Assembly: GCA_965230955.1 (NCBI GenBank)
Contig: OZ246404.1
Location: 161,184-225,183, forward strand
Length of the DNA stretch: 64,000 bases
Source of the DNA: an uncultured Candidatus Saccharibacteria bacterium
GTDB taxonomy: Bacteria > Patescibacteriota > CALEFQ01
Reading direction: 5' to 3'
Shown: piece by piece, positions 1 to 64,000 of the stretch
Position numbering within the stretch: position 1 is the stretch's first letter
Layout of the letters: the number at the start of each line of letters is the position of its first letter
Translations under genes and position numbers: made by a program
Notes under the pieces: model-generated
Database searches by the model: none
What the model was told of the DNA's origin: nothing
What the model saw: the letters and a program-made list of their open reading frames with translations, nothing else

Positions 1-1
1 T

Positions 2-1966
2 TTTGATCGGATTGCCGGCGCTTTTTGGGACAAAGAGGAAAATGATCAATCCAGTCCCGCGCTTGATTTAAAATTATCGCCGACCAACGTGACGAAGGGC
101 GGAGAACTGAATGTCACCGTCTCGCCCCAAAACTTTCGCACGATGGTTCGGAATTTGTATTTGAACTGGTGCCTGACTAACGGCGAAACCGGCGCCACCA
201 AGAGTTATAATGAAGTGATCGCGGGCGGCAAACCGGCGCAAACGTACGCTCAAGCCGGCTGGGCCGCCGGCGGCTGTTGCTCGCCGCTGACTCGGTCGGT
301 GACTTCTGACACCGACAACGACGGTATGGATGATCAGTGGGAACGGAATAATTTTTTGGGCCGGGAAGTAAACGGCGTGTTGGTGACCGAAAGCAATATC
401 GATACCGTCATCCAGCCCGGTGATGATTTGGATCACGACGGATACTACGCCCGTAAATTTGTAAACAAAGAAGGCCGGCCGGTGACGGCCGCGCCGGCGT
501 TGATTGATCATTTGGGCCGGATTTATTATCCCGGCGCCGGCGATACGCGTTTGACCAATGTCGAAGAATTTATTTTAGGCACTGATCCGATGGATGGCGA
601 TACCGATAACGACGGTTGGGGCGATGAGATGGACTATATGGGAATCGGCGCGACCACTTTTTCTTTCCCGGTGGAATTGGCACCCGGACCGAGCGGTTAT
701 TACCTGATCACATCGATCGCGGCCGGTATAAACAGCAACGGTGAGGTTTCGGTGGCGGCGCGCAGTAAGCGCTTTGATGTTTCCGAGGGTGAAAATTTGG
801 AAGTGTCGCTGTCCAGTCCGCAAACGAGCATGATTATCGATGAGCAGCCGCCGGGAGGATTTATCAAACTGAATGTCAGTATTGCGGGCGGGGAAGTCGA
901 GCCGGAAGATTTATATTTTGAATGGTTTTTCAACGGTCAGCCGGTTTGTGATTCGGATAAATACCGTGATTTTTGCCAGATGGGGCGGGATAGTATTGAA
1001 CTGGGCGGGGACGGGAAAGCGCTGATTGATTTGCCGGGCCTGGACGGGAAAGCGATCAATTTACAGCCCGGCACTCCGTATCTTTTTGCGGTCCGGGTCA
1101 CGGATCCGGCCTCTCGTCGGAGCGCCGACGCTGCTTTATACGTGCCGTTGGCTCAAGCTTTGCATCTCACCACTGCTTGTTCGGCCGGCGCCACCGACTC
1201 TTCCGCTATCCCGACGGATTCCGGCGAAACGACGACTATTTGCGTCGAGGAGTTCCAGGCGGGTAGTACCACGGCGGCCGGTTTCACCAAAGCCAATTGG
1301 CAGTGGTCGTTGGACGATGTCAGCGTCCAGGAACAATCCGGTATCGGCAAAAGCACGTTGACTATTACCGAGTCGGAATTAGCCGGCGGACAGCCCAAAG
1401 TGGTAGCCGAAATATTTGATGTAGCGGCGGGCGGTTTACTGGCTCGGGCGGCGCGGGATTTCGCGACTACCGGTCCGACCGTCGAAATTACTGAGCCGGT
1501 ATCGGAATACTACGGCGGCGGACGAGGGACCGACAATCGACTGGTTCACGGTCAACCCGGCGAGACTCTCCGTTTTGTTGCCACGGCCGTAAATTTCCCG
1601 GTCACCGGCGAAATCAATTTTTCCTGGCAGGCGGGCGGAGCCCAAAGCCAAGGTGTTGGTTTGTCGACTTTTGAATATACGATTCCTCTGGACGCCAAAG
1701 CGGGCCAAGATATTCCGGTGACCATCATGGCGCAAACCCGGTCTGCGACCGGACAAACGCTCATGGCTGAAGATAATATTACCCTCTTGGTCGGCGCGAC
1801 TTCCGGGGTGGCGGGATTGGGCGAAAAATTTCAAGCCGGGCTGGCCAAGGTGGCGAATTTGATCCCGGCCAGCTATCGCCTGGCTTTCACGATAGTAATT
1901 TCCGGCGCATTAATCGCCGGGCTGGCTTGGTTGGTCATGCGTTTATTGAAAATCGGTTCACTATAA
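2..1966 (+). CDS. Giant surface protein paralog A, 5'-truncated by the window edge. It carries TSP3-like Ca-binding DxDxDG repeats and a C-terminal TM anchor.
   Basis: The frame is open back to the window start (GTG at 89 is only the first start the ORF finder could call). Motifs NLYLNWCL, AGGKPAQ, GGCCSP and DTDNDGMDDQWERNNFLGREVNG align to internal regions of the two downstream paralogs. It ends with a hydrophobic helix plus a basic tail. Confidence 0.8.
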   Translation, partial: FDRIAGAFWDKEENDQSSPALDLKLSPTNVTKGGELNVTVSPQNFRTMVRNLYLNWCLTNGETGATKSYNEVIAGGKPAQTYAQAGWAAGGCCSPLTRSVTSDTDNDGMDDQWERNNFLGREVNGVLVTESNIDTVIQPGDDLDHDGYYARKFVNKEGRPVTAAPALIDHLGRIYYPGAGDTRLTNVEEFILGTDPMDGDTDNDGWGDEMDYMGIGATTFSFPVELAPGPSGYYLITSIAAGINSNGEVSVAARSKRFDVSEGENLEVSLSSPQTSMIIDEQPPGGFIKLNVSIAGGEVEPEDLYFEWFFNGQPVCDSDKYRDFCQMGRDSIELGGDGKALIDLPGLDGKAINLQPGTPYLFAVRVTDPASRRSADAALYVPLAQALHLTTACSAGATDSSAIPTDSGETTTICVEEFQAGSTTAAGFTKANWQWSLDDVSVQEQSGIGKSTLTITESELAGGQPKVVAEIFDVAAGGLLARAARDFATTGPTVEITEPVSEYYGGGRGTDNRLVHGQPGETLRFVATAVNFPVTGEINFSWQAGGAQSQGVGLSTFEYTIPLDAKAGQDIPVTIMAQTRSATGQTLMAEDNITLLVGATSGVAGLGEKFQAGLAKVANLIPASYRLAFTIVISGALIAGLAWLVMRLLKIGSL

Positions 1967-1972
1967 GCAATA

Positions 1973-4960
1973 ATGAATTTCCACACGCTTAAATCTGCCA
2001 GATTGATTTACGGGTTGATTGCCGGCGGTTTTTTCTTTTTATTTTTCTGTCTGCCTCAGCTGGCGTCGGCGTATAGTTTTGATCTGAGTTTGTCCGGTGG
2101 AGAATCGGCCGCTAGCGCCGAGCTTTCTTCGGAGATCGGCAATTGGGAAGTTAACGGCGGAGAATTTGTGAGCGACGGATATTTGTTAAGTACGAGCAGT
2201 CTGATTCGGTTGAAATTACCGAATAACTTGCCGGTAGGCCATGTCAAAATCAGATTTGAAGCGAAGGGCATTGATAATGATGTCAAAGCTTTGCCGGCGG
2301 GAGCCCAAGACGGATACATGTTCAGTCTTGGAAATGAGTGGTGCAATCCTTGCCCCCAGGAGGGTTATAATCAGGGCTGTGACGCGGCCAATTTCGGAGT
2401 CAGCCTGAAGAAATGGCCCGCTAATATGGGAGGAGACGCCTATTCAAATAGTATTTTGGCTCAAGGCTGGAGCGGCTTATTTAATGGCACGGCGGTTCCC
2501 GGAGCGGGCGTAGGCGATCAGTTTAATTGGGAAGATTATACCGGTTTCTATACGGTGGAATTGGATTTACATGCCGGCAGTAGCAGCGGAACGTTGAGTG
2601 TCTGGAAAGGAGATCCCAATGCCGGGGCGGCGCCGGTTCTAAATTCACCGAGCGGAGTACCTTATGGTTTATTGAAGTATGATAATCGAGATGATCTCAA
2701 AGTCGGTATCGGCGCGGAAGCGCCGGGCGAACCGTCGTATGGGGGAGTGACGATCCGCAATGTCAGTTTGCTGATGGAAGAAGAAGCTGCTCCGGCCGGT
2801 CATCCCACGTATCCGACGCAATGCGCGAATGAGGATCCGGAAGATAATATTTACGGAGTGTGTTCGTGCGTGGGCGGATCGCTATCCGATCCGGTGCCTT
2901 GCGAGGACACATATGTCGCCGGAGACAAACGCAAAGCGACGGTAATGAATCAATTCCCGTTTGAATTCGATCATTGGAAAATTGCTTGGGATCCAACCTG
3001 GACCATCAAAAGCATGATGAAAGAATTTGAGGCCAAGGATAAAGAAACGCAGATGCCGGCTTCGGTCGAAGTGCAATTTACTCCGCCGTCGCCCAAGGAA
3101 GGCGATCAAGCCGGGGCGGTCGCGACCGCTCTTAATTTCCGGACCCGGCCCAATAATTTGTATTACGCCTGGTGTCTGGTTGATGGCGACAGAGTTTGGC
3201 CGATGAACAGCGTGGTGGCGGGCGGCACCAGGCCGGAAAACGCTTCCGACAAACCATTTGATGAAAAAGGCTGCTGTGGTCCGATTACCCGGACGCCGAC
3301 GGTTGATAAAGATAACGACGGGATGGATGATAATTGGGAAATAGAAAAATTCATTGGACGGGCAGGGACCAATTACACTTCGATCGAAGAAGTCCGTCCG
3401 GGCGATGATCCGGATTCTGACGGATTTAAAGCCAGTAATTTCAAAAATGAAAACGGGCAGACTTTGACGGTGGCACCGGGGATGAGAGACAGTAAGGGTA
3501 ACGGTTATGTTACCGGCCAGACCGGTTCTTTCGCCAATATTGAGGAATACATTGCCGGCACCGATCCGCTTAACGGCGATACGGACGGTGACGGATTCGG
3601 CGATGAAATGGATTACGTGGGAGTGGGGCAATCAAATCTGCCTTTTGATATTGAGAAATCAGCCGGGCCGAACGGATACTATGATGTCGGAGTGTCGGTA
3701 GTGGGAATCGATAGCCGGAAAAAAACGGCTTTGACCAGTTCCAAACAGCGGATATTTATCGGCGACGATGATCAGTTGGAAGTTACATTGGACGCCGACA
3801 AAGAAGTTCTGACCTTTGGCTCCGATCAATCACTGGTGATTCAAGCCGATACGATCGCCGGATCGGAAACAAATCGAATTTTGTATTACGAATGGTCGCT
3901 AAACGGCGACTCAGCTTGCGATAAGTACGGCTACGAAAACGAAGACCTGTGCGATGTCGGCAAAGATGAACTAAAAATCGGCGCGGGCGGAATCAGTCCT
4001 TTGGATTTGCCGGCACCGACCTCGGAAGATTATACGATTGGGGTCAAGGTGCGCGACCAGGCGAGCCGCGATGAAGCCGAAGCGACTCTGGTCTTGCCGG
4101 TGGCTTACGCCGTCACTCTGACCACGGTTTGCAATGGACAAACCCAAGAGATAAATTCATTACCGGTAAACAGCGGGGACACTTTAGGGATTTGCATCGC
4201 CGAAATTGATGAAATCACGGCGGAGATGGAAGCGGCCAAATTGAATTTTGTTTGGAGTTATGATGGCGTCAATGTGGCTGAACAATCCGGCTTAGGGAAA
4301 ACACAATTTACCTTGGTGGCGGATGGTGATGCCGGCGCGACTCATACCGTGGCGGTCAGGATAAAAGATCCCAATCGCGCCCGGGAATTCGCCAATGGTT
4401 CTCGCCAGTTTGGCGTCGGCGGGCCGCGTGTCTCCATTGTGGAGCCGGCTGATCGGATCACTTTCAGTGACCAGGTTGTTCCCGGGGAGACGCGTTTTAT
4501 CGCTGTTCGGCCCGGAGAAAAATTACCCTTGGGCGCGAACCAGGAGAACTTTATTGGCACTCAGGGTTGGGTTGTGAACTGGCAGATCAATGGTGCGGCG
4601 GCTAATTCATACACCCTGTCGACTTTTGAACCAGGGGAAAAGCACTTGTTCACGTTCGATGTGCCGGCGGAGGCTCGGGACGGGCAAGTTTATACGATTA
4701 ATTTTTCCATTACCGCTATCGATAATGATCCGCCGGAATCGGCCAGTGACTCGATCAAGGTTGTCGTCGGTCCGGAGTCCGGCGTCCTGGGGCGGGCTAA
4801 TCCTTTTTTCAGCACGATGGCGGCGGTATTCAATCAAGTGCCGGAAATATTCAGACAGCTGATCACTTATGCCGGTATTTTGGCCGCGGTCTTTTTCGCC
4901 CTGGTTTTTCTTTACCCGAAGGTCAGCCGCTTTTTAGAAAACCGTCAGTCGAAAAAATAA
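1973..4960 (+). CDS. Giant surface protein paralog B (995 aa). It has a signal peptide, a Cys-containing N-terminal region, TSP3/dockerin-like Ca-binding repeats, Ig-like beta repeats, and a C-terminal TM plus basic tail.
   Basis: The N-terminal signal peptide is followed by the conserved core LNFRTRPNNLYYAWCLVDGD...KGCCGPITRTPTVDKDNDGMDDNWE and GTDPLNGDTDGDGFGDEMDY. The C-terminus reads ...PEIFRQLITYAGILAAVFFALVFLYPKVSRFLENRQSKK. Confidence 0.85.
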   Translation: MNFHTLKSARLIYGLIAGGFFFLFFCLPQLASAYSFDLSLSGGESAASAELSSEIGNWEVNGGEFVSDGYLLSTSSLIRLKLPNNLPVGHVKIRFEAKGIDNDVKALPAGAQDGYMFSLGNEWCNPCPQEGYNQGCDAANFGVSLKKWPANMGGDAYSNSILAQGWSGLFNGTAVPGAGVGDQFNWEDYTGFYTVELDLHAGSSSGTLSVWKGDPNAGAAPVLNSPSGVPYGLLKYDNRDDLKVGIGAEAPGEPSYGGVTIRNVSLLMEEEAAPAGHPTYPTQCANEDPEDNIYGVCSCVGGSLSDPVPCEDTYVAGDKRKATVMNQFPFEFDHWKIAWDPTWTIKSMMKEFEAKDKETQMPASVEVQFTPPSPKEGDQAGAVATALNFRTRPNNLYYAWCLVDGDRVWPMNSVVAGGTRPENASDKPFDEKGCCGPITRTPTVDKDNDGMDDNWEIEKFIGRAGTNYTSIEEVRPGDDPDSDGFKASNFKNENGQTLTVAPGMRDSKGNGYVTGQTGSFANIEEYIAGTDPLNGDTDGDGFGDEMDYVGVGQSNLPFDIEKSAGPNGYYDVGVSVVGIDSRKKTALTSSKQRIFIGDDDQLEVTLDADKEVLTFGSDQSLVIQADTIAGSETNRILYYEWSLNGDSACDKYGYENEDLCDVGKDELKIGAGGISPLDLPAPTSEDYTIGVKVRDQASRDEAEATLVLPVAYAVTLTTVCNGQTQEINSLPVNSGDTLGICIAEIDEITAEMEAAKLNFVWSYDGVNVAEQSGLGKTQFTLVADGDAGATHTVAVRIKDPNRAREFANGSRQFGVGGPRVSIVEPADRITFSDQVVPGETRFIAVRPGEKLPLGANQENFIGTQGWVVNWQINGAAANSYTLSTFEPGEKHLFTFDVPAEARDGQVYTINFSITAIDNDPPESASDSIKVVVGPESGVLGRANPFFSTMAAVFNQVPEIFRQLITYAGILAAVFFALVFLYPKVSRFLENRQSKK

Positions 4961-4970
4961 TTTTCTAATC

Positions 4971-7802
4971 GTGAAGTGTCTAATTTTTTTATTTCATCGT
5001 CTGTTTTTTTTCACCGCGGTGGTTGCGGGCGCTTTTGTAATTTGGTTTTGCTGCCCAATGTCGGCCAAAGCCGAGATTTTGACCTACCCATCTTTTAGCA
5101 CGCCTTCGGAAACCTCCGGACAGGAATGGAAAGTGGGGGAGGCGGCCGGCGGCGCGATTGTCATCGGATCATTGGAATTTGATGTGTCCGATTTGAGTCA
5201 AGCCAATCTCCTCAAGCACCAGATTTTCGCTATGTTTGATGCCTCTCAGCCTACTGCCTTTGCCAATCACGGTTACTGGATTCATTTTCGGAAACGCGCC
5301 GAGTTACCTTTCGACGGCCCGGGTTTCCAGTTTAAATTACAGGTGGATTGCTCGTGGGATGATGAGAACGTCAAAATCGATCCGGCGGGCTGGATGCCGG
5401 ATCGCACTTATCATTTTACTTTTTCTTGGGATCGCGATTCGACTAAGGTGGAAGTCTTTGATCCCGTCACCGGCCAGTCGGAAATATCGGAATTGCCTTT
5501 GCCCTCGCCCTTCAAAGCCCAGGATCAAGCGATTGTTTTCGGGGTGGCGGGTTTGGCCAATAGCGCCGCTTTTCCGGCCGAGCCGGGCGCGCATTATAGC
5601 AATATCACTTTGAATGCCCAAGAAGTCATCGCGGAGTTTGACGATTTCAATGGTTATCCGGCCTGTGAATTTGACGGAGGATGCGGGTGCGTCACCGAAG
5701 GCGATCCTTTTTCGGCTCCTTGTTCCGAGGCCAGCAGTACTCGGCCGCCGGAACCGGCCGATGATCCTTTCACCACTTCACTAAAGAGCGGACTGAAATG
5801 GAATTGGAAGATGAAAGATATGGCCGATTATTTATCCTGGCGCGAGAATAACGACCAAGATAATCCCGATGTCGAGATCCAGTCGATGACGCCGGGTTTG
5901 CCGCGCGGCGAAAAAGCGTCTTTTACCGCGGTTGCCCAGAATTACCGAACTCGAACAGATAATATATATTATTCCTGGTGCGTGCGCGACAGTTTGACCG
6001 GCAAAACCGCCAATTACAATAGCGTCATGGCCGGCGGTTTGTTGGCCGAAACATCCGATCTGAAACAGCCGGATGGTCATGGCCAGTGTTGCCAATGGAT
6101 CACTCGCCGGCCAACCGTCGATTTGGATGATACCAACGGCGACGGCCGGCCCGAAGGCGACGGGATGGATGATAATTGGGAGCGTCAGAAATTTGTCGGC
6201 CGGGAGGTGAATGGCCGGACTTATAATACGATTGAAGAAGTATTGCCGGATGATGATCCCGATCAGGACGGCACGGTGATGAATCGTTTCATCAATGCCG
6301 ATGAAGGCGTCCCGGTGACGGTGGTGGCCGGCCTGGTGGATTCGCTGGGAAATAAATATATCGCGGGCGGATCTGCGGGAAAACTTCGAAATGTGGAAGA
6401 ATATATTTTAGGAACCGATCCGCTCAACGGCGACACCGACGGCGACGGTTATGCCGACGAGGCGGATTATCTAGGCGAAGGCCAGAGCGTTCTGGAATTC
6501 GTGCCGGAGCAAGCGGTCGGAACCGGGTTTTACGAGGTCCAGGTTTCGACAGTGGGACTGAGCTCTCGGAAGAAAACTTATGTGGCTCTCGCTACGCGCC
6601 GAGTTTATCCCAGCCTCAAAGAACAGTTCAGTATTTCATTATCTTCCGATCGGAATGTGATCCCGGTGGGCTCAAATGATTCCACCAAAGTTAATTTGAT
6701 CGTCAATGTGCTGGGCGGCGATGCCAGTGGCGCTCAACTGGATTTCAGCTGGACTTTCCAGGGTGAAAGCGTCTGCGATGCGCAAAAATATCCAGAGTTG
6801 AGCAAGTTTTGCGATTTCAATCAGGGCCGGATATCTCTCGGAGGAAACGGCGCGCTGGCTTTTAAAGATTTACCGGGGATGGATCAGGTGCCGGAAGGGG
6901 GAGACTATATCATCGGTGTTCGAGCCGTCGATAGTGCGTCGCGCCAGGATGCCAGCGCCGAACTTCGTTTGAAAAAGGGCTCGGCTCTGACGTTGACGCC
7001 GGCTTGCGACGGAGCGCGCGACGAGACGGTCAGCGTGCCGGCCAACGGCGGATCGACAGTCATTTGCATCAGTGAATACGGAGTGGCCGATTTGGATCCA
7101 GCCGGTGCCGCTTTTAATTGGGCGATCGACGGTGTGATTGATCAGAATCAGAGCGGTCTGGGTCGGGACCATTTTACTTTATGGGCGACCAAGCCGGCCG
7201 GGTCAAGCCAACAGGTTGATTTAAAAATATTGTACGGCTCCAGTTTGGAGCGGGAATTGCTGGGATCAATCAACGTGCCGGTCGTCGGTGCGCTGGTAGA
7301 AATAAATAAGCCGGCGGATCGGATTGAGCCCGGCGATGGCAATGTTCCCCAAGCTACTCGCCTGATACGCGTGGCTCCGGGGGAGACGATTACTCTGGGC
7401 GCGCGCGCGGAGGCTTTTGGAGCAATTGATTCCTATCAGTGGTCGTGGCAGGCGGGCGAAAGCTCAAGTAGTACCGAAGGGGCAAACTCCGAATCTGATT
7501 TTACTTATTCCGTGCCGGTTGGGGCCTCGATAGGGGAAGTGATACCGGTCTCGGTCACGGCGCGCGGGCAAAATCAAACCGGCCGAATCACGGATGCCGG
7601 CGATACCATTTCGTTGCTGGTCGGTAGCGGTAGCGGGCGACTCGGCGCGGGAGGCGGATTGTCGCGGACCTTCGCCGCTTTATCGGCGGTGATACCGGCT
7701 CAGTATCGGGCGAGTTTTCAATTAATCGCACTGGTGGCCGGGGCACTGGGTGTGCTATTGGCCGGATTATATTTTTATAGTCGAATGACTTCCAAGAGAT
7801 GA
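4971..7802 (+). CDS. Giant surface protein paralog C (943 aa; GTG start) with the same core module and C-terminal anchor.
   Basis: Signal peptide. Conserved motifs NYRTRTDNIYYSWCVRD, GQCCQWITRRPTVDLDD, GDGMDDNWERQKFVGREVNG and GTDPLNGDTDGDGYADEADY. C-terminus reads IPAQYRASFQLIALVAGALGVLLAGLYFYSRMTSKR. Confidence 0.85.
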   Translation: MKCLIFLFHRLFFFTAVVAGAFVIWFCCPMSAKAEILTYPSFSTPSETSGQEWKVGEAAGGAIVIGSLEFDVSDLSQANLLKHQIFAMFDASQPTAFANHGYWIHFRKRAELPFDGPGFQFKLQVDCSWDDENVKIDPAGWMPDRTYHFTFSWDRDSTKVEVFDPVTGQSEISELPLPSPFKAQDQAIVFGVAGLANSAAFPAEPGAHYSNITLNAQEVIAEFDDFNGYPACEFDGGCGCVTEGDPFSAPCSEASSTRPPEPADDPFTTSLKSGLKWNWKMKDMADYLSWRENNDQDNPDVEIQSMTPGLPRGEKASFTAVAQNYRTRTDNIYYSWCVRDSLTGKTANYNSVMAGGLLAETSDLKQPDGHGQCCQWITRRPTVDLDDTNGDGRPEGDGMDDNWERQKFVGREVNGRTYNTIEEVLPDDDPDQDGTVMNRFINADEGVPVTVVAGLVDSLGNKYIAGGSAGKLRNVEEYILGTDPLNGDTDGDGYADEADYLGEGQSVLEFVPEQAVGTGFYEVQVSTVGLSSRKKTYVALATRRVYPSLKEQFSISLSSDRNVIPVGSNDSTKVNLIVNVLGGDASGAQLDFSWTFQGESVCDAQKYPELSKFCDFNQGRISLGGNGALAFKDLPGMDQVPEGGDYIIGVRAVDSASRQDASAELRLKKGSALTLTPACDGARDETVSVPANGGSTVICISEYGVADLDPAGAAFNWAIDGVIDQNQSGLGRDHFTLWATKPAGSSQQVDLKILYGSSLERELLGSINVPVVGALVEINKPADRIEPGDGNVPQATRLIRVAPGETITLGARAEAFGAIDSYQWSWQAGESSSSTEGANSESDFTYSVPVGASIGEVIPVSVTARGQNQTGRITDAGDTISLLVGSGSGRLGAGGGLSRTFAALSAVIPAQYRASFQLIALVAGALGVLLAGLYFYSRMTSKR

Positions 7803-8773
7803 AAATTATTAACTTTTTTTCACAATTCAACGGTCGGACGGCAGTATTGCTCGGTCTGATAGTTTTGGGCTGTTTGCTGGCGGGCATGCCTTTCTTGACT
7901 CAGGCCGGGACGGTGAATCTGGAAGTAGGGATCGGTACCAACACCACGACCGAAGGTATATCGTTTTATATCGGCATGATTTATCGTTTTGCCGCGGCGA
8001 TCGTCGGGGTGATCGCGGTGATCATGATCATCATCGGTGGGATCCAGTATTCCGCTTCGGCCGGCAATCCCGCCGCCTTGGGTTCGGCCAAGGAGACGAT
8101 TACCAGTGCGATTATCGGCCTGGTGATTGTGTTGATGTCTTATTTGATTTTAGGTGTTTTCAGTTCGCGTTTCACGAATTTGTCCGAGCCGGTTTTGGAT
8201 CCGGTTGATATTCCCGCGACGGATAAACCGGCGAATGATCCCACCGGAGCCAATTGTCCGGGAACGTCAATGACCGATGCCAGGACAAATCTGGATTTGG
8301 ATGAAACGTGCACCAGTATCTGTCGTTTTGGGAAATACAGTGCTAAGTCGTATAAACCGAACGTAAATACCGTTTGCTGTATTTGCACGGCCGGTGGGAC
8401 TTGCCCCGGTGGATATATATATTCTCAAGATCGAAGCCAGTGTGATATGTTTTGTCGGCAGAATTTGAATATAGGAGTTGAGGATTATAAGGCTAATTGC
8501 TGCAAATGCCGTTCCTGTCCGGCCGGAAGCCGGCGAATATCCGATTTGGGCGGGCAGTCTTGCAGTCAAGCATGCGGCACCTTGGGGGTAGCCCAGGAAA
8601 CAGCCGAGTGTTGTACCTGTAATGCGGAGTCTCAATTACCATGCCAGATTGACGGCGCTTACTATTGTAATGCCGACAAAAAAAGCGTGGATAGTTTTTG
8701 TCAGACCTCGTTTTCGCCGGATCAAAATTGTAGAGTATCCCAAGAAGGCAGCCAATGGTGTTGTCGGCCTTGA
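7799..8773 (+). CDS. VirB2/TrbC-like two-helix pilin-domain membrane protein fused to a Cys-rich C-terminal ectodomain (24 Cys in about 180 aa).
   Basis: It overlaps the upstream stop by ATGA. After the signal peptide come two hydrophobic helices separated by a short polar loop (AIVGVIAVIMIIIGGIQYSASAGNPAALGSAKETITSAIIGLVIVLMSYLIL), typical of conjugative T4SS pilins. The C-terminal region carries CC dipeptides (VCCIC, NCCKC, ECCTC, WCCRP). Confidence 0.7.
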   Translation: MKIINFFSQFNGRTAVLLGLIVLGCLLAGMPFLTQAGTVNLEVGIGTNTTTEGISFYIGMIYRFAAAIVGVIAVIMIIIGGIQYSASAGNPAALGSAKETITSAIIGLVIVLMSYLILGVFSSRFTNLSEPVLDPVDIPATDKPANDPTGANCPGTSMTDARTNLDLDETCTSICRFGKYSAKSYKPNVNTVCCICTAGGTCPGGYIYSQDRSQCDMFCRQNLNIGVEDYKANCCKCRSCPAGSRRISDLGGQSCSQACGTLGVAQETAECCTCNAESQLPCQIDGAYYCNADKKSVDSFCQTSFSPDQNCRVSQEGSQWCCRP

Positions 8774-8816
8774 TCTCGCTGGGCTAATGCCGGTGAATTT
8801 GCTATTATGGTAAATA

Positions 8817-9782
8817 ATGAATACTTTTTCTAAAAAACTGATTTGGCTGGTCATCGTTTTAATGGCGGTGGTTTGGTTTAGTCCTTTTTGGGTTCAGGCC
8901 GAGACGACGAGAATCGTTCCGAAAAATGCGGTCAATTTGGAAGTGGGAATCGGCGGTTTCAATCAAGTGAAGGGCGGAATTGTTGACTACATCGGCCAGA
9001 TTTACATTTTTGCTACGGCAATTGTCGGCGGTTTGGCGGTGGTGATGATTATCATCGGCGCGGTGCAGTATTCCTCTTCAGCCGGCAACAAGGCGGCCAT
9101 GGGCTCCGCCAAAGAAACAATTACCAGCGCGATTATCGGATTGGTGATTGTGCTTATGGCGTATTTGATCCTTGGGACATTTAGCGGAGATTTTGTGAAT
9201 TTGGTGAATCCGAGGCTGGAGGTTCTGGATATTTCCGATCAGGCGCCAGGCAAAGCGGGTTGTTCTTGGCAAACCGGTACCTCTTGCTCTGATCCTGTCA
9301 ATTTCAGGCAAGGTGATGCGGTAGAGTGTGGCGGTACGGCCGAGGCAGGAAAAGTTTGTTGTTGTCAAAGAGTTGATACTCTTCCGGGAACGTGTTTTGA
9401 TTTTTCCGCGGATAAAAATTCCTGTGATCCAGACAACGGGAAAAGAAATTGCTTTAAGCCGATAAGTGGACCATATAATAGTTTGACCGGTTGTACGGTT
9501 AATTGTACCAATAAAAACCCAGCTAATTTCTGTAAGGAGTCACCAGTAGCTGATGGCCAGCAATCTTCAGCGTATTGTTGTTATGAAGATGTTACTCCTC
9601 CTCCTTCTGGTGTCCCAGAGTGTCCGGCCGATACCACGACCGGGCGAATGTATGACTATTACGACCAATGCAAGCGAGCTTGTGGTGTGGCGGGCGATAA
9701 ATGTTGTCGAGCGGCAGATTTGACCACGTGTGTAGCGGCTAGTAGCTCGGACAAGAATTGGTGCTGTATGCTAAATCCGTAA
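8817..9782 (+). CDS. Paralog of the previous protein: a VirB2/TrbC-like pilin-domain membrane protein with a divergent Cys-rich ectodomain (22 Cys).
   Basis: The N-terminal 120 aa are nearly identical in pattern (NLEVGIGG...AIVGGLAVVMIIIGAVQYSSSAGNKAAMGSAKETITSAIIGLVIVLMAYLILG). The C-terminus is Cys-rich and divergent (VCCCQ, YCCYE, KCCRA, WCCML). Confidence 0.7.
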   Translation: MNTFSKKLIWLVIVLMAVVWFSPFWVQAETTRIVPKNAVNLEVGIGGFNQVKGGIVDYIGQIYIFATAIVGGLAVVMIIIGAVQYSSSAGNKAAMGSAKETITSAIIGLVIVLMAYLILGTFSGDFVNLVNPRLEVLDISDQAPGKAGCSWQTGTSCSDPVNFRQGDAVECGGTAEAGKVCCCQRVDTLPGTCFDFSADKNSCDPDNGKRNCFKPISGPYNSLTGCTVNCTNKNPANFCKESPVADGQQSSAYCCYEDVTPPPSGVPECPADTTTGRMYDYYDQCKRACGVAGDKCCRAADLTTCVAASSSDKNWCCMLNP

Positions 9783-9785
9783 TTT

Positions 9786-11018
9786 ATGAAGAAAATAGTT
9801 TTATTGATTATCATTGCCTCGTCTGCTTTTGTGGGGATTTTGGTGTTTTTTCTGTTTTTCCGTTCGGCCGGTACTGTCCCGCCAGCCGGGAGCTCTGTCA
9901 CATCTGCGTCTGATTCTAGTAATCCAGCTTCGGGTCTTAATCGATTCCCGATTGATAGTCAATCCAATACGGCGGGGAGTACTGAGGAAATGCTGGTGGT
10001 GACGACGGAAAGCGCCTTGCGCGATCGTTTTGTCATGAAAAAAATCATAAACACAAAGACGGAGGGAGCGACGCTGTCGGCTGATGGAAACAGAATCCTA
10101 TACTACGATATTTTAGATCCGGTTTTGGCTTCGGTAAATTTTTTAGGAGCCGATCCCAGAGAATTGGCTGATTTGCCGAGTAATGTCGAAGAAATAATTT
10201 GGGCTCCCGATAAAGACAAGATAGTTTATCGTGACGATGCCGCCAATATTACGTATTTTGAAATTGCTGGCAAAAAAGAGAGAAGGCTGAACCCAAATAT
10301 AAAGAGCGTCGTTTTTACTTCCGATAGTCAAAAGATTTGCTACCAATATAGCAATGATAAAAATAGCCAAAAGACTATCAATATCGCGACTCCCGGCTTG
10401 GACCTGACCGATTTCAAAGTATTGGTACGTGGTCTCGGTGATTATCAATTACGATCGATTCCGATGACAACTAAGCTGGCTTATTTTTTAACGCCGAGTC
10501 TTAAACGCAGTTCCATCGCTTATTCTATAAATACTTCTGATGGAAATAGGGAGATTTTAGTGGGCGAGACACTTGGTTTAGACGCACGCTGGTCGCCTGA
10601 TGGGAAAAAGATGGTTTTTACCCAGCTGGTTGAAAATGGACGATTGGCTTTGTTGCTGGCGCCTAGCACGGGGCTAAATCCGTCGGATCTTAAACTGTAT
10701 ACTTACGTAGATAAAACGGCTTGGCATCCAAATGGTTCCGAAGTATATGTTGCCGAGCCGCAGCAGTGGGTTTCGCTTGAGGATTATTACTCCGGCAACG
10801 TCAAAACAAACGATATTCTGTATAAGGTGAATATAAACACTGGTGAAAAAACGGAATTACTGAATCTTTTCAATGTCGTCGGCTCTAAAGTCGATTTCAG
10901 AGATGGATTTTTCACGTCCGATGGAAAGATTCTTTTTTTCACCAACGCGGTTGATCAGTCTGTTTACATGATCGATGTTGAAGATGTTAATTTGACCGCC
11001 GCGGATAATATCAGATAA
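9786..11018 (+). CDS. Membrane-anchored secreted protein with a TolB/PD40-like beta-propeller repeat signature.
   Basis: N-terminal TM (MKKIVLLIIIASSAFVGILVFFLFF). Repeated W-x-PDG motifs (WAPDKDKIVY, WSPDGKKMVF, WHPNGSEVYV) typical of PD40/TolB-like blades. Confidence 0.55.
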   Translation: MKKIVLLIIIASSAFVGILVFFLFFRSAGTVPPAGSSVTSASDSSNPASGLNRFPIDSQSNTAGSTEEMLVVTTESALRDRFVMKKIINTKTEGATLSADGNRILYYDILDPVLASVNFLGADPRELADLPSNVEEIIWAPDKDKIVYRDDAANITYFEIAGKKERRLNPNIKSVVFTSDSQKICYQYSNDKNSQKTINIATPGLDLTDFKVLVRGLGDYQLRSIPMTTKLAYFLTPSLKRSSIAYSINTSDGNREILVGETLGLDARWSPDGKKMVFTQLVENGRLALLLAPSTGLNPSDLKLYTYVDKTAWHPNGSEVYVAEPQQWVSLEDYYSGNVKTNDILYKVNINTGEKTELLNLFNVVGSKVDFRDGFFTSDGKILFFTNAVDQSVYMIDVEDVNLTAADNIR

Positions 11019-11020
11019 TT

Positions 11021-12415
11021 ATGCCCAAACCCAAAACAACTTACGAGTGCACTAATTGCGGAGCGCAGTTCCCGGGCTGGCTCGGGCGCTGTACCGAATG
11101 CGGCGCTTGGAATACGGTTGAGGAAACCGCGGTTTTGCCGGAAAAACAAACGGCGACCGGCGCGTCCTATACGCCCAGCCGGCCGAGCCAAATGAGCAAG
11201 ATTGCTAGTGTCGGCTCCGAGGCCATGCTGACCGGGATCGGCGAGTTTGATCATGTTATCGGCGGGGGAATCATTCCCGGCGGAGTGATTTTGATCGGCG
11301 GCGATCCGGGGATCGGGAAATCGACTTTGGTGATGCAGATTTGTGCCGGATTCCTGAAAACCAATACCAGTAAAAAATTGCTCTATGTTTCCGGCGAGGA
11401 ATCGCTCGGCCAGATCAAGATGCGAGCGGATCGTATCGGCATCACCGGCGATTCAATCGAATTTTTGACCGAGACCGGCGTGGAATATATTATTTCGGTC
11501 ATTTCCAAACAAAAGCCCGCGCTGGTGGTGATCGATTCAATTCAGACCATGTATACGAATGAAGCGCCCGGGGGAGCCGGCAGTATTTCGCAGGTGCGGG
11601 GAGCTACCGGAAAACTCATGGAAGTGGCCAAGCGTTTCAATGTCGCGCTGATCTTGATCGGTCATGTGACCAAAGAAGGAGCCGTGGCCGGACCGCGCAC
11701 CTTGGAACATTTGGTTGATACCGTTTTATATCTCGAGGGCGATCGCTATCAGGCTTTCCGGATTTTGCGCGGAGTCAAGAATCGTTTCGGCTCGACCAAT
11801 GAAACCGGCGTGTTTGAAATGCGGGATGAGGGCTTGGTGGAAGTCAAAGATCCTTCGGGAATTTTCTTGCAAGAGCGCCTAACCGATGTTTCCGGCTCGG
11901 TGATCGGCGTGACGGTGGAAGGCAATCGGCCATTTTTGATCGAAGTTCAAGCGTTAACGACTACGACGCCTTTCGGCTATCCCAAACGAACTTCTTCCGG
12001 CATCGATTTTAATCGCTTGTCGCTTTTGATTGCCGTTCTGATGAAACGGGCGGGGCTGAATCTTTCTTCGCAAGACGTCTTTGTTAATATCGTCGGCGGT
12101 TTTCGGATCAAGGAACCGGCGGTTGATTTGGCCGTCTGCCTGGCTGTCGCCTCCGCTTTTCTGGACAAACCGATCGCTCCCCAAACGGTGGTGGTCGGCG
12201 AAGTTGGTTTGGCGGGCGATGTCCGCCCGGTCGCGCTGATGGATCGGCGGGTAATGGAAGCGTCGAAACTCGGTTTCACCACGATTCTGGTGCCAAAAAT
12301 GGCCAATGGCAATCTCAAAGTTCAAAATAACGGCAACAGCAAATTGGTGCCGGTGGCGAATTTGACCGAGGCGATCACGGCCGTGCTGGGACCGGTAAAA
12401 CGGTACCGCAAATAA
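11021..12415 (+). CDS. radA: DNA repair protein RadA/Sms
   Basis: N-terminal C4 zinc finger (CTNCGAQFPGWLGRCTECGAW), Walker A GDPGIGKST, KNRFG motif, and a Lon-like C-terminal domain. Confidence 0.95.
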   Translation: MPKPKTTYECTNCGAQFPGWLGRCTECGAWNTVEETAVLPEKQTATGASYTPSRPSQMSKIASVGSEAMLTGIGEFDHVIGGGIIPGGVILIGGDPGIGKSTLVMQICAGFLKTNTSKKLLYVSGEESLGQIKMRADRIGITGDSIEFLTETGVEYIISVISKQKPALVVIDSIQTMYTNEAPGGAGSISQVRGATGKLMEVAKRFNVALILIGHVTKEGAVAGPRTLEHLVDTVLYLEGDRYQAFRILRGVKNRFGSTNETGVFEMRDEGLVEVKDPSGIFLQERLTDVSGSVIGVTVEGNRPFLIEVQALTTTTPFGYPKRTSSGIDFNRLSLLIAVLMKRAGLNLSSQDVFVNIVGGFRIKEPAVDLAVCLAVASAFLDKPIAPQTVVVGEVGLAGDVRPVALMDRRVMEASKLGFTTILVPKMANGNLKVQNNGNSKLVPVANLTEAITAVLGPVKRYRK

Positions 12416-12979
12416 ATGGCCCGCCTGCCCCGAAAATTTTACGAACGTTCGACTCTAAAAGTTGCTCCGGAGTTACTGGGGCATTTTTTAGTGAGACAAG
12501 GAACAGGTAACAAGGAACAAGTAACAAAAAGGAAAACGATAATTACGGATGTGGAGGCGTATGTGGGAGAGGGGGATCCGGCTTGCCATGCCAGTCGGGG
12601 ACAGACCGAGCGCAACAAAATTATGTATGGCCGGGCCGGCCACGCTTACGTTTATTTTATTTATGGAATGTATCACTGTTTGAATGTGGTTACGGAGAGG
12701 GAAGGTTTTCCGGCGGCAGTGCTAATACGCGGCGTAAGTAACAAGGAACAGGGAACAAGTAACAAAAGGGAAATATTAAATGGCCCGGGGAAGTTGTGTC
12801 GGGAACTGAGGATAACTAAGGGGCTAAATGGTACTGATTTAGTTATGGGGCAAGAACTGTGGATCGAAAAAAATCCCGAGCGAAATAATTTTTTACGATC
12901 TCGCAAAATCAAAAAAACCCCGCGCGTCGGTATTAGCGCGGGGCGAGATAAATTGTGGCGCTGGGTGATCGAATCGTAG
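12416..12979 (+). CDS. mpg: DNA-3-methyladenine glycosylase (Mpg/AAG family)
   Basis: Motifs VEAYVGEGDPACHASRGQTERNKIMYGRAGHAYVYFIYGMYHCLNVV...AAVLIRG...NGPGKLC. Two loop regions are encoded by GTAACAAG-type repeat DNA (see findings). Confidence 0.85.
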   Translation: MARLPRKFYERSTLKVAPELLGHFLVRQGTGNKEQVTKRKTIITDVEAYVGEGDPACHASRGQTERNKIMYGRAGHAYVYFIYGMYHCLNVVTEREGFPAAVLIRGVSNKEQGTSNKREILNGPGKLCRELRITKGLNGTDLVMGQELWIEKNPERNNFLRSRKIKKTPRVGISAGRDKLWRWVIES

Positions 12980-12983
12980 CGAG

Positions 12984-13355
12984 TCAGCCGGCAGGTTCTT
13001 TGGTCTGGCGACGTTTGGCCAGGGCGCAGTCCGCACAGATAGTGGTTGTCGGCGCTTTTAACAGGCGAGTCAGGCCGATGGGTCGGGCGCATTGATGACA
13101 TTGATCATCAAATGTGCCGGTCTGAATTTGATGGATCCTGGCGTAGAGGCGGAGAAGTTTTTGCGACAATCTCGCCAGCTTGGTCCGGTTTGTTTCCTCG
13201 GGGTAAATCGCGATTTCCGTGGTGGCAGCGTTTTGGTCGGCCTCAACCTTCGGTGATAGAGGGGGACGGAGCTGGTTTAGAAGTTCGATCTCGGCGGCGA
13301 GGTCGAACTTTTTATTCCGGAGCACTGCTAACAAGTTTTGCCAATTTCCCTCCAT
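12984..13355 (-). CDS. DksA/TraR-family C4 zinc-finger protein
   Basis: Coiled-coil N-terminus and a C-terminal CxxC...CxxC (CHQCARPIG...CADCA) in the arrangement typical of the DksA/TraR family. Confidence 0.6.
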   Translation of the reverse strand: MEGNWQNLLAVLRNKKFDLAAEIELLNQLRPPLSPKVEADQNAATTEIAIYPEETNRTKLARLSQKLLRLYARIHQIQTGTFDDQCHQCARPIGLTRLLKAPTTTICADCALAKRRQTKEPAG

Positions 13356-13478
13356 AAATATCCTCCTTTCTGTCTTCGGTTCTCTTTGATTAGTAGGATC
13401 CTAGCAGTAGGTATAAAAACAGTCAATAAAAAAACAGAGAAGCATGCTTCTCTGTTTTGCGTCTGGATGGTCCTCCGT

Positions 13479-13824
13479 CTACATTTCCGGCGAGGTGCGT
13501 CCGCCGGTGTGCCTGGCGAAATTTACGTTCTTTTGATGCCCGATCGAAGGTCTCCCAGTGCCTGTCGGTTTATTCTTGCAGGTTTCGCACAGGCTTGTTC
13601 CACGGTGGACGGTGGTGTTTTTTTTGAGGGTCAGAAATTCTTCCAGTAATTTCGACCCTGTGTCAACACCTTGTTTGTGCCGTTCCGCTGAGCAAAAATC
13701 GCAGATCGTTTGTTGGCGATAACCCAGTTTCCGAATCTCTGCAACCATCTCTTCTTCGCCCATTTGCACCTTTTCTTGCGCACTTTTTTTCGCACTTCCT
13801 TTCGCGCGTACTTCTGATGCCATC
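13479..13824 (-). CDS. Hypothetical small zinc-ribbon protein (CDFC...CETC)
   Basis: Strong RBS (GGAGG 6 nt upstream of ATG at 13824, minus strand). Two CxxC pairs. A bidirectional terminator lies downstream at about 13428..13459. Confidence 0.5.
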
Positions 13825-13987
13825 CTATGCCTCCTAGATAGTATGAAATTTTTCCACCCCAGCCCTCCGTACAATGGCTAGATAATAGCAAGTCTATTGG
13901 TTTTGTCAAGCCTCTTTAACAAATGCCGGCTGTGAATAAATGACAAAATAAAACACCCGCCGGAGCAGGTGTTGAACGAAACATTGT

Positions 13988-14257
13988 TTAGATCTCGATT
14001 CCTCGTTTTATGACCAGTTTCACGATTGGATTGTCGCTGATCGCGGACCCGTCCGGAAAGCTGACGGCCTCTTTTATATCTTCCTTGAGAAAATGTGCCA
14101 GAGCAACTCGGGAAATGTCCTGATCCGTGAGATTTCCCGGATTTGCCTGAAACAAACGCGCCATTTCACTTTCCGTAAGACGTCTGGGGCGCGTTCGAGC
14201 CTTGTACACGAGTTCTGCCAACGATGGTTTGGGGGTGCATTTTCTGCCCGATTTCAA
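13988..14257 (-). CDS. Hypothetical small protein (about 90 aa). Likely TTG start after an AAGGAGG RBS.
   Basis: AAGGAGG followed by a 6-nt spacer and TTG on the minus strand at 14257. The longer ORF extension reported by the finder (to 14365) has no RBS. Confidence 0.4.
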   Translation of the reverse strand: MKSGRKCTPKPSLAELVYKARTRPRRLTESEMARLFQANPGNLTDQDISRVALAHFLKEDIKEAVSFPDGSAISDNPIVKLVIKRGIEI

Positions 14258-14392
14258 TGAAGACCTCCTTGGGTTTGGATATACTGCCCTGGGCGGTATA
14301 TCGTGATGAAACATTCCCTCACAGATCAATGGCCAGAGGATACCGAAAAAAATCATAATTGTCAAGGCTAGCTAACAAACTTGATAATTGAA

Positions 14393-16456
14393 CTACTCCC
14401 AATGTATTTTCTTTTGCCAGGCGGCGCTTTTTTCTTTGAGTAGTGGATACTTGTTCAGCCCTTCCGCGATTAGTTGAGCGGCTTCCGCGCGGGCGGATTT
14501 TATCAAGGGCAAGTCGGTCAGGCTGGCCACTTTGAGGTCGGGAAAACCTGATTGTCGGGTGCCGAAGACATCGCCCGGTCCGCGTTGTTGCAAGTCTTGT
14601 TCCGCCAGGGCGAAGCCGTCTCGGCTTTTGACCAGGGTTTCCAGACGTTTTTTCGTATTGTCGGTGTTGGAATCGGTAAAAAGAAAACAATAAGATTGGT
14701 GCGCGCCTCGACCGACGCGTCCGCGGAACTGGTGCAGTTGCGCCAGTCCAAATCGGTCGGCTCCTTCGATGAGCATGACCGTGGCGTTCGGCACGTCGAC
14801 GCCGACTTCGACCACGGCCGTCGCTACCAGAATGTCGGTTTTACCGGCGACGAAATTCTTCATTGCCCGGTTTTTTATTTCCGGTTTTAATTGTCCGTGG
14901 AGTAGGCCGATTTTCAGATCGGGGAAAATTTGCCGGCTTAATTTTTCTTGCTCCCGAGTGGCGGCGTGCGCGCCCAGCTTGTCTGATTCTTCGATCAGGG
15001 GGCAGATGACAAATGCCTGACGTCCGGCTTTTATTTCGCTTCTGATAAAGTCATACGCCCCGGAGCGTTTGGCCGGGGGAACGTAAAATGTCTTGATTAA
15101 CCGGCGTTCTTTGGGCATCTCATTGAGCAGTGAGATATCCAGATCGCCGTAAAGCGTAAGTGACAGGGTGCGGGGGATCGGGGTGGCGGTCATGGAGAGG
15201 AAGTGGGGAATTTGATCGGGAGTTTTGTCGTGGAGTGCCTGGCGTTGTTTGACGCCGAAGCGGTGCTGTTCGTCGACAATTACCAAAGCCAGATCGCGAT
15301 AGTTTACTTTGTCTTGGATGAGTGCGTGAGTGCCGATGATGATATCGATCGCTCCGCGGCTGGCCGAAGTGCGAATCCGCGGGGCGTCGCTGATCTGGCC
15401 GCGCCGGGCGGTTTTCTGATAAGCACCCGTCATCAGGCCGACAGTCACCTCGTATTTGGCGAAAAGTTTGGCCAGTTTCTCGAAATGCTGATAGGCCAAG
15501 ACTTCGGTCGGAGCCATCAATACGCCTTGCTTTTCAGTCCGCGCCACTTCCAGCAGGGCGAGCGCCGCCACGACTGTTTTGCCGGAGCCGACGTCGCCTT
15601 CGAGCAGGCGATTCATCGGCGTCTTTTTCTCGAGATCCTGCAAAATTTCCCAGGCGGAGTTTTTTTGGGCGGTGGTCAGTTCAAAGGGCAGAGAGGCGAC
15701 AAAATTACGAACAAAAGTTTTCTGGAAGGGAATAGCTGGCGCGCTATATTGCTGGAGTTCTTTCTTTTTTTTCAGGGCGATGATTTGGAGCAAAAATAAT
15801 TCGTCAAAGGCCAGGCGTTTTTTGGCCGCTTTTTGACTGGCCAAGGAATCGGGGAAGTGGATTTGCGAGAGAGCTTCGGATAGCGCCGGGAGTTTTTGGC
15901 GTTTTTTTATTTGTTCGGGCAGCCAGTCGTGGAGGCGGGCGGTAAAAGGCAAAACTTGCTTGATCAAAAAACGGAGGAATTTTGAGGTCAGTTTCCCGCT
16001 CAGCGGATAAATCGGGACAATCCGGGCGGCGTGAGTGGTGTCGGCTTTGACCGGCTCGGCGTTCGGGCTGATCAATTGCAATCCGCGGGGGCCGAGCTGG
16101 GTTTTGCCGGTGAAATAATATTCGCGCCCGGGCTCGAGTGATTTCATCAGATAGGGCTGATTAAACCAGACTGCGGGTAGGGAGTTTGCACCGTCGGTGA
16201 TTATACCTTCCGTGATAGTCATTCGGCGGCGATGGGCGCTTTTGTTGGCAATGGTTTGAAGTATCGCCCGCACGGTGACGAGGGAATTCGGCTGGAGCTG
16301 ATTAAGCTTTGTTATTTTTGACAAATCCTGATAGCCGGCGGGCATGTGCCAGAGCAGATCCGTGATAGAGTAAATCCCGAGATTATGAAAATACCGTTCG
16401 GTGGCAGGGCCGACTTTGGGCAGAGTGCTTATGGGATCGGATAATTTAATAGCCAT
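14393..16456 (-). CDS. recG: ATP-dependent DNA helicase RecG
   Basis: Wedge domain plus superfamily 2 helicase motifs (GDVGSGKTVVA, DEQHRFG, TATPIPRTL). Confidence 0.95.
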   Translation of the reverse strand: MAIKLSDPISTLPKVGPATERYFHNLGIYSITDLLWHMPAGYQDLSKITKLNQLQPNSLVTVRAILQTIANKSAHRRRMTITEGIITDGANSLPAVWFNQPYLMKSLEPGREYYFTGKTQLGPRGLQLISPNAEPVKADTTHAARIVPIYPLSGKLTSKFLRFLIKQVLPFTARLHDWLPEQIKKRQKLPALSEALSQIHFPDSLASQKAAKKRLAFDELFLLQIIALKKKKELQQYSAPAIPFQKTFVRNFVASLPFELTTAQKNSAWEILQDLEKKTPMNRLLEGDVGSGKTVVAALALLEVARTEKQGVLMAPTEVLAYQHFEKLAKLFAKYEVTVGLMTGAYQKTARRGQISDAPRIRTSASRGAIDIIIGTHALIQDKVNYRDLALVIVDEQHRFGVKQRQALHDKTPDQIPHFLSMTATPIPRTLSLTLYGDLDISLLNEMPKERRLIKTFYVPPAKRSGAYDFIRSEIKAGRQAFVICPLIEESDKLGAHAATREQEKLSRQIFPDLKIGLLHGQLKPEIKNRAMKNFVAGKTDILVATAVVEVGVDVPNATVMLIEGADRFGLAQLHQFRGRVGRGAHQSYCFLFTDSNTDNTKKRLETLVKSRDGFALAEQDLQQRGPGDVFGTRQSGFPDLKVASLTDLPLIKSARAEAAQLIAEGLNKYPLLKEKSAAWQKKIHWE

Positions 16457-16561
16457 AATGATAGTTTAGCAGGGGAGAGATAAGACGTAAAATAATAAGA
16501 ACGTGGAATAATAAAAAAATAACCCCTCGAGATGAATCTCGAAGGGTAGATGGTGGGGGGA

Positions 16562-16807
16562 TCATGATGAGGGGTGAGAGCGAAAAACTGCAATTGAGAC
16601 GAAAAACCAAATGACGGCAGCGTAGGGAGAAAAGGAACTCCCCCCGCTTATGGCGACATAGGTCCAGCCGATGGAAGCGATTATGCCCGCGAAAGTCACA
16701 AGTAGTTTTGTATGCACGCTTCGACAGCGGATGAATAGTATCAGTATGCCTAAGCCAAAAGCTGAAAGCCCGAAGGTAATGATATCTTTGAATTCTATCA
16801 TATTCAT
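16562..16807 (-). CDS. Small integral membrane protein (81 aa)
   Basis: GGAGGG RBS upstream of ATG. Two predicted TM helices. Confidence 0.55.
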   Translation of the reverse strand: MNMIEFKDIITFGLSAFGLGILILFIRCRSVHTKLLVTFAGIIASIGWTYVAISGGSSFSPYAAVIWFFVSIAVFRSHPSS

Positions 16808-16991
16808 TTTAAACCCTCCTATGGTGTTGTCAGTTTAGCATGATTTTTTTTTGTGTCAAATATGTTGAAAACAAAAAACCGCCCTTTGATTCGCGGGGCC
16901 GTTTTGATATTAGTCTTTTAACTTTAATTTTTTTTGGATTTACGATTTTGAATTTTGGGTTTCCACCGCCGCCATTAGGCGGCGTGTGGGC

Positions 16992-17068
16992 TGGTGACCT
17001 CGGCAGGACTCGAACCTGCGATCTCAAGCTCCGCAAGCTTGCGCTTTATCCAGCTAAGCTACGAGGCC
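16992..17068 (-). tRNA. tRNA-Arg, with the anticodon read as GCG from the sequence.
   Basis: The minus strand folds as a cloverleaf. Acceptor GGCCTCG/CGAGGTC, D-loop AGCTGGATA with A20, anticodon stem CAAGC/GCTTG with loop TTGCGGA, T-arm GCAGG-TTCGAGT-CCTGC, and a 3' ACCA. Confidence 0.75.
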
Positions 17069-17182
17069 CTACCCCGCCAAGGGCGGGAAAATCCAAAACT
17101 CAAAATCTAAAGTTCAAAGGAAGTTCAAAGCAAAAACATAAATCACTAAATGAGTTTAGCGGATATAATGGGAAATTGCAAG

Positions 17183-17815
17183 CTAGAAGCGGATGCGGCG
17201 GGTAAAATGATCTACGGCGCCTTCTTCTAATTTTTCATCTTCCGGTAATTCTTCTATCAAGACTCTGCGCATTTCCACCGGATCCTGGTCGGTCAGAATG
17301 ATGCTGAGTTTCGGTATCGTCAGGTATTTTGTCCCGATATTTAAAAACTTCAAGTGCGGCGGCTCATAGGTAATCCAGAAACCGCGCAGATCTTCATAAG
17401 GAAAGAATCGATCGTGATACTGTATGCCGCGGTCGGTAATTGCGATATTCATCGTGACGGGCTTTTTTTGAGCGTAGAGGTAGAAAATCGCGCCGGCGAC
17501 AAAAAAAGCGATCCCCATCAAAAAGCTTTTGGAGAAAATCGCGAAGGCGATTAGCGCAGCAAAAATAATCACAACGACCAAATACCAGGTGCGTGATTTT
17601 TCGTAGTAAACGAATTCCGGCGCTTGCCACTTCATGAAAACCTTATCTGGACGGAAGTTTTTCTTGCGCTCGGCTTCCATTTCGCTTATTGTACCTGGCG
17701 TGCTGTTTTCCGGCGGATTGACGTTTGTCCCGGCGGGGATAACGGTTTTGGGGTCGCGCATTACTGCTTTGCGATGAGCGCGCAGTGCTTGTTGTTTTGT
17801 TTCTTCATCATTCAT
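17183..17815 (-). CDS. Hypothetical membrane protein (210 aa)
   Basis: Long ORF with two central TM helices. TATAAT lies immediately upstream of the ATG, so the mRNA may be leaderless. Confidence 0.5.
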   Translation of the reverse strand: MNDEETKQQALRAHRKAVMRDPKTVIPAGTNVNPPENSTPGTISEMEAERKKNFRPDKVFMKWQAPEFVYYEKSRTWYLVVVIIFAALIAFAIFSKSFLMGIAFFVAGAIFYLYAQKKPVTMNIAITDRGIQYHDRFFPYEDLRGFWITYEPPHLKFLNIGTKYLTIPKLSIILTDQDPVEMRRVLIEELPEDEKLEEGAVDHFTRRIRF

Positions 17816-17921
17816 ATGAAAAGATTATAGCATACAATTCTGTTTGGCCATAGGCTTGACGTTGTGGTCTTAAAATGCTAGTTTCATTTGACCGGCTAAA
17901 CAATTTGCCAAGGAGGAAGCT

Positions 17922-18470
17922 ATGAAAAAGCCGTTCTATTTGGGTGTTTTTCTGCTTGTGGTGCTGGGAATCGTGGCGATTGCCGCCGAGCCTAAATTGG
18001 AGGTCAAGGGCGAGGTAACGCGGGAATCATACAATAACATGGGACTGGGAGGGGGGATGACTTTACCGGTGGCCTACCATGTCAAAGTCACTGTCAAAAA
18101 TCTCGGGCCGGAATTTTCTTGCGATACCGTTTTGGGGAGATTTGCTCCGATGCGTGGAAAAGAGCTCAATTGCGTGTCCTCCAAAGTTGATCCCAATGAT
18201 CCCGGTGGTGAGAAAACAATCCCCTGGAAGTTTGCGACCGGACAACCATTGGAGTTTGAGTTTTCGACCAATGGTTATACCCAATCATTGCTCAATTTTT
18301 CCGGTAGCGAACCTTTGCAGTTTCATTTACTTCTGGGTTTGCTGGGGGAAAAACAAGCGGTGATGTATACGGCTGATTTGCCGCCATTAAAAGATCTGCC
18401 GATGTACGAACTGACTCTGGTGGGCGAAGCCAAGGCTCTGCCGTTAATTTTACAAAACAAGCCCCGCTGA
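17922..18470 (+). CDS. Hypothetical secreted protein (signal peptide)
   Basis: AAGGAGG RBS. N-terminal signal peptide MKKPFYLGVFLLVVLGIVAIAA. Confidence 0.6.
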   Translation: MKKPFYLGVFLLVVLGIVAIAAEPKLEVKGEVTRESYNNMGLGGGMTLPVAYHVKVTVKNLGPEFSCDTVLGRFAPMRGKELNCVSSKVDPNDPGGEKTIPWKFATGQPLEFEFSTNGYTQSLLNFSGSEPLQFHLLLGLLGEKQAVMYTADLPPLKDLPMYELTLVGEAKALPLILQNKPR

Positions 18471-18490
18471 GCAGGCGAAATTCAGCAAGC

Positions 18491-18523
18491 AAAAGAGGAT
18501 GAGTAAAATCATCCTCTTTTTTC
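18491..18523. terminator. Bidirectional Rho-independent terminator between convergent genes
   Basis: AAGAGGATGAGTAAAATCATCCTCTT hairpin flanked by an A-run and a T-run. Confidence 0.6.
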
Positions 18524-18552
18524 ATAGGGACAAGTGAGTGATTTGTTGGCTC

Positions 18553-19020
18553 TCAGTCTGGTTTGGGCACTGGGCCGAGTTGTGCTTGCTTGAGTCGCCG
18601 CAATCTCCTCTTCTGGAGCGAATTGATAAACAGGATAACCAGGAGGCTGGTGATAATGGCGACGATGGCGTAGGGGATAGTGGAATTGTATATCTCGGTT
18701 TGCAGAGCATGGTTTTCGACCATGTTCTTTTTGATAAAAATGTAATCGTCGAGTACCAGTCCGGTGCCGATAGCGGCAACAATCAAATAGAAATCGTGAT
18801 GTTCCTGGTTACCGAAAAGCAAAAGGAGCACGGCGATTATCAACATGATAATTCCATAATCGAAGTGATGCAGTTCGAATCCCAGGAGGACTGGATTGGG
18901 ATTGTAAAATTGGACCGAGAGGCGAACAAAAAGAACCGTCGCCAGCATGATTAGGGAAAAGAATAAAATATGATGGTGGGTTCTGAAATTGCCGATTTTT
19001 TTTAATAGGCCGTCTGCCAT
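18553..19020 (-). CDS. Hypothetical polytopic membrane protein (155 aa)
   Basis: Four predicted TM helices. The ORF lies in a region free of other candidate genes. Confidence 0.5.
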   Translation of the reverse strand: MADGLLKKIGNFRTHHHILFFSLIMLATVLFVRLSVQFYNPNPVLLGFELHHFDYGIIMLIIAVLLLLFGNQEHHDFYLIVAAIGTGLVLDDYIFIKKNMVENHALQTEIYNSTIPYAIVAIITSLLVILFINSLQKRRLRRLKQAQLGPVPKPD

Positions 19021-19086
19021 AGGAGAATTGTTTTAAAGTATTGTGTACTGCCGCTATTTTTGAAAATTTGCGTAGAGGGTGAGATT

Positions 19087-19126
19087 CGCCCGGTCATTCG
19101 GCCGGGCGCCGGGTCGAATGACCCGG
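19087..19126 (-). repeat. 40-nt GC-rich hairpin element (copy 1). It is inserted at the TTCG^AATC position of a partial tRNA-Ser(TGA) 3'-end copy.
   Basis: CCGGGTCATTCGACCCGGCGCCCGGCCGAATGACCGGGCG on the minus strand. It is preceded by TGGTTCG and followed by AATCTCACCCTCTACGC, a copy of the tRNA 3' end. Confidence 0.7.
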
Positions 19127-19133
19127 CGAACCA

Positions 19134-19223
19134 TGGCGGAGAGGGTGAGATTCGAACTCACGAGGCCCCGAAGGACCTGCCGGTTTTCAAGACCGGTGCC
19201 TTAGACCACTCAGCCACCTCTCC
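19134..19223 (-). tRNA. tRNA-Ser(TGA)
   Basis: Acceptor GGAGAGG/CCTCTCC, anticodon stem CCGGT/ACCGG with loop CTTGAAA, a long variable arm, T-arm GTGAG-TTCGAAT-CTCAC, and a 3' GCCA. Confidence 0.9.
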
Positions 19224-19378
19224 GGGAAAATTCAAAAATAAAAGCTAAAAATCTAAAAGAGTACTAAAATCTAAAAATTAAATACTTTAATATTTAGATT
19301 TTAAATTTTTTTTTAAACTTTTAAGCTTTAATTTTTAAAGCTTCGCCTATGGCGGGTCATGGCGGAGAGTAGAGGATT

Positions 19379-19418
19379 CGCCCGGCCATGCGTCCGGGCG
19401 CCGGGTCGAATGACCCGG
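19379..19418 (-). repeat. 40-nt GC-rich hairpin element (copy 2). It follows a partial duplicate of the tRNA-Ser(GCT) 3' end.
   Basis: CCGGGTCATTCGACCCGGCGCCCGGACGCATGGCCGGGCG on the minus strand. It is flanked by GATTATTTTGGTTCG and AATCCTCTACTCTCCGCCAT. Confidence 0.7.
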
Positions 19419-19433
19419 CGAACCAAAATAATC

Positions 19434-19526
19434 TGGCGGAGAGTAGAGGATTCGAACCTCTGCGGGGCTTTTGAGGTCCCCAACGGTTTAGCAAACCGTC
19501 GCCTTAAGCCACTCGGCCAACTCTCC
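19434..19526 (-). tRNA. tRNA-Ser(GCT)
   Basis: Acceptor GGAGAGT/ACTCTCC, anticodon stem ACGGT/ACCGT with loop TTGCTAA, a long variable arm, T-arm AGAGG-TTCGAAT-CCTCT, and a 3' GCCA. Confidence 0.9.
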
Positions 19527-19533
19527 ATGTCGA

Positions 19534-19800
19534 TTATGCATTTAAATTGAGTTCCTTCAAAATGTCTCGAATTTGCTGTCTAAGTAATCGTCTTCCTTCG
19601 GTGGTTTTTAGGAACATCTCTCGACGAGAAGCATCGCTTTTCTTTAGATAGGATTCCTCGTGAATTAGTTTGACAGGACGATGGTTTTTGGTTGAGGAAA
19701 CTTGTCCGTGCTGGTGCTCGGCAATTCTTCTTCGCAGATCATTGGTACTGCCTTTATAAAGACTATGATTACTTAATAAAAGAACATAGACGTGGAACAT
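19534..19800 (-). CDS. GIY-YIG nuclease family protein (88 aa)
   Basis: AAGGAGGG RBS. N-terminal VYVLLLSNHSLYKGSTNDLRRRIAEHQHG matches the GIY...YIG motif spacing of small standalone GIY-YIG proteins. Confidence 0.75.
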   Translation of the reverse strand: MFHVYVLLLSNHSLYKGSTNDLRRRIAEHQHGQVSSTKNHRPVKLIHEESYLKKSDASRREMFLKTTEGRRLLRQQIRDILKELNLNA

Positions 19801-19828
19801 GACGATCCCTCCTTGTTTTTAGTGGATT

Positions 19829-19868
19829 CGCCCGGTTATTCGACCGGGCGCCGGATCGGATGATCCGG
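19829..19868 (-). repeat. 40-nt GC-rich hairpin element (copy 3). It interrupts the T-loop of a tRNA-Ser(GCT) pseudogene.
   Basis: CCGGATCATCCGATCCGGCGCCCGGTCGAATAACCGGGCG sits directly after GGTTCG of the tRNA fragment and before AATCCAC. Confidence 0.7.
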
Positions 19869-19942
19869 CGAACCTCTGCGGGGCTTTTGATGTCCCCAAT
19901 GGTTTAGCAAACCGTCGCCTTAAGCCACTCGGCCAACTCTCC
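19869..19942 (-). pseudogene. tRNA-Ser(GCT) 5' fragment (about 95% identical to positions 1 to about 67 of the intact gene). It is truncated in the T-loop by the hairpin element.
   Basis: GGAGAGTTGGCCGAGTGGCTTAAGGCGACGGTTTGCTAAACCATTGGGGACATCAAAAGCCCCGCAGAGGTTCG, with no 3' acceptor strand. A further decayed 5' fragment carrying an internal insertion lies at about 20030..20096. Confidence 0.7.
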
Positions 19943-20160
19943 GTAGGAAATATAGTTTCGAAATGTGCTCAGTAAGATTTGTGCGAATGTTGTTGAGCCA
20001 TCCACCGCTACGTTTCGCGTCTGGCGGGAAGCCACTCGGCCTGCCCTCCCGTAGCCCGAGACATCGAGGGCGAAGGAGGGCCAACTCTCCGTGATTAGTC
20101 TTTGGTCGTTAGTCCTTGGCCTTCTGCCAACAGAAGAACAACAAGATTGTAACTATTTGT

Positions 20161-20297
20161 AAGTCAAAAGTCAAAGGTCAAAAGTCGAAAATATCCTAGC
20201 CCGGCTTTCTACCGGCTGATCACGCCCCACCGAAAGCGAGACTTCTTTATAGCCTTGATCGAGTAAAGCTGTCTTCTGACCTTTGACTTTTGACTTA
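20161..20297. repeat. Period-7/8 repeat hairpin, GTCAAAAG family. Its arms are separated by about 80 nt.
   Basis: AAGTCAAAAGTCAAAGGTCAAAAGTCG ... CTTCTGACCTTTGACTTTTGACTT. A GTCTTTGG-type unit sits just upstream (20098..20125). Confidence 0.7.
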
Positions 20298-20963
20298 TTT
20301 CGCACTATGCGCTACCACGATGGCATTAATGCTTTGGGGTTGGCCGTGAGCGAGAGCTTGGGCGCATTCTTGCAAAGTCGCGCCGGTAGTCAGCACGTCG
20401 TCAACCAAGAAAATAGTCTTTCCCTTGATAAGTCCCGGATCAATTAGCTTGAAAGCATCTTTTATATTCTGCTGACGCGCGGCGCGCCGGAGCGACATTT
20501 GTGGTTTGGTGTGCTGAATTCTGGCCAAAGCATTTATTACCATGGGAAATTTATAATGCCGTGCCAGTGCTTGTGCCATTAATTCCGACTGATTGAATCC
20601 TCGTTCTTTCTGGCGGGAGCGATGGAGCGGAACCGGGACAAAAATTGATTCCGGTGGAAACTCTCGCGTTTCCATTCGGGCGATAATTAATTCCGATAAA
20701 CGCCCGGCTAAATCCCGGACCATTTTGTATTTCATGGTATGGATGCTTTTGGCAATCAGCGGATCCAGGTAATCCGCCGCCACGAAAATATCCGTACAGC
20801 CTTTGATTTTTAGCGCGCTCGCTTTTCCGGGCGGAAATGGCGCTATCGTTCGGAGGCAGGCCTGGCAAATCCAGGCGCCTTCTTTTTTGCATCGCAGGCA
20901 CTCGATCGGAAAGAGCAGGTCGAGCAGAAAGCGATAAATCTCAACTAAAAATTTTGGTAACAT
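20295..20963 (-). CDS. comFC: ComF-family protein (phosphoribosyltransferase domain, competence ComFC-like)
   Basis: N-terminal CxxC...CxxC zinc finger, a PRTase fold, and a C-terminal LVDDVLTTGAT motif. Confidence 0.8.
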   Translation of the reverse strand: MLPKFLVEIYRFLLDLLFPIECLRCKKEGAWICQACLRTIAPFPPGKASALKIKGCTDIFVAADYLDPLIAKSIHTMKYKMVRDLAGRLSELIIARMETREFPPESIFVPVPLHRSRQKERGFNQSELMAQALARHYKFPMVINALARIQHTKPQMSLRRAARQQNIKDAFKLIDPGLIKGKTIFLVDDVLTTGATLQECAQALAHGQPQSINAIVVAHSAK

Positions 20964-20974
20964 AAAACCCTCCT

Positions 20975-21011
20975 AAAAATAAGTCAAAAGTCAAAGGTCA
21001 AAAGTCAAAAG
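20975..21011. repeat. GTCAAAAG-family direct-repeat arm. Nested GC hairpins follow it and likely form the clpC terminator.
   Basis: AAGTCAAAAGTCAAAGGTCAAAAGTCAAAAG, then GCCCCGCTTCGCGGGGC and CCGCCGTATCGGCGG. Confidence 0.6.
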
Positions 21012-21098
21012 TTGAGCCCCGCTTCGCGGGGCGAAACCCCGTACCCGAGTCCGCCGTATCGGCGGGCGAGTGGTATGGGGTCAAAAGTGGCGACAGAA

Positions 21099-23726
21099 TC
21101 ACTTTTCTATTTTTACCGCAATCTTGTCATTTTCTTTGACCAGTGTGACTTTGTGGCCGCGGGTGATTTCGCCGGCGAGCAATTTCTCGGCCAGTAAATC
21201 TTCGATTTGTTCCTGGATGGTGCGTCGGATCGGTCGCGCCCCGCGTTTGGGATCAAATCCGATATTGGCGATATGCTGGATCATCGATTGATGCAATTTG
21301 AGCTCGACTTCTTTTTCTTTTTGCAGGCGATCTTGGAGCTGGCTGAATTGCAGGCGCACGATTCGGCGGACAGCATCTCTTGTTAACGGTTTAAAAACCA
21401 GGGTCTTGTCGATTCGATTGAGCAATTCCGGTCGTAACTGTTTTTCCAGTTCGCGTTTGACGTCGCTTTCCAGCGCCTGAAATTCTTCCGGACTGACTTC
21501 TTGTCCCTGCTCTTCTTTTTGGAACCCGATGACGGCGGCATCGGTAAATTCCCGAGTGCCGATATTTGAAGTCATGATTACGATCGTGTTTTTGAAATTT
21601 ACTTTGCGTCCTTTGTTGTCGGTCAGAACGCCGTCTTCCAAAATTTGCAATAAAATATTGAAAATGTCGGGGTGGGCTTTTTCGATCTCGTCAAAGAGTA
21701 CGACCGAGTAAGGCTTGCGCCGGACTTCTTCGGTCAGTTTCCCGCCCTCATCGTAGCCGACATAGCCCGCGGCCGCGCCGACGAGCCGCGAAACGTTGAA
21801 TTTTTCCATAAATTCAGACATGTCGATCTTGATCAGCGCGTCTTCGTTGTTGTAAACCTCGCGGGCGATTACTTTAGCCAGCTCGGTTTTGCCGACGCCG
21901 GAAGGCCCCAAGAAAATGAAAGAGCCCAGTGGCCGGCGGGGATCGCCGATGCCGGCGCGGGCGCGCTTGATAGCGCGGGAAATCTCTCGGGTCGCTTCGT
22001 CTTGGCCGATGACTCTCGTGTTGAGCCGCTTTTCCAGGTCGAGCAGGTTTTTCTGGTTTTCTTCTTCCAGTTCGGCCAGGGGGATTCGCGTCATCGCCTG
22101 GATGACTCGGGCGATATCCAGTGCGGTTATTTTTCCTTGCGGAGTGGCGGTGAATTTTGCCTGCTTCTTTCGCAATTCAGACAATTTTTTATTGGTTTCC
22201 TTTTCGGCCGCCCGAAGGCTGTATGCCGCCTGAAAATTTTGTTGTCCGACGGCGGCTTGCTTGTCTTTGTTTATTTTGACCAGTTGGTCTTGTAATTTTT
22301 TGACTTCCTTCAAAATAGGGGAGGCGGGCAGGTCGATCTTGAGGTGCGAAGCCGCTTCGTCGATCAAGTCCAGGGCTTTGTCCGGCAGAAAACGATCGGG
22401 CAGATAGCGCTCGCTCAGTTTGACGGCGGCCGCGATGGCTTCGGGCGTGATCTCGATTCGATGAAAAGATTCGTAATTCCGGCGCACTCCTTCCAGTATT
22501 TTTTTCGTTTCCTCGGCCGAAGATTCTTCGACCAAAACAGGCTGGAAGCGCCGCTCCAGCGCGGAATCTTTTTCGATGTTTTTGCGGTATTCTTCCAGTG
22601 TGGTGGCGCCGATAACTTTAAACTCCCCGCGCGCCAGCGCCGGTTTGATGATATTGGCGGCGTCCATCGTACCGGCTCCGGCGGTTCCGGCTCCGACGAT
22701 GGTATGGATCTCGTCGATAAATAAAATTATGTTCGGGTCGCGGCAAACTTCCTCGATCACTTGTTTTAGCCGTCCCTCGAATTCGCCGCGGTAAACAGTC
22801 CCGGCGATCAGTAACGGCAGGTCGAGCGTCACTATTCGCTTGTTTTTAAGATAATCGGGGACGTCGTCTTGGGCTATTTTTTTGGCCAGGCCTTCGACAA
22901 TAGCGGTTTTGCCGACACCGGCTTCGCCGATCAGCACCGGATTGTTTTTGGATCGGCGGCCGAGAATGTTGATGATGCGCCTGATTTCCTTGGTCCGGCC
23001 GATTACCGGGTCAACCTTTTTCTGATAGTTGGCGGCGGTCAGGTCTTTTCCGAAGGATTCTAATAATGATTTTTTTTCTTTGGCGTTCATATCCAGCGGG
23101 GCGCCCATCATCGGCATTCCGCCGGGAGCGGGCGGCATCATCTGGTCGTCCATTATTTCTCCGTCGCCCATTTGATTCAGCATTTTAAAAACGTCAGTCA
23201 GAGAAGGAAATTTGGCCGTGCTTTTGAAAACATTGGTCAGTTGCTGCTTGAGGCGGTCGGTGCCGACTTTGGCCTGCTTGAGCAAGCGCTCGGCGCGGGA
23301 GTCTTTGACGGTCAGGATCCCGTAGAGCAGATGTTCGGTGCCGATATATTTGTGTTTGAATTGATAGGCCAGCTGGACCGCGGCTTCCAACGCGCTTTTG
23401 GCTTCCTCGGACAAATTTTTGAAGTCGAAATCCTTAGGTTTGGTCGCCACCCCGCCTTTTTTCACTGGCGGCAGGGGAACATCGCCGCGCGCGGGGTCTT
23501 TTTTCGGCATCAGAAAATTGGCCGCGATTTCTGGGGTGAATTTGAAGCCCATTAAGACTTCCCGGGCAATTCCGCCTTCCTCTTTGGCCAGGCCGTAGAG
23601 GAGATGGGCGGTATCAATAAAATGGTCGCCGGAACGATCGGTGATGTGCTGGGCGCTGGTCAGTACGTGTTTGAGCCGGGTGGAAAATTTATCGCCAATC
23701 GGCTGGGTGGATTGTTTGTTTTTCAT
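21099..23726 (-). CDS. clpC: Class I Clp/Hsp100 AAA+ chaperone (ClpC-like)
   Basis: Clp_N repeats and two AAA+ modules ([31 protein letters not shown]). An IGF-like loop (AVIGFQ) suggests ClpP docking. Confidence 0.85.
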
Positions 23727-23882
23727 AGGTGATAGTTTTATACTTATTAGATAGTATAGAGTACAAAAGGGCGAGAGGCAAGGAGGAAGATAAATCCGAA
23801 ATCCGAAATTCGAAACAAATACAAAATTTCAAACCATAATATCAAAACTTTAATAATTTAGGGCTTCGGATTTAATAACTTT

Positions 23883-24371
23883 ATGGACGATCAATATAAA
23901 AAAGCTAAATTATCGGCTATCCGTTTCCTGGGATTCCGATCGCAGACGGTCGCGGAAATGCAACAGAAATTAACGCGCCAGGGTTTTGACCAGCGGACGG
24001 TCTTGCAAGTGGTCAATGAATTGCGCAATACCGGCTATCTCAATGACGAGCGCTTTACCCAGGAATTTATCCGCTACCAGCTGATGCGGAAGCCGACGGG
24101 GCGTTTTCTGATGACGGCCAAATTAAAAGAGCATGGCGTCAGTGAAGACGTGATTAATCGTATCATCGCCCGGGAATTATCCGAGGATAAAGAAAAAGAG
24201 CTGGCACTGGCGGTAGCCGAAGAAAAAAAGAAGGAATTGCGCATTAAATTAGCGAAGCTTTCTTCGTTGCAAAAACAAAAAATCGGGCAATACCTCAGTA
24301 GCCGTGGCTTTGCTTCGGACGTAGTTTGGGAAACGATTGACTTGCTCGATAAAGGAGGGAGGGAGTGGTAA
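23883..24371 (+). CDS. recX: Recombination regulator RecX
   Basis: Three-helix-repeat architecture. Motifs FLGFRSQTVAEMQQKL and LRNTGYLNDERF. Confidence 0.75.
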   Translation: MDDQYKKAKLSAIRFLGFRSQTVAEMQQKLTRQGFDQRTVLQVVNELRNTGYLNDERFTQEFIRYQLMRKPTGRFLMTAKLKEHGVSEDVINRIIARELSEDKEKELALAVAEEKKKELRIKLAKLSSLQKQKIGQYLSSRGFASDVVWETIDLLDKGGREW

Positions 24372-24377
24372 GAAATA

Positions 24378-24540
24378 ACAAATAACCAATCACAAATATC
24401 CAATAAAATCCAAACTTGCTTGCGCAAGCAAGCTCCAATTACAAATAATCGCTTAGATATTGTAAATTGAATTTTATTTGATATTTGTGATTGGTTATTT
24501 GTTATTACTTTTAGTGTATAACCCGATTGCGCTTGAGGGG
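24378..24540. repeat. Long palindrome of the AATAACAAATAACCAAT family
   Basis: AATAACAAATAACCAATCACAAATATC ... GATATTTGTGATTGGTTATTTGTTATT. Related copies lie at 63085..63225 and 63815..63935. Confidence 0.7.
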
Positions 24541-24602
24541 TAAAATATGTTAAAATAAATAGAGTTAAAAAGGTAAAAACACCCCAATATTTGGGGTAAG
24601 TT

Positions 24603-27600
24603 TTGGCTAAAATGCCCGTGCCTAAAAGCAATTGGCCCATCAAAAAGACTACCGTGGTCCTCATCGCGACGGTAGCTTTTATTATTTCGGCGGCGATTTT
24701 ACTGCCTAATCGGGAAATTATCCCGACTTATGCCGCCGGTGGCGAAATGTCAGTGACGCTGGAGGGTTACTGGTGGGCACCGAACGGCGGCTGGATTAAT
24801 TTACAATGGGATACTGTTGGAGAAAACGGTGTTCGGGTTGATAAAAGCTCTTTTACCGGCAAACCATTCTTTGATGGTTTTGCTTGGGGACCGAATATCG
24901 GCTGGATCAGTATGCGCGATACTTCCGGCGCCGGCCAATATGGGGTAGTAGTGCGTGAGCCGATAAATCCTACGCCGGCCGGTGGCGTCTGGCATGTCGA
25001 TAATTATGCCTGGGGTCCGAATATTGGCTGGTTGAATTTTGACGCTATTGATAGCGGAGCAAATTCGGCCCAACAGCCTCGGATAGTGATGGAAAATTTG
25101 GGAGTACCCGGATCGGAGGTCTCGGAAGACGCGCGCCTAAAAGGCTATGCCTGGTCGCCGAATATCGGATGGATCAAATTGGATTCCGATTTGCCGGGCT
25201 GGAAAGATACAAACGATCCGGTGCTGAAATATTTCGATGTTTTGCCGGAAGTCATGCCGCCTTTGCCTTCAGAAAAATACGCGTCCGGGGTTTATAAAGA
25301 CAGTTATGATTGCTGTGGCGGAACATTGAATACTTTCGCGGCCGGCCACATGGTGTGGGTGCGCCCGGCGGTGGAATTCAAAGCAACCATGCATAGCCAG
25401 GACAATCGTACGCGCTGGCACGATTTGAATATTTCCGCGGTGACTGCCAATCCCCAGACGATCCCGGAGCTCTATCTTTGGAAAGATCGTTTGCGTTTTC
25501 GGCCGGGACTAGAGCCGTCCTCGATTGGAAATGTGAACGCGTATGATGCCGCGCTGAATGAATTCTTGCCCAATCCCGATTTTGCCGCCGGATCTAATCC
25601 CAATGTGCCGATGACTGGGGGAGAGGTCAAGGTGCCGTCAGAAGAAGACATCAATGGCGACGGCAAAAACGAAATTATTTGGAAAAGCACTTCACATTTC
25701 TTGTCAGGCACGCCCGGAGCGAATAATTATGTTTTACGTGAATTCCGATACAATGTTCGCGATGCTGGTGGTAATTATGCTTGTCCCGACGCGGAGCCGG
25801 CGACCTTTGATTGGAGTACTGGACAGGGCTGTATTATTCCGAGTTTACCTTCGCCCTATAGCCCAATGACCGGGCGGGTGGGAGTGGCCGTGGATAAAAT
25901 CCAGCCGTCCGGATCGCTCTTTATCAATGATACCGAATTTACCGAATCAGAGACGGTCAAGGTCAGTGCCACGGCCAAAATAGATTTCAAGGTGGAATAT
26001 ATTGATACCGAATCTGGATCGTATCACGTGATTTTGGATTATCGGCGCAAAGCCGGTAATGCCTGGCCGCTGGTTTGGAGCGATCCGATCGGTGAGCGCC
26101 GCTGGAATCTAGGCCGGGAAGCTGTCACTTGGAATATTGATGGCAACATTGACCTGGGAGCGGAAACCGAAAAAGAAACTCCGCTAAATACCAGCGACTG
26201 GGCTGACGGGCAGGAATTCCAATTGCGTTTGCGAGTGATTGATAATGTTGGCAATGTACGAGAGCGAATTTTGCCGGCGGTGATCAATCGGACTCCGCCG
26301 ACGGGAGTATTCACCGCCGCTGATCCGATTGATCGCGATCCAAACCGGACGCGCTATGACGCGGTGGATTTGTATTTACCGCCCAGCGCGACCATTAAAA
26401 CTATGCAATTTGCGAATACCCCTGATGGTTTCGGAAGTGAATTTGAACCGTACCCTTGGTTGAACGGTGGCTGGAGGGAGGGTCACTGGTCGCTAGAAAT
26501 TGTCCAAGGGGAAGAAGTTACAGGTGGCCTGAAATCCATCTACGCCAATTTCTGCGACGGGACTATTCCCGAGGCGGTATGTACCCATGACCAAAATAAA
26601 GAAATAAAGGCTCAAATTGCCGCCCCGTGGTTTGAAGGAGCGCAGGGCGATGTTTATGCCGGGTCGGGGATCGGGACGCGCAGTGCCCAGTTCAACGGGA
26701 TCGCACCGTATTTGACTGTCGGCGTCCAGAAATATAACGCCACTTACCGGATCACGTCTGACGGTGAGATAAAACCTCAGATCACTTCGGAGCGCGGCTG
26801 GTCCGAAGGGGACTACCAAAATTTTGGTTATCCCGGGATAGGTGGCACCATCGCGCCGATCGATTTTGAATCCCTCCGGCTTCAGGCCGATATTCAGACG
26901 GATGATGAGATTGCTCAGGCGGGGGAATTAGATTTCACTCAGAGTACCAACGGAATAATTTTATTACAAAGCGGCTCGTCGAAATCGGATGCGTCTTTGG
27001 GAAGCAACGGGGACCGATTAATAGTCCGCGGAACCGGCACCTTGCTGGTGGATGGCAATCTGCGAATTTTAAAAGATTTATACTATGCCGATTCATTGGC
27101 GGATCAACCCACTCCGGAAATTGATTCCATGGCGGTTTTGACGCGCCGGAGTAGTGCGGATTCACGGGGCAATGTTTATGTCGGCGAAAATGTTCGCCAT
27201 ATGGTCGGCGCCTACATCGTCGGCTTAGGCAATTGTTTTCAGGCTAAATGTCCGAATGACTCGCTGGGAACCGGAGTTTTCCATTCTTCCGCCGATTTCT
27301 CCGCCGGTATCGGAACTGATCCGAATCTAAAAGCCTCGAAATACGAACTGGTGGTCGAAGGCATGGTGGCCGCGCGCGATTTTGATCTGGGGCGATATAG
27401 TACCGGCAATCAGAATTTCCTTACTAACGCCGATCTCGAACCGAGCGTCTCTGAAGTTCCCAAGAGTTGTTTGGTCGGTTGGACTTGTGACCCGGCTGAT
27501 CCTAATATATTTCAGGCCAGTGACAAAGATGTCGTATCGGGCAAGCAAAAACTGCAAATATCACTCAAACCGGGCCAAAAGGGTAATTTGTTGCAGTCTA

Positions 27601-28034
27601 ATATTTTTATTAACCTCCAGGGAGAATCAACTCTGAGCTTGTCGGGATATTTACGGTCGACGATTGCCGGTTTACCGGTGCCGCAAACCATTGATTTGGC
27701 GATTGGCGGGCAAACTTGTACGTTACAACCATCGGATATCGATTCTCAATGGCGGCGATTTCAGTGTTCGGTCAAGGTATTGGGCGAAGCCAAGAGTATT
27801 GATTTGCGGATAACGGCGATTAATTTTTTGAAGGAAGACGGTTTCACCCTGGACCTTGATGCCCTACAGTTGGAAGCCGGCAATGAAGCGACGGAGTGGC
27901 ACAATAAGTTTGAAGGCGATACCAATTATATGGCTTCGGAGCGTTTCTATTACGATGGCCGAGTGATCTTGAATACTCCACCGGGATTGGCGTCTTTGAC
28001 CAGTCCGGCCTGGGGAGAAACGATCGCCGATTAG
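24603..28034 (+). CDS. Giant secreted/membrane-anchored repeat protein (1143 aa) immediately upstream of the pilus operon
   Basis: N-terminal TM, then tandem WGPNIGWI-containing repeats (AWGPNIGWISM, AWGPNIGWLNF, AWSPNIGWIKLD), and a long beta-rich C-terminal region. Confidence 0.7.
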   Translation: MAKMPVPKSNWPIKKTTVVLIATVAFIISAAILLPNREIIPTYAAGGEMSVTLEGYWWAPNGGWINLQWDTVGENGVRVDKSSFTGKPFFDGFAWGPNIGWISMRDTSGAGQYGVVVREPINPTPAGGVWHVDNYAWGPNIGWLNFDAIDSGANSAQQPRIVMENLGVPGSEVSEDARLKGYAWSPNIGWIKLDSDLPGWKDTNDPVLKYFDVLPEVMPPLPSEKYASGVYKDSYDCCGGTLNTFAAGHMVWVRPAVEFKATMHSQDNRTRWHDLNISAVTANPQTIPELYLWKDRLRFRPGLEPSSIGNVNAYDAALNEFLPNPDFAAGSNPNVPMTGGEVKVPSEEDINGDGKNEIIWKSTSHFLSGTPGANNYVLREFRYNVRDAGGNYACPDAEPATFDWSTGQGCIIPSLPSPYSPMTGRVGVAVDKIQPSGSLFINDTEFTESETVKVSATAKIDFKVEYIDTESGSYHVILDYRRKAGNAWPLVWSDPIGERRWNLGREAVTWNIDGNIDLGAETEKETPLNTSDWADGQEFQLRLRVIDNVGNVRERILPAVINRTPPTGVFTAADPIDRDPNRTRYDAVDLYLPPSATIKTMQFANTPDGFGSEFEPYPWLNGGWREGHWSLEIVQGEEVTGGLKSIYANFCDGTIPEAVCTHDQNKEIKAQIAAPWFEGAQGDVYAGSGIGTRSAQFNGIAPYLTVGVQKYNATYRITSDGEIKPQITSERGWSEGDYQNFGYPGIGGTIAPIDFESLRLQADIQTDDEIAQAGELDFTQSTNGIILLQSGSSKSDASLGSNGDRLIVRGTGTLLVDGNLRILKDLYYADSLADQPTPEIDSMAVLTRRSSADSRGNVYVGENVRHMVGAYIVGLGNCFQAKCPNDSLGTGVFHSSADFSAGIGTDPNLKASKYELVVEGMVAARDFDLGRYSTGNQNFLTNADLEPSVSEVPKSCLVGWTCDPADPNIFQASDKDVVSGKQKLQISLKPGQKGNLLQSNIFINLQGESTLSLSGYLRSTIAGLPVPQTIDLAIGGQTCTLQPSDIDSQWRRFQCSVKVLGEAKSIDLRITAINFLKEDGFTLDLDALQLEAGNEATEWHNKFEGDTNYMASERFYYDGRVILNTPPGLASLTSPAWGETIAD

Positions 28035-28084
28035 CTTTCGCGCGCCAGTCGAGTGTGGTATAATAACAAGCACTAATTTAGTTT

Positions 28085-29158
28085 TTGAATCGGGTGATTA
28101 TGTCTTGGTTCCAAACAAACAATTGCGTTGGAGTGGATGTTGGCACCGCCAGTGTCAAAGTTGTTGAATTGGAGCGGGGAGCGAATGGTCCGCGTCTGGC
28201 GACCTACGGTTTGATTGAATTGGAGAGCGATCTCGTCAGCAACAACTCGGCTGATATGCAACAGGTCGTTTCCCGGGCGATCACCGAAATTTCCAAACAA
28301 GCGCAAGTCCAATCAAAGCGGGCGGTTTCTTCTCTGCCCGGCTTTTCTGTTTTTACCTCTTTGATTGATCTGCCGAAAATGAATGACAAAGAGCTGTCTC
28401 AGGCCATCAAATACGAAGCCAAACGATACGTACCTATCTCGCTCGATAATATGGTTCTGGATTGGAAAGTGGTCAATGTTCGCGATGTTTCGACCAAAGA
28501 AGGTCTGGGCTCGACCAGCATGCAGGTTCTGCTCACCGCGGCGCCGAAAGCGCTGGTTGATCGCTATGTCGGAATTTTCCGCGGAACGGAGCTGAAATTA
28601 GTCGGACTGGAAACCGAAGCTTTTGCCCTGACGCGCTCGCTGGTGGGCAATGACCGCGCGCCAATTTTAGTGCTTGATATCGGCGCTTCCGCGACGGATG
28701 TGATCGTGGTGGCCAACGGGTTCCCGATTCTGAATCGGACGCTCGAAGTTGGCGGCCAAGTGCTGACCGAAACCATCGCCCAAAGCTTGAATGTCAGCCT
28801 GGGACGAGCGGAACAATTCAAGCGCGATTTGGGCGTGCGCCAGCACGGCCAAGCGATGCCGCCGGCGATCCAATCGGTGCTCAATCGTATTGTCAGCGAA
28901 GTGCAAAATACCCTGAAGCTTTATTACGCCAAGCAACAGCAAAAAATAGTGAAAATTGTTCTGACCGGGGGAGCGGCTCAGCTCGGCGGTTTATCAAATT
29001 ACCTGGAAAGTGAAATTAATATCAAAACTTTCATGGGTAATCCCTGGGCGAGAATTTCCTATCCGCAAAATCTGGCGGCCACGCTCCAGGAAATCGGGCC
29101 GAATTTCGCCGTTGCTATCGGTTTGGCGATGAGGGAGATGGTGGGGGCGCCTAAATAG
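28085..29158 (+). CDS. pilM: Type IV pilus assembly protein PilM (actin-like ATPase)
   Basis: GVDVGTASVKVVELE start and the architecture of the PilM/FtsA-like family. Confidence 0.85.
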   Translation: MNRVIMSWFQTNNCVGVDVGTASVKVVELERGANGPRLATYGLIELESDLVSNNSADMQQVVSRAITEISKQAQVQSKRAVSSLPGFSVFTSLIDLPKMNDKELSQAIKYEAKRYVPISLDNMVLDWKVVNVRDVSTKEGLGSTSMQVLLTAAPKALVDRYVGIFRGTELKLVGLETEAFALTRSLVGNDRAPILVLDIGASATDVIVVANGFPILNRTLEVGGQVLTETIAQSLNVSLGRAEQFKRDLGVRQHGQAMPPAIQSVLNRIVSEVQNTLKLYYAKQQQKIVKIVLTGGAAQLGGLSNYLESEINIKTFMGNPWARISYPQNLAATLQEIGPNFAVAIGLAMREMVGAPK

Positions 29159-29163
29159 TCTAC

Positions 29164-29243
29164 AGTCTTTGGTCTTTGGTCTTTAGTCTTTAGAAGTAGG
29201 GGATTCTAAAGGCTGGTGACTAATAACTAATAACTAATTTATG
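29164..29243. repeat. GTCTTTGG-family period-7 repeat. The partner arm is degenerate and TAATAAC-rich.
   Basis: GTCTTTGGTCTTTGGTCTTTAGTCTTTAG ... CTAAAGG ... TAATAACTAATAACTAA, between pilM and pilN. Confidence 0.6.
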
Positions 29244-29888
29244 GCGAATATTAATCTGATTCCCCAAAACCAGCTAAAGGCTCAAGCGCCGAATCACTCA
29301 TTGATGCTGGGTTTGATTTTTGCGATTATCGCGGTAGCGGCGATGTTCGGCGGCTTTTTCATCTTCGGCTTGGTCATGGATCAAAACAAGAAACAGGCGG
29401 AAGCGGACAAACTGGTGGTCATGCGGGAAAAGGAATCCTATGCCGATGTATCCGCTGACGCGAAACTTCTGCAGAAACAATTGAGCAGTCTCAAAACTGT
29501 TCTCGATAAGCATATTTACTGGTCGCAATTGCTCTGGAATTTGGAAGACCGCACCCTCAAAACAGTATCGATCAGCAGTTTTTCCGCGGCCGTGCCGGGG
29601 CAAGTTGAATTGGAAGCGGTCGCGCCCCAATACGGCGAAGTGGCCAAGCAAATCCAGGCTTATATTCAGGATCCGTTTTTCGCCAGTTACCGTCTCAATC
29701 GCGCCTCGCTGGCGGCGACCGCGGACGGTAAAACCAAGGTGGTTTTCAGTCTCAGTTTGCAACTGGCCAACGACGCCTTGTTGCAAACCGATCAACAGTT
29801 GATTCAAAACAGTCAGCGCTCGCTGGAATTGACCGTGCCGGTCGTGACTCCGGCGACAACGCCGACAGTGACCGCCGTGAATCCTTAA
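29241..29888 (+). CDS. pilN: Type IV pilus assembly protein PilN
   Basis: INLIP motif at the N-terminus, a single TM, and a coiled coil. Confidence 0.75.
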   Translation: MANINLIPQNQLKAQAPNHSLMLGLIFAIIAVAAMFGGFFIFGLVMDQNKKQAEADKLVVMREKESYADVSADAKLLQKQLSSLKTVLDKHIYWSQLLWNLEDRTLKTVSISSFSAAVPGQVELEAVAPQYGEVAKQIQAYIQDPFFASYRLNRASLAATADGKTKVVFSLSLQLANDALLQTDQQLIQNSQRSLELTVPVVTPATTPTVTAVNP

Positions 29889-29915
29889 TCGATATATTTC
29901 TAAAAATATAAATAT

Positions 29916-30476
29916 ATGGCGCTTAATCTCCGATCACAAAAATTAATCTATGTCGCGGTGATTGTAGTCATCGTTTTGATCGCGATATTTTTCGGCTATA
30001 CCCAGTACCAGACCGCCGCCTCGAAGTGGAAATCAGCCCAGCTGGCCGGTTTGGAAGTGAAAACACTGAAGCAGGAAGTGGTCGATCTCCAAAAACTGAA
30101 AGCGGAGCTGGATAAATCCGCTGCGGAAATTTCCTCCGTCGAAAAAGCTTTGCCGCCGGGATTGGCGATGCCGGAACTGCTGACCAATCTGGAAGCCATC
30201 GCTATCAAAAGTGAAATGACTTTCAATTCGGTCGATGTCGCCGGCGGAAAGAGCAAAACGGCTACCACGGCCAAGGCGGCCGCGGCTGCGGCCGAGTCAA
30301 AAGTCGCCGGGCTTCAAGAATTGCCGGTGACCGTTTCCGTGACGGGCGGATATGCCAATTTGAAAATGTATTTGGACAGCCTGGAACACAATCTTCGCTT
30401 GGTTGATGTCCAGTCGATCAATATGGAAGCTGCGGGCACTTACACCATCGCTCTCAAGGCTTATTACGTCGAATAA
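29916..30476 (+). CDS. pilO: Type IV pilus assembly protein PilO
   Basis: N-terminal TM plus coiled coil, followed by an alpha/beta domain, in the position conserved after pilN. Confidence 0.7.
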   Translation: MALNLRSQKLIYVAVIVVIVLIAIFFGYTQYQTAASKWKSAQLAGLEVKTLKQEVVDLQKLKAELDKSAAEISSVEKALPPGLAMPELLTNLEAIAIKSEMTFNSVDVAGGKSKTATTAKAAAAAAESKVAGLQELPVTVSVTGGYANLKMYLDSLEHNLRLVDVQSINMEAAGTYTIALKAYYVE

Positions 30477-30493
30477 AAATCTAAAATAAACAT

Positions 30494-30769
30494 ATGAAAA
30501 AACGCGAAACTATTTTACTGGCCGTGCTGGGGGTGGTGGTCGTGGTGGCGATAATTATTTTCTTCGCGGCGTCTCAACCGGCGGTCACGCCGGAGAATTC
30601 GGTGTCTAAAACCGAAGTTTCCACCGAATCGGTGATGACTTCGCTGGCCGGAGTCCAGGCCGTCATGAACAGCGACAAATTCGCGACTCTGTCGACCTAC
30701 GGAAAAATTCCGGTAGTGGTCGAGCCGTTTGAAATGGGAAATAAAAACCCGCTCAATCCTTCTCGTTAA
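30494..30769 (+). CDS. Small membrane protein in the pilus operon (possibly a PilP-like accessory protein)
   Basis: Single N-terminal TM. It sits between pilO and pilB. Confidence 0.45.
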   Translation: MKKRETILLAVLGVVVVVAIIIFFAASQPAVTPENSVSKTEVSTESVMTSLAGVQAVMNSDKFATLSTYGKIPVVVEPFEMGNKNPLNPSR

Positions 30770-30774
30770 TTATT

Positions 30775-32583
30775 ATGGCCGATAATCCCAATCCAATTTC
30801 TCCCGTGCGCGGCATTGAACCGTCCGCCGGCCGTGGCGTCAATCTGACGCCTTCCGAAGCGCCAAGCATCGTGCAGATTCTGCAGGATGACGGTTTGATT
30901 ACCGGGGAGCAGGTAAAAATTTTGCAAGATGAAAGCCAGCGTTCCGGCCGAAGTATCGATGAAATATTATTGGAATTGAGATTTGTCACCGATGATTCCT
31001 TGGCTCAGGCCAAAGCCAAACAGCTGGGCTTGCCGTTTGTCGATTTGCGCGACAAGACCATCCCGAAAGAATTGCTGGATATCATCCCGGGTGACGCGGC
31101 GCGTAATTACCGTTTTGTGGTTTTTGAGCGTGACGGCAAGACGCTGAAAGTCGCCCTGACCGATCCGCAGAATTTTCAGGCGCTGGAAGCTCTGGATTTT
31201 ATCGTTCGCCGGGACAATTACGAGAGCCAGCTCTATGTGACCACTTATGGCGGCATGGATCAGGCGCTCAAACAATACGGCGGAATGACCGAGGAAGTGG
31301 GGCAGGCGCTTAAAACCGCCAAACTGGAATTGGAAGAAGAACCCGGCGGAAAACTCGGCGGCGAGGAGCTGGCGCGCTATGTGGAACAAGCGCCGGTTTC
31401 CAAAGCGGTCAGCGTGATTATCCAGAATGCCGTCAATGATCGCGCCAGTGATATACATATTGAGCCGGAAGATGTCGAAGTCCGGATCCGCTACCGTATT
31501 GACGGGGTCTTGCGCACCGTCTTGACGCTGTCGCGCCAGGTACACGCGGCGATCGTTTCCCGTATCAAAATTATGGCGGGCCTGAAAATCGACGAAACGC
31601 GGATTCCTCAGGATGGGCGTTTTCACCTGAAATTGTCCGATCGGGAAATTGATTTTCGTATTTCCACTTTGCCGACTATTAACGGTGAAAAAGTCGTCCT
31701 GCGTATTTTGGATCGTTCCGCCGGGGTGCTGAAGCTGGAAACTCTCGGGCTGAACGGCCTGCGCTTGGACGGCGTGAAAAAAGCCATCCGCAAAAGCCAC
31801 GGCATGTTTCTGGTTACCGGCCCGACCGGCGCCGGAAAATCGACGACGCTGTATTCGGTGCTCGGCATTTTGAACGAACCGGAAGTCAATATTGTGACGC
31901 TCGAAGATCCGGTGGAGTATTTTATGCAGGGTATTTCGCAATCACAAATCAATCCCGAAGTCGGTTTGTCTTTTGCTTCCGGTTTGCGTTCGATTTTGCG
32001 CCAGGATCCGGATATCATCATGGTCGGCGAAATTCGCGATCGGGAAACGGCGGCCATGGCGGTGCACGCGGCTCTGACCGGCCATATTGTCCTTTCTACT
32101 TTGCATACCAATAGTTCGTACGGAGCGATCCCGAGGCTGGTTGATATGGGTATCGAGCCTTTCTTGCTGGCTTCGTCCCTGAATGTCATCGTGGCTCAGC
32201 GCCTGGTGCGCCAGCTGTGTCCGGATTGCCGGCAACAAGCTCCGGCCACGGCCGAAGAAAGCGCGATGATTATGAAAGAGTGGGGGGCGATTCCGGCCGA
32301 TGAAAAAAAGAACCTAAAGCTGAAAATAGACGATCCGATCAAAATCTGGCACGCGCGCGGTTGTCCAAAATGCAAAGACGGCTATCGCGGCCGAATCGGT
32401 ATATTTGAAGTTATGCTGGTAGATAGCCGGATCCGGGATGCCATGCTCCAGCGCGCTTCGGAAACCAAGCTCAAAACCATCGCTCGAGAAAACGGCTTGA
32501 TCACAATGATGGAAGACGGCGTGATTAAAATTTTGCAGGGCCGAACCACGACCGAAGAAGTCCTGCGTACGACGCAAGATTAA
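30775..32583 (+). CDS. pilB: Type IV pilus assembly ATPase PilB (GspE family)
   Basis: N-terminal GspII_E_N domain, Walker A GPTGAGKSTT, and a C-terminal tetracysteine CPDC...CPKC. Confidence 0.9.
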   Translation: MADNPNPISPVRGIEPSAGRGVNLTPSEAPSIVQILQDDGLITGEQVKILQDESQRSGRSIDEILLELRFVTDDSLAQAKAKQLGLPFVDLRDKTIPKELLDIIPGDAARNYRFVVFERDGKTLKVALTDPQNFQALEALDFIVRRDNYESQLYVTTYGGMDQALKQYGGMTEEVGQALKTAKLELEEEPGGKLGGEELARYVEQAPVSKAVSVIIQNAVNDRASDIHIEPEDVEVRIRYRIDGVLRTVLTLSRQVHAAIVSRIKIMAGLKIDETRIPQDGRFHLKLSDREIDFRISTLPTINGEKVVLRILDRSAGVLKLETLGLNGLRLDGVKKAIRKSHGMFLVTGPTGAGKSTTLYSVLGILNEPEVNIVTLEDPVEYFMQGISQSQINPEVGLSFASGLRSILRQDPDIIMVGEIRDRETAAMAVHAALTGHIVLSTLHTNSSYGAIPRLVDMGIEPFLLASSLNVIVAQRLVRQLCPDCRQQAPATAEESAMIMKEWGAIPADEKKNLKLKIDDPIKIWHARGCPKCKDGYRGRIGIFEVMLVDSRIRDAMLQRASETKLKTIARENGLITMMEDGVIKILQGRTTTEEVLRTTQD

Positions 32584-32587
32584 AAGG

Positions 32588-32654
32588 GTCTTTGGTCTTT
32601 TGTCTTTAGTCTCGGCTAAAGACAAAGGACTAAAGACTAAAGACTAAAGACTAA
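32588..32654. repeat. GTCTTTGG-family period-7 inverted-repeat hairpin between pilB and pilT
   Basis: GTCTTTGGTCTTTTGTCTTTAGTC tcgg CTAAAGACAAAGGACTAAAGACTAAAGAC. Confidence 0.75.
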
Positions 32655-32657
32655 TTT

Positions 32658-33731
32658 ATGGCTACTTCCGAAAAACTAAATCTCGATAAACTATTTGACG
32701 TGGTGTTGGATCGTAACGCTTCCGATTTGCATCTGACGGTCGGACGCGCGCCCACTATTAGGGTGGATCGAAAACTGATTCCGATTCCCGGGGAGCAGAT
32801 TTTGACCGCGGATGCAGCCAAATCGCTGGTCAATGCTTTACTGACCGAAAAACAACGCCAGGTATTTGAAGCCCAGTGGGAACTTGATCTGTCCTATGCC
32901 TACGGCGACAAAGCGCGATTTAGGATCAACGTTTTTCACCAGAAAGGCTGTGTCGGTGCGGCGATGCGCCTGATCCCGCGCAAAATTCGCACGGTGGAAG
33001 AATTGGGCTTGCCTCCCATTCTTAAAAATTTTACCAAAGAATCGCAAGGTTTGGTGTTGATGGTCGGTCCGACCGGGCACGGCAAATCGACAACACTGGC
33101 GGCGATGGTGGACTTGATCAATCACGAACGGGCGGAGCACATTATCACCATCGAAGATCCGATCGAATATTTATTCACCGGTGACAAGTCGATTATCGAC
33201 CAGCGGGAGGTCAATCAAGATACGATGTCATTCACCAAGGCTCTGCGCTCGGCTTTGCGCGAGGATCCAAACGTTGCGATGGTCGGCGAAATGCGCGATC
33301 TTGATACGATCGCGACCACGATTACGGTGGCCGAAACCGGGCACTTGGTTTTCGCGACACTGCATACTAATAATGCCGCTCAGACGGTGGATCGTATCAT
33401 TGACGCTTTTCCGTCGCACCAGCAAAATCAGATTAAAACTCAGCTGGCTTCGATTCTCACGGCCGTGGTTTCTCAGCGCTTGATTCCCAAAATCGGCGGG
33501 GGGCGAATCGTGGCGTCGGAAATTATGATGGCGACGCCGGCCGTCCGCAACCTGATTCGCGAAAACAAAGCTTACCAGATCGACAGCGTGATCCAGACCA
33601 GCGCCGAAGAGGGGATGATTTCTCTGGACAATTCACTGGCCGGCCTGGTGAAAGGGCAGCAAATTACCATGGAAGACGCGCTGATGTTCGCCTCGGATCC
33701 CAAAAACCTCTCGGCTTTGCTGCGGTCATAA
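32658..33731 (+). CDS. pilT: Twitching motility/pilus retraction ATPase PilT
   Basis: Walker A GPTGHGKSTT, the PilT signature, and a length of about 357 aa. Confidence 0.9.
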   Translation: MATSEKLNLDKLFDVVLDRNASDLHLTVGRAPTIRVDRKLIPIPGEQILTADAAKSLVNALLTEKQRQVFEAQWELDLSYAYGDKARFRINVFHQKGCVGAAMRLIPRKIRTVEELGLPPILKNFTKESQGLVLMVGPTGHGKSTTLAAMVDLINHERAEHIITIEDPIEYLFTGDKSIIDQREVNQDTMSFTKALRSALREDPNVAMVGEMRDLDTIATTITVAETGHLVFATLHTNNAAQTVDRIIDAFPSHQQNQIKTQLASILTAVVSQRLIPKIGGGRIVASEIMMATPAVRNLIRENKAYQIDSVIQTSAEEGMISLDNSLAGLVKGQQITMEDALMFASDPKNLSALLRS

Positions 33732-33752
33732 TCAACGACGATAATAAGTATC

Positions 33753-33830
33753 AGGTAACATGTAACAAGTAACAAATAGGAAATTATCTATTCCATTTTG
33801 TTACCTGTTCCCTGTTACTTGTTACTTGAA
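33753..33830. repeat. GTAACAAG-family period-7 inverted-repeat hairpin between pilT and pilC
   Basis: GTAACATGTAACAAGTAACAAATAGGAAA ... TTTGTTACCTGTTCCCTGTTACTTGTTAC. Confidence 0.75.
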
Positions 33831-33838
33831 TACTCCAT

Positions 33839-35047
33839 ATGCCTATCTACAATTATCGCGCGAAAACTTTTAAGGGCGAAGTCCAGGCGGGGACCGTGGA
33901 TGCCGCCAGTCCGCAATCCGCGGCTGACGTGTTACGCAGCCATAATTTGGTCGTGGTGGAATTAAACGAAGAAGGCACGCAAGCCGGTCTACAGAGCCGT
34001 CTTAAGATTTTTGACCGGGTCCATCCGCGCGATATCGTGATTTTTTCCCGGCAACTCTCGACTATGATTTCCGCTACTTTGCCGCTGGTCCAGGGTTTGC
34101 GCGTCTTGTCTGAACAACAGCAAAATCCTCTTTTCAAAAAAATAATGGAAGATATTACCGCCCGGGTTGACGGCGGAGCGCGCCTGTCGGTGGCGATGAA
34201 CCAGTATCCGGATACTTTTTCCAATTTTTTTGTCAGCGTGGTGCAGACGGGGGAGACCAGCGGTAAATTGGATGAATCGCTGAATTACCTGGCCGATCAG
34301 CTGGAAAAAGACTACGACCTGACGTCGAAAATTCGCTCGGCCATGTATTACCCGGCCTTTATCCTCGGCGGGATCGTGGTGGTGGCGATTATCATGGTGA
34401 CGTATGTCATCCCGCAATTGGAATCAGTGCTGATCGGCATGCAGGCGAATCTGCCCTGGTCGACCAAAGCTCTGCTCGGCGCCAGCAATTTTTTCCGCGA
34501 CTATTGGTGGATCATTTTGATCGTCGGCGTTTTGATTTTCTGGTGGCTTCGATCCTGGAGCCGGACGATGGATGGGAAGCGGAAACTGGATCAAATGAAA
34601 CTGAAATTGCCTATTTTCGGCAAGCTTTTTCGCTGGGTCTATATCACCAGAATGTCGCGCACTCTCTACACCTTGCTCGTCGGCGGAGTGAAAATCATTG
34701 AAGCGCTCGGCGTCACGGCTTCGGTTATCGGCAATTCGGTCTACAGTGATATCATAAAAAAAGCGGCTCAGCGCGTGGAATCCGGCGATTCGATCTCGAC
34801 CGTCTTGCGCCAGGAAAAGGAAGTGCCGCTGATGGTCTCGCAGGTGATCGAAGTGGGGGAGAAAACCGGCAAACTGCCCTTTACCCTGCAAAAAATTTCC
34901 GAATTCTACGGCCGAGAGCTGGATAATGCCGTCAAAGGCTTGTCCTCTTTGCTGGAGCCGATAATTATGGTAGTATTAGGCATCGGTGTCGGGATTCTCA
35001 TGGCCGCTGTTATTATGCCTATCTACAATATTAGTTCGATGATGTAG
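33839..35047 (+). CDS. pilC: Type IV pilus platform protein PilC (GspF family)
   Basis: Two T2SSF repeats and three TM segments. Confidence 0.9.
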   Translation: MPIYNYRAKTFKGEVQAGTVDAASPQSAADVLRSHNLVVVELNEEGTQAGLQSRLKIFDRVHPRDIVIFSRQLSTMISATLPLVQGLRVLSEQQQNPLFKKIMEDITARVDGGARLSVAMNQYPDTFSNFFVSVVQTGETSGKLDESLNYLADQLEKDYDLTSKIRSAMYYPAFILGGIVVVAIIMVTYVIPQLESVLIGMQANLPWSTKALLGASNFFRDYWWIILIVGVLIFWWLRSWSRTMDGKRKLDQMKLKLPIFGKLFRWVYITRMSRTLYTLLVGGVKIIEALGVTASVIGNSVYSDIIKKAAQRVESGDSISTVLRQEKEVPLMVSQVIEVGEKTGKLPFTLQKISEFYGRELDNAVKGLSSLLEPIIMVVLGIGVGILMAAVIMPIYNISSMM

Positions 35048-35490
35048 TAACAAGTAACAGGTAACAGAGAACAAGTAACAAATCGGAAAACTATTAATAT
35101 AAAAGGGAGGGATATGAGGGAGGGGATTAGGTTTAGAAGCAGAAAATTTGCTTTGATGGTCATAAGGCTGGTGGCAGATTTCTTAAAAAACAAAGAAGCA
35201 TATATCATTGGCAGTCAGTTGATCCGATCGGCGACATCTATCGGCGCTAATTTGGCGGAAGCGTATGTGGCACGTTCCCGTTCGGAATTTCGGAGTATAA
35301 ATAATATTGCTCTTCGCGAGAGCGAAGAAACTAAGTACTGGTTGGAACTAGCCCGAGATGCATTTCTCGTCGACGAATCAAAGCTTGCCCCGGTTCTCCG
35401 AGAGGCTAAAGAAATTTGCAAAATCTTGGCTACAATTGTTATAAAATGTAAAAACTAATTCCTATTTGTTACTTGTTACATGTTACTTGC
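35047..35490. mobile_element. Candidate cassette: a four-helix-bundle protein gene bracketed by GTAACAAG-family inverted repeats, inserted between pilC and pilA.
   Basis: Left arm GTAACAAGTAACAGGTAACAGAGAACAAGTAACAAATCGGAAAA (35047..35095). The right arm is the reverse complement, GCAAGTAACATGTAACAAGTAACAAATAGGAATT (35457..35490). The same arm pair with only a 20-nt loop occurs at 33753..33830. Confidence 0.45.
35114..35458 (+). CDS. Four-helix-bundle protein (23S rRNA intervening-sequence protein / Avd-like family)
   Basis: LIRSATSIGANLAEAYVARSRSEFRSINNIALRESEETKYWLELARDA matches the hallmark region of this family. Confidence 0.8.
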   Translation: MREGIRFRSRKFALMVIRLVADFLKNKEAYIIGSQLIRSATSIGANLAEAYVARSRSEFRSINNIALRESEETKYWLELARDAFLVDESKLAPVLREAKEICKILATIVIKCKN

Positions 35491-35534
35491 TTTTAAATGA
35501 TGTTTAAATAAAATTATGGAAAGGGGGTGAGTCT

Positions 35535-35960
35535 ATGTCAAAACAAAAAGGTTTTACGCTCATTGAGCTCTTGGTCGTCATCGCCATTATCGCCATCTTG
35601 GCGGCTGTGGTTTTGGTGGCTTTGGGTAATGCCGCTCAGTCGGCACGCGATTCCACCCGGAAGGCCGACCTCAACAGTGTTATGACTGCTATGGAGTTAT
35701 ATAACACTACTAATGGCGCTTTCCCGGCGGCCGGTGTTTGTGCGGCGAATGGAGTCATTGCAGCTGCATCAGGCGGCACGATTTGTAACGGCTCTCCGTT
35801 ATCTGATGGCACTACCACCTATATCGCTGTGTTACCAACCGATCCTAATGGTACTCAAACTTATACTTGGACCGGTGATGCGACAACCTATCAACTTGAT
35901 GTGGGTTTGGAAGGTGGCGGAACATTCCGCTGCACGAATGGTTCTTGTTACACCCCATAA
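35535..35960 (+). CDS. pilA: Type IV major pilin (prepilin with class III signal)
   Basis: MSKQKGFTLIELLVVIAIIAILAA N-terminus, strong RBS, and a C-terminal Cys pair. Confidence 0.9.
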   Translation: MSKQKGFTLIELLVVIAIIAILAAVVLVALGNAAQSARDSTRKADLNSVMTAMELYNTTNGAFPAAGVCAANGVIAAASGGTICNGSPLSDGTTTYIAVLPTDPNGTQTYTWTGDATTYQLDVGLEGGGTFRCTNGSCYTP

Positions 35961-36101
35961 GTTTATAGTTTGCTGATCTACCCCCACGCTCGAAGGTCGA
36001 GAGTGGGGGCGATGAGCAAATATTATTATCGCGGGAGCAATGTTAACTTCGGCGGAACTCGATCCGCCGAAGCCCCGTTTCGGGGCGAAGGTAGATAAAT
36101 T

Positions 36102-36887
36102 ATGATCTCGCTTTGGTCAGTTATCGTTTTTTTTCTCGGCCTCTGTGTGGGCAGTTTTTTAAATGCGCTGATTTTTCGGCTACATTCCGGCGAATCGGTG
36201 GCTAAGGGGCGCTCGAAGTGCCCCAAATGCCAACACCAACTCAGTGACTGGGATTTAATTCCGGTCATTAGCTTTATCGCCCTGCGCGGAAAGTGCCGTT
36301 ATTGCCACGCCCCGATTTCTTGGCAGTACCCGACAGTGGAATTGGTGACGGCGATTTTATTTGTCCTGGTCTATCTGTATCTGATACCTTCGACGCAAGT
36401 TGGGACGATGACCGGGATTTTTTATTTGGCCTTTCTTTGGTTTATCGTCAGTGTGTCGATTATCGTTTTTGTCTACGACCTGAAGCATTACTTGATTCTC
36501 GACAAAGTCATTTATCCCGCTCTGGCGGTGACTTTTATCGCCGTTTTATTTTTGCCGCAATTTGATTTTTGGCGCGCGCTGATCGGGAGCGGGGTGGTTG
36601 GCGGGTTTTTCCTAATTTTGGTATTATTATCAAAAGAGACTTGGATGGGTTGGGGGGATGTGAAGCTGGGATTTTTGCTGGGCTTGGTGGTCGGCTGGCC
36701 GCTCTGTCTGCCTCTGTTCTTGATCGCTTTCGTCGGCGGCTCGGCCGTCGCGCTTCTCCTGATGGGTCTGAAACTAAAAGGCTGGAAAGACTCGGTGCCG
36801 TTCGGCACGATGCTCACTGCGGCAGCGGTGATAACACTATTTGTGGGGCAAAAATTGATTGATTGGTACTTTGGACTATTGGTATAA
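36102..36887 (+). CDS. pilD: Prepilin peptidase PilD (A24 family)
   Basis: Tetracysteine CPKC...CRYC, a DUF1232-like N-domain, and A24 peptidase TM helices. Confidence 0.9.
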   Translation: MISLWSVIVFFLGLCVGSFLNALIFRLHSGESVAKGRSKCPKCQHQLSDWDLIPVISFIALRGKCRYCHAPISWQYPTVELVTAILFVLVYLYLIPSTQVGTMTGIFYLAFLWFIVSVSIIVFVYDLKHYLILDKVIYPALAVTFIAVLFLPQFDFWRALIGSGVVGGFFLILVLLSKETWMGWGDVKLGFLLGLVVGWPLCLPLFLIAFVGGSAVALLLMGLKLKGWKDSVPFGTMLTAAAVITLFVGQKLIDWYFGLLV

Positions 36888-36889
36888 GT

Positions 36890-36960
36890 TAAAAGTCAAA
36901 AATCAAAAGTCAAAAGTTTCTTGTTGCTACTTTTGACCTTTGACCTTTGACTTTTGACTT
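36890..36960. repeat. GTCAAAAG-family period-7 inverted-repeat hairpin between pilD and the minor pilins
   Basis: AAGTCAAAAATCAAAAGTCAAAAG tttcttgttgctac TTTTGACCTTTGACCTTTGACTTTTGACTT. Confidence 0.75.
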
Positions 36961-37542
36961 ATGTCAAAAGTTTCCCATCAACGCGGTTTTACCCTGATCG
37001 AGATGCTCGTCACCATCTCTATTTTGGTTTTGTTGAGCGCGATGGTGGTGGTCAATTTCCGCGATGCCGAAAAGGGGAACGCGGTGCGGCTCGGGGCGGA
37101 GCAGTTTGTCGGTGTGTTACGCGAGGCGCAGAATTACGCTTTGGCGCAAAAGCGGGTAGTGGTCGGAAAAGACAGTATTGTACCGGCCGGCTACGGCGTT
37201 TATATCAAACTGGTGAAAGGCCAGACTACGGAAGCCGTTTTTTTCGCCGACACCGGGCCGAAGCTCGGTTTGTATGAGCCGAAAGAAGACCTCGAGATCC
37301 GCACGGAAGAGCTCCCGCGGTACGCGGTTTTCTCTTCGTTACTTGGCGGGGCCACGGATGAATTAAGCCTTATTTTTTCTCCTCCGGACGGCGCTGTAAA
37401 TTTCGGAAATCTCCCGGCGGAATTATCGGCCACGGAGGTAGCGGTGGTGATTCAGCTTTATCTGGGCGGCGAGGTCGGCGGTACCGCCAAGAGCGTCATT
37501 GTAAATTCACTGACTTCATTGATTGAAATAAAAGATTTCTAA
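36961..37542 (+). CDS. Minor pilin / pseudopilin (GspH/FimT-like)
   Basis: Prepilin motif QRGFTLIEMLVTISILVLL. Confidence 0.8.
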   Translation: MSKVSHQRGFTLIEMLVTISILVLLSAMVVVNFRDAEKGNAVRLGAEQFVGVLREAQNYALAQKRVVVGKDSIVPAGYGVYIKLVKGQTTEAVFFADTGPKLGLYEPKEDLEIRTEELPRYAVFSSLLGGATDELSLIFSPPDGAVNFGNLPAELSATEVAVVIQLYLGGEVGGTAKSVIVNSLTSLIEIKDF

Positions 37543-37543
37543 T

Positions 37544-38110
37544 ATGCAGGCTTCACGCGGACAATCCTTGATTGAAACTCTGGTGGCCCTATCGGTCATG
37601 GTCATTGGTATTGCCGGCGCGGTGTCGCTCGGAATCATTTCCATCCGTGCGGGGCAGACCAGCCAATTGGACGTGGTGGCGGAAAATCTGGCGCGGGAGG
37701 GGATAGAGGCGGCGCGTTCGGTGCGGGATGCCAATTGGCGAGAGGGACAAGCCTGGAATGCCGGCCTGGCCGATGGTTCATACCGAGTGATAGTTGGTAT
37801 CGCGGACGATCCGGCTGATCAGCCGATTACTTTAGAACCGGTTGATGACACCCAACCCCTATCCGGTTTTAATTACAAAATTTGTTTGACGCCGATCGGA
37901 CAATATTTGTCCCCGACAAATTTGACTACGCCGGACGCCGAATGTTCGTCGCAAAATCCGGCTTGGGAAAATACGGCCTTTCACCGGCGCGTGACGGTGA
38001 AAGAAATCAGTGCCGTGCAGATTCAGATTACTTGCGAAGTCCTGCGCAGCGGCGGCGTGGGGAGTGTCACTTATACCGTGGCGGAGGATTTGTATGATTG
38101 GCATGAATAG
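37544..38110 (+). CDS. Minor pilin (PilV-like)
   Basis: Prepilin motif RGQSLIETLVALSVMVIGIAG. Confidence 0.75.
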   Translation: MQASRGQSLIETLVALSVMVIGIAGAVSLGIISIRAGQTSQLDVVAENLAREGIEAARSVRDANWREGQAWNAGLADGSYRVIVGIADDPADQPITLEPVDDTQPLSGFNYKICLTPIGQYLSPTNLTTPDAECSSQNPAWENTAFHRRVTVKEISAVQIQITCEVLRSGGVGSVTYTVAEDLYDWHE

Positions 38111-38111
38111 A

Positions 38112-38172
38112 AGAGTCTTTGGTCGTTGGTCTTTGGTCTTTCGCGAAAGACTAAAGACTAAAGACTAAAGAC
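38112..38172. repeat. GTCTTTGG-family period-7 inverted-repeat hairpin between minor pilin genes
   Basis: AGTCTTTGGTCGTTGGTCTTTGGTCTTTCGCGAAAGACTAAAGACTAAAGACTAAAGAC. Confidence 0.75.
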
Positions 38173-38174
38173 AG

Positions 38175-38705
38175 ATGCTCTCTAATCCCAAACAATCCGG
38201 CTTTACCCTCATCGAAGCGCTGGTATCGGTCGCGATTTTTGCCGTGGTGGTCTCGATGGCGGCGGTTTTGTTTTTGTCCACTTCCAATGCCCAGCGTAAG
38301 GCGACCAACCAGGAAAAAGTTATGCGCGAAGTGCGCCAGACGATGGAATCTATCTCCCGGCTGGTGCGAATGTCGGCGGTTGATTATGATCGATATGACG
38401 CGGAGGGCATGGAAATCAGCGGGGGACCATCGGTGCTCTACCTGATGAATAACAACGCGCCCGTCAGTTTTTCGCTGGTGGGAGGCCAGATTTTTTATGA
38501 GCGCGGCGGAGCCGGCGGCGTCATGACCGGGGAAGATATCGACGTTACAAACTTGCAATTTTTTATCGGGCCGGCGGATCCGGACACCAGTACCGATTGG
38601 CCGACCCAAGTAACGGTCTTGCTGACTACGGAGCGCGAAGGCGAGCGCGGTTCGGCTGATATTTTGAAAACTCAGACGACTATCGTGACCAGGCAATATG
38701 AATAA
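38175..38705 (+). CDS. Minor pilin (PilW-like)
   Basis: Prepilin motif KQSGFTLIEALVSVAIFAVVV. Confidence 0.75.
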   Translation: MLSNPKQSGFTLIEALVSVAIFAVVVSMAAVLFLSTSNAQRKATNQEKVMREVRQTMESISRLVRMSAVDYDRYDAEGMEISGGPSVLYLMNNNAPVSFSLVGGQIFYERGGAGGVMTGEDIDVTNLQFFIGPADPDTSTDWPTQVTVLLTTEREGERGSADILKTQTTIVTRQYE

Positions 38706-39597
38706 GATAAAGTCAAAAAATAATCGGCGGGAACGAGGCATCACTTTGGTGCTGGCTTTACTGCTTACCGGCACCGTGACGGTGGCGGCTTTGATTGTCG
38801 CCGGCTTGCTGGTACGGGAGTTGCGTTTGACGGACAATATCCGCAAATCGTTGATCGCTTATTATGGAGCGGAATCCGGTTTGGAATCGGCGCTGTATGA
38901 CTATTATCACGGCGGTGTCGTGGAGACTCAATCCGGCGACGTGGGCAAGGTGGCCAGTTGGGAGATTAATTCCAATCCCAGCCAGACGGAAATGGCCGTC
39001 CCGCTGCCTTGGGAAACGACCAAAGAAATACCGTTGTATGATCTGGACGATTCCAGCTCGTTTAATGTTGCCGCAATTAATTTCAGTTGGCTAGAAAGTG
39101 TCTCAAAACCTATTGATCTGGAGTGGACGATCCTCACCCTGAGCCGGGATGGTACCGGTACCTGGCTGGAACCGGGTCCGCGCGGTTCGAAAATTACCAA
39201 GGATATTATCAATTGCCAGTTGGCGGTGGCCGATCAGACGACGATAAAGTTGTCTGATTATGACTTGGCTCCGGGTGATCAGCATATTTTGCGATTCAAG
39301 CATGTCAATGGGACGGGCAGCACGGTTGATTTCCGGATCACCATGACGGACGAAAAGGGAAATGAAATTGCTTTCAATCAGCAAACCGCTTTGAAAGTGA
39401 CCGGTACGGCGGGGGGAGTCGGGGGCGATGTCAGTCGGGCGCTGGAGGTGGCTATCCCGCTCAAGTCGCCGGCCTATGATGTTTTTGATTATGTTATTTT
39501 CAGCGATACTTATGTGGGAAAAGATTACAGCACTATGACTCCTTTCCCGTCTATTACTCCATTGCCGACGCCGACCGGGATCCGACCGAGACCGTGA
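38698..39597 (+). CDS. PilX-like pilus assembly protein
   Basis: N-terminal ERGITLVLALLLTGTVTVAALIVAG pseudo-prepilin segment. It overlaps the upstream gene by 8 nt. Confidence 0.65.
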   Translation: MNKIKSKNNRRERGITLVLALLLTGTVTVAALIVAGLLVRELRLTDNIRKSLIAYYGAESGLESALYDYYHGGVVETQSGDVGKVASWEINSNPSQTEMAVPLPWETTKEIPLYDLDDSSSFNVAAINFSWLESVSKPIDLEWTILTLSRDGTGTWLEPGPRGSKITKDIINCQLAVADQTTIKLSDYDLAPGDQHILRFKHVNGTGSTVDFRITMTDEKGNEIAFNQQTALKVTGTAGGVGGDVSRALEVAIPLKSPAYDVFDYVIFSDTYVGKDYSTMTPFPSITPLPTPTGIRPRP

Positions 39598-39621
39598 AAT
39601 TGCTGATTAGGCATTGACATA

Positions 39622-39667
39622 TAAAAACAGGTGCGGCCTGCCGAATCGGCAGGCCGCACCTGTTTTG
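39622..39667. terminator. Bidirectional Rho-independent terminator
   Basis: AAAAACAGGTGCGGCCTGCCGAATCGGCAGGCCGCACCTGTTTT between convergent genes. Confidence 0.75.
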
Positions 39668-39676
39668 GTATCGTGA

Positions 39677-40513
39677 TTATTCCGCCACGGTTTTCAGCGA
39701 GACATAGTGATTTTTGTACGTCTCGGGGTAGACATCGACTTTCAGGTAGTGATTGTCGGGATCGAGTCCGAATTGGGGGCTGGAGCCGCCGCCGCCCGTG
39801 ACGACCACGGGAATGCCGCTCAGTTCATAATTGAGATAGCCGTGAAAATGGCCGGTGTAAATCTGATTTACTTGGTAGCGCCGGAGGATTTCAATAAATT
39901 TATTGTTTTGGACGGTGGCGGTCTCGTTGGTTTCGGAAGAATCGCTCAGCGGCACATTGATGGGGACATGCATCACCAAAAACTTCAGTTTTTTATCGGT
40001 TTTTTTCAAGTCCGACTCCAGCCACGACAGTTCGGCATCGCTGAAACTGTTTTTTTCATCCGTGCTTTCAAATATAGTGATATGACTGTTTTGCCAGTCG
40101 AAAGATTCTTTGGTGGCGCCGAAGGTTTGAGTGAAAGCGGCGTCCGTTCGCTGGCCGGTTTTATCAACCACGTAATCATTATCGCCGATGGCGACATAAT
40201 ACGGTTTATCCAAATGCCGGTCGAGGTACTTTTTTGCCGCCTGCAGGTCGGTCAGGCTTTTGCCGTCGGTGATGTCGCCGGTGCTGATCAGAAAAGAGAT
40301 GTCGGGATTTCCCGCTTCGGCGACAATTTTTTCGAAAATCGGATTGATGGTGCCGTTATCGCCGTAAACGATAAAAGAAAACAACGGCTCGCCTTTGGGA
40401 GTGGCAGAGGCGGTCAAATTCGATAAATTTAAAACACTATCATCCTCGGTGCAAGCGCTGAAACCGAGCACGGTTATGAGCAAAAGTGTCAGTAGAAGAA
40501 GCTTTGATTTCAT
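39677..40513 (-). CDS. Calcineurin-like metallophosphoesterase lipoprotein
   Basis: MKSKLLLLTLLLITVLGFSAC lipobox. Motifs GDNG, GDITDG, GDNDY and GHFHGY. The longer finder ORF extends into the repeat hairpin and lacks an RBS. Confidence 0.8.
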   Translation of the reverse strand: MKSKLLLLTLLLITVLGFSACTEDDSVLNLSNLTASATPKGEPLFSFIVYGDNGTINPIFEKIVAEAGNPDISFLISTGDITDGKSLTDLQAAKKYLDRHLDKPYYVAIGDNDYVVDKTGQRTDAAFTQTFGATKESFDWQNSHITIFESTDEKNSFSDAELSWLESDLKKTDKKLKFLVMHVPINVPLSDSSETNETATVQNNKFIEILRRYQVNQIYTGHFHGYLNYELSGIPVVVTGGGGSSPQFGLDPDNHYLKVDVYPETYKNHYVSLKTVAE

Positions 40514-40529
40514 GGGGGGAATTGCTATA

Positions 40530-40635
40530 ATAAGTAACAGGTAACAAGGAACAAGGAACAAATAGGAAAAGATTCATTCCAATTTGTTACCTGTTACCTG
40601 TTACTTGTTACCTGTCATCGTTACCGGGTACTTGC
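40530..40635. repeat. GTAACAAG-family period-7 inverted-repeat hairpin
   Basis: GTAACAGGTAACAAGGAACAAGGAACAAATAGGAAAAG ... TTTGTTACCTGTTACCTGTTACTTGTTACCTG. Confidence 0.75.
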
Positions 40636-40666
40636 TATATTACCTGATCTCTCGGATTTTTCAACC

Positions 40667-42748
40667 ATGCCTAAATTAACTAAAACCGAAGCGTCCGAGC
40701 GTGTGGCGAAGTTACGGCGGGAAATCGATTATCACCGCTATCTTTATCATGTTTTGGATAAACAGGAGATTTCCGACGCGGCCAATGACTCGCTCAAAAA
40801 CGAATTGAAACGATTGGAAGAAGAGTTCCCCGATTTACTCACCCCTGATTCGCCGACGCAGAGAGTGGCCGGGACGGTTTCAAAGGGTTTCCAAAAAATA
40901 AAACATACCCAGCCGGTTTTGTCGCTGGAAGATACTTTTTCACTCGAGGAAGTAAAAGACTGGGAAACTCGGGTGAAGAAATTAGTGGGCGGGAAGCCGC
41001 TGTCTTATTTCGTGGAGTTAAAGTTAGACGGGCTGTCGGCTGTTTTGCGCTATGAAAAAGGAGTATTGGTTCGCGGATTGACCCGTGGCGACGGAAAATA
41101 CGGCGAGGACGTGACGCAGAATTTGAAAACGATCGAAAGCATTCCTCTTAAACTCGAAATCCGTAAAAACCAATATAATCTTCCCCGCAAGATACTTAAT
41201 CGCTGTCTGAGCGGGATTCTGGAAATTCGGGGAGAAGTCTTGATGACCAAAAGCCAACTCGCCATTCTGAACGCTCAACAAAAGAAAAAAGGCCTGCCGG
41301 AATTCGCTAATCCGCGCAACGTGGCGGCCGGCAGTATCCGTCAGCTAGATCCGAAAATCACTCGCTCGAGAAAACTCTGGTGTATCGTTTATCAGATTAT
41401 GAATGATGTCGGGCAGACTTCGCATGAGCAGACTCATCAGATTTTGGAAACTCTCGGTTTCCGCGTCAATAATTGGTCGCAGCCGTGCGCCGATCTCGAG
41501 GCGGTGGGTAAATACCTGGAAACTTGGGAAACCAAACGAAAAAAACTGCCGATCGATACCGACGGGATGGTGATAATCGTTGATGCGGTGGATTTGGCGC
41601 GGCGCATGGGCTCTGTCGGTAAAGCGGAACGCTGGATGGTGGCCTACAAGTTCAAGGCCGAGGAAGCGGTGACGGTCGTGGAAGATATCATCGTCCAAGT
41701 CGGCCGAACTGGCACGCTGACGCCGGTGGCGGTCTTGCGCCCGGTGCTGGTGGCCGGCTCGACGATTTCTCGCGCCACTTTGCATAATGCCGATCAGATC
41801 AAGAAACTTGATGTTCAAATCGGCGATACGGTGGTGATTCACAAGGCCGGGGACGTGATTCCGGAAGTGGTCAGTGTCATGAAACGCTTACGTCCGAAAA
41901 ACGCGGCTCCTTTCGTGATGCCGAAAAAATGTCCGGTTTGCGGCTCGGCGGTCAGCCGGTCCGGCGCGGAGGTGGCTTTTCGGTGCACCAATAAGAAATG
42001 CTTCGCCACTCAGCGGGAGCGCTTGATTCATTTTGTTTCCAAGAAAGGCTTTGATATTGACGGGGTCGGTCCGAAAGTTATCGACCAGCTGATCGCCAAT
42101 GAACTGATTCATGACGCCTCTGATCTTTTCGACCTGACGGTCGGCGATCTCCAGCCGCTGGATCGTTTTGCCGAGAAATCGGCGCAAAATATTGTGGCGG
42201 CGGTGCAAGCCGGCCGGACGGTCACTTTACCGCGGCTATTATTCGCGTTAGGGATTCGCTACGTCGGAGAAGAAAACGCGACATTGCTGGCGAATGCCTT
42301 GGTAAAAAAACAGCGCTCATTGGCGGATGTCTCGGCGGTTTTGTCGGATCTGCGGTCTTTCCGTATCGAGGACCTCAATCTGATCGAAGGCATCGGCGAA
42401 AAAGTGGCGCAAAGTATTTATGATTTTGTCCGCGACCCGGTTGAGGATAAATTTTTACGGCAGTTATCCGAGAAAAAAATAGCCGTCGCGCCTTATCGGA
42501 TCGTGGGGGAGACGGGGAAACTAAAAGGAAAAGTGTTTGTTTTGACCGGGGAGTTAAAATCACTGACTCGAGATGAAGCCAAGTCGGAGATCAAAAAACG
42601 CGGCGGTTCGGTCAGCGGGGCGGTGAGCCGGCAGACCGATTACGTGGTGGCGGGAGCGGAGCCGGGATCAAAATACGATAAGGCGAAAAAGTTCGGGATA
42701 AAAATACTTAATGAAGCCGGTTTTAAAAAATTATTGACCGATGGATGA
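40667..42748 (+). CDS. ligA: NAD-dependent DNA ligase LigA
   Basis: KxDG adenylation motif (ELKLDGLS), the OB fold, a Zn finger (CPVCGS...C), HhH repeats, and a BRCT domain. Confidence 0.95.
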   Translation: MPKLTKTEASERVAKLRREIDYHRYLYHVLDKQEISDAANDSLKNELKRLEEEFPDLLTPDSPTQRVAGTVSKGFQKIKHTQPVLSLEDTFSLEEVKDWETRVKKLVGGKPLSYFVELKLDGLSAVLRYEKGVLVRGLTRGDGKYGEDVTQNLKTIESIPLKLEIRKNQYNLPRKILNRCLSGILEIRGEVLMTKSQLAILNAQQKKKGLPEFANPRNVAAGSIRQLDPKITRSRKLWCIVYQIMNDVGQTSHEQTHQILETLGFRVNNWSQPCADLEAVGKYLETWETKRKKLPIDTDGMVIIVDAVDLARRMGSVGKAERWMVAYKFKAEEAVTVVEDIIVQVGRTGTLTPVAVLRPVLVAGSTISRATLHNADQIKKLDVQIGDTVVIHKAGDVIPEVVSVMKRLRPKNAAPFVMPKKCPVCGSAVSRSGAEVAFRCTNKKCFATQRERLIHFVSKKGFDIDGVGPKVIDQLIANELIHDASDLFDLTVGDLQPLDRFAEKSAQNIVAAVQAGRTVTLPRLLFALGIRYVGEENATLLANALVKKQRSLADVSAVLSDLRSFRIEDLNLIEGIGEKVAQSIYDFVRDPVEDKFLRQLSEKKIAVAPYRIVGETGKLKGKVFVLTGELKSLTRDEAKSEIKKRGGSVSGAVSRQTDYVVAGAEPGSKYDKAKKFGIKILNEAGFKKLLTDG

Positions 42749-42977
42749 TTTTGCATTTCTAAAAAGCGTAATGGACTTACCGCCGCGTCGGCGCGAGCGG
42801 CTTTTGCGTCTATTTGCCCGGCATCCCGATTTGCAGATTTCAGCGGCCAAGCTTTTTGATGACAAGGTACGCCTGCAAAAAACCGATGAGCCGATGCTGT
42901 CCGAGAAAATACTCACGGCCGAGCGCGAGACGATCGATAATATCCTTAATCAAAAGGCGGACCATGGCGGAAAGTGA
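42741..42977 (+). CDS. Small hypothetical protein (78 aa) overlapping the ligA stop (ATGGATGA)
   Basis: The ATG overlaps the ligA stop, as in translational coupling. Its content is charged and helical. The only support is the ORF and its position. Confidence 0.35.
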   Translation: MDDFAFLKSVMDLPPRRRERLLRLFARHPDLQISAAKLFDDKVRLQKTDEPMLSEKILTAERETIDNILNQKADHGGK

Positions 42978-44478
42978 ATTTTCTCCGGATGAGCAAAACG
43001 AGCGGCGGGAAAACCCGCTCGGTGATTTAGCGCAAAAAGAAACGGCGTTGCAGTCGGAAATATCCGATTCTTTGGCGCGACCTGCCTGGGAGCGTGGTCC
43101 GAATAAGTCTCGCTGGGAAAAAGCGGTGGCTCTTTCCTCGATGTTGTTTTTATATGGTGTGACGACCGAAATGGCGTCGAATTATGTTGCGGCTCAAAGC
43201 GCCAACCAAATTGAGACAACCGTACCGGCCGATTCGAAATCAGCCGAGGAACGTCTGGTGCCCGAGCAACCGGCGATGAATCGGGAGCTTGATCCCGATA
43301 CCAAAACAGCGTTGGCGGCAATATTGTCTCACAATAATGGCGAACATCCGGGCTTGTTTGTGAAAATGATCAGTCCCGAGGCGGACTTTCTTGACTTGGA
43401 CACACGGCAATCTCATAGTTACGACAAGAAAGATTTGGCGAATATTTCAAGCCCCTTGGATTTGCCGGCGGAACAGTTAGACTCGGTTTCATTTTTTTTG
43501 AAATATGCCAAAGATCAATGGGAGGCGCAGAACACGGGTCAGACGCACGCCAACAGGGGCGAGGGAGAATCGGTGGTGGTAAATCGCGCGAAAGATAAGT
43601 ATAATAACACCTTGATCCGATCGTATCGCGTAAATGATGCCGACAATACCGTCAGCGAGTATATCAGTATTAATCCGCCGTTTCTGGGCGCTGAGCCGGA
43701 GCAGGCTCAGCCTCAGCCCTGGAATTTCGATTTGAGCCCCTTTGGCTTACCCGAGGTCAAAGGTCTGTTGGATATCCGTCCTTGGCCGAAGAATAGAAAA
43801 ATCGGGGAGTACGATTTATATACCCAGCAGCCCGGCAAGGAATTATCGGAAACCCAGCTTCAGTGGCTGACGGAAGTCGGTCGGGGACAAGAAGCGGCCG
43901 AAAAATTATTTGGCGCCAAAGCCGGGGAGCAGGTAAAGAATATGCTTCTGATTCATTCCGAGGAAAAACACGGCGAAGCGGAAGGATATTTGCTTGATGA
44001 TACGACTATATATTCCGACACTCTGATGGATACCGAAAATCGAAATGTTCAGCTGATCGGGGCGCATGAAGCTTTCCACGTTATCGGCAAAAACCTGGAA
44101 TTGAGCGATCAGGGAATCGAGAATGAAATCTCAAAATTTTACTACCAGGAAATGTTTACGGATTTTCTGCCCAAATTAAGTGAAAGCAATTTCGAAAAAG
44201 GGCTGGAGGAAACCGAATACGGTCACGCGCAAGATAATCCCGAGGAATTATTTGCCAGCCTGCTTAATTCGGTACGCAGTGAAAATTGGACGGAACGAAT
44301 GGCTCAGGCGGACCCGGAGTTTCGGCGTCGATATGTAGAGGCCTTGCAGGCCGTGACGCGCGATGTGAAGAAGTGCAAAAAAGTCAGTCCTTCCGCTCCG
44401 TTGCTGAAACTCTTGAAGCAAAGGATCTCGGCTCTGGCGCCCGCTTCGCCCAAACCGGCGGTTGCTCAGCCTCAATGA
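42964..44478 (+). CDS. Hypothetical protein with an HExxH motif (possible zinc metallopeptidase-like)
   Basis: The start at ATG 42964 (MAESEFSP) follows AAGGCGGA. GAHEAFHVIG contains HEAFH. Confidence 0.5.
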   Translation: MAESEFSPDEQNERRENPLGDLAQKETALQSEISDSLARPAWERGPNKSRWEKAVALSSMLFLYGVTTEMASNYVAAQSANQIETTVPADSKSAEERLVPEQPAMNRELDPDTKTALAAILSHNNGEHPGLFVKMISPEADFLDLDTRQSHSYDKKDLANISSPLDLPAEQLDSVSFFLKYAKDQWEAQNTGQTHANRGEGESVVVNRAKDKYNNTLIRSYRVNDADNTVSEYISINPPFLGAEPEQAQPQPWNFDLSPFGLPEVKGLLDIRPWPKNRKIGEYDLYTQQPGKELSETQLQWLTEVGRGQEAAEKLFGAKAGEQVKNMLLIHSEEKHGEAEGYLLDDTTIYSDTLMDTENRNVQLIGAHEAFHVIGKNLELSDQGIENEISKFYYQEMFTDFLPKLSESNFEKGLEETEYGHAQDNPEELFASLLNSVRSENWTERMAQADPEFRRRYVEALQAVTRDVKKCKKVSPSAPLLKLLKQRISALAPASPKPAVAQPQ

Positions 44479-44511
44479 TAGACCTCTCCCGATTATTGTG
44501 TTAAAATCACG

Positions 44512-44814
44512 TTGATGACAAAAAAAACCCTTACCATTGCCGAAGTCGAACACGTCGCCAAGCTGGCTCGGATCGAGCTTAGTGAGAGCGAAAAGAAAAA
44601 GTTCCAGCAACAGATGGCGACGATTTTGGATTATATCGATAAAATAAACGAAGTCGATACCGAAAAGGTGGAGCCGACTTGGCAGGTGACCGGCCTGGAA
44701 AATGTCCAGCGTCCGGACAAAGCGCAGGTTTTTATGGAAAACGAACGTTTGATTGACGCGGCTCCCGATAGCCAGGACCAACAGATCAAGGTTAAGGCGG
44801 TTTTCAGTAAGTAA
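44512..44814 (+). CDS. gatC: Glu-tRNA(Gln)/Asp-tRNA(Asn) amidotransferase subunit C
   Basis: IAEVEHVAKLARIELSESEKKKFQQQMATILDYIDKINEVDT, the typical GatC sequence. Confidence 0.85.
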   Translation: MMTKKTLTIAEVEHVAKLARIELSESEKKKFQQQMATILDYIDKINEVDTEKVEPTWQVTGLENVQRPDKAQVFMENERLIDAAPDSQDQQIKVKAVFSK

Positions 44815-44816
44815 TA

Positions 44817-44886
44817 AGTCAAAAATCAAAAGTCAAAAGTTAAGGACGATTCACTTTTGACTTTTGACTTTTAACTTTTGACTTTT
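44817..44886. repeat. GTCAAAAG-family period-7 inverted-repeat hairpin
   Basis: AAGTCAAAAATCAAAAGTCAAAAG ... CTTTTGACTTTTGACTTTTAACTTTTGACTTTT. Confidence 0.75.
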
Positions 44887-45552
44887 ATGATTAAGGTTAC
44901 CGTCAAAGATTTGGAGCGCGATGACATCGCCATGACTTATATCAATCGCGCCAATGAATACTTGAATGTATTGGGTTTTACCAGCCACGGCTTGCGCCAC
45001 GTTAAACTGGCTTCGGATATCGCCCGCAATGTTCTGTTGCGCTTGGGCTATTCCGCCGACGAAGCGGAGCTGGCGGCGGTAGCGGCTTTTTTGCACGATA
45101 TCGGGAATGTCTGCGGCCGAGATCATCACGAACAATCCGGAGCGTTGATGGCCAAAGCGGTGCTTGATCGGATGGGTTTTGAAGCCAAATACACGGCGGA
45201 AGTGATGTTGGCGATTGGTAATCACGAAGAGCGCACCGGGGCGCCCGTCAGTTTGACCAGCGCGGCCGTGATTTTGGCGGATAAAACCGATGTGCATCGC
45301 AGTCGCGTGCAGACCAAAGATCCGCTGGATTTCGATATCCACGACAAAGTAAATTACGCCGTGACTAAATCATTTTTGGATGTCAATAAAGCCCAGCGTT
45401 CTATTTCTCTGGAACTGACGATCGATACCGAAGTGGCGGGGATTGTCGAGTACTTCGAAATCTTTTTGGATCGCATGAAAATGGCTCGAATGGCGGCTCA
45501 GTTTTTGAAAACCAAATTCGAGTTGGAGATCAACGGAACGAAGTTAATGTAA
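44887..45552 (+). CDS. HD-domain phosphohydrolase inserted between gatC and gatA
   Basis: H...HD motif (HGLRHVKLASDIA ... AAFLHDIGN). Confidence 0.7.
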   Translation: MIKVTVKDLERDDIAMTYINRANEYLNVLGFTSHGLRHVKLASDIARNVLLRLGYSADEAELAAVAAFLHDIGNVCGRDHHEQSGALMAKAVLDRMGFEAKYTAEVMLAIGNHEERTGAPVSLTSAAVILADKTDVHRSRVQTKDPLDFDIHDKVNYAVTKSFLDVNKAQRSISLELTIDTEVAGIVEYFEIFLDRMKMARMAAQFLKTKFELEINGTKLM

Positions 45553-45565
45553 TAATCTTTTGGCG

Positions 45566-45636
45566 CCAGCCGGGATATCATTTTCACACCTGGAATCCCT
45601 TCGGGAACGGTGTGAAAATGATATTCCGGCTGGGCC
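45566..45636 (+). promoter_or_regulatory. Strong stem-loop of about 25 bp upstream of gatA. It is a candidate attenuator or processing site.
   Basis: GCCAGCCGGGATATCATTTTCACACC tggaatcccttcgggaac GGTGTGAAAATGATATTCCGGCTGGGC. No T-run follows it. Confidence 0.5.
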
Positions 45637-45654
45637 TAACTGATGTGTTAAATA

Positions 45655-47154
45655 ATGTTGTTAAACGATCTGACAATTTACGAAGCGCACCAGCAGTTGC
45701 AAGAGGGGAAGATCAAATCGGTTGATTTGGCCAAAGCCTGTTTCGCGCGGGTGAAAGAAGTTGACGATCGCGTCAAAGCTTTTTTGACTTTGACGGAGCG
45801 CGAGGCGCTGGATCAAGCGCAGGCGATTGACGATACCATTTCCGCCGGAAAAGAAATCGGTTTGCTGGCCGGAATTCCGGTCGGGATCAAAGATTTGCTT
45901 TGCACTGAAGGGGTGAAGACCACTGCGGCTTCGAATATTTTGAGAGAATATATTCCGCCCTATGACGCGACGGCGGTAAAATTATTGAAAGAGGCCGGGG
46001 CGGTGCTGATCGGAAAAACCAATCTGGACGCTTTTGCTCACGGTTCATCGACCGAAACTTCCGATTTCGGCCCCACTCATAATCCTTGGGATCTGGAACG
46101 GATTCCCGGCGGTTCTTCCGGCGGTTCGGCGGCGGCGGTGGCGGCGGGGGAAGTTCCCTTTGCCATCGGCACCGAGACCGGGGGTTCGATTCGCCAGCCG
46201 GCTTCGCTTTGCGGAATCGTCGGCTGGAAACCGACTTATGGCCGAGTCAGCCGTTATGGCGTGATTTCGATGGGCTCGTCGCTGGACTGTGTCGGAGCTT
46301 TCGCGCGCCGGGTTGAGGACGCGGCGGCGGTAGCCAGTGTCATAGCCGGCATCGATCGCCTGGATTCCACCACTTCCAGCGTCCCGGTGCCCGATTACCC
46401 CGGCGAACTGAAGAAAGGATTATTGGGATTGCGCATCGGAGTGCCCGGGGAATTATTTCCGCCGGGAATTAATCCGGCGGTGGAGCGTTTGGTGCGGGAA
46501 GCGATTGAATTGCTGACTAAGCACGGCGCCAAAATTGTGCCGGTCAATTTGCCGGTGGCTAAATATGCCTCGGCGGTCTACGCCGTGATCTGTACTTCGG
46601 AGGTCTCCTCCAACCTGGCTCGCTATGACGGCATTCGCTATGGCTATTCGGTGATCAACGATAAAAAAGTCAAAGATCAGCCCAAGGATCTATATGAGGT
46701 TTACGCCAAATCTCGCGCGCACGGTTTTGGCGACGAAGCGAAGCGCCGGATTATGACCGGCACCTACGCTTTATCGGCGGGATATTACGACGCCTATTAT
46801 TTAAAGGCGGCCAAAGTACGAACTTTGATTCGAAAAGACTGGCAAAATGCTTTTCAGGATGTCGATTTGGTCGTCGGACCGGCCTCGCCTTCGGTGGCGC
46901 AAAAAATTGGGAAAGCGGCCGATGATCCGCTCTTTGGTTATTTGTCTGACGAATTGATCAATCCCAGTTCCGTGGCCGGGTTGCCGGGTATTTCCGTCCC
47001 GTGCGGGTTTGCTCCGGCGGAAGACGGCAAAACACAACTGCCGGTCGGTTTGCAGATCGTCGGAAATTATTTCTGCGAGGATCAGGTATTTCGCGCCGCC
47101 TTCGCGTATCAATCGGCGACGAAGTGGCATGAGGCCCGGCCGAAATTAGATTAG
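45655..47154 (+). CDS. gatA: Glu-tRNA(Gln) amidotransferase subunit A (amidase signature family)
   Basis: Amidase signature [14 protein letters not shown] and the usual length of about 500 aa. Confidence 0.9.
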
Positions 47155-47304
47155 TTGCTCGCTCCCGCGTCCACGCCGGAGCTTGAATTACCGGCGGGGA
47201 CGGCCTGCCGGAGCTATATTCTATGCAACACCATCTTTGGTGTTTTTTTGATATTCGTTCCAAAATATGCTATAATTACAATAATCGTTTTAAAAAATAA
47301 AAAT

Positions 47305-50300
47305 ATGACAACCAACAGGATTTTTTTGGCGCTAACCTTGGGGCTAGCCTTGGTTTTTGCGTTAGTGCTGGCTTCTCCGGCCTCCGCGGCCTATGGCGAC
47401 GTCACCACTTTTGCCTCCGAACCATATTGGGGAGATGGATATAATGCCACCGAGGCATTTTTAGATTTCCCGGAAGGTCTGTCGCGCGATAGCGACGGCA
47501 ATTTTTATATCGCGGATACTTATAACAATGTCATTCGTAAAATCAAGAGCGACGGCAAGATAGTCACTTTAGCGGGCAGTGGTTCTTATGGCTTTAATGA
47601 AGCCAAAGGAGCGGCGGCGGAATTCGCCATGCCGCGCGGAGTGGCGGTTGATTCCAACGGCTATGTTTATGTCGGCGATACCGAAAACAATCGGATCCGA
47701 AAAATCGCGCCCGACGGCACCACTTCGACGCTGGTCAGTTCCGGGATCAAAACTCCCGCCGGTCTGTCGGTGAGCGGATCTAACTTATATTTCTGCGACA
47801 GCGGCAATGGCGCGGTCAAAGTGATGAAAACCAGCGGCGGCGCCGTCTCGACGCTAAAATCCGGCTTCAATAATCCTCAAGCGGTTCATGTTTCCGGCGA
47901 CTGGGCTTATATTTCCGATACCAATAATAATCGAGTGGTCAAAGTCCATTTAGGGAACAAGTCGCAGGAAACTATTGTTGATGAAGGTCTCAGTCGGCCG
48001 AACGGTTTGTGGAAAGACAGCAATTATCTTTATATTTCCGATGATTTGCATGACTCGGTAAAAAAAGTCCACTTGGATACCGGCGTAATGACGACTTTTT
48101 CCGACGATGACACCATGACCACCGTGAATTTTCCTCACGGAATAGTGGCGCATGACGGTTACGTCTATGTGATAAATACCGGTATCGGCACTCTGCAAAA
48201 ATTTCGCCAGAGCGACGGTTATACGACGGTTCCCAACGACACGGTCGCGGGAGCGGATCGTTTCAATTATCGCAACGGCAGTAACGGCGCGCTGACCATG
48301 CTGGGACGCCCGTATGTCATGGCCAAACATAGCAATACTCTTTATGTCGCGGAAAATAACAAAATTCGCATGGTGGATGTCGAGACCGGCGGATCTTCGT
48401 TCTTGATCGGCAATAGTGTCGATAATTACAAAGAAAGTACGGGATCCGATGCGCGTTTCAGTACGATCCAGGGTATCGCCGTGACGGACAATGGCCAGGA
48501 CTTATATGTGGCGGATCGTTTCAATAATCGTATCCGCCGGGTCAGCGTCGATGAAAAGAAATCATATCTTATTTCCGGCACGGGCGAGACAAATACCACC
48601 GGCCCGTCCAACGGGTATAAAGAAGGAAATGCCGATGAAGCCAAATTCGCCAATCCGACCGGGGTTGTTTTGTCCCATGACGGATCAACTCTCTATGTGG
48701 CTGACACCGGAAATAATCGTATTCGATCGGTCCGGCTGAGCGATGGCCGCACGGAATTGATCGCCGGCGACGGTACGGCCGGTTATCGCGATGGCGCCGG
48801 CAGTCAGGCGCGTTTCAACAAACCGGTTGGAATTGATTTGGATCGGGATGAAGGACGCTATCTCTATATCGCTGATACGAATAATCACCGGATTCGCGAG
48901 ATAGATCTGGATACCAATAAAGTACGGACAGTTGCCGGTTCCGGACAAGCGGGCTATAAAAATGCCACCGGCACCGCGGCTTATTTCTCTTACCCGGAGT
49001 ATTTGGCGGTCTCCAACGACGGCAAATTATATATTTCCGAAGTCGGTAGCCATCGGATCCGCTGGACTGACCCGGCCAGCGGCGAAGTGCGGTTGGTTGC
49101 CGGTAGCGGTAATCGCGGCTACAGAAACGGCAGCCGGACGTCGGCCGAATTTAATAATCCGAAAGGAATCGTGGCCGATGTCGATAACAAACGAATTTTT
49201 GTGGCCGACTCGTGGAATGACGTGATTCGCCGGGTAACAATCTCCAGCACTACGCCGCCGTATTCCGAATCGGCTCCCTCGGTCAGCTCTTGCGTACCGG
49301 CGACCAAAGTCCATGACGGAAATTTGACTTATACTTATATCAAAGTTTTGGGCAGTAATCTCCAGCACGGGGTGACGGTGAAATTCAATAATGTCAACGC
49401 CACGGCTTACTTGGTGAACAGCCAGGAACTGGTGGCAAAAATTCCTTTCGCGTCAATGCAGCCCGGCTGGTATCATGTCACGGCAAAAAATGTTGATGGA
49501 CAAACCGGGACAAAGAACATGGGTTTCGGTATTGCCAATACCGACGGCACTATTCCAAATGTTTTCCCCGGCGCGACAGACGAAACAATCAAGCCGGCGG
49601 CGAAAGGTTTCAGCTTTTACGCGTATTCGGCCGCTCTGCGCGGCGGGTTTTATTCGGCCGTGGGTAATGTGATGGGAGATTCGGCCGAAGAAATCGTCAC
49701 CGGGACTTCGTCCGGCATGGGACCGCAAGTGATGGTCTACGACAAAAACGGCAAACTTAAATCAAGTTTCTTTGTTTATGCCAAGCACTTGCGCAGTGGC
49801 GTGCGAGTGGCGGTGGGTGATGTTGACGGCGACGGCATGGGCGAAATTGTTGTCGGTCCCGGCTCGGGTGGCCGGCCGCATATCAGAATTTTCAACGGCT
49901 ACGGCCAAGCTGAATATCCCGGTTATTTCGCGCTGGACAAAAAATTCACCGGCGGCGTCTGGGTGGCGACCGGCGATGTCAATGGCGACAGCAAAGAAGA
50001 AATTATCGTGACGCCGGCCAAAGGCGGCGGCCCGCAAGTGACGATTCACGACCAGTACGGAAAAATTTTGGGAAATTTCTTCGCTTATGCCAAAGGTTAT
50101 CGTGACGGGGTTCATGTGGCGGCGGCGGATACCGACGGCGATGGAGTGGATGAGATCGTAACCGCGCCGGATTTTGGCGGACGAGTATCGGTGCGGATCT
50201 TTAAGCGCAACGGTATTCAGGTCGGCGGATTCTATCCTTTCGGTGTCGGCTTTGGGGGCGGTATCAGCGTGGCCGGGGGAGATATTGACGCCAACGGCAA

Positions 50301-50529
50301 AGACGAGGTCATTGTCGGTGCCGGACCGGGCGGTGGTCCGCTGGTGCGAGTGCTTAATCAGAGCGGAACGTCAGTGACGCCAAACTTCTACATGTATCCT
50401 TCCAATTTCCGCGGGGGAGTGAATGTGTCGGCCGGCGATGTGGACAAGGACGGCAAAGCCGAAATTATCGGCGCGCCGGCCTATGGCGGCGGGCCAAACT
50501 TCAGAGTAATTAATCCCGACGATTTGTAA
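47305..50529 (+). CDS. Giant secreted protein with NHL repeats, an IPT/TIG-like domain and FG-GAP/VCBS-like repeats
   Basis: Signal peptide MTTNRIFLALTLGLALVFALVLASPASA. Multiple NHL repeats (YIADTYNNVIRKI and variants), then GDVDGDGMGEIVVGPGSGG-type FG-GAP repeats. Confidence 0.75.
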   Translation: MTTNRIFLALTLGLALVFALVLASPASAAYGDVTTFASEPYWGDGYNATEAFLDFPEGLSRDSDGNFYIADTYNNVIRKIKSDGKIVTLAGSGSYGFNEAKGAAAEFAMPRGVAVDSNGYVYVGDTENNRIRKIAPDGTTSTLVSSGIKTPAGLSVSGSNLYFCDSGNGAVKVMKTSGGAVSTLKSGFNNPQAVHVSGDWAYISDTNNNRVVKVHLGNKSQETIVDEGLSRPNGLWKDSNYLYISDDLHDSVKKVHLDTGVMTTFSDDDTMTTVNFPHGIVAHDGYVYVINTGIGTLQKFRQSDGYTTVPNDTVAGADRFNYRNGSNGALTMLGRPYVMAKHSNTLYVAENNKIRMVDVETGGSSFLIGNSVDNYKESTGSDARFSTIQGIAVTDNGQDLYVADRFNNRIRRVSVDEKKSYLISGTGETNTTGPSNGYKEGNADEAKFANPTGVVLSHDGSTLYVADTGNNRIRSVRLSDGRTELIAGDGTAGYRDGAGSQARFNKPVGIDLDRDEGRYLYIADTNNHRIREIDLDTNKVRTVAGSGQAGYKNATGTAAYFSYPEYLAVSNDGKLYISEVGSHRIRWTDPASGEVRLVAGSGNRGYRNGSRTSAEFNNPKGIVADVDNKRIFVADSWNDVIRRVTISSTTPPYSESAPSVSSCVPATKVHDGNLTYTYIKVLGSNLQHGVTVKFNNVNATAYLVNSQELVAKIPFASMQPGWYHVTAKNVDGQTGTKNMGFGIANTDGTIPNVFPGATDETIKPAAKGFSFYAYSAALRGGFYSAVGNVMGDSAEEIVTGTSSGMGPQVMVYDKNGKLKSSFFVYAKHLRSGVRVAVGDVDGDGMGEIVVGPGSGGRPHIRIFNGYGQAEYPGYFALDKKFTGGVWVATGDVNGDSKEEIIVTPAKGGGPQVTIHDQYGKILGNFFAYAKGYRDGVHVAAADTDGDGVDEIVTAPDFGGRVSVRIFKRNGIQVGGFYPFGVGFGGGISVAGGDIDANGKDEVIVGAGPGGGPLVRVLNQSGTSVTPNFYMYPSNFRGGVNVSAGDVDKDGKAEIIGAPAYGGGPNFRVINPDDL

Positions 50530-50537
50530 ATAATTAA

Positions 50538-50605
50538 CCCCCCGTCTTCAGGCGGGGGTTTTGGCAATAAAAAGTAAACCCCGGTCGCGGTGCGATCGGG
50601 GTTTT
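50538..50605. terminator. Pair of Rho-independent terminators
   Basis: CCCCCGTCTTCAGGCGGGGGTTTT and CCCCGGTCGCGGTGCGATCGGGGTTTTT. Confidence 0.75.
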
Positions 50606-50632
50606 TGGGGGGAAATTGGCTGTCAGTTTTAA

Positions 50633-50851
50633 TCAGGCGGGATTCATGGTCAATTGACCATTTTCGACCAGAATTTCGGTGGCAGCGCTAAATTTCCCTT
50701 TGATCACTTGCTGAATTCCCGGATAAAGCGAGATGTCGGGCGTATTGTCCGGATCACCCGTTTGATTAACCATGAGTAATCCGTTTTCACCCCAACCTAT
50801 CTGATAGAAAATTCCGGGATGCAGTATGTATGAGATTCCTTCAAATGCCAT
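50633..50851 (-). CDS. Hypothetical small protein (72 aa)
   Basis: AGGAGG RBS upstream of ATG. It ends just before the terminators. Confidence 0.5.
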   Translation of the reverse strand: MAFEGISYILHPGIFYQIGWGENGLLMVNQTGDPDNTPDISLYPGIQQVIKGKFSAATEILVENGQLTMNPA

Positions 50852-50959
50852 AATCTACCTCCTGAGCATTGTTGATGGATTCAGTGTAGTCGGTATTTCG
50901 AAAATGTCAATAAAAAATCCCCTTACGCTAGGCGCAAGGGGATTGGTGTTCGGTGCGAT

Positions 50960-51811
50960 TTATTCGATGACGGGCTTGAGAGTTGGTGATACGGAGTTGG
51001 TGTCGGTAGTGGAAAGGTGTATGGATTCGAGGGAATCCAAGAAAGCCGGGACATCTTTAGAGAGGCGTGTATTTCCGTCGCCACCGGTGGGATCCGAAAT
51101 TCTCTCGAGAATATTCTTGGCATACGTGAAGATTTGGCGAATCCGGCCGATTTCGTGTACGTTTTCCGGAAATGGGATAAGCGCGTTGAGCTTGAATTGT
51201 GGACCGGGTGTAAACACCAGTTTCGGACTGGTCGAAGAGAAACGGATTTGAAAGTGTTCTTTCCCCAGTTGGAAACATATAATCCTGCCTCCATCCGGGT
51301 TCGGAAAAACTTCATACCGCTGAGGATTGCCCTCGATTTCCAAGGGGAGTACCTTCAAGTGCCGAGAGATCAGCCTGGTCATTAATTGTGCCATGGGAGT
51401 GATGACTTGCATTTGGCCGGCCATTTTGGCGTTCTCGTTAGAGACTGCCAATTCCTTTTCATGTTTTGCCAGCAGGTCAGTAGTCGATTTCTCGTAGTCG
51501 CCTTTCAGTGCTTCGATGTGATTTTCATGTTGCTTTTCCGTTTCGCCTAAATCCAGATCGGATTGGAGAATAGTATCCGAAATGAATTTTTTCACCTGGT
51601 TTTTGGTTGCAAAGTACATAATAAGGAAGGCGATAACCATAGCCATTAGAACTTGTGCCGGCCATTCGGCTTTTAGCAGATTGCCAATTTCTCCCGGAGT
51701 CAGTGTGTGCAAACCGGAGTAGAAGAAGCGAAATACAAAGCCAATCGCGACACAAAACACACCCCAGAACAGAGACATCAATGCATTTTTCTGAATACTT
51801 ATACTTTTCAT
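50960..51811 (-). CDS. Hypothetical membrane protein
   Basis: GAGGAGG RBS before ATG at 51811 (MKSISIQ). N-terminal TM helices. Confidence 0.55.
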   Translation of the reverse strand: MKSISIQKNALMSLFWGVFCVAIGFVFRFFYSGLHTLTPGEIGNLLKAEWPAQVLMAMVIAFLIMYFATKNQVKKFISDTILQSDLDLGETEKQHENHIEALKGDYEKSTTDLLAKHEKELAVSNENAKMAGQMQVITPMAQLMTRLISRHLKVLPLEIEGNPQRYEVFPNPDGGRIICFQLGKEHFQIRFSSTSPKLVFTPGPQFKLNALIPFPENVHEIGRIRQIFTYAKNILERISDPTGGDGNTRLSKDVPAFLDSLESIHLSTTDTNSVSPTLKPVIE

Positions 51812-52027
51812 TTTTTCCTCCTCAGGAAAAGTGTTTGAGAGTACCGAACTGCAAATAATACTGTTTTTCCTGCTGTTTGTCAATGATTCTGGGCCAGTTG
51901 GGTAAGTCTTTCGTCTTTTTGATAATTTTGCTATACTGATATAGTAATAATCAAAAACAACCAGCGTTTAGTTTCTGTAACTAACGCCCGGAGGCTCTTC
52001 GGAGCTTTCGGGAACAAAAAGAAAACT

Positions 52028-52786
52028 ATGACCCAATCACTAAAAGTGATGCTCGTCGCGTCTCTCTGCGCCGCTTTTGCGGTCGGAACGACGTACGTGG
52101 TCTTTGCGGCTTCATCGGTCGGCGATGCGGCTTCTCGTAGCGAAGACAATGTCTTCACCTCTATCACCAACTGGTTCAAAAAAGGAATCAAAATCGGTGA
52201 GCAGGGGACCGGCGGTGTGACGTACTACAATGGTACGATCGTCAACAACACCACTAATACCAGTGGCAACGACAATCCCGTCACGGTCGGTGACAGCATG
52301 CGCGTTGATGGCATGTTATATCGCATCGAAGTCGGTGGAACTTACCCGCTCAAAATCGCGGACAGTATTGTTCCCAACACGAGCGCAACTTACTCTCTCG
52401 GCACCTCGACCTATCAATGGAAGGATCTTCATATGAGCGGTGACGCGACCATTCACGGCGGTGTGACTCAGGATCGAGCAGATTTTGGCACCGCTAAAGC
52501 CGCGGCGACTATCGCTTCCGGCGCGACCGTCACTCGCAGTGTCGAAAATATCGCTGATGGCGATCATGTCGCCAGCGTGTCCAGTTCTTTGACCGGCGTC
52601 TATATTGTCGATTTCAACTTCACGGTTGATGATCGCTATATCGTCGTGACTCCTCACGGCGCGGCGGCTGGTGTTTATCCGGCGGCGACTTACTCGGCTT
52701 CCGGCGAAACAGTGACTGTCAGTATCGCTAATGTAGCGGCTGGTGGAGCCTTGGTTGCCAGTGGTTTCGACATCGTCGTTTACTAA
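52028..52786 (+). CDS. Hypothetical secreted beta-rich protein
   Basis: Signal peptide MTQSLKVMLVASLCAAFAVGTTYVVFAA. Thr/Gly/Val-rich composition. Confidence 0.55.
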   Translation: MTQSLKVMLVASLCAAFAVGTTYVVFAASSVGDAASRSEDNVFTSITNWFKKGIKIGEQGTGGVTYYNGTIVNNTTNTSGNDNPVTVGDSMRVDGMLYRIEVGGTYPLKIADSIVPNTSATYSLGTSTYQWKDLHMSGDATIHGGVTQDRADFGTAKAAATIASGATVTRSVENIADGDHVASVSSSLTGVYIVDFNFTVDDRYIVVTPHGAAAGVYPAATYSASGETVTVSIANVAAGGALVASGFDIVVY

Positions 52787-52805
52787 TTCTGTTTTCAGGA
52801 TCGAT

Positions 52806-52839
52806 AAAACCCCTGCGCTATCATGCGCAGGGGTTTTTG
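52806..52839 (+). terminator. Rho-independent terminator
   Basis: AAAACCCCTGCGCTATCATGCGCAGGGGTTTTTG. Confidence 0.8.
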
Positions 52840-52919
52840 TGTTGTGGGGTCGCAGTTTGCAATAATTATCGACTATGCTATTCTGTAAAAAATCTCTGAC
52901 AGGTGGAAAGGAGGTTCGT

Positions 52920-53153
52920 ATGTTAGAGAATATCGTTTGGTGGCAATACTTAATCTGGTTTGGAGCGGGTATTCTCATGGTCCGGCTTTGGTTCTTTACG
53001 CTGGATAATGAAGGTATCGTGAAGGGCTCTTTTTCCTCGGTCTGCCGTTCGGCACCGTTCAAAGCTGCGGTTTGCATCTCCTTGTGTGTTTTGTTTGGTC
53101 CGTTTTCCTTTGTGCTGTTCTGTATTTTCTGGATTGTCCTGGCCAACCGATGA
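52920..53153 (+). CDS. Small membrane protein (77 aa)
   Basis: GGAAAGGAGG RBS. Two TM helices. Confidence 0.5.
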   Translation: MLENIVWWQYLIWFGAGILMVRLWFFTLDNEGIVKGSFSSVCRSAPFKAAVCISLCVLFGPFSFVLFCIFWIVLANR

Positions 53154-53565
53154 GCTTGTGTTACCGGTGTTTGGATTATTTCCAAACGCCGGTTTTTAAA
53201 AACCCTCAGCTTTTTGCCGAGGGTTTGTGTGTTCCCGGTTTACCGGGCTTTGATGGGAAATGATCGGGATGTGTCTTCCCGCGGTGGTTTGGGAGCTGCT
53301 AAGGCTCGGACGAGAGAGATAAAAAGCCAAGTGCAACTCAGCAACACGAAAACAACCATCGGTATGCGCCACCAGAATTCAGTGAACCAGGTCCATTCCA
53401 TAGGTCACCTCCTGAATAGGGGAATGATCGTATCTAATCAAATAAAATAGAAAAAGTCAAGTCGAAATTTTTTATACCGGCCTTGAGCATATCAAAAACC
53501 CGCCCCGCCGAATTGGCGGGTGGCGGGAATGATTTGCGGGATTAGATAAGTTTCTCAAAAAATAC

Positions 53566-53642
53566 TGGCGGAGCGGACGGGACTCGAACCCGTGACCTCT
53601 GCCGTGACAGGGCAGCGTTCTAACCAACTGAACTACCGCTCC
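53566..53642 (-). tRNA. tRNA-Asp(GTC)
   Basis: GGAGCGGTAGTTCAGTTGGTTAGAACGCTGCCCTGTCACGGCAGAGGTCACGGGTTCGAGTCCCGTCCGCTCCGCCA, with anticodon loop CTGTCAC. Confidence 0.9.
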
Positions 53643-53652
53643 AAATTTTAAA

Positions 53653-53728
53653 TGGTGACGGGGGCCGGGATTGAACCGGCGACCTAGGGCTTATGAGTCC
53701 CTCGCTCTGCCAACTGAGCTACCCCGCC
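53653..53728 (-). tRNA. tRNA-Met(CAT) elongator type, or tRNA-Ile2 if the C34 is lysidinylated
   Basis: GGCGGGGTAGCTCAGTTGGCAGAGCGAGGGACTCATAAGCCCTAGGTCGCCGGTTCAATCCCGGCCCCCGTCACCA. G1-C72 is paired. Confidence 0.8.
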
Positions 53729-53928
53729 TTCGTCCGCCGTAGCCCGCCGAATCGGGGGGCGAGGTGGACTTCGGCGGTCGGGCCCGCCAAACTAAACACG
53801 AGCTTCCGCCATTTGTTTTGAACCAGGCCTTCGCCTCTCGAAGACTTGAGGCTTTTGCCTGCAAGCTCCACATTTGAAATTTAGGAGTTTGCCGGCTGTA
53901 GCCCAAATAGAAGTGAGGGACAAGGGCT

Positions 53929-54003
53929 TGGTTGCGGGGGCCGGATTCGAACCGGCGACCTCAAGGTTATGAGCCTTGCGAGCTGCCTCTGCTCTACCCC
54001 GCG
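53929..54003 (-). tRNA. Initiator tRNA-fMet(CAT)
   Basis: CGCGGGGTAGAGCAGAGGCAGCTCGCAAGGCTCATAACCTTGAGGTCGCCGGTTCGAATCCGGCCCCCGCAACCA. It has a C1·A72 mismatch and is close to E. coli tRNA-fMet. Confidence 0.85.
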
Positions 54004-54154
54004 ATATTTTATACTTGTAAAGTATATACGGAAATAGAACATTTGGCAAGTAGGCGTACCATATTCAATAAATGCCGAAAGCAGGAGGCAGGTGTAGTTG
54101 TTTGACAGGTCACAAAAGGAGGTATAAGGTCTCAGTAACTGGGAGGGCAAAACA

Positions 54155-54418
54155 ATGAAAAAGAAACTTTGGCTGTGGTGTGTGATGTGTTTGATCCTGG
54201 TTGCTTGTGATGAAGGCTCGGAATCAAACATACTCGAAATTGCCGGTCCGTTGGATTCCGGCAGGCCGGGATTGAGTTTGTCGTTTGTCCCGGTCATCGG
54301 TCAAGCGGATTATGATACCGGCGATTGGTATTGGCATTTCCAGCTGATTCTGTCGTCTTTTAGTTCTGAGACCATTTACATTACTGGAGTGTATGCCATT
54401 ACCACTTTCGATTCCTGA
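54155..54418 (+). CDS. Small lipoprotein (possibly frameshifted or truncated)
   Basis: GGGAGGG RBS. Lipobox LILVAC. The terminator is only reached at 54647..54681, after about 230 nt with overlapping ORFs in other frames. Confidence 0.5.
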   Translation: MKKKLWLWCVMCLILVACDEGSESNILEIAGPLDSGRPGLSLSFVPVIGQADYDTGDWYWHFQLILSSFSSETIYITGVYAITTFDS

Positions 54419-54646
54419 CATTGTCCGCGTGATAACCAGTTTGGTTGTCAGGAAATGCATTACTTCTGGTCGGATTTGGGTGTCGGTTGTCAATTGGCAC
54501 CCAGGCAGACCTGCGTTTGGGTGGGGTGGTGGGAAGTCGGTTTCCCCGATGGCGATCTGGATTTTATCGTCACGGGCGAAACGACTTCCGGAATTGATCT
54601 GACTGCCACCGCTCATTTTCGGGGGCACTCTTAGTCAAAATCTGAT

Positions 54647-54681
54647 AATCTCCTTTGGCCACCGGCGGAAGGAGATTTTTT
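54647..54681 (+). terminator. Rho-independent terminator
   Basis: ATCTCCTTTGGCCACCGGCGGAAGGAGATTTTTTC. Confidence 0.7.
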
Positions 54682-54816
54682 CTTGGGCGAATTATCGGTT
54701 ATCCGTAACTTGCCTAAACGGTGGATGAGAAAGAAGGGGTTAATGGTTTTTCGGAGGGCAACGTTAGTTGACGATATCGTCTATTTACAGTAGTTTTGAG
54801 GTATAAGCATAATGAT

Positions 54817-55287
54817 ATGAAAATTCTTGTTACCTTTTATTCCCGCACCGGGACCACAAGAAAAGTGGCTCAGCGACTGAGTCAGGAGCTTGGGGCGGAC
54901 AGCGAAGAAATTATCGATCTAAAAAAACGAGCCGGTTTGGGCGGATTTTTTAGCTCGGGTTTCGATGCCGTTCGGAAAAACAAAGCTTCGATTGATTCAT
55001 TGGAAAATGATCCGGTTGAATATGATTTGGTCGTGGTCGGAACGCCGATTTGGGCCGGTCAGATTGCTCCGGCTATCCGGACATATTTGACCGCCAACCG
55101 CAGTAAAATAAAAAAAGTCGCATTTTTTTCTACCGGCAGTGAAGCGGATCATGAAAAAACTTGGCCCGATATGCGCGAGGCGTGCGGGCAGGCTCCGGTG
55201 GCGACCTTGGCGCTATCGGCCAAGTCGGTCGTGAGCGGAGAATATTTCTCGCGGCTGAAAGATTTTGTGGCCAAGCTCCATGAGTAG
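54817..55287 (+). CDS. Flavodoxin-like fold protein
   Basis: MKILVTFYSRTGTTRKVA N-terminus and VVGTPIWAGQIAP motif. Confidence 0.7.
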   Translation: MKILVTFYSRTGTTRKVAQRLSQELGADSEEIIDLKKRAGLGGFFSSGFDAVRKNKASIDSLENDPVEYDLVVVGTPIWAGQIAPAIRTYLTANRSKIKKVAFFSTGSEADHEKTWPDMREACGQAPVATLALSAKSVVSGEYFSRLKDFVAKLHE

Positions 55288-56914
55288 GAAAATTGCCACA
55301 ATTATTCTCTGGTCACTGATCATCGGCGCCGTAGCGGTTAATCTCGTTTGGATCAGCCTTAATCAAAGTCCGCCGCTTTGGGACATTGCCGGCCATTCGA
55401 ACCGCAGTGCTTATTTCGCCCAGCTTTTGAGTCAAGGTGAGCTTGGGGCGATTTTTAATTTTCAGACGATTTATCCGCCGTTCACTTATTTGGTGACGGC
55501 CTTTTTATTTTTGATCGGCGGATGGTCGGCGCTGATTCCCGCCCTGTCGCTGATACCGTTCTTGATCTTGTTTATTTTGGCCACTTACAGCCTGGCCTAT
55601 AGTTTATTCCAAAAGCGCGAATTGGCCTTATCCGCCGCCGCGCTGTCTTTGGCTTACCCGTTGCTGGCTCATTTCACCCGGATTTACGACCTGGATTTTC
55701 CCCAAGTGGCGCTGACGACCGCGGCGATCGCAGCTTTGTTAAAGACCAAGCACCTGACCGAACGCTGGTGGGTGATTTGGAGCGCGCTTTTAATCGCCCT
55801 GGCGATTTTGACTAAATGGACCGCGGTACTGTTTGTCGCTGTCCCGTTTGTCTGGGAACTGTGTGCCGCCATCAAAAACAGAGTCGGGTGGAAAAAACTT
55901 CTGGTTAATCTGGCGATCGGTTTGGGTTTCATCCTCGCCATCGCTTTGCCTTGGTACTTGGTGCATGGCCGAGAAATATATAATTCCTCGATCGCGACGC
56001 GGAATAATATTTTTTCCGTGCCTTTTGAAAATCTTTGGTCCTGGGGAAATCTGAGTTTTTATGCCGATCAGACGATACGGGGGATTACTTGGCCGCTGGC
56101 CATCGCGTTTATCGTCGGCTTGATTTGCCTCGGGTGGAAATATAAAAAACAATTCTGGTATTTGCTGGCGGCGATCATGCTGCCGTATTTATTTTTGACT
56201 TTTGCCCTTTATTCAAAAGAGAGCCGCTACTTTTTACCAATTTTCCCGTTCCTGGCGATCGTGACGGTGGCGATATTTTTGGTCTGGCGGAATAAGCTGT
56301 GCCTGATTGGGGGAGCGGTGCTGGCCGCGGTCTCGACAGTTTTTTGGCTTCAGACTTCTTTTGGTCTGCCGATAATTTCTCCGACTGCACAAACTGATTG
56401 GAAACTGGCGACCACGTACGGTTTGCAAAAAGTGACGGCGGATAAACCGTATTTCGGATTTACTTATCCCACTCGGTATCAATCAAACGTGCCGGAAATA
56501 ATTGATACGTTAAAGCAAGAAATAGAAAGTACGGCTACTCCCGGGCAGACCATAAAAGTGGCCGTCGTGCCTAATAGCATTTTTTTGAGCGGCCAGCCGC
56601 TGGAATTTTATTCTCGTCTGAACGGGCTGAATGAGCCCAATGGGAAATACCGCCTGGATTTTTCCTACAGTAGCAAGGTGCGGGGAGCGGATTGGCGTGA
56701 TCAAATTGTTCAAGCTGATTATCTGATAACAAAAACCGGCGACCAGGGGCCATTGGTCTGGGGGCCGATACTGCCGGAAATCCGGGAAGCGGAAGCTGGC
56801 GGGGATTCGATTTTTAGCGATAATTTTGAGTTGGTGAAAACTTGGCCGCTAAACGGCATTGAGGGAGAGGATCAGGAGGCGAGGCTGTATCGAAGAATAA
56901 TTGATATAAAATAG
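55265..56914 (+). CDS. Polytopic membrane protein, GT-C-like (ArnT/PMT-type glycosyltransferase fold) with a C-terminal extracytoplasmic domain
   Basis: At least 11 predicted TM helices, followed by a soluble C-terminal domain of about 170 aa. The assignment rests on architecture only. Confidence 0.45.
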   Translation: MWPSSMSRKIATIILWSLIIGAVAVNLVWISLNQSPPLWDIAGHSNRSAYFAQLLSQGELGAIFNFQTIYPPFTYLVTAFLFLIGGWSALIPALSLIPFLILFILATYSLAYSLFQKRELALSAAALSLAYPLLAHFTRIYDLDFPQVALTTAAIAALLKTKHLTERWWVIWSALLIALAILTKWTAVLFVAVPFVWELCAAIKNRVGWKKLLVNLAIGLGFILAIALPWYLVHGREIYNSSIATRNNIFSVPFENLWSWGNLSFYADQTIRGITWPLAIAFIVGLICLGWKYKKQFWYLLAAIMLPYLFLTFALYSKESRYFLPIFPFLAIVTVAIFLVWRNKLCLIGGAVLAAVSTVFWLQTSFGLPIISPTAQTDWKLATTYGLQKVTADKPYFGFTYPTRYQSNVPEIIDTLKQEIESTATPGQTIKVAVVPNSIFLSGQPLEFYSRLNGLNEPNGKYRLDFSYSSKVRGADWRDQIVQADYLITKTGDQGPLVWGPILPEIREAEAGGDSIFSDNFELVKTWPLNGIEGEDQEARLYRRIIDIK

Positions 56915-56998
56915 GTACAGACCGATGAACCCTTGATTTTTAGTGTTTAATTGGTATGATTCCAGTCAGCAACAGTGTTCAGCCACAAGGAGGAAATT

Positions 56999-57298
56999 GT
57001 GAAAACATCGAAAAAGTGCGATGGATACAGCTTGATAGAAATGTTCGTTGTCATCCAGTTGGTCGTGATCGGAGCTGTTTTATGCCCTGTCGTTATGGGG
57101 AATTTCTGGGTAGGGGAAGTTTCGGCGCTGAGAGCTATAAAGCAAGCGGATCCGACCATGGTCGAGCTGGTTATGCTGGAACGCAGGATTTTGTACAGCA
57201 GCCTAGCGGTTGCCCGAGATAAGGATCGACAAGAAAAGACATTTCTGCTTGATGCCAATATTTTGAACCGTGTTGTCGCCACGCTAGAGGAGGACTAG
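56999..57298 (+). CDS. Orphan prepilin-like protein (class III signal G-Y-S-L-I-E)
   Basis: AGGAGG RBS, then GTG. N-terminus KKCDGYSLIEMFVVIQLVVIGAVL matches the prepilin cleavage/methylation motif. Confidence 0.55.
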   Translation: MKTSKKCDGYSLIEMFVVIQLVVIGAVLCPVVMGNFWVGEVSALRAIKQADPTMVELVMLERRILYSSLAVARDKDRQEKTFLLDANILNRVVATLEED

Positions 57299-57358
57299 TT
57301 CGTATAAAATGCCCGAGAGGATCTAGCTCTCCGGCATTTTTTTATAGGTTCGGACGGT

Positions 57359-57799
57359 TTATTCCTTCGTAAATCCCAGCGGCAGCAATTCGGCGGTATC
57401 CGCGACAATAATCTTATCTTTCCGACTGTTAGACATGATCACATTAATGGGATGCTTTTGCCGCATGGCGGCTTGCGCCAAGTACTGCCGGCATTGGCCG
57501 CAGGGGGAGATGGGTTCGGCAATCTCGCCTTCGCGCTTACCGGCGTAAACAGCCAGTTCGGTAATATCAGTTTCGCCGGCGGCGTTAGCGGATGCGAGTG
57601 CGACTTGTTCGGCGCAGATCGAGTCATAGGCCATGTTTTCATAATTGGCGCCGAGGAAAATTTTGCCGCTCGCCGCGCGTAAAGCCGCGCCGACGCAGTA
57701 GCCGGAGTTGGTGTTGTAGGCGCGAGGTGCGACGGCCTCCGCTGATTTTAAGAGCTCTTGTTGGAGGGAAGTGAGCTGGGAGTGAGTGATGGTCTTCAT
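57359..57799 (-). CDS. cdd: Cytidine deaminase
   Basis: Zinc ligands C/H-A-E ... PCGQCRQ (CAEQVA...SPCGQCRQYL). Confidence 0.85.
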   Translation of the reverse strand: MKTITHSQLTSLQQELLKSAEAVAPRAYNTNSGYCVGAALRAASGKIFLGANYENMAYDSICAEQVALASANAAGETDITELAVYAGKREGEIAEPISPCGQCRQYLAQAAMRQKHPINVIMSNSRKDKIIVADTAELLPLGFTKE

Positions 57800-57983
57800 A
57801 AAATTAAAAATTTAAAGAAGAAAATTTAAAAGAAATTTAAAGTTAAAAATTTAAAATGCTTTAATTTTTTCAACTTAGATTTCTTTTCAATTTTAAGCTT
57901 TTATTTTTGGATTTTCTCCTGGGATAAATATTAGCACGAACCTGAAGTTCATGCTATAGTGTATCGATATAATAATAATCTCT

Positions 57984-58988
57984 ATGGACAACAGTGTTTA
58001 CATAATTATCGCGGTGGTAGTGGCGGTTTTTGTTGTGATGATGATTTGGCAGCAGCGGCGGTTTAAGGAGCTGAAAGACGGGGGAAAGGTCGACGAGAAT
58101 CTCAAAAACTGGATCGAAGGAACGAAAAAAGACATGGATACCCTCCGGCACGAAGTCCGGGGCGGATTGGATAAAAACACGGAGACTCTTCAGCATCAGC
58201 TGGGCGTGACCAACCAGTCAATCAATGAACGTTTGGATAAAGCCGCGATGTTCATGAAAACGATCGGGCACGAAGTGGGTCAGATGCGGGAACTGGGCAA
58301 GAGCATGAAAGATCTGCAGGATTTCTTGCAATCGCCCAAACTGCGCGGTAATATCGGCGAAGAAATTTTGAAAGATCTGCTCAATCAAGTTCTGCCCACG
58401 TCCAATTTCGCCATTCAGTATAAATTCAAAGAAGGGCAAACGGTCGACGCGATTATCAAAACCGACAACGGCCTAATTCCGGTTGACTCCAAATTCCCGA
58501 TGGAAAATGCCAAAAAACTTTTCGCGACGGAAAACGAAAAAGACAAGGCGGCAGTCAAGAACGAGTTCGGGAAAGATGTGCGCAAGCATATCGGCGATAT
58601 TTCGCGCAAGTATATTTTGCCTTCCGAGGGTACGGTGGATTTCGCAATCATGTACGTGCCGTCCGAATCGGTTTACTACGAAGTGGTGACCAATTGCCAA
58701 GAAGTGATCGATTACGGTCAGACGAAAAAAGTTTTTCTGGTCTCGCCCAACAGTTTTTATTATTTTTTGCAGGCCATCATGCTCGGACTGCGCGGTAAAA
58801 AAATCGAAGAAAAAGCCAAGCAGATTATGGATACCCTGGGGATGATTCAGCAAGAATCGGTGAAATTCGGCGAATCGCTCGGAGTGCTGGATCGACATTT
58901 GACCAACGCCAAAAACGCCATGGAAGGCGTGACTTCGAAATATAGCAAGCTGAGCGGGAAGATCGATAGCGTCAAACTGCTGAAATAA
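57984..58988 (+). CDS. rmuC: DNA recombination protein RmuC
   Basis: N-terminal TM, a long coiled coil, and a RmuC C-terminal nuclease-like domain (DAIIKTDNGLIPVDSKFP). Confidence 0.85.
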   Translation: MDNSVYIIIAVVVAVFVVMMIWQQRRFKELKDGGKVDENLKNWIEGTKKDMDTLRHEVRGGLDKNTETLQHQLGVTNQSINERLDKAAMFMKTIGHEVGQMRELGKSMKDLQDFLQSPKLRGNIGEEILKDLLNQVLPTSNFAIQYKFKEGQTVDAIIKTDNGLIPVDSKFPMENAKKLFATENEKDKAAVKNEFGKDVRKHIGDISRKYILPSEGTVDFAIMYVPSESVYYEVVTNCQEVIDYGQTKKVFLVSPNSFYYFLQAIMLGLRGKKIEEKAKQIMDTLGMIQQESVKFGESLGVLDRHLTNAKNAMEGVTSKYSKLSGKIDSVKLLK

Positions 58989-59047
58989 AAATCAAAAGAC
59001 ACATTATTTTAAAAGCTCTTTCCTCGGGGAAAGAGCTTTTGGGAACA

Positions 59048-59497
59048 TCAGTTCAGCTTTAAGCGGAAAACGTTGGTGTCGCGCAGTGTGAAACCCATCT
59101 TTTCGTACAGGCGATGTGCGGCTTGCCGGGTCGGGTTTGAGGTCAGGTCGATCAGTTGCGCTTGGCGGCGGACGGCGATTTTGATGGCCTGGTCGGTAAG
59201 CTTCTCGCCGATACCGAGACCACGAAAATCCGAGTCGACCACGACGTCTTCAATTTGCGCTTTGGACAGGGACAGAGTGTTGATCATGATGAGCATGGTC
59301 ATGCCGACGAGGGCTTCGCCCCGGTAGGCGAGCAATAAGTGGGTGTTCGGATCGGCGATGATTCTCTTGAGCTTCTCCGCGGTCAAGGGGAGCGCCTCCG
59401 GATCAAGCTGGAATAGCAATTTGTTCAGGGACGGCAGTAGTGCGGGATTGTCATCACTGATTTCGCTTATCGTTAGCGGAATGTTACTTTGGATCAT
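59048..59497 (-). CDS. GNAT family N-acetyltransferase
   Basis: AAGGAGG RBS before MIQSNIPL. Acetyl-CoA binding motif VVDSDFRGLGIGEKL. Confidence 0.8.
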   Translation of the reverse strand: MIQSNIPLTISEISDDNPALLPSLNKLLFQLDPEALPLTAEKLKRIIADPNTHLLLAYRGEALVGMTMLIMINTLSLSKAQIEDVVVDSDFRGLGIGEKLTDQAIKIAVRRQAQLIDLTSNPTRQAAHRLYEKMGFTLRDTNVFRLKLN

Positions 59498-59622
59498 AAG
59501 AACCTCCTTGGTTGATAACTTTACGCTACAAAAAAATAGAGTGATTGTCAACGGGTTGTTTTTAAAAATAAAAAAACCTTCCTCGGTGCGAGAAAGGCTC
59601 GGAGTTCAAAGTCGCAATTGAT

Positions 59623-60276
59623 CTAGAATTTGAACTCGACGAAACCGGAAATGTTTCCGGGCTTTATTTTTCCGGCCAGGCATTCCATCCAGACGAACAA
59701 TGCGGAAGGGAGTACGTCATTCTGGAGAAGAGGGAAGCTAAAACTTTTTTTCGTCACCAGGCGGAGGCAGGCTTTGGGGCCGCCGTTGTCCGGCCGAAGG
59801 AAAGCGTGATACCAAAAATAATTTTGGAAGGGAAAATAAGGATCCCAGGAAGGTGTGCTCGTAAATCTTTTGACGGTATTGGGAGGGGGCACGATGCCGA
59901 GAGGAAAGGGGGGGCTGAAAGGAGCGCTAATCGGGATTTCTTCGAACAGCTCCAGTCGGAAGTTGCAAAGGTGTTTCAGGGCAGGGTTGACACGATTGAT
60001 TCCGGAAAAGTTGTCCAGTACTGGATCGGGGAGATCGCGGTCGTCTAGAAGCTGAATCCATTCGTCCGAAAAAGGGGCCAGAGCTTTCTCGAGATCTTCC
60101 ATGATGCTGTGAACTGAGGGCTGGTAGTAGGTTCTTTCGGTTCTATTGGCGGTTGAAGGTGGCATGCTCCAATGAGAGAAATCTTCTTGCGGTTCGGGCA
60201 CTTGATCTCGGTCCAGGTGCTCTGCCAATCTTTTGACGGCTTCCGGGTCTATTAATAACTTTACTGAAACTCTCAT
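59623..60276 (-). CDS. Hypothetical protein, paralog 1 of a tandem pair
   Basis: AAGGAGG RBS. N-terminus MRVSVKLLID. The upstream leader of about 130 nt is duplicated at the next gene. Confidence 0.55.
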   Translation of the reverse strand: MRVSVKLLIDPEAVKRLAEHLDRDQVPEPQEDFSHWSMPPSTANRTERTYYQPSVHSIMEDLEKALAPFSDEWIQLLDDRDLPDPVLDNFSGINRVNPALKHLCNFRLELFEEIPISAPFSPPFPLGIVPPPNTVKRFTSTPSWDPYFPFQNYFWYHAFLRPDNGGPKACLRLVTKKSFSFPLLQNDVLPSALFVWMECLAGKIKPGNISGFVEFKF

Positions 60277-60472
60277 GATAATAATCCTCCTTATGTTTCA
60301 GCATTGTTAACGAACAATCCCCACCTTGGGGATTTTCTATTGGTAGGGTATGTTTTTTGATTGTTATTGTCAATGGTAGTATCAAATGTAGGGGCGCCCC
60401 CGTGTGGGCGCCCTTAAACATTTCAAAAAAAGCCCGACTCTAAAAGAAGAGTCGGGCGACGATGTTTTGTGT

Positions 60473-61186
60473 CTAGAAAACGATGAGGGGTATTACTCCC
60501 TTGGCCGGATCGGCTTTTCCGTGCTGTGTATGACGCTCTTTTATAGCTATTCCAGAGCTGGGGCTTATCAGTCGTTGCCAGTAGGAAATAAGTTCGATGG
60601 CCGAGAGAACGAAAGTCGGACTGTACAGCGGCTCAGGTTCGACCATTTTTAAGTGCAGGTGCTGGATGTCGGAAGAAACTGAATAGTGATGGTAGAAATA
60701 ACGTTCTTCCAGCAGGGCATCGCGATAGATCAATGGGCCGATCATGTTGCTTCGTCCGGATTCAATCGGAGTCATGGCGTGCCAAAGACTTTGATTATGG
60801 CCTTGGCCGGATAGTTTGTCGAAAAGGTGCCAAGTCCCGCCGCAAAAAAGGAACAATGGAAGGAATTCTTCACAGACCCGACGGTTCTTGGTGGTGATTC
60901 CTCGCACCCAGTTTGTAATATCTTGGGCAATCTGAGGGAGATCCGCTTCTGTGAGGATATCATGATCTTGCGCCAGAAAAGTATCGATTAGGAGGTCGTG
61001 GATTTTTTGCTCCAAAAAAGTTCGACTCCATTTTAGAAACCCTTGGTCCTTTTTGCGTGTTTTTGCTTCCAAATTCAAGAAGCACTGATTGATGCTCGGA
61101 TCAGGATGCGTTCCTGACTCCTTGAAGATCTGAAGTGCCGGCCAAAAAGAGTTCCAGTCAAACCATAACCTTACTGAAAGTTTCAT
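60473..61186 (-). CDS. Hypothetical protein, paralog 2 of a tandem pair
   Basis: AAGGAGAA RBS before MKLSVRLWFD at 61186. The leader is conserved with paralog 1. Confidence 0.55.
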   Translation of the reverse strand: MKLSVRLWFDWNSFWPALQIFKESGTHPDPSINQCFLNLEAKTRKKDQGFLKWSRTFLEQKIHDLLIDTFLAQDHDILTEADLPQIAQDITNWVRGITTKNRRVCEEFLPLFLFCGGTWHLFDKLSGQGHNQSLWHAMTPIESGRSNMIGPLIYRDALLEERYFYHHYSVSSDIQHLHLKMVEPEPLYSPTFVLSAIELISYWQRLISPSSGIAIKERHTQHGKADPAKGVIPLIVF

Positions 61187-61358
61187 GTGATGTTCTCCTT
61201 TGCTTCCAGTATTGTTAACGAACAATCCCCAGCTTGGGGATTTTCTATTGGTAGGGTAGGTTTTTTGATCGTTATTGTCAAGGGATGCCCCCACACTCAA
61301 GCAACTTGAATGTGGGGGCCCCTACACATTTTATTGAAATTACATTATAATAAAATCC

Positions 61359-62534
61359 ATGCGTACCACCATTGAAATCAGCCGTTCGGCGCTGACAGAC
61401 AATATTAAACTTTTCAAAAAGATTATCGGCCCACCTTCGTCCCGAGGAAGCCTCGGAACTGCGTCTGTGCCCGGCGGTCGTCTTTTGGGCGTCGCGGTGA
61501 AAGCCAATGCCTACGGCCATGGCTTGGTGGAAGCGTCGCAAATTTTTCTGGCGGCGGGAGCTGATTGGCTGATTGTCGATAGCGTGGAAGAGGGAATGGT
61601 TTTGCGAGAAAACGGTTTGCTGGCTCCGGTGTTGATTGTCGGCTATGTGCCGCTCCAGGATCTGGAAAAAGTTTTTGATTACGATTTCCGGCTGGTGGTT
61701 TACAACAAGCAAACGATAAAAAAACTGGAACAAATCTCCAAAAAGCGCCGGCAAGTCGTGCGCGTTCATCTGAAAATCGAAACCGGCACGATGCGGCAGG
61801 GGATCATGCCCAAAGAAGTGATTCCTTTGGTGCGATCGATCAAGTCCAAACTGATTGAAATCGAAGGCGCCTCAACTCATTTCGCTAATATCGAAGATGT
61901 CCTGGAGCACGATTTCGCCGCCAAGCAATTGGATACTTTCAGGGCGATCGTCGAATTGCTTAAAGCCAACAAAGTCCCGCTGAAATATATTCATTGTGCC
62001 AATTCGGCGGCGACGATTCTTTTTCCCAAAACATATTTCAACTTGGTTCGAATCGGTATTTCCGCCTACGGGCTTTGGCCGTCGTCGGAGACGAGATTGA
62101 GCGCCGTGAAAATGCACCGCAATCAATTGCATTTGGAGCCGGCGCTGTCGGTCAAATCTCTGGTGGCTCAAATCAAAGAAGTGCCGGCAGGTAGTTTCAT
62201 CGGCTACGGCTGTACCTATAAAACCACCAAAAAATCAAAAATTGCCGTGGTCCCGATCGGATACTATGACGGCTACGATCGCCGGCTGTCCAACACGGCC
62301 CATGTCTTGATTCACGGTCAGCGCGCGCCGGTACGGGGGAGAGTGTGCATGAACATGATGATGGCGGATATTTCCGATATTCCCAATGTCCGGCTGGAAG
62401 ATCCGGTGGTCGTTCTGGGAGTTCAGGGAAAAGAAGAAATAACGGCGGAACAATTGGCGGAATGGTCCGGGTCGATTAATTATGAAGTGGTGACGAGATG
62501 GAGAGAGACGCTGGAGAGAAAAATAAAAGCTTAA
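61359..62534 (+). CDS. alr: Alanine racemase
   Basis: PLP-lysine motif AVVKANAYGHG and the usual length of about 390 aa. Confidence 0.9.
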   Translation: MRTTIEISRSALTDNIKLFKKIIGPPSSRGSLGTASVPGGRLLGVAVKANAYGHGLVEASQIFLAAGADWLIVDSVEEGMVLRENGLLAPVLIVGYVPLQDLEKVFDYDFRLVVYNKQTIKKLEQISKKRRQVVRVHLKIETGTMRQGIMPKEVIPLVRSIKSKLIEIEGASTHFANIEDVLEHDFAAKQLDTFRAIVELLKANKVPLKYIHCANSAATILFPKTYFNLVRIGISAYGLWPSSETRLSAVKMHRNQLHLEPALSVKSLVAQIKEVPAGSFIGYGCTYKTTKKSKIAVVPIGYYDGYDRRLSNTAHVLIHGQRAPVRGRVCMNMMMADISDIPNVRLEDPVVVLGVQGKEEITAEQLAEWSGSINYEVVTRWRETLERKIKA

Positions 62535-62693
62535 AAATATCAAAATTCAAAAGAAATTGAAAATATAAATACTGTTATTTATATTTTCAGCTTTAAGTTT
62601 CTTTTGAATTTTTTGTTTTTATATTTTAGATTTTACTAAAATACCCCGCCGCGCCATTGGGCGAGCAGGGTATTTTCATTGAGAGAGGCAAAG

Positions 62694-63050
62694 CTAGAAA
62701 GGCAATTCGGCTTCAACTACGATGGGCGCGGTCAGGTCGGGTGCTTTTATTTCCACCAGGGCTTTGTTTGGAGTTCCCTTTACTATATAGAGGACCGCTT
62801 CGTGGTCTTTGGTGCCGGGTGAGAATCGGCCGCAGAATTCGGTGACGTAAAATTTACTCTCGACGCCGGCGGCGACTTTGCGGGCATCAATGTTTTCTAC
62901 ATTGACCGGCCCGTCCGGTCGGAAATCAGCTTCGACGCGCACAAAAGGTTCTGTGCCGCTGGCACCGCCAATTTTTTTGATGAAACGGATTGCTTTAGGC
63001 ACTTTGGCGCCAGAAGTTATCGCTTGTTCCTTGATAATTTCGTCGGCCAT
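62694..63050 (-). CDS. Hypothetical protein (about 118 aa)
   Basis: Internal ATG (MADEIIKE). The finder's upstream extension is read-through of an AT-rich palindrome. The exact start coordinate is uncertain by ±1. Confidence 0.45.
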   Translation of the reverse strand: MADEIIKEQAITSGAKVPKAIRFIKKIGGASGTEPFVRVEADFRPDGPVNVENIDARKVAAGVESKFYVTEFCGRFSPGTKDHEAVLYIVKGTPNKALVEIKAPDLTAPIVVEAELPF

Positions 63051-63290
63051 GTTTTTGATGTTAATGATAACAATAGTATTATAGCAAGAAAATATCCAAT
63101 CATAAATAACAAATATCAAATAAAATTCAAGCTCCAATTACCAATGAAATCATCCCCATCTTTGTAATTGAAGCTTTGTTGGTTATTTGTGATTGGATAT
63201 TACTGAAAAATGCCTTTCCCAATCTCTAAGGGAGCGAGGTTTTTTTTAAAAGAAAAAGCAGATGCCAAGGCATCTGCTGGGTGAAAGTTT

Positions 63291-63740
63291 TCAGTCGAAT
63301 AACAGGAATAACATTAAGACATACACGGTGGGGCCGATTTTTAATCGGATGGGCTCTTCCTCTTTGGTGTACGGCTGACATTGCAAGAGTTTTAAGCAAA
63401 CCCAGGCGGTGATCAGGCGTGACCGGAAAATGATAATGAAGATAAGGAAAAGTGCCAGAAATGACTGAAACAAGAATAGCACGCTGATGCTAAGTAGGGC
63501 CAAGCAGATTTCCAAATAAGTCATTAGAATTATTTGTATTTTCCTGGCCGGAATGAGGATGATCGAACATCCAATTAGCATCAGTAAAATGAAAATGCGA
63601 GTTGTTTGGTGAGCCAACGGGTTGGTTGCCGGTACGTGCGGCAGGATGAGGTAATTGATTGCCAAAATGATACCTCCGATAATCACCAACGCTATGCCTG
63701 CGGTTTCCCGGAGCGAGAGTTCCCTCGACAAAATTTGCAT
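63291..63740 (-). CDS. Hypothetical polytopic membrane protein
   Basis: Start at MQILSRE. Four predicted TM helices. Confidence 0.5.
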   Translation of the reverse strand: MQILSRELSLRETAGIALVIIGGIILAINYLILPHVPATNPLAHQTTRIFILLMLIGCSIILIPARKIQIILMTYLEICLALLSISVLFLFQSFLALFLIFIIIFRSRLITAWVCLKLLQCQPYTKEEEPIRLKIGPTVYVLMLFLLFD

Positions 63741-63945
63741 ATACACCTCCTTGAAAGCAAATCCGGTAATTATATAGAAACAAAGCAAAAAGTCAAGCAT
63801 CAAGGAAATGTTAAATCACAAATAACCAATATCAAATAAAGCTCCAATAACCAAGATCGAAATGATCTTATTGGTAATTTGAGCTTTGATTTCATTTGTT
63901 ATTTGTTATTGGATATTGGTTATTATTTCTGTTATTATACATCCG

Positions 63946-64000
63946 ATGGATATGCTAAAAGACCTAAACGATGAACAGAAAAAAGCGGTCACGCACGGGA
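63946..64000 (+). CDS. UvrD/PcrA-like DNA helicase, N-terminal fragment (3'-truncated by the window edge)
   Basis: MDMLKDLNDEQKKAVTHG matches the conserved LNxEQxxAV start of UvrD/Rep/PcrA helicases. Confidence 0.5.
   Translation, partial: MDMLKDLNDEQKKAVTHG

Follow-up and report, generated by a model that had tools for sequence, protein, structure and literature searches.

What accounts for the broken tRNA pieces, GC-rich hairpins and small nuclease gene that surround two intact serine tRNA genes in this patescibacterial chromosome? In the window (the whole 64-kb stretch of DNA analysed here), we find an arrangement that, judged from its sequence, is probably a selfish element in which a nuclease and hairpins target tRNA loops and a rescue copy of the tRNA is built in. 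Its parts are a small, Ssn-related, single-domain GIY-YIG nuclease and a 40-nt tandem hairpin pair as the putative cognate site. The same design appears beside many tRNA genes of uncultured bacteria, and it appears not to have been described earlier.

Two serine tRNA loci in the window and their empty relatives

Two intact minus-strand genes, tRNA-Ser(TGA) and tRNA-Ser(GCT), are recognised by both ARAGORN and Rfam, in agreement with an earlier note on this DNA, and the parts around them are given in Table 1. Read along the minus strand, the GCT locus runs from an old tRNA 5' part through hairpins, the GIY-YIG gene, the intact tRNA-Ser(GCT), GGTTCG and further hairpins to the old 3' end, and the TGA locus from the intact tRNA through T, GGTTCG and a module to AATCTCACCCTCT. 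The earlier description of TGGTTCG as following each intact tRNA immediately holds at the TGA locus; at the GCT locus the 9-nt filler GATTATTTT comes first and then GGTTCG. A further module copy had been placed inside the T-loop of a truncated tRNA-Ser(GCT), next to a GIY-YIG gene, and both its junction and a Pfam match bear this out. A ribosome-binding site (AAGGAGGG) stands after the AATCCAC remnant, ahead of the GIY-YIG reading frame.

Table 1 Features of the two tRNA-Ser loci, in minus-strand order.
Feature	Position	Strand	Basis or remark
Promoter-like TTGACT-17-TACAAT	20174..20146		Upstream of the oldest 5' fragment
Oldest decayed tRNA-Ser 5' fragment: GGAGAGTTGGCC, 37-nt insert, GGCCGAGTGGCTT	20030..20096	-	Direct sequence reading
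Old tRNA-Ser(GCT) 5' part, tRNA positions 1-74, T-loop end ...GAGGTTCG	19869..19943	-	72/74 identity to intact gene
Left double-hairpin module: H+ CCGGATCATCCGATCCGG, CG, H- CCCGGTCGAATAACCGGG, CG	19829..19868	.	Pattern search, covariance model
AATCCAC, short T-loop 3'-side remnant kept after left module	19822..19828	-	Direct reading
88-aa single-domain GIY-YIG nuclease gene	19534..19800	-	Pfam PF01541, E = 1e-10
Intact tRNA-Ser(GCT), working copy	19434..19526	-	ARAGORN; Rfam 59.8 bits
9-nt filler GATTATTTT and GGTTCG, T-loop 5'-side remnant ahead of right module	19419..19433	-	
Right double-hairpin module, GCT locus	19379..19418	.	Pattern search, covariance model
Displaced original tRNA-Ser(GCT) 3' end AATCCTCTACTCTCCGCCA	19360..19378	-	ARAGORN on joined halves; L093 flank
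Intact tRNA-Ser(TGA)	19134..19223	-	ARAGORN, Rfam
T and GGTTCG, remnant after tRNA-Ser(TGA)	19127..19133	-	
Double-hairpin module of TGA locus, without nuclease gene	19087..19126	.	37/40 identity to right GCT module
AATCTCACCCTCT, truncated duplicate of tRNA-Ser(TGA) 3' end	19074..19086	-	

When the old 5' part (19943..19869) is joined to the displaced 3' end (19378..19360), with everything between the outer junctions removed, ARAGORN calls a valid tRNA-Ser(GCT), and the flank beyond the displaced 3' end aligns with the flank downstream of the corresponding tRNA in a syntenic relative, L093. One of the two differences between the old 5' part and the intact gene disrupts an anticodon-stem pair. 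The oldest 5' fragment (20096..20030), with its 37-nt insert between duplicated GGCC just as first described, occupies the ancestral gene position; the 60 nt upstream of it align with the sequence that precedes the intact tRNA-Ser(GCT) in L093 (score 28 versus 23 for the best of 500 shuffles). The tRNA-Ser(GCT) gene was hit at least twice, and what was a 93-nt gene now takes up 738 nt. A series of events is supported, in line with the suggestion of serial scars: two 5' fragments of different age, the oldest one and a younger one, were left behind together with the displaced 3' end. At tRNA-Ser(TGA) there is a 47-nt copy without nuclease (TGGTTCG plus hairpins) beside a locus-specific duplicate of that gene's own 3' end. 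The two loci have TGGTTCG and the module (37/40) in common and differ in their flanking duplicates, and the TGGTTCG of the TGA locus does not derive from the tRNA beside it, whose T-arm reads AGTTCG, but is the same string as at the GCT locus; this speaks for movement within the genome. The proposal of a miniature copy mobilised in trans fits this nuclease-less copy.

The relatives L092 and L093 share the gene order ClpC, ComF, tRNA-Ser, tRNA-Ser, with both tRNA genes intact and with neither hairpin module, GIY-YIG gene nor tRNA fragments. The tRNA-Ser(TGA) site is clean in both, and in L093 no 3'-end duplicate follows tRNA-Ser(TGA); the window's intact tRNA-Ser(GCT) is identical to the L093 tRNA at 93 of 93 positions. 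The comparison had been put forward as a check for a conserved tRNA trailer, and because the syntenic relative has both tRNA-Ser genes without the module, the module is an insertion and not a native trailer. The presence/absence polymorphism associated with homing endonuclease genes is found here, L093 being empty at both tRNA-Ser genes, and the target is disrupted in the occupied allele, where the old copy is split at TTCG/AATC. After its tRNA-Ser(GCT), L093 carries TGGTTCG and an unrelated hairpin, and that site may not be truly naive.

The double-hairpin module and its nuclease

The conserved 40-nt GC-rich module noticed earlier is confirmed, with three copies that are 33-37/40 identical in pairwise comparison and none elsewhere in the 64 kb. 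A 25-nt pattern search gave three matches against none expected by chance, and a covariance model run over the whole window returned the three copies only, at 56-63 bits, with the next best hit at 11.9 bits. On the minus strand all three are bounded by GGTTCG on one side and AATC on the other, that is, they sit at the T-loop sequence TTCG/AATC. The module had been read as one hairpin; covariation shows instead two 7-bp hairpins in tandem. Among 52 variants the two-hairpin model leaves 99% of cells paired with strong stem covariation, and changes on both sides of a stem fill 128 cells versus 33 in shuffles, with none of 500 shuffles reaching the observed value. A single long 40-nt hairpin was rejected for lack of covariation (83.8% of cells paired versus 82.1% in shuffles). 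A generic terminator or genome-wide repeat was likewise rejected, as the 64 kb contain only three copies and the hairpins are not followed by a T-run. As for known RNA families, Rfam returned tRNA hits only, besides a sub-threshold sX4 hit that corresponds to the tRNA-Ser part of that model.

The conserved hairpin tops are GTCATNCGAC and its reverse complement GTCGNATGAC, and the stems covary freely. On both strands the junction between tRNA and module lies 4 nt before GTCAT. Beside the modules, remnants of 5-9 nt are kept on one side and 3-7 nt on the other, and most of 36 scored loci have a 3-7-nt counterpart of the AATCCAC remnant. The insertion point falls directly after a CG step (rarely CA or TG) in DNA that codes for a tRNA loop, mostly the T-loop TTCG/AA. 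At non-CG sites the final dinucleotide of the module equals the target dinucleotide in five of six inspected modules (L047, L052, L062, L065, L068 and L072; the TTCA site of L043, whose module ends in CG, was excluded). Modules of one locus are near-identical to each other, those of different loci differ, and the distance from the left module to the nuclease start codon downstream of it is 7-60 nt in most loci.

Sequence (Pfam PF01541, E = 1e-10) and fold both place the 88-aa protein in the GIY-YIG superfamily, with conserved Y5, Y15, G17, R25, H29, E61 and E68. Its AlphaFold2 model is a single compact domain (pLDDT 93), for which the best Foldseek matches in the PDB are UPF0213, Slx1 and the I-TevI catalytic domain; the protein has no extra DNA-binding domain, as in the single-domain Ssn proteins of ~90-100 aa. 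Over 66 aa it shares 38% identity with a protein that has NTS hairpin repeats on both sides, which is the Ssn arrangement. With the family profile, proteins in NTS-containing contigs, several of them NTS-flanked, score 26.6-50.5 bits and UPF0213 structures 39-42 bits, so that the protein is about equally close to UPF0213 and to Ssn-type proteins. An hhalign comparison with the NTS-flanked set gave 97.7% probability, limited to the core; the C-terminal motifs differ. Searches of NCBIfam, PHROGs and PADLOC with the protein gave no matching family, a search of viral contigs gave no relative, and a plasmid search gave five weak UPF0213-like matches, all in Firmicutes, which are uninformative.

The closest known relatives are the Ssn single-strand nucleases (cd10448) with their flanking hairpin repeats, of which SsnA of Neisseria meningitidis, with NTS/SRM repeats, is the described example (Chenal et al. 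2025, PMC11893778). In that work a hairpin starting with GTCAT is bound by Ssn proteins as single-stranded DNA; cleavage falls 3 nt ahead of the NTS, or 4 nt ahead of GTCAT, and 6 nt must precede the cut. tRNA is nowhere mentioned in the paper (PMC11893778). Both systems have a ~90-aa single-domain GIY-YIG protein whose gene is flanked by hairpin-forming repeats with a conserved GTCAT, the catalytic core here is 37-38% identical to that of proteins flanked by exact NTS repeats, and the element boundary would coincide with the SsnA cut position relative to GTCAT. In contrast to Ssn, two short hairpins form a symmetric cis element outside the published SRM pattern, the C-terminal helix motif is FLKTTEGRRLL instead of KKWxRxWKLxLIE, and the few copies lie within DNA that codes for tRNA loops, where a tRNA duplicate compensates for them. 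The published Ssn-related motif pattern had no match within 500 nt of 83 homologous nuclease genes, while the canonical NTS was matched as a control; hairpin repeats with a GTCAT core do lie beside these genes, but with an architecture unlike the published motif. Because that motif is absent and the protein is about as near to UPF0213, the Ssn cleavage geometry is applied here by analogy.

The kinship with Ssn raises the alternative of a domesticated system, in which nuclease and hairpin repeats would tune recombination or transformation at tRNA genes and no parasite would be involved. Homology to NTS-flanked Ssn-type proteins, the role of the Neisseria system in transformation (PMC11893778), the competence genes of Patescibacteria and the ComF gene adjoining the locus would all suit it. 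We nonetheless consider it improbable, since interrupted tRNA genes and decaying fragments speak of damage, not regulation, three copies in 64 kb compare with hundreds per Neisseria genome, the whole system is absent from the syntenic relative, and the adjacency of ComF is ancestral synteny.

Recurrence at tRNA loops in other genomes

Among 83 non-redundant homologous nuclease genes, 73 have a tRNA gene on the same strand within 130 nt (58 downstream, 15 upstream), and most of the remaining 10 are cut off where the contig ends or the sequence is masked. When the tRNA follows the nuclease, a 5' fragment ending at a module lies upstream; when it precedes the nuclease, a 3' fragment preceded by a module lies downstream. 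Modules were present within ~150 nt of nearly all of the 82 homologous genes searched, and the tRNAs involved represent twelve amino acids, with insertions also in the anticodon loops of Arg(TCG), Arg(CCG) and Ser(CGA). The anticodon was identical in the broken and the intact copy in all 26 of 26 cases. In one type of locus the stretch of tRNA between the cut and the gene end is duplicated, and the order is 5' part, hairpins, nuclease and tRNA; tRNA, nuclease, hairpins and 3' end; or tRNA, hairpins and 3' end without nuclease. In another type a whole, sometimes foreign, tRNA stands between two hairpin modules. The duplication usually stops 0-4 nt from the tRNA end (exceptions, +19 nt in L057 and +24 nt in L019). 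Only one tRNA half is kept at most loci, and single extra hairpins are scattered through old fragments. At two loci, L004 and L063, the joined old halves give a valid tRNA with the same anticodon, and in L004 the intact copy is markedly divergent from them, acceptor stem included.

As an independent seed, a metagenome scan with the hairpins alone yielded 87 modules. A strict T-loop junction was found for 65, which upholds the tie between module and tRNA loop, and most others were near misses or lay in anticodon loops. A called tRNA lies within 450 nt of 65 of the 87 modules, a nuclease gene within 200 nt of 18 (the other 69 are without one), and about eight lie outside tRNA contexts. At L169, five tandem 70-nt units follow a tRNA-Asp. 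Three modules away from tRNA genes (L102, L115 and L137) have flanking direct repeats, but the DNA there is repetitive.

These patterns bear on the reading of the loci as scars of classical integrase elements, with attL/attR sites, a duplicated tRNA 3' end and a bulk later deleted. Some integrative elements target tRNA 3' ends and bring a replacement 3' end in attP, and the resemblance is real: an element-borne copy restores the tRNA, a duplicated tRNA segment stands at the far junction, and the duplicated 17-19-nt 3' ends in the window look like att sites. This analogy, drawn in the earlier note, did not hold up. No integrase was found among the window neighbours scanned or recurring in the gene tables examined among ~80 homologous loci, where the GIY-YIG nuclease is the only constant gene; duplicated 5' parts outnumber 3' parts by 58 to 15; and the units, of 47-500 nt, have the same hairpin module at every breakpoint. 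Integrase scars are highly improbable.

An RNA-level role is the least credible of the alternatives and has next to no probability: a tRNA intron, a split tRNA joined via complementary hairpins, a 3' trailer, a processing signal or a terminator. The old halves make a tRNA once the 490-nt insert is removed, and pairing in trans is conceivable for identical palindromic modules. Against this, an intact tRNA with the same anticodon is always there, the old 5' part carries the stem-breaking change, most loci keep one half alone, Rfam has no intron or ribozyme match, the hairpins lack a following T-run, the syntenic relative is without the feature, and RNA is not a substrate of Ssn enzymes (PMC11893778). 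Group I introns that interrupt tRNA genes are known from the same phylum, self-splicing and located in functional genes (PMC13011429, which makes no mention of GIY-YIG, T-loop or hairpins), whereas here no ribozyme was found and the tRNA copies that are interrupted have become dead fragments, with an intact gene next to them. Introns of the group I or bulge-helix-bulge type were rejected as candidates, with partial fragments beside an intact gene and no Rfam intron. The idea of a T-loop-targeting hairpin element with a GIY-YIG nuclease remains the best fit; its IStron-like label does not, as Rfam gives no ribozyme or intron.

Another explanation is a conventional free-standing homing endonuclease cassette of the SegB type. 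SegB is a GIY-YIG homing endonuclease in a tRNA gene cluster of phage T4 that drives inheritance of its tRNA region (PMC2330249). In such a cassette a double-strand break in a naive tRNA allele would be followed by homologous repair that copies in nuclease and tRNA, the tRNA halves would be the homology arms, for which they are suited across species, and the hairpins would be merely a target-destroying device or an operator, not mobile ends. The foreign intact tRNA between two old halves in L004 and L063 resembles allele replacement, and the position of the left module ahead of the start codon at most loci also speaks for a cassette. We regard this explanation as unlikely. The 69 modules without a nearby nuclease nevertheless occupy tRNA loops and are flanked by the same kind of short remnants, modules occur in tandem arrays (L169) and at the window's second tRNA with a locus-specific duplicate, and old fragments are strewn with single extra hairpins; solo spread is not expected of a passive cassette part. 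SegB also cleaves double-stranded DNA with the help of a DNA-binding part, lacks hairpin modules and interrupted tRNA copies, and belongs to a phage, while the 88-aa protein is without a DNA-binding domain of the homing-endonuclease type and lies in a bacterial chromosome.

Proposed movement and its meaning

For the tRNA-loop-targeting element that we favour, we propose that the nuclease would bind the hairpins extruded in single-stranded DNA and, by analogy with Ssn, nick 4 nt 5' of GTCAT on each strand, which would be the two tRNA/module junctions. It may also nick the look-alike TCGAA loop of naive tRNA genes, after which the unit would be copied in through host repair or recombination; because GIY-YIG enzymes only hydrolyse, the joining must be the work of the host. 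Reduced forms could then arise by recombination between the resulting direct repeats, and transcription of the element would probably start at the tRNA promoter that it has captured. The interrupted tRNA is never the sole copy: a complete tRNA with the same anticodon adjoins the element, so that inserting into an essential gene does no harm. Two-module loci with a foreign tRNA, such as L004, need a route separate from that of the single-module forms, by recombination with a donor. Counting against the proposal, the intact tRNA copies usually retain TTCGAA, the presumed target, the usual end of the duplication close to the tRNA end does not follow firmly from any of its steps, and about eight of the 87 metagenomic modules are away from tRNA genes.

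IS200/IS605 and REP/RAYT elements, with their PATE derivatives, depend on HUH tyrosine transposases and covalent intermediates. They resemble the present units in hairpin ends read as single-stranded DNA, a short specific target adjoining the insertion, many gene-less miniature copies and a gene between its own hairpins; here, by contrast, a GIY-YIG nuclease that acts by hydrolysis takes the place of the transposase, and insertion is into a tRNA loop, with duplication of part of the tRNA. Membership in these groups was rejected, there being no HUH (Y1) transposase and GIY-YIG being the unit's only gene. A literature search for GIY-YIG/hairpin insertions in tRNA loops found no description, which does not by itself prove that none exists.

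A bolder reading, which we put forward tentatively and hold to be doubtful, is that these units may form an unrecognised class of mobile DNA without transposase or integrase, in which single-strand nicks made by a hydrolytic GIY-YIG nuclease at the element's own double hairpin and at look-alike tRNA loops let host replication or repair paste in the unit between the nicks, the long duplication to the tRNA end saves the gene, and spread between distant bacteria replaces resident tRNAs with foreign ones. Such movement between distant bacteria would be possible because tRNA loops are nearly universal.

If the favoured explanation is true, it would account for pieces of tRNA genes and unusual 3' trailers in uncultured bacteria with small genomes (Patescibacteria, as well as Kiritimatiellae, Lentisphaerae, Planctomycetota and Verrucomicrobiota) and would call for caution among annotators of such genomes. 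Covarying hairpin/nuclease pairs, with free stems and fixed tops, could widen the proposed toolbox of Ssn single-strand DNA cutters. The Ssn family, described in 2025, would gain a selfish life cycle aimed at tRNA genes, a way of safely invading an essential single-copy gene that suggests a route for horizontal tRNA gene replacement.

Layout of the tRNA-Ser loci and an uninterrupted relative

The earlier note had described tRNA-Ser loci with a repeated hairpin, tRNA fragments and a GIY-YIG gene, and this was borne out by ARAGORN, Rfam, Pfam, and pattern and covariance searches. Two intact tRNA-Ser genes (the GCT and TGA loci, named by anticodon) are accompanied by three copies of a 40-nt module located at tRNA-loop junctions, between TTCG and AATC. 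The statement that TGGTTCG and the hairpin immediately follow each intact tRNA holds at the TGA locus and fails at the GCT locus, where a 9-nt filler precedes GGTTCG. An Rfam match to sX4, a Xanthomonas sRNA model containing a tRNA-Ser-like part, covers tRNA-Ser(TGA) and its module (19081-19238); this identity was rejected, as the tRNA part carries the match and the score of 39 bits is below the 70-bit threshold.

Features of the tRNA-Ser loci, in minus-strand reading order, and heptamer arrays (window positions)
Feature	Position	Strand	Basis
Decayed tRNA-Ser 5' fragment with 37-nt insert	20096..20030	minus	read from sequence
Spacer, 86 nt	between decayed fragment and old tRNA-Ser(GCT) 5' part	minus	
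Old tRNA-Ser(GCT) positions 1-74, 3' edge GAGGTTCG	19943..19869	minus	
Left 40-nt GC-rich module, GCT locus	19868..19829	minus	
AATCCAC, then AAGGAGGG	between left module and ORF	minus	
ORF, 88 codons, GIY-YIG domain protein	19800..19534	minus	Pfam E = 1e-10
Intact tRNA-Ser(GCT)	19526..19434	minus	ARAGORN + Rfam
GATTATTTT (filler) + GGTTCG	between intact tRNA-Ser(GCT) and second module	minus	
Second module, GCT locus	19418..19379	minus	
Displaced tRNA-Ser(GCT) 3' end AATCCTCTACTCTCCGCCA	19378..19360	minus	
AT-rich spacer	between AATCCTCTACTCTCCGCCA and tRNA-Ser(TGA)	minus	
Intact tRNA-Ser(TGA)	19223..19134	minus	ARAGORN + Rfam
T + GGTTCG	between intact tRNA-Ser(TGA) and third module	minus	
Third module, TGA locus	19126..19087	minus	
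AATCTCACCCTCT after third module	19086..19074	minus	
Heptamer arrays	20161-20187 / 20277-20296; 20981-21007; 36886-36960; 44816-44884		

Joining the old tRNA-Ser(GCT) 5' part to the displaced 3' end gave a tRNA-Ser(GCT) accepted by ARAGORN, and the fragment with the module left in place gave no ARAGORN tRNA call. A relative (L092/L093) shares the order ClpC, ComF (58% identity), tRNA-Ser(GCT), AT-rich spacer and tRNA-Ser(TGA), with both tRNA-Ser genes intact and with no module (no covariance-model match), GIY-YIG gene or tRNA fragments in this region, which constitutes an insertion polymorphism; its tRNA-Ser(GCT) is identical to the window's intact copy (93/93). The L093 upstream flank, with a promoter-like -10 box, aligns from 20097 onward, upstream of the oldest fragment (score 28, against a maximum of 23 in 500 shuffles), and the downstream flank aligns with window sequence past the displaced 3' end. 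Thus, 738 nt now occupy the place of a 93-nt gene, which was hit more than once. On these comparisons, the module region is an insertion into a tRNA gene. The younger of the old tRNA-Ser(GCT) copies carries two changes, one of which disrupts an anticodon-stem pair.

The tRNA-Ser(TGA) site of L093 is clean; TGGTTCG, an unrelated hairpin (ggcaagctcaccataacttgcc) and gacgttcaaacc lie 3' of its tRNA-Ser(GCT) (1438-1480), and TGGTTCG with this hairpin is possibly an eroded older scar. At L097 6181-6360, in a more distant syntenic relative, a tRNA-Ser(TGA) 5' fragment stops at CTTG in the anticodon loop; next come two GC-only hairpins of another sequence family, AAAAAC and an intact tRNA-Ser(TGA), with no GIY-YIG gene there. 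The arrangement is the same scar design with different hairpins.

A second repeat family in the window, unrelated to the module, consists of heptamers, (A)AAGTCA(A/G), in short arrays forming inverted pairs (14 matches versus 0 expected). One inverted pair, with 25-nt arms that are 96% complementary and 88 nt apart, lies between the oldest tRNA fragment and the ComF stop, and one array overlaps a promoter-like site upstream of the tRNA locus.

Structure of the module

Pairwise identity among the window's three modules is 33-37/40, and the module pattern had 3 matches versus 0 expected. With filters off, a covariance model scored them at 56-63 bits and found no fourth module in the 64 kb, where the next match scored 11.9 bits. 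The module consensus reads CG, nnnn GTCATNCGAC nnnn, CG, nnnn GTCGNATGAC nnnn, CG. Because the two hairpin tops are reverse complements of each other, each DNA strand shows the same 5' hairpin with GTCAT. The tops contain the T-loop sequence itself (TTCGA / TCGAAT).

For covariation, we aligned 52 distinct modules from many genomes, chosen solely by the two conserved 10-nt tops, which leaves the outer stems free of pre-selection. The two-hairpin structure was 99% paired, with changes on both sides in 10 of 14 pairs and 128 compensatory cells versus 33 in shuffles (0/500 as high), and slid controls collapsed. The single long hairpin assumed earlier paired and covaried no better than shuffles in the same alignment and was rejected. 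This covariation indicates that the two-hairpin form is maintained by selection. Old (interrupted) fragments at homologous loci contain scattered extra single hairpins of module type. At one such locus (L078 2890-2955 and 3414-3479), a nested 22-nt palindrome in the second hairpin's loop, between GTC and CGAATGAC, is one hairpin inserted into another.

Recurrence with and without the nuclease gene

Close homologues of the window's GIY-YIG protein were found only in metagenome-derived genomes. Scanning one genome per species gave 80 loci, the majority in Patescibacteria and others in Kiritimatiellae, Lentisphaerae, Planctomycetota and Verrucomicrobiota; together with loci from an exact look-up, the non-redundant set comprised 83 genes. 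A same-strand tRNA gene lies within 130 nt of 73 of these (58 downstream, 15 upstream), and the majority of the remaining 10 are interrupted by a contig end or masked stretch directly after the gene. The adjacent tRNAs are Ser (37), Arg (15), then Lys, Asn, Gln, Gly, Thr, Val, Glu, Cys, Tyr and Ile. When the tRNA is downstream of the nuclease gene, the gene is preceded by a 5' fragment of that tRNA, which terminates at a module; when the tRNA is upstream, the gene is followed by a 3' fragment with a module before it. The covariance model found ~95 modules at homologous loci, nearly all within ~150 nt of the gene.

Beyond T-loops, insertion points include the anticodon loops of Arg(TCG), Arg(CCG) and Ser(CGA) and another site in Lys(TTT). 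The cut is always 3' of CG, or of CA or TG, and the module's terminal dinucleotide usually copies a CA/TG target dinucleotide. Remnants of the loop's 3' side after the left module measure 3-7 nt in most loci, and a remnant of 5-9 nt (mode 7, GGTTCG plus or minus) is kept before the right module. Duplication of the tRNA segment usually ends 0-4 nt from the tRNA end, with exceptions at L019 (+24) and L057 (+19, past the tRNA end). All 26 old fragments spanning the anticodon match the anticodon of the intact copy, and many old fragments show no difference from the intact gene (100% identity); others are strongly diverged. A valid tRNA with the matching anticodon results from joining the old halves at L004, and likewise at L063; in L004, the intact copy next to them is clearly a different gene.

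L057 (1850-2400) has a tRNA-Tyr 5' part, a module, a GIY-YIG gene and then a T-arm/3' end copy alone, with no complete tRNA called at the locus. L081 (1-640) has a tandem pair of GIY-YIG genes, each followed by GGGTTCG, a module and a differing tRNA 3' end, which suggests successive replacements of one tRNA gene. Several homologous ORFs (L015, L021, L023 and others) lack a stop before the tRNA, and the tRNA 5' end then encodes C-terminal tails such as GEVA and GSPGHATGRPV.

Searching metagenomes by the two hairpin tops, using no gene, we found at least 80 loci with at least 87 modules. Among the 87 modules listed, 65 had the strict T-loop sequence spanning the junction on either strand, most others were one-base near misses or in anticodon loops, and ~8 were in non-tRNA DNA. 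A called tRNA lay within 450 nt of 65 of the 87, and a GIY-YIG homologue within 200 nt of only 18, an excess of nuclease-less copies. The commonest form among the modules listed was that of the TGA locus (tRNA, short filler, GGTTCG, module, tRNA 3' end), with a 3' end identical to that of the adjacent tRNA or clearly another version. These results answer the refutation test set in the earlier note: the module is not a general terminator, and it is not a conserved trailer either.

At L169 (1380-1730), five tandem 70-nt units (tatatcGGTTCG, module, AGTCCGGTCGTCCCCGC) lie directly 3' of tRNA-Asp and could have arisen from repeated insertion or unequal crossing-over. Modules outside tRNA genes at L102 2363, L115 353 and L137 129 are flanked by 6-10-nt direct repeats (e.g. 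GGAAAATCGG on both sides), in DNA that is itself repetitive.

Comparison with Ssn nucleases and a possible mechanism

The AlphaFold2 model of the window's protein is a confident GIY-YIG fold (pLDDT 93), best matched among solved structures by UPF0213 proteins, Slx1, which is a structure-specific nuclease, and the I-TevI catalytic domain. The family numbers 14,192 representatives at E <= 0.001, 2,189 at <= 1e-10 and 23 at <= 1e-30. The nearest published concept is the Ssn family of single-strand DNA GIY-YIG nucleases (PMC11893778), 94-aa single-domain enzymes with genes between hairpin repeats (NTS, CGTCATTCCCGCG...GCGGGAATC); their binding to the hairpin is limited to single-stranded DNA, and their cut falls a few nt upstream. 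The oligonucleotide lengths given there place the cut 3 nt 5' of the NTS, or 4 nt 5' of GTCAT, with a requirement for 6 nt ahead of the cut. tRNA is not mentioned in the Ssn paper, and a 2026 paper on Patescibacteria tRNA introns (PMC13011429) is silent on these features.

Two NTS-bearing contigs (L275, L300) have small GIY-YIG genes between inverted NTS copies, which is the Ssn arrangement. The window's protein shares 38% identity over 66 aa with one NTS-flanked protein, and the profiles match at 97.7% probability in the catalytic core; the C-terminal motifs differ, and the published Ssn-related motif pattern has no match in the modules. Given this combination, we treat the tRNA/hairpin/nuclease system as working like the Ssn/hairpin pair, with no claim to Ssn clade membership.

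We propose, with more doubt than confidence, a specific nick-and-paste mechanism. On the top strand the tRNA/module junction is 4 nt 5' of GTCAT, with a mirrored position on the bottom strand, and an Ssn-type enzyme would nick there; the nicks on the two strands would be staggered by the common CG, which would fit the copied terminal dinucleotide, and the 3-9-nt remnants would fit the need for ~6 nt 5' of the cut. Given the resemblance of the hairpin tops (TCG-AAT) to the T-loop (GGTTCGAATCC) and to those anticodon loops that are used, a naive tRNA gene would be a plausible substrate when exposed in single-stranded form. The unit between a module nick and a nick in the adjacent intact tRNA's loop would be the exact content of single-module forms: hairpins, nuclease and tRNA from position 1 to the cut; tRNA from cut to end, nuclease and hairpins; or tRNA from cut to end, filler and hairpins. 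TGGTTCG and the module are common to the TGA and GCT loci (37/40 identity), the 3'-end duplicate flanking the TGA locus is local, and the local T-arm reads AGTTCG, which suggests that a 47-nt unit moved within the genome and that its target gave rise to the duplicate. Two-module forms with a foreign tRNA suggest between-genome spread by recombination in which the tRNA halves serve as arms; reduced forms would come from recombination between direct repeats, and host enzymes would have to do the joining. A duplication ending at the tRNA boundary could result from cutting at the base of an extruded cloverleaf or from selection for viable events.

The finding is real and non-trivial, and it probably represents a nuclease/hairpin-repeat system specialised on tRNA loops that carries its own rescue of the target gene.

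Follow-up and report, generated by a model that had tools for sequence, protein, structure and literature searches.

Heptamer-repeat hairpins between the cistrons of a Patescibacteria genome and their likeness to the 23S rRNA intervening sequence

A stretch of 64 kb (hereafter the window) from the genome of an uncultured member of the Patescibacteria (CPR) is punctuated by hairpins with arms made of tandem heptamers, in four sequence flavours, and one of them harbours in its loop a gene coding for a four-helix-bundle (4HB) protein. On balance, we favour the reading that these hairpins are cassettes of the intervening-sequence (IVS) type, one ORF-bearing (35046-35489) and at least 12 ORF-less, which lie between cistrons, are probably cut by RNase III, and relocate and are homogenised as DNA. 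Among described elements, the 23S rRNA intervening sequence that RNase III excises comes closest to them. The 4HB gene, previously taken for a mere neighbour of the repeats, is carried as cargo by one hairpin and marks the family to which the entire hairpin class belongs.

Arrays were detected in the window with TRF and with a separate period scan, a score of at least 11 defining strong ones. At this threshold, 18 strong period-7 arrays were found and none with a period of 5, 6, 8, 9, 10 or 11, against a chance expectation for period 7 of 0.01 on average and 1 at most (window sequence simulated 100 times with a first-order Markov model). All 18 are intergenic, although intergenic DNA represents only 13% of the window (binomial P = 1.7e-16), and the first-pass annotation was right to place period-7 hairpins at gene boundaries. 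The arrays, of 2.9-5.6 units each, pair as inverted arms, and most form stem-loops of 22-30 bp spanning whole intergenic gaps, the preceding stop codon being 0-13 nt 5' of the stem and the following start codon either 0-10 nt 3' of it or within it. Folded as RNA, the hairpins reach -26 to -60 kcal/mol, and their z-scores relative to dinucleotide shuffles range from -5.4 to -10.5 (Table 1). The three flavours named in the first-pass annotation are all correct, but a fourth (AAATAAC/AATCACA/AATATCC) had been overlooked. Looser A+T-rich copies are present at 19227-19338, 57800-57915 and 62517-62637, the first of which adjoins tRNA genes, as does a copy in another locus (L091). The sequence of a hairpin is identical when read from either strand, so that an orientation bias, which the first-pass annotation proposed to look for, has no meaning for the arms.

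Table 1. Heptamer hairpins, arrays and associated gene in the window
Feature	Position	Strand	Evidence and remarks
In-frame GTAACAA-type tract (left arm + AAAAAGGAAAA), inside methylpurine glycosylase gene	12496..12540	+	TRF
Second in-frame GTAACAA-type tract, same gene	12736..12780	+	TRF
AAGTCAA/TTGACTT hairpin, 88-nt loop, just 3' of comFC (- strand)	20160..20297	.	25-nt arms, 96% complementary; -59.5 kcal/mol, z -8.0
Solitary AAGTCAA array, 4.6 units, comFC/clpC gap	20977..21012	.	TRF; complementary to 20270-20300 across comFC
Fourth-flavour hairpin (AAATAAC/AATCACA/AATATCC), recX/ORF1143 gap	24370..24510	+	44-nt arms, 93% complementary; -56.8 kcal/mol, z -10.5
GTCTTTG.../...ACTAATA hairpin, occupies pilM/pilN gap	29164..29238	+	TRF; -29.8 kcal/mol, z -5.8
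GGTCTTT/AAAGACT hairpin, occupies pilB/pilT gap	32587..32654	+	TRF; z -8.3; same flavour at L003 and L133 orthologous site
ORF-less GTAACAA/TTGTTAC hairpin, pilT/pilC gap, apex CAAATAGGAA-N8-TTCCATTTTG	33742..33828	+	z -5.5
Cassette 5' arm, GTAACAA units, terminal AAATCGGAA	35046..35088	+	TRF, arm complementarity
4HB gene, 114 aa, "23S rRNA intervening sequence protein", in loop	35114..35458	+	PF05635, TIGR02436, PDB 2rld matches
Cassette 3' arm, TTCCTATTTG then TTGTTAC units, begins right after 4HB stop codon	35459..35489	+	arm complementarity
AAGTCAA/TTGACTT hairpin, pilD/minor pilin gap	36886..36960	+	-36.1 kcal/mol, z -8.5
GGTCTTT/AAAGACT hairpin, between two minor pilin genes	38115..38172	+	-35.2 kcal/mol, z -8.0; same flavour at L133 orthologous site
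GTAACAA/TTGTTAC hairpin, apex CAAATAGGAA-N8-TTCCAATTTG, between divergent phosphoesterase and ligA	40528..40615	.	z -7.5
AAGTCAA/TTGACTT hairpin, gatC/HD gap	44816..44886	+	z -6.3
Fourth-flavour (AAATAAC) hairpin, one side of membrane-protein ORF	63086..63200	.	
Fourth-flavour (AAATAAC) hairpin, other side of the same ORF	63806..63925	.	

With regard to the ORF-bearing cassette, the 4HB protein matches PF05635 (E 4.7e-23), TIGR02436 (E 2.8e-27) and PDB 2rld (E 6.6e-18). A GGGAGGG Shine-Dalgarno sequence precedes its gene, on which purifying selection acts (dN/dS 0.07-0.13) and whose dS is in line with that of pilC and pilT. The ORF is flanked on both sides by GTAACAA arms, and the two hairpins formerly described around it between pilC and pilA are one hairpin with the gene in its loop. 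Its layout, ...CAAATCGGAA-[26-nt leader with Shine-Dalgarno sequence and ORF]-TTCCTATTTG..., shares conserved inner junctions with that of the ORF-less GTAACAA hairpins, ...CAAATAGGAA-N6-8-TTCCnATTTG.... Furthermore, positions 33752-33782 of the pilT/pilC hairpin are 97% complementary to the arm 3' of the 4HB gene, and the loop ends of the gatC/HD hairpin match the inner ends of the 4HB cassette of a related genome (L003). Counting against the cassette reading, the window carries a single 4HB gene for four hairpin flavours. The GGTCTTT flavour is pyrimidine-first, a polarity opposite to that of nearly all 4HB cassettes, and for this reason its descent from such a cassette is only a candidate. 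Two other copies were revised: at comFC/clpC the array exists as annotated but has only one arm, the complement of which lies on the other side of comFC, and next to it come a nested, G+C-rich hairpin (21013-21080) and another GTCAAAAGT unit; and the copy said to follow the phosphoesterase gene is located upstream of it, facing ligA, the true start of this gene being the ATG at 40513, ahead of a lipoprotein signal peptide.

The association of the gene with the arrays extends well beyond the window. Among 75 unique metagenomic 4HB homologues, with usable flanks for 68 upstream and 72 downstream, a period-7 array was present upstream in 47 and downstream in 41, while each of the other periods from 4 to 12 occurred at most twice, and heptamer arrays are enriched 10- to 17-fold beside this gene family. 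In 38 of 43 loci, the units on the 3' and 5' sides are reverse complements of each other, allowing two mismatches (between-locus null, 25%), and these 43 loci display 35 distinct units. The upstream arm is the purine-rich one in 46 of 51 cases, and the upstream neighbour and the 4HB gene are co-oriented at 51 of 57 loci. None of 20 sampled metagenomic cassettes is located in rRNA. The same arrangement is found in Nostoc punctiforme, Planktothrix, Chlorohelix and plasmids of Treponema saccharophilum. Of 37 records of plasmid-borne 4HB homologues, 20 come from Nostoc or its relatives, which dominate the set. The term "genome-specific" initially applied to these repeats is therefore too narrow, since the architecture is known from at least five phyla, and the flavours themselves are common to related genomes (L003, L133 and L135). 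The density of heptamer arrays is 0.375 per kb in the window and 0.29 per kb in 4HB-bearing loci at distances above 400 nt from the gene, compared with 0.055 per kb in related pilus loci lacking the 4HB gene (801 kb).

Comparison of these loci shows how the cassettes change. The heptamer unit drifts one substitution at a time, each change spreading to all of the 5' and 3' arms, unit distance being 0-1 between proteins at least 75% identical and random below 60% identity. Whole cassettes, arms included, occur in unrelated genomic contexts: some share the heptamer unit and encode 78-88% identical proteins, yet have unrelated flanks. Flavours are also exchanged at orthologous junctions, between genomes with PilT proteins 90-93% identical. 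The pilC/4HB/pilin junction carries GTAACAA in the window, L135 and L133, but AAGTCAA in L003 and AAGGCAA in L136, both arms being altered together in every case, and the pilD/minor pilin site has AAGTCAA in the window versus the GTAACAA flavour in L133. We can propose that the arrays evolve by slippage, and that arm complementarity would be maintained at the DNA level, for instance by template switching or gene conversion.

The IVS of Leptospira, Coxiella burnetii, Brucella and Haemophilus 23S rRNA harbour in their loop an ORF of the same S23p/PF05635 family, and resemble the window cassette in their terminal inverted repeats forming a stem of more than 20 bp and in their ORF being sense to the host transcript. 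In Coxiella, the S23p ORF lies in the loop above a stem of 28 bp, an in vitro substrate of RNase III, and the 5' part of this stem contains three to four tandem GACAGAT heptamers, variable in copy number between strains, the cut falling at the first of them (PMC4990558). PF05635 ORFs are likewise contained in rRNA insertions of CPR bacteria (bioRxiv 10.1101/2024.02.27.582315). The rRNA elements sit in helix 9, 25 or 45, whereas those of the window lie between protein-coding cistrons and are mostly ORF-less. Moreover, the 4HB gene has a strong Shine-Dalgarno sequence and is kept by purifying selection, whereas the ORF of Coxiella is in decay and is probably not translated. The window cassette, apparently devoid of its own promoter, would be transcribed by read-through from the host operon, and each copy is predicted in silico to fold into a near-perfect stem. 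By analogy with the 23S IVS stems of Coxiella, Leptospira and Salmonella, in which cleavage is experimental, RNase III may cut these stems, thereby splitting the polycistronic RNA at gene boundaries and freeing the 4HB message with its own strong ribosome-binding site. Early mRNA of phage T7 is cut by RNase III between cistrons, at single, non-repetitive, bulged stems. Such non-terminating stem-loops punctuate a polycistronic transcript at gene boundaries as proposed here, but they are immobile and have no link to a gene family. No RNase III gene was present in the window or in any of the other loci examined.

Both earlier suggestions, an RNA processing element and a REP/MITE-like mobile hairpin, are still viable, with evidence bearing on each. 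The latter, formulated as DNA-only selfish palindromes of MITE/REPIN type, spread and homogenised through hairpin or cruciform intermediates and gene conversion with only incidental RNA effects, seems to us unlikely but deserving of attention. It agrees with the relocated cassettes and flavour swaps, with the breaks of assemblies within hairpins, and with the in-frame invasion of a coding region by heptamer tracts (Table 1). In two comparisons probing selection at the RNA level, stem mismatches may reflect neutral decay, with many transversions and similar frequencies of G.U and A.C (18 vs 12 in short hairpins, 137 vs 111 in cassette stems), and no general sense-strand advantage in folding stability was seen, the sense fold being stabler than the antisense one for only 10 of the 19 hairpins compared and 37 of the 66 cassettes. 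The GGTCTTT flavour, the only one with a clear sense-strand bias, nevertheless displays a systematic sense-strand G.U pair. Also speaking against selfish palindromes, the same junctions keep a hairpin across lineages with dS >1, and the 4HB gene is strongly co-oriented with its upstream gene. REP/REPIN elements are, like those of the window, short palindromes located between genes, with numerous copies and more than one family per genome, and one gene is typically flanked by repeats. However, this gene is an HUH Y1 transposase, whereas a Pfam scan of the approximately 50 window ORFs revealed no recombinase, transposase or RAYT/IS200-type gene, although the latter had been proposed as a target of search, and the sole associated gene codes for a four-helix bundle without known catalytic activity. 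The internal 7-nt periodicity of the window arms and their hypervariable unit between lineages further distinguish them from REP/REPIN.

That the hairpins act as devices of translational coupling or occlusion, setting subunit ratios of the pilus machinery, is improbable. The stem does take up the whole gap between stop and start codons, to the point that the one at 36886-36960 includes both the pilD stop codon (UAA) and the AUG of the next gene, and genes right after hairpins lack a Shine-Dalgarno sequence, while the 4HB and major pilin genes have a strong one. However, genes without hairpins, such as pilO, lack it as well, and most related pilus operons (L005-L050) are devoid of hairpins. Other copies separate divergent genes (40528-40615), follow the final gene of a unit (20160-20297) or adjoin tRNA genes (19227-19338 and L091), and the link with the 4HB gene is left unexplained. 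An attenuator of subunit stoichiometry, as formerly envisaged, finds no specific support, the major pilin gene following the 4HB cassette with its own strong Shine-Dalgarno sequence.

Equally hard to credit is the idea that the arrays are putative RNA or DNA binding sites of a pentameric 4HB protein, which would be the effector instead of RNase III. Gene and arrays co-occur tightly across phyla, arrays contain 3-5 units, the closest solved homologues (2rld and 2gsc) were deposited with five chains, and Xcc0516 has been described as a homopentameric toroid (PMC4990558). The parallel between unit distance and protein divergence is explained equally well by common descent, and four unrelated flavours in the window face a single 4HB gene. 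Residues Q35, R38, T41, S42, E72 and W76, which are conserved, are, besides, invariant as the unit changes. Avd, the accessory protein of diversity-generating retroelements (DGRs), is a remote PF05635 homologue with the same pentameric four-helix-bundle fold (PMC10053308); searches with the single 4HB protein or with the profile retrieved no Avd entry from the PDB, and the window contains no reverse transcriptase. Avd lies between two repeats (VR and TR), like the 4HB gene between its arms, but the repeats of DGRs are direct ones of about 130 bp, with no heptamers.

It is highly implausible that the hairpins are intrinsic terminators or attenuators, or that replication slippage produced them by chance and without further meaning: the stems are stable and located at gene ends, and heptanucleotides are the commonest long simple repeats of bacteria according to Mrazek (2007), as cited in PMC4679880, but a terminator scan called none of the hairpins, as the first-pass annotation had anticipated, G-C pairs are few and a T tail is absent, ordinary terminators with a G+C stem and a T-run are used elsewhere in the genome (e.g., 39619-39671, where the pilus cluster ends), and slippage alone accounts neither for arrays that are complementary over a distance of 350-450 nt nor for their 10- to 17-fold enrichment beside one gene family.

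Returning to the IVS-type cassettes, their arrays share features with several known heptamer families. The cyanobacterial STRR (Mazel et al. 1990) are reportedly families of intergenic tandem heptamers with several unit sequences per genome, like the window arrays, and are said to have been described as direct tandem repeats for fingerprinting. STRR are not known to be tied to any gene family or to adopt a hairpin layout. TAACTGA repeats of Beggiatoaceae, Cyanobacteria and Bacteroidetes consist of 2-6 tandem heptamers ending a few nt from start codons of genes without a Shine-Dalgarno sequence, with occasional in-frame copies inside ORFs (MacGregor 2015, PMC4679880). The resemblance to the window lies in tandem heptamers near starts and in-frame copies; by contrast, one unit is shared across taxa, almost all repeats are direct with a single inverted example, and neither a hairpin nor an associated gene is reported (PMC4679880). 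Xanthomonas GGGAATC and Nostoc GGGGA(T/C)T heptamers are transcribed tandem repeats, typically of about four copies, intergenic between co-oriented ORFs and less than 50 bp from start or stop codons, 70-75 heptamer pairs being convergent inverted repeats in Xanthomonas (Rehm et al. 2015, PMC4692102). They were interpreted as G-quadruplex formers, with no mention of PF05635 or Xcc0516 (PMC4692102). The units of the window are likewise tandem and intergenic but A+T-rich and incapable of forming quadruplexes, and the arms of the Planktothrix 4HB cassette, AATCCCC, are the complement of GGGGATT.

Tandem Repeats Finder placed period-7 arrays at every position named in the first-pass annotation, and our own scan of the window returned 18 period-7 arrays with a score of at least 11, and none of periods 5, 6, 8, 9, 10 or 11. 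First-order Markov simulations of the window gave a mean of 0.01 such period-7 arrays, with a maximum of one. All 18 are intergenic, the intergenic fraction being 13% of the window (P = 1.7e-16), and every copy lies between protein-coding or tRNA genes. The arrays are inverted arms, each made of three to five tandem 7-nt units, that fold into stems of 22–30 bp (−26 to −60 kcal/mol), with z-scores of −5.4 to −10.5 relative to dinucleotide shuffles. The hairpins occupy entire intercistronic gaps, the stop codon lying 0–13 nt 5' of the stem, and the next start codon 0–10 nt 3' of it or within it. The earlier description of period-7 hairpins at gene boundaries is thus borne out by the repeat search, our scan and the folding, and Pfam agrees with the gene names used there (comFC, clpC, recX, pilM, pilO, pilB, pilT, pilC, pilin, pilD, minor pilins, phosphoesterase, ligA, gatC, HD protein and gatA). 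Two copies had to be revised: that between comFC and clpC is a genuine array but a single arm rather than a full hairpin, and that said to follow the phosphoesterase gene is a genuine hairpin but lies upstream of the gene, in a divergent intergenic region. Likewise, the three unit types then listed (here written AAGTCAA, GTAACAA and GGTCTTT, out of "at least three") are not the full set, since a fourth, AAATAAC/AATCACA/AATATCC, is present at three places. An Rfam search of the window returned tRNAs only, with no family matched by any hairpin.

The organising fact, however, had been missed. The gene between pilC and the major pilin gene, hereafter 4HB, had been listed as a mere neighbour of these elements, but it sits inside one hairpin and not beside two. 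Its ORF, which shares its strand with pilC and the pilin gene, matches PF05635 "23S rRNA intervening sequence protein" (E = 4.7e-23) and TIGR02436 "four helix bundle protein" (E = 2.8e-27), the closest solved homologue is PDB 2rld, and the family profile also matches 2gsc (Xcc0516). On its 5' side, GTAACAA units end in ...CAAATCGGAA, and the stop codon is immediately followed by TTCCTATTTG and then by TTGTTAC units. Two ORF-less GTAACAA hairpins of the window, and two more in the related pilus locus L133, read ...CAAATAGGAA-N6-8-TTCCnATTTG..., i.e., they have a loop of 6–8 nt where the cassette carries a 26-nt leader and the ORF. These common arms and inner junctions indicate that the ORF-less GTAACAA hairpins are the same element as the 4HB cassette. 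Over 31 nt, the left arm of the pilT/pilC hairpin shows 97% complementarity with the arm 3' of the 4HB gene, and the AAGTCAA hairpin between gatC and the HD gene has loop ends that match the inner ends of the AAGTCAA arms around 4HB in L003, another related pilus locus. We place high confidence in the gene–hairpin identity. A six-frame HMM search detected no second 4HB copy in the window, and no 4HB remnants were found in the long loops of ORF-less hairpins. The cassette loop contains a strong GGAGG-type ribosome-binding site; among the gene starts compared, such a Shine-Dalgarno sequence is seen only at 4HB and the major pilin gene, and genes starting directly after hairpins, plus several others, have none.

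Coordinates of the elements and neighbouring features
Locus	Coordinates	Feature	Remark
Window	1-12400	Tightly packed unit: large genes without Pfam match, two T4SS-pilin-like genes, RadA-like gene	Devoid of heptamer hairpins, unlike the pilus cluster
Window	12496-12540; 12736-12780	In-frame GTAACAA-type tracts (left arm plus AAA(A)GGAA), methylpurine-DNA glycosylase gene	Encode GNKEQVTKRK and SNKEQGTSNKRE
Window	19085-19130; 19377-19422	G+C-rich palindromes	Beside two tRNA-Ser genes
Window	19227-19338	A+T-rich hairpin, period about 7	Between two tRNA-Ser genes
Window	21013-21080	G+C-rich nested hairpin	Within an AAGTCAA array, units either side
Window	24370-24510; 63086-63200; 63806-63925	Fourth unit type	
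Window	24603-28034	1143-aa ORF without Pfam match	Heads the pilus cluster
Window	33742-33828; 40528-40615	ORF-less GTAACAA hairpins	
Window	35046-35489	4HB cassette	
Window	35089-35113; 35505-35534	Strong Shine-Dalgarno regions	4HB; major pilin
Window	35114-35458	4HB gene	114 aa
Window	35975-36095	G+C-rich palindrome, pilin/pilD gap	Conserved in L003 at 4179-4233
Window	36958; 29213; 35489; 36920	Contig ends of L001, L002 and L132	In hairpins
Window	39619-39671	True intrinsic terminator	Clearly unlike the heptamer hairpins
Window	44816-44886	AAGTCAA hairpin, gatC/HD	
Window	45555-45644	36-bp near-perfect stem, HD/gatA gap	−57 kcal/mol; no 7-nt periodicity; no T tail
Window	63091-63924	Pair ruled out as a second cargo-bearing cassette	Each is a complete hairpin by itself, one on either side of a membrane-protein gene
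L004	1003-1097; 7145-7257	Hairpins at pilM/pilN and pilC/pilin	Arms with period 9 (TTAGAACAA)
L091	2862-3467	4HB cassette between two co-oriented tRNA genes	Inside a precursor of stable RNA, but not of rRNA

The association extends well beyond this genome. We took 80 metagenomic loci with homologues 34–50% identical to 4HB and scanned the 130-nt flanks of their 75 unique ORFs. A period-7 array was present in 47 of 68 upstream and 41 of 72 downstream flanks, any other period from 4 to 12 being found in two flanks at most, and the inverted-repeat score between the two flanks exceeded that of shuffles in most loci. Where arrays occurred on both sides (43 loci, with 35 different units), the 3' unit was the exact reverse complement of the 5' unit in 19 and within two mismatches of it in 38; between different loci, these proportions were 0.8% and 25%. 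The purine-rich arm lies upstream in 46 of 51 loci, and the 4HB gene is co-oriented with the upstream gene in 51 of 57. In L032, a distant Patescibacteria locus, a 38% identical 4HB gene stands between TAATTCA arrays and their complement. Among named genomes, the arms are (AAGTCGG)4 ... (CCGACTT)5 on Nostoc punctiforme pNPUN01, AATCCCC/AATCGTA in Planktothrix and GAAGGAT in Chlorohelix (Chloroflexota); Treponema saccharophilum has the same arrangement, and the gene of Bernardetia (Bacteroidota) is flanked on either side by a looser, roughly 14-nt repeat. In most of the 75 loci, and in at least five phyla, the 4HB gene is thus bracketed by inverted heptamer arrays, and the present CPR genome is one whose cistron junctions are filled by ORF-less copies. 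With regard to density, the window as a whole has 0.375 heptamer arrays per kb, and 4HB-bearing loci still have 0.29 per kb in regions more than 400 nt from the gene; in 801 kb of related pilus loci that lack the gene, the figure is 0.055 per kb, and period 7 does not exceed periods 6 and 9.

The contexts of the cassettes are ordinary operons (helicase/methylase, cas2/cas1, ftsX, a 2-oxoacid oxidoreductase operon) or a tRNA cluster, and none of 20 sampled metagenomic loci was in rRNA. Cassettes in L143 (Anabaena cylindrica pANACY.01), L144 and L145 occupy cas2/cas1 gaps, or the helicase/methylase gaps of restriction-like operons. PF05635 genes have been noted within cas operons (PMC3936711), and the 23S_rRNA_IVP genes published as "CRISPR-associated" are probably insertions of this kind; PF05635 genes in cas or restriction operons should be taken for inserted cassettes and not for components of these systems.

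The window comes from an uncultured member of the Patescibacteria (CPR), and the genomes in collections whose PilC is closest to its own are metagenome-assembled and also CPR. Between pilC and the pilin gene, at the syntenic site, the arm unit is GTAACAA in the window and in L135 and L133 (4HB 85% and 76% identical to that of the window, respectively), AAGTCAA in L003 (61%) and AAGGCAA in L136 (58%); the two arms are 350–450 nt apart, yet both change jointly each time. ORF-less hairpins are kept at the same junctions, but their flavour is exchangeable. At pilT/pilC, the unit is GTAACAA in the window and L133 and AAGTCAA in L003, whose PilT is 93% identical to that of the window; at pilD/minor pilin, a junction that L003 does not cover, AAGTCAA in the window faces GTAACAA in L133; and at pilB/pilT, all three have GGTCTTT. 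The more distant L004 (PilC 69% identical) has no 4HB gene in the locus, its hairpins being those with period-9 arms, and most relatives at about 45% PilC identity have no such hairpins. The 4HB gene is under purifying selection (dN/dS 0.07–0.13), with a dS similar to that of pilC and pilT, and is therefore functional and long-resident. Unit distance was 0–1 in all 25 pairs with at least 75% protein identity, averaged 2.3 at 60–75%, and was random below 60%; since it tracks protein divergence, the units drift by single substitutions that sweep both arms. Cassettes with 78–88% identical proteins and a common unit were also found between unrelated flanks, which indicates that the cassette relocates, arms included. 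No unit copy-number polymorphism was seen among near-identical contigs from different samples. Three independent short-read assemblies of the same population (L001, L002 and L132), 100% identical to the window, have contig ends inside hairpins; such stems and repeats fragment metagenome assemblies.

Among known systems, the closest are the S23p-type intervening sequences (IVS) of 23S rRNA. In Coxiella burnetii, the S23p (PF05635) ORF lies in the loop of a stem of 28-bp terminal inverted repeats, which is cut by RNase III in vitro, the 5' cut falling at the first heptamer repeat; three or four tandem GACAGAT heptamers, in strain-variable number, stand upstream of the ORF (PMC4990558). S23p ORFs have also been found inside CPR rRNA insertions (bioRxiv 10.1101/2024.02.27.582315). 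In the window cassette, the loop carries the PF05635/TIGR02436 ORF in sense orientation relative to the host transcript, a feature absent from the ORF-less copies; the cassette arms of 31–39 nt, 74–97% complementary, correspond to the long terminal stem (about 28 bp in Coxiella), and the arms also share the tandem heptamers, described for Coxiella IVS only. However, IVS are inserted in helix 9, 25 or 45 of 23S rRNA, which they fragment, and the window elements are not in rRNA, so that they are not strict members of the class. We classify them provisionally as an intercistronic variant of S23p-type IVS that would work like them.

The elements were also compared with a miniature inverted-repeat element (MITE) derived from a gene-bearing parent. 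MITEs share terminal and inner sequence with the gene-bearing element, as do the GTAACAA hairpins with the cassette (arms and GGAA/TTCC junction) and the gatC/HD hairpin with the loop ends of the L003 cassette; the parent of a MITE encodes a transposase, and MITE insertions carry target-site duplications. The cargo here has no known catalytic function, target-site duplications would be hidden among tandem heptamers, and the cassettes do relocate. The REP/REPIN-RAYT systems differ, as their palindromes follow a family consensus without internal tandem periodicity and flank an HUH (Y1) transposase gene, while the arms here are tandem 7-nt units and the flanked gene encodes a four-helix bundle; the first-pass annotation had suggested looking for a RAYT/IS200-like HUH transposase, and no such domain was found by Pfam in the approximately 50 window ORFs scanned. 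A terminator role, doubted from the start, is ruled out, none of the 36 terminator-like sites of the window being a heptamer hairpin and none of these hairpins having the G+C-rich stem and T run of intrinsic terminators. The TTGACT boxes, similar to −35 elements, in AAGTCAA arms are no better as promoters, since only one copy has a matching −10 and the box is absent from the other flavours. The RNA-processing and mobile-element readings put forward earlier both stay viable, but they lacked the link to 4HB.

With regard to mechanism, the cassette would be transcribed by read-through from the host operon, and its near-perfect stems of at least 22 bp would be substrates of RNase III, as in rRNA IVS. 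Cutting would split the operon RNA at the junctions and release the 4HB message. We place moderate confidence in this RNase III step, which is drawn by analogy. The RNase III signature motif is absent from the window and from all fetched loci, a result uninformative for the whole genome, and the Pfam scan of the same window ORFs detected no transposase, reverse transcriptase or RNase III domain. When used as a test of selection on RNA, G·U versus A·C mismatches numbered 18 versus 12 and 137 versus 111, which is not significant, and sense and antisense folding energies showed no general bias among hairpins and cassettes. The GGTCTTT/AAAGACT flavour is the exception, being pyrimidine-first with one G·U per unit, and its sense fold is 7–15 kcal/mol more stable than the antisense one in six of seven copies. 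The mismatch and folding pattern fits arms that are remade as perfect complements by a DNA-level process and then decay neutrally; template switching or gene conversion would fit as the process keeping them complementary. The stem in the HD/gatA gap shows that a long stem between cistrons need not be built of heptamers, and the 45-nt inverted repeat of one Nostoc cassette is not periodic either. Both cases point to the long stem as the shared feature on which function depends; the heptamer periodicity would then be a trace of the way in which the arms arise.

A bolder proposal, to which we give little credence, is that the PF05635 pentamers and the inverted heptamer arrays work together as a system complete in itself. 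Each subunit of the ring would read or template a single 7-nt unit of the folded RNA or DNA, after which the ring would serve to protect, move or regenerate the cassette, perhaps by way of an RNA intermediate, as the remote relative Avd does with reverse transcriptase. If this were true, one gene family would explain much of the bacterial excess of heptanucleotide tandem repeats, including cyanobacterial STRR, Xanthomonas GGGAATC, Beggiatoa TAACTGA and the Coxiella IVS repeats, and rRNA intervening sequences would be merely the most visible landing site.

Heptanucleotide tandem repeats are the commonest long simple repeats in bacteria, known since 1990–2007 and left without explanation. Elhai et al. 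reportedly described in 2008 small dispersed repeats of Nostoc that insert into heptamer repeats. In Xanthomonas, Rehm et al. found 70–75 convergent inverted pairs of GGGAATC heptamers, transcribed and located between co-oriented ORFs near start and stop codons, which they interpreted as G-quadruplexes, with no mention of PF05635 (PMC4692102), and MacGregor described TAACTGA direct repeats just 5' of start codons (PMC4679880). In the literature searched, no paper states that inverted heptamer arrays flank PF05635 genes as a rule, or that operon junctions are occupied by copies without the ORF; the only precedent in it is the heptamers noted in the Coxiella IVS, and the general association appears to be undescribed. 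Two old loose ends, the PF05635 gene and the heptanucleotide repeats, meet here, and both questions are now testable. In minimal-genome organisms, heptamer stems may define the segmentation of operon mRNA.

Some further features of the window deserve mention. The 1143-residue ORF, whose position is conserved in L133 and L001, is an uncharacterised large component of the CPR pilus locus. The two glycosylase tracts fall in loops that vary when compared with human AAG; as three units make seven codons, these in-frame tracts indicate that heptamer arrays are able to invade coding sequence. A pattern search with the G+C-rich insertion nested in the AAGTCAA array matched only itself, and the G+C-rich palindromes may represent a second class of small inserted element.

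Follow-up and report, generated by a model that had tools for sequence, protein, structure and literature searches.

Between pilC and pilA of the pilus operon in the 64-kb stretch of DNA analysed here (hereafter the window), a small gene coding for a four-helix-bundle (4HB) protein is enclosed by inverted repeat arms. The locus raises the question of whether this gene is a passenger of a mobile hairpin, the accessory of a diversity-generating retroelement (DGR), an ordinary pilus gene or a part of the element that surrounds it. An earlier note had read it as an Avd-like gene carried as cargo by a filled hairpin element, an interpretation that is partly supported by the results presented below.

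Structure of the cassette at the pilC-pilA junction

The arrangement itself, a 4HB gene with inverted arrays of tandem GTAACAN heptamers between pilC and pilA, is confirmed. Its parts and the host genes are the following:

33839..35047, + strand: pilC (T2SSF, from Pfam annotation), upstream host gene
35047..35088, + strand: left (5') arm, five tandem heptamers (GTAACAA-type, family a) and an inner ATCGGAA
35089..35113, + strand: 5' leader of the 4HB gene, in which GGGAGGG (35105-35111) forms a strong Shine-Dalgarno sequence
35114..35458, + strand: 4HB gene of the S23p/IVP family (PF05635, TIGR02436), 114 aa, under purifying selection
35459..35489, + strand: right (3') arm, TTCCTAT and inverted heptamers (TTGTTAC-type), beginning immediately 3' of the 4HB stop codon
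35490..35534, + strand: conserved pilA upstream region, outside the element, TTTAAA-N5-TTTAAATA ... GAAAGGGGGTGAG, near-invariant in all close relatives while the arms vary
35535..35960, + strand: pilA-type pilin gene (N_methyl motif), downstream host gene

The first base of the left arm (35047) is the final base of the pilC stop codon, and its heptamers read, in order, GTAACAA, GTAACAG, GTAACAG, AGAACAA and GTAACAA, followed by ATCGGAA; the sequence of the right arm (35459-35489) is TTCCTATTTGTTACTTGTTACATGTTACTTG. As the earlier note had observed, the ORF lies between inverted arms: over 31 nt these are 84% complementary, with 370 nt between them and a flank-pairing score of z = 9.1 against shuffles. 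Joined by a short loop, the arms alone fold at -31.8 kcal/mol (z = -8), and they are paired in the minimum-energy fold of the entire 481-nt cassette. The fold of the entire cassette is only marginally more stable than those of shuffles (z = -1.8), the arm stem itself being strong.

A profile search upheld the assignment of the ORF to the four-helix-bundle family, with matches above cut-off to PF05635 (E 4.7e-23, 81.9 bits, cut-off 33.8) and to TIGR02436, 'four helix bundle protein' (E 2.8e-27, 95.1 bits, cut-off 24). The AlphaFold model of the protein consists of four helices (pLDDT 96.4), and the top structures retrieved with it by Foldseek were 2RLD and 2GSC (TM 0.85-0.87), the former being matched by the 4HB family profile at E = 7.6e-38. 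The protein has a pI of 9.7 and no recognisable catalytic domain. It carries the polar motif R38-xxx-S42-xxx-N46-xx-E49, after the motif (G)xxRxxxSxxxNxxE (Lin et al.; Zhang and Ye), of which RxxxSxxxNxxE is invariant in the family alignment; the first motif position is Q35 in this protein and is invariant in alignment A1.

Heptamer hairpins without a gene

The motif GTAACANGTAACA, allowing at most one mismatch, occurs 20 times in the window for 0.10 expected. The arms of the cassette belong to one of at least three families of heptamer hairpins that are present as ORF-less copies at intergenic junctions of this genome. The hairpins and single arms of the window, the hairpins having no strand assigned, are:

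12496..12545, + strand: single family-a arm without a partner, in frame within the coding sequence of Mpg (PF02245), sharing 84% identity with the cassette's left end along 50 nt
12734..12783, + strand: second single family-a arm without a partner, in frame within the same Mpg gene
32585..32657: ORF-less family-c hairpin at the pilB-pilT junction, GGTCTTT / AAAGACT, T-rich arm first
33746..33827: hairpin of family a between pilT and pilC, ORF-less, with 37-nt arms 81% complementary and 8 nt apart, -32 kcal/mol, z = -6.5
36886..36965: ORF-less family-b hairpin at the pilD-pilin junction, AAGTCAA / TTGACTT
38114..38177: hairpin of family c, ORF-less, with a pilin-like gene on either side
40527..40618: another hairpin of family a, ORF-less, located between divergent genes and sharing 88% identity with 33741-33828 along 88 nt
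44816..44887: ORF-less family-b hairpin with heptamer arms

The heptamer hairpins of the window fold at -27 to -39 kcal/mol. The hairpin at the pilT-pilC junction is the 'empty' version that the earlier note had pointed out; between its left arm and the cassette's right arm, complementarity reaches 97%. Only the ORF-less hairpins have the outward form of a MITE, being short, non-coding, multi-copy and bounded by terminal inverted repeats; family a has two 88-nt copies, 88% identical, and two half copies. One family-b hairpin has an 85-nt non-coding insert, and a ComF-like gene is enclosed by family-b arms. Only one 4HB gene is present within the 64 kb.

At permissive thresholds, Rfam matched the hairpins only to sub-threshold eukaryotic miRNA precursors, that is, to generic long stems. 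A sigma-70 promoter scan gave no convincing match at the arms and PADLOC no defence-system match. Read by eye, the arm borders had no consistent target-site duplication, and no transposase was identified. AAAACTA, which occurs at both inner borders of the cassette, was rejected as a target-site duplication: it is not conserved in the related loci L004 and L006 and it overlaps the last codons. The idea that a stop-bearing heptamer repeated three times ends translation in all frames was also abandoned, since it is true of GTAACAA and false for AAGTCAA.

Inheritance and turnover at the junction

Relatives of the junction were gathered by a protein search with PilC combined with contig look-ups; a metagenome scan with PilC yielded only relatives 26-33% identical, which are of no use for an empty-site test. 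All five relatives with a PilC about 85% identical, or with a closely related 4HB protein, have a 4HB gene between pilC and pilA. Among them are L004, L006, L007 and L105, in which a strong G-rich Shine-Dalgarno sequence also precedes the 4HB start codon. The dN/dS of the gene is 0.07-0.13 at a dS of 1.1-1.2, similar to that of PilC (0.07). By sequence comparison, the 4HB gene has been inherited vertically under purifying selection within this close clade. Because it occupies the junction in every close relative found and dS exceeds 1, it was not recently inserted upstream of pilA. Presence of the gene here in all relatives is one of the observations that the earlier note had named as refuting its reading, and within the close clade it applies.

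The arms have a different history. The units beside 4HB genes that are orthologous (53-85% identical) are of three kinds, GTAACAA, GTCAAAA and GGCAAAA; between relatives, the arms have been replaced or homogenised around a gene that stayed in place. The hairpins at other pil junctions vary as well: the pilT-pilC junction of L004 also has a hairpin, and the one at the pilD-pilin junction belongs to family a in L004 and L006 and to family b in L007. In clade B, where PilC is 70% identical, the same junction holds a 4HB gene only 25-35% identical, with other arms. More distant relatives have an ORF-less hairpin between pilC and pilA (L098 and L102) or no heptamer hairpin at all (L100), and a 58%-identical 4HB gene is located at ftsE-ftsX. 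Over the long term, these comparisons indicate, the junction has switched between states: one type of 4HB gene, a second type, an ORF-less hairpin and no heptamer hairpin. Junctions without the cassette, for which the earlier note had proposed a search, therefore do exist among relatives. Its picture of a filled hairpin element dropped upstream of the major pilin gene is borne out as to the filled and empty states and fails as to a recent arrival.

It might be argued that the 4HB gene is simply a conserved pilus-operon gene that came to lie between two standard terminator or attenuator hairpins. The gene is syntenic in close relatives, being present in all five, and about half of the pil-cluster junctions have a heptamer hairpin. 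These hairpins, however, are made of three different unit families (GTAACAA, AAGTCAA and AAAGACT), so that the second refuting observation named in the earlier note, arms that are simply the normal hairpins of every pil junction, is only half borne out. The stems are A/U-rich and about 30 bp long, and a terminator scan that covered four of the hairpins reported none of them as terminator-like. Moreover, among more distant pil operons some are without the gene (L098, L100, L102) and others have another type of 4HB, and outside pil operons and in other phyla 4HB genes are bracketed in the same way, as described in the next section. We regard such a coincidence as extremely improbable.

Heptamer arrays around 4HB genes in many phyla

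The family comprises 27,718 representatives at 50% clustering. A set of 74 4HB loci of many phyla, taken with a sampling pattern, was compared with neighbouring ORFs as controls. An inverted-repeat score of at least 30 was reached by 50 of the 74 4HB loci (68%) and by 11 of 311 neighbouring ORFs (3.5%; Mann-Whitney p = 9e-26). The best self-similarity lag was 7 or 14 in 61/78 upstream and 67/78 downstream flanks (about 80%) vs 35/275 control segments (13%). At 33 of 46 loci the units on the two sides were reverse complements of each other (at a Hamming distance of 0-1), compared with 24% of cross-locus pairs. Enclosure by inverted heptamer arrays is thus the norm for PF05635 genes across many phyla. 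Cultured Nostoc punctiforme has the same layout of a gene between heptamer arms on pNPUN01, the 4HB genes of Nostoc and Rivularia loci have heptamer flanks, and 20 of the 37 plasmid matches to the family come from Nostoc. Coxiella IVS excepted, no paper tying PF05635, TIGR02436 or 23S_rRNA_IVP to flanking heptamer arrays was found in the searchable literature.

At loci other than this one, arrays far from the 4HB gene had the same unit as its flanks in 39% of cases (11% in the comparison with other loci), and near-identical units (AAAATTC, AAAAGTC) occur beside very different 4HB sequences across phyla. A blastn search gave no 23S rRNA match beside about 95 4HB loci or in the window, the query being an approximate 23S segment used with no positive control. 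The 4HB genes are co-oriented with their neighbours in 82-85% of cases for a background of 77%, too small a difference to argue that they depend on read-through transcription, and this argument was dropped.

Arm mismatches at 54 loci included 25 G.U, 35 A.C and 164 others, with no sense-strand wobble signature, and the G.U pairs of family-c hairpins lie on the + strand in the window and on the opposite one in L004, which is inconsistent. Given the lack of a G.U excess between arms, selection on pairing at the RNA level is not demonstrable. Judged by their sequences, the arms rather resemble arrays in which unit variants have been shuffled, and a role at the DNA level or in protein binding would fit equally well.

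These results bear directly on the proposal that a mobile hairpin, MITE-like, picked up an unrelated gene as a passenger and then inserted in front of pilA, such hairpins being able to carry arbitrary cargo. Filled and empty states at the orthologous junction in different lineages, the dispersed ORF-less copies that are 88% identical, the insert and the ComF-like gene between family-b arms, and the inverted repeats at 3.5% of the non-4HB neighbours would all be expected of it. Yet the enclosed gene is anything but arbitrary, since the bracket is specific to PF05635 in many phyla. The classical rRNA intervening sequence with an S23p ORF has the same layout, the gene has been at this junction under purifying selection since before a divergence with dS above 1, and no target-site duplication was identified. 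The earlier view of the gene as mere cargo of a generic hairpin does not survive the comparison with neighbouring ORFs, and we consider this explanation improbable.

Relationship to Avd and to diversity-generating retroelements

The earlier statement that the window contains no reverse transcriptase (RT) and no template/variable repeat (TR/VR) pair stands. No YxDD motif is found in any open frame of at least 200 aa within the window, and the sole direct repeat long enough for a TR/VR pair (7967/8988) extends over 182 nt at 77% identity, its mismatches being of every type and not adenine-specific. Around the relatives, no RVT family appears in the precomputed Pfam annotations of called genes, an incomplete set that leaves several products without a Pfam assignment.

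The description of the gene as Avd-like holds for the fold and not for the sequence. The model superposes on Avd (4DWL, 8UB7) with a TM of 0.77 and 9% identity in Foldseek; both proteins are basic; Avd is a pentameric barrel, and the entries of the family members 2RLD and 2GSC likewise contain five chains each. In contrast, there is no detectable sequence similarity, bAvd (4DWL) remaining undetected by the family profile even at E <= 10. No RT, TR or VR lies near the 4HB gene, and the flanks of the prototype avd gene of phage BPP-1 (n = 1) have no heptamer arms, with a score of 22 vs 16.7 +/- 2.7 in shuffles and no lag-7 signal. The 114-aa protein belongs to the S23p/IVP branch, not to the Avd branch.

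DGRs are often present in CPR genomes, and the protein could be imagined as the accessory of such an element at another site of the genome, whose target might be a pilin or a surface protein. Besides the resemblance in fold, this idea can call on PF05635 being the most frequent Pfam family close to DGR RTs (PMC10053308). It is set against the absence of an RT-like YxDD motif and of an adenine-specific repeat pair in the 64 kb, of RVT families in the annotations around relatives, of any profile match to bAvd and of heptamer arms at the BPP-1 gene, and we give it very little credence.

A proposed intervening-sequence-type element in a pilus operon

Our best explanation, to which we give a little better than an even chance, is that the cassette (35047-35489) is an intervening-sequence-type element that resides in a pilus-operon spacer instead of an rRNA helix. 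The layout is family-wide and is the same in ORF-bearing 23S rRNA intervening sequences (IVS), which makes it more likely that the 4HB gene is the element's own gene than that it is a passenger, the ORF-less hairpins being its gene-less relatives.

RNase III excision of rRNA IVS has been shown for Coxiella, Salmonella and Leptospira (PMC4990558), and by analogy with these elements we infer a similar processing of the pilC-pilA cassette. Transcription of the operon across the element would allow the arms to pair into an imperfect duplex of about 30 bp, which RNase III would cut. The cut would free an RNA of about 400 nt still bearing the Shine-Dalgarno sequence, which lies inside the loop and would thus remain on an excised RNA, together with the ORF. 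It would also split the pilBTC message from that of pilA, which has its own conserved upstream region. By analogy with its structural relative Avd, an RNA stem-loop binder, the basic 4HB protein is probably pentameric and has structured nucleic acid as its most likely target, possibly these very hairpins. Avd has been described as a positively charged pentamer 'similar to S23 ribosomal proteins' that binds RNA stem-loops in the DGR RNP (bioRxiv 10.1101/2023.10.23.563531), and XCC0516 of Xanthomonas (2GSC) as a homopentamer whose subunits are four-helix bundles (Lin et al. 2006, as reported in PMC4990558). The ORF-less hairpins would correspond to the element minus its gene, much as rRNA intervening sequences without an ORF, or MITEs, do.

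Several observations go against this explanation. The mismatches between arms carry no wobble signature, the fold of the entire cassette barely improves on shuffles, a signature search found no rnc gene in the window, and the protein has no recognisable catalytic domain. The ORF-less hairpin at 40527-40618 lies between divergent genes, where operon processing makes little sense, and some arms stand alone, two of them (12496, 12734) within a coding sequence.

Compatible with the intervening-sequence-type reading is a partnership of the REPIN/RAYT kind, in which the 4HB protein would be a trans-acting factor that binds heptamer arrays as DNA, hairpin DNA or RNA and maintains, spreads or regulates them, the ORF-less hairpins being its dependants or operators. 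The architecture is that of a RAYT between REPs, with one 4HB gene in 64 kb flanked by a repeat of which there are at least two full and two half ORF-less copies. The family-wide association with heptamers, the sharing of the local flank unit by distant arrays (39% vs 11%), the invariant RxxxSxxxNxxE, the presence of family members in organisms known for heptamer repeats (Nostoc, with its plasmid matches, and Xanthomonas, the source of 2GSC) and the binding of stem-loop RNA by Avd all point the same way. On the other hand, a 4HB fold with no catalytic domain is by itself unable to cut or join nucleic acid. Orthologous 4HB genes have three different flank units, units such as AAAATTC and AAAAGTC adjoin very different 4HB sequences, and three hairpin families in the window face a single 4HB gene. 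Three units and three hairpin families for one 4HB gene leave a simple specificity of one protein for one repeat unsupported. Overall, we regard such a partnership as possible, though doubtful.

A broader and equally tentative proposal is that PF05635 4HB genes and tandem-heptamer hairpins form one widespread and so far unrecognised system. It would include the STRR of Nostoc and other cyanobacteria, the GGGAATC arrays of Xanthomonas and the operon-junction hairpins of CPR and Bacteroidota. The gene with its inverted arrays would be the 'autonomous' form and the rRNA IVS a special case; the pentamer would bind heptamer stems, and thousands of ORF-less hairpins would depend on it.

Significance

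To our knowledge, the S23p/IVP family has been without a function since its discovery in rRNA intervening sequences 30 years ago, and the only characterised relative we know of is the essential DGR protein Avd. Heptanucleotide arrays have been a separate puzzle in cyanobacteria, Xanthomonas and other bacteria. Pairing the two as one module, in rRNA and in operons, makes both testable. If the one-system proposal is true, it would provide a function for an orphan family and an origin for heptamer repeats, and would suggest that the Avd of DGRs was recruited from an RNA-hairpin-binding ancestor. The hairpin-rich intergenic structure of the very small CPR genomes may be partly explained as well. 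For the window, the prediction is a processing site that uncouples the pilin mRNA from the pilus-assembly genes. IVP genes have also been found wedged within cas operons (PMC3936711), and their occurrence inside cas, pil or other operons calls for caution before they are read as functional members of those systems.

Comparison with known systems

Like the hairpins described here, REP/REPIN elements and MITEs such as the Correia elements of Neisseria are short, dispersed, intergenic and present in many copies, and RAYT is likewise a single-copy gene between inverted copies of a dispersed repeat. Correia hairpins at operon junctions can be RNase III substrates. The gene enclosed here differs from RAYT in coding for a 114-aa helical bundle (PF05635) with no HUH Y1 or transposase features, and the repeats differ from REPINs and MITEs in being periodic at 7 nt, with no target-site duplications seen.

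The STRR and heptameric arrays of Nostoc (GGGGAYT) and Xanthomonas (GGGAATC) are also intergenic tandem 7-nt units within operons, often in inverted pairs that form hairpins; X. campestris has 70 cases of two sites in convergent (inverted) orientation (PMC4692102). Their positions are conserved between relatives while the number of repeats is variable (PMC4692102, PMC2670836). The units of the window are A/T-rich (GTAACAA, AAGTCAA, AAAGACT) and not G-rich, canonical STRR units are absent, and the host is Patescibacteria-like instead of a heterocystous cyanobacterium, the homologues being labelled Patescibacteria in their source records. In the searchable literature, no gene associated with STRR-type repeats has been described.

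The closest comparison is with the ORF-containing 23S rRNA IVS of Leptospira, Coxiella burnetii and Brucella. The cassette differs from these in lying between two protein genes of a pilus operon, outside an rRNA helix (Rfam gave no rRNA match in 32-41 kb of the window), and its arms consist wholly of heptamer arrays common to dispersed ORF-less hairpins. It also has a strong ribosome-binding site in the loop and a gene under clear purifying selection, whereas the ORF of the Coxiella IVS is decaying and its putative Shine-Dalgarno sequence is removed by cleavage. In Coxiella, a 28-bp terminal stem surrounds the S23p ORF, tandem heptamers (GACAGAT) in a strain-variable number lie upstream of it, and the RNase III cut falls in the stem, at the first of the repeats (PMC4990558). 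23S_rRNA_IVP is also encoded in CPR rRNA insertions. The cassette shares with the rRNA elements the gene family, PF05635 being named after them, a size of about 430-450 nt, an ORF in the loop of a long terminal-inverted-repeat stem (31-nt arms, 84% complementary, -31.8 kcal/mol), tandem heptamers adjoining the ORF, as in Coxiella, and the coexistence of short ORF-less versions.

A four-helix-bundle gene between inverted heptamer arms

The gene and the bracketing inverted arms that the earlier note had placed between pilC and pilA are confirmed, the arms being 31 nt long and 84% complementary. Gene and arms form a cassette (35047-35489) in which the first base of the left arm is the last base of the pilC stop codon, and the right arm directly abuts the stop codon of the four-helix-bundle (4HB) gene.

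33839..35047: pilC (T2SSF), upstream neighbour
35047-35088: left arm, five tandem heptamers (GTAACAA GTAACAG GTAACAG AGAACAA GTAACAA), then ATCGGAA
35114..35458, + strand: 4HB gene, 114 aa, PF05635 and TIGR02436 profile matches
35459-35489: right arm, TTCCTAT, then inverted heptamers
35535..35960: pilin gene with N-methylation motif, downstream neighbour

Pairing of the 130-nt flanks exceeds that of shuffles (z = 9.1), folded by themselves the arms reach -31.8 kcal/mol (z = -8), and they pair with each other in the minimum-energy structure of the entire cassette. The window contains 20 occurrences of the motif GTAACANGTAACA, where 0.1 would be expected. The pilA-pilD spacer (35980-36090) carries a G+C-rich stem-loop, CCCCCAC...GTGGGGG, which is kept in two related loci (L006 940-990, L007 1495-1550); unlike the heptamer hairpins in kind, it is probably the pilin terminator.

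The protein matches PF05635 (23S_rRNA_IVP; E 4.7e-23, 81.9 bits, cut-off 33.8) and TIGR02436 ('four helix bundle protein'; E 2.8e-27), in a family of 27,718 representatives after 50% clustering. Its AlphaFold model, built with 52 homologues, has four long helices (pLDDT 96.4). The top structural match is BT_0352 (2RLD, 'S23 ribosomal protein family'; TM 0.87, 34% identity), with XCC0516 (2GSC, TM 0.87) equally among the best; Avd of diversity-generating retroelements (DGRs; 4DWL, 8UB7) ranks next (TM 0.77, 9% identity). The family profile recovers 2RLD (E 7.6e-38) and 2GSC and misses Avd, even with the threshold relaxed to E <= 10. This makes the protein a genuine member of the S23p/IVP branch, and the Avd-like character claimed earlier holds for the fold and fails for the sequence family. 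The exclusion of a DGR was correct.

Family-wide occurrence of the heptamer bracket

A family-alignment scan of species-representative genomes gave 80 loci from Patescibacteria, Bacteroidota, Cyanobacteria, Planctomycetota, Gammaproteobacteria, Ignavibacteria, Clostridia and others. When the 130 nt upstream were scored against the reverse complement of the 130 nt downstream, 50 of 74 4HB genes reached the threshold of 30, against 11 of 311 neighbouring ORFs at the same loci (p = 9e-26). Self-similarity peaked at a lag of 7 (or 14) in 61 of 78 upstream flanks and 67 of 78 downstream ones; among control segments the count was 35 of 275. The upstream unit was the reverse complement of the downstream one (0-1 differences) in 33 of 46 loci, compared with 24% of cross-locus pairs. 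The unit differs between lineages, AAAATTC and AAAAGTC being commonest; CAGTTAT, GAAGGGT, AATTAAG, CACAATT and others occur. Upstream arms are A-rich (53% A), and the arms take up the spacers, with adjacent ORFs at a median distance of 61-66 nt. Our main result is that the inverted-heptamer bracket is a property of the 4HB protein family, for which the window cassette itself is ordinary. The prototype DGR avd, that of phage BPP-1 (n = 1), has no such arms.

Cultured organisms show the pattern too: on plasmid pNPUN01 of Nostoc punctiforme, GGAGGTC / GACCTCC heptamers stand on either side of an annotated four-helix-bundle gene, and on pANACY.01 of Anabaena cylindrica (L109) a 4HB gene lies between cas2 and cas1, on the opposite strand, amid AAGTAAA arrays. 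Some genomes have 2-4 4HB genes per 8-kb locus (L064, L076, L035, L085). Such loci, among them L064 (Candidatus Laterigemmans; four genes in ~3 kb on one strand, 3959-7042), show that the family can cluster locally.

A resident gene with changing arms

The earlier note had counted presence of the gene in all relatives, regardless of hairpins, against its own reading; close relatives do carry it here, though never without hairpins. The gene lies between pilC and pilA in L006 (85% identical), L004 (76%), L007 (62%) and L105 (58%), in every case with arms; PilC is 85% identical among the window, L004 and L007. Within this close clade the gene is old at its position and vertically resident. For the window, L004 and L006, dN/dS is 0.07-0.13 (dS 1.1-1.2), against 0.07 for PilC. 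A strong G-rich Shine-Dalgarno sequence precedes the start codon in the window and all four relatives, and the segment from the right arm to the pilA start is nearly invariant. The arm units differ with the register kept: GTAACAA in the window, L004 and L006, GTCAAAA in L007, GGCAAAA in L105. Taken together, these sequence comparisons show a static, functional gene whose arms are replaced or homogenised in concert on both sides.

Further afield we compared genomes with 68-71% identical PilC and a 49%-identical outgroup (L102). Three of them (L094, L096 and L101, clade B) carry another PF05635 gene at the junction (118-143 aa, 25-35% identical to the window protein) within TAGAAAN-type arms; L098 has an ORF-less hairpin there, the outgroup an ORF-less heptamer hairpin, and L100 no heptamer hairpin. 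The window protein is nearer (50-58%) to 4HB proteins of other contexts than to the clade-B protein of its own junction; one of them, P0007 (58%), is encoded between ftsE and ftsX in the layout [A-arm][T-arm]-gene-[T-arm]. These junction states and homologues elsewhere show that 4HB cassettes change location and that the filled and empty forms proposed in the earlier note are related on an evolutionary scale; a recent drop-in is contradicted by the four close relatives. The interpretation in the earlier note is partly supported: the passenger dropped upstream of pilA should be replaced by a resident 4HB element of the type of the rRNA intervening sequence (IVS), with gene-less relatives at other junctions.

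L094 (6040-6660) mirrors the P0007 layout, [A-arm]-gene-[A-arm][T-arm], its ~55-nt upstream arm recurring as a direct repeat at the gene's 3' end, and L103 (260-745) also has an extra arm, [A-arm][T-arm]-gene-[T-arm]. Both look like a gene with one arm beside a complete hairpin, and may carry clues to cassette formation.

ORF-less hairpins and stray arms

The window holds at least three heptamer-hairpin families.

Family a (GTAACAA): cassette arms; 33746-33827; 40527-40614; single arms at 12496 and 12734
Family b (AAGTCAA): 36886-36965 (pilD-pilin); 44816-44887; 20161-20297; 20979-21013
Family c (GGTCTTT / AAAGACT, T-rich arm first): 32585-32657 (pilB-pilT); 38114-38177; partial copy at 29157

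The empty hairpin reported earlier is real: at 33746-33827, 37-nt arms stand 8 nt apart (-32 kcal/mol), and the copy at 40527-40614 is 88% identical to it across 88 nt. Folding energies of the six complete hairpins lie between -27 and -39 kcal/mol (z -5.7 to -10.7). Hairpins are not peculiar to the pilC-pilA junction, occurring at about half of the pil-cluster junctions. Relatives have them at matching junctions, but the family may change: the pilD-pilin junction has family b in the window and L007, family a in L004 and L006.

The T-rich arm also comes first in the ORF-less hairpin of L098 (6210-6295), whereas nearly all 4HB genes have the A-rich arm first. Polarity reads identically on either strand, so this is a real class difference.

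Two partnerless left-type family-a arms (12496-12545, 84% identical to the cassette's left end over 50 nt, and 12734-12783) lie in frame within the methylpurine-DNA glycosylase gene Mpg (12416..12979, +; one full-length PF02245 match, E 1.8e-57), encoding GTGNKEQVTKRKT and VSNKEQGTSNKREI. The coding sequence has apparently absorbed them with no gain in protein length over the Pfam profile.

Family-b arms (A-rich 20161-20190, T-rich 20274-20297) surround an 85-nt non-coding insert that directly follows the stop codon of a ComF-like gene (20295..20963, minus strand), and a single A-rich arm (20979-21013) adjoins the start of the gene. Inverted arms thus bracket a non-4HB gene, with the T-rich one first on the gene's sense strand; the window has no other hint of such an arrangement.

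Other repeats differ in kind. Across 19070-19942, two tRNA-Ser genes (19134-19223 and 19434-19526, minus) are interleaved with a palindromic 64-nt repeat, G+C-rich and present three times (19070, 19362, 19812); a 74-nt part of the second gene (19453-19526) recurs at 19869-19942 with 97% identity, where no tRNA is called. Three ~3-kb tandem units (319-6484) have in common segments of 47-95 nt, apparently coding for acidic DxDxDG-type (calcium-binding-like) repeats, and probably represent three paralogous large surface proteins. A 90-nt segment (60287-60376) containing the short G+C-rich inverted repeat CCCCACCTTGGGG recurs 908 nt away (61195-61284, 90% identity) and may be a regulatory or leader region common to two paralogous genes.

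Proposed working

By its anatomy, the cassette is most likely an IVS transplanted into an mRNA operon. Read-through transcription of pilBTC would put both arms on a single RNA, where they would pair into an imperfect duplex of ~30 bp. RNase III cleavage of this duplex would free a ~400-nt RNA keeping the Shine-Dalgarno sequence and the 4HB ORF, and would split the upstream message from pilA. A conserved region of its own precedes pilA.

Structured nucleic acid, perhaps in the form of these hairpins, is the probable target of the 4HB protein. The four proteins compared are basic (pI 9.4-10.2), 2RLD and 2GSC each have five chains per entry, the Xanthomonas XCC0516 (2GSC) is a homopentamer of four-helix bundles according to Lin et al. 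2006 as cited in PMC4990558, and the Avd pentamer grips RNA stem-loops (bioRxiv 10.1101/2023.10.23.563531).

A purely RNA-level role of the arms is opposed by mismatches without wobble asymmetry (25 G.U, 35 A.C, 164 other), by unpaired single arms, some within coding sequence, and by one hairpin between divergent genes. The main rival, which could hold alongside the IVS reading, is that the 4HB protein and the heptamer hairpins are partners as in REPIN/RAYT systems, with the protein acting in trans; the protein has no catalytic domain, and orthologous 4HB genes are surrounded by different repeat units, both of which argue against it.

Comparison with known systems

PF05635 is named for ORFs within 23S rRNA IVSs, and rRNA insertions of CPR bacteria likewise encode 23S_rRNA_IVP proteins (bioRxiv 10.1101/2024.02.27.582315). 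In Xanthomonas and Nostoc, heptameric arrays often form inverted pairs whose intergenic location is conserved (PMC4692102), and STRR hairpins occur between cyanobacterial operon genes (PMC2670836); both were described without an associated gene. In the literature we searched, which includes only a minority of subscription journals, no paper connects PF05635 genes outside rRNA with inverted heptamer arrays around them, and the family-wide architecture with its link to heptamer repeats, the interesting part of this work, appears previously undescribed. IVP genes within cas operons have been interpreted as a functional association (PMC3936711); such 23S_rRNA_IVP-CRISPR-Cas associations may merely reflect elements wedging into operon spacers.

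The IVS of Coxiella burnetii has 428 nt, with a 28-bp terminal stem enclosing the S23p ORF and strain-variable numbers of tandem GACAGAT heptamers just upstream of it; RNase III cuts the stem at the first repeat (Warrier et al., PMC4990558). Those authors cite an older idea that the IVS is mobile and its ORF serves mobility. The anatomy of the window cassette matches that of an rRNA IVS, but it is located in an mRNA operon.
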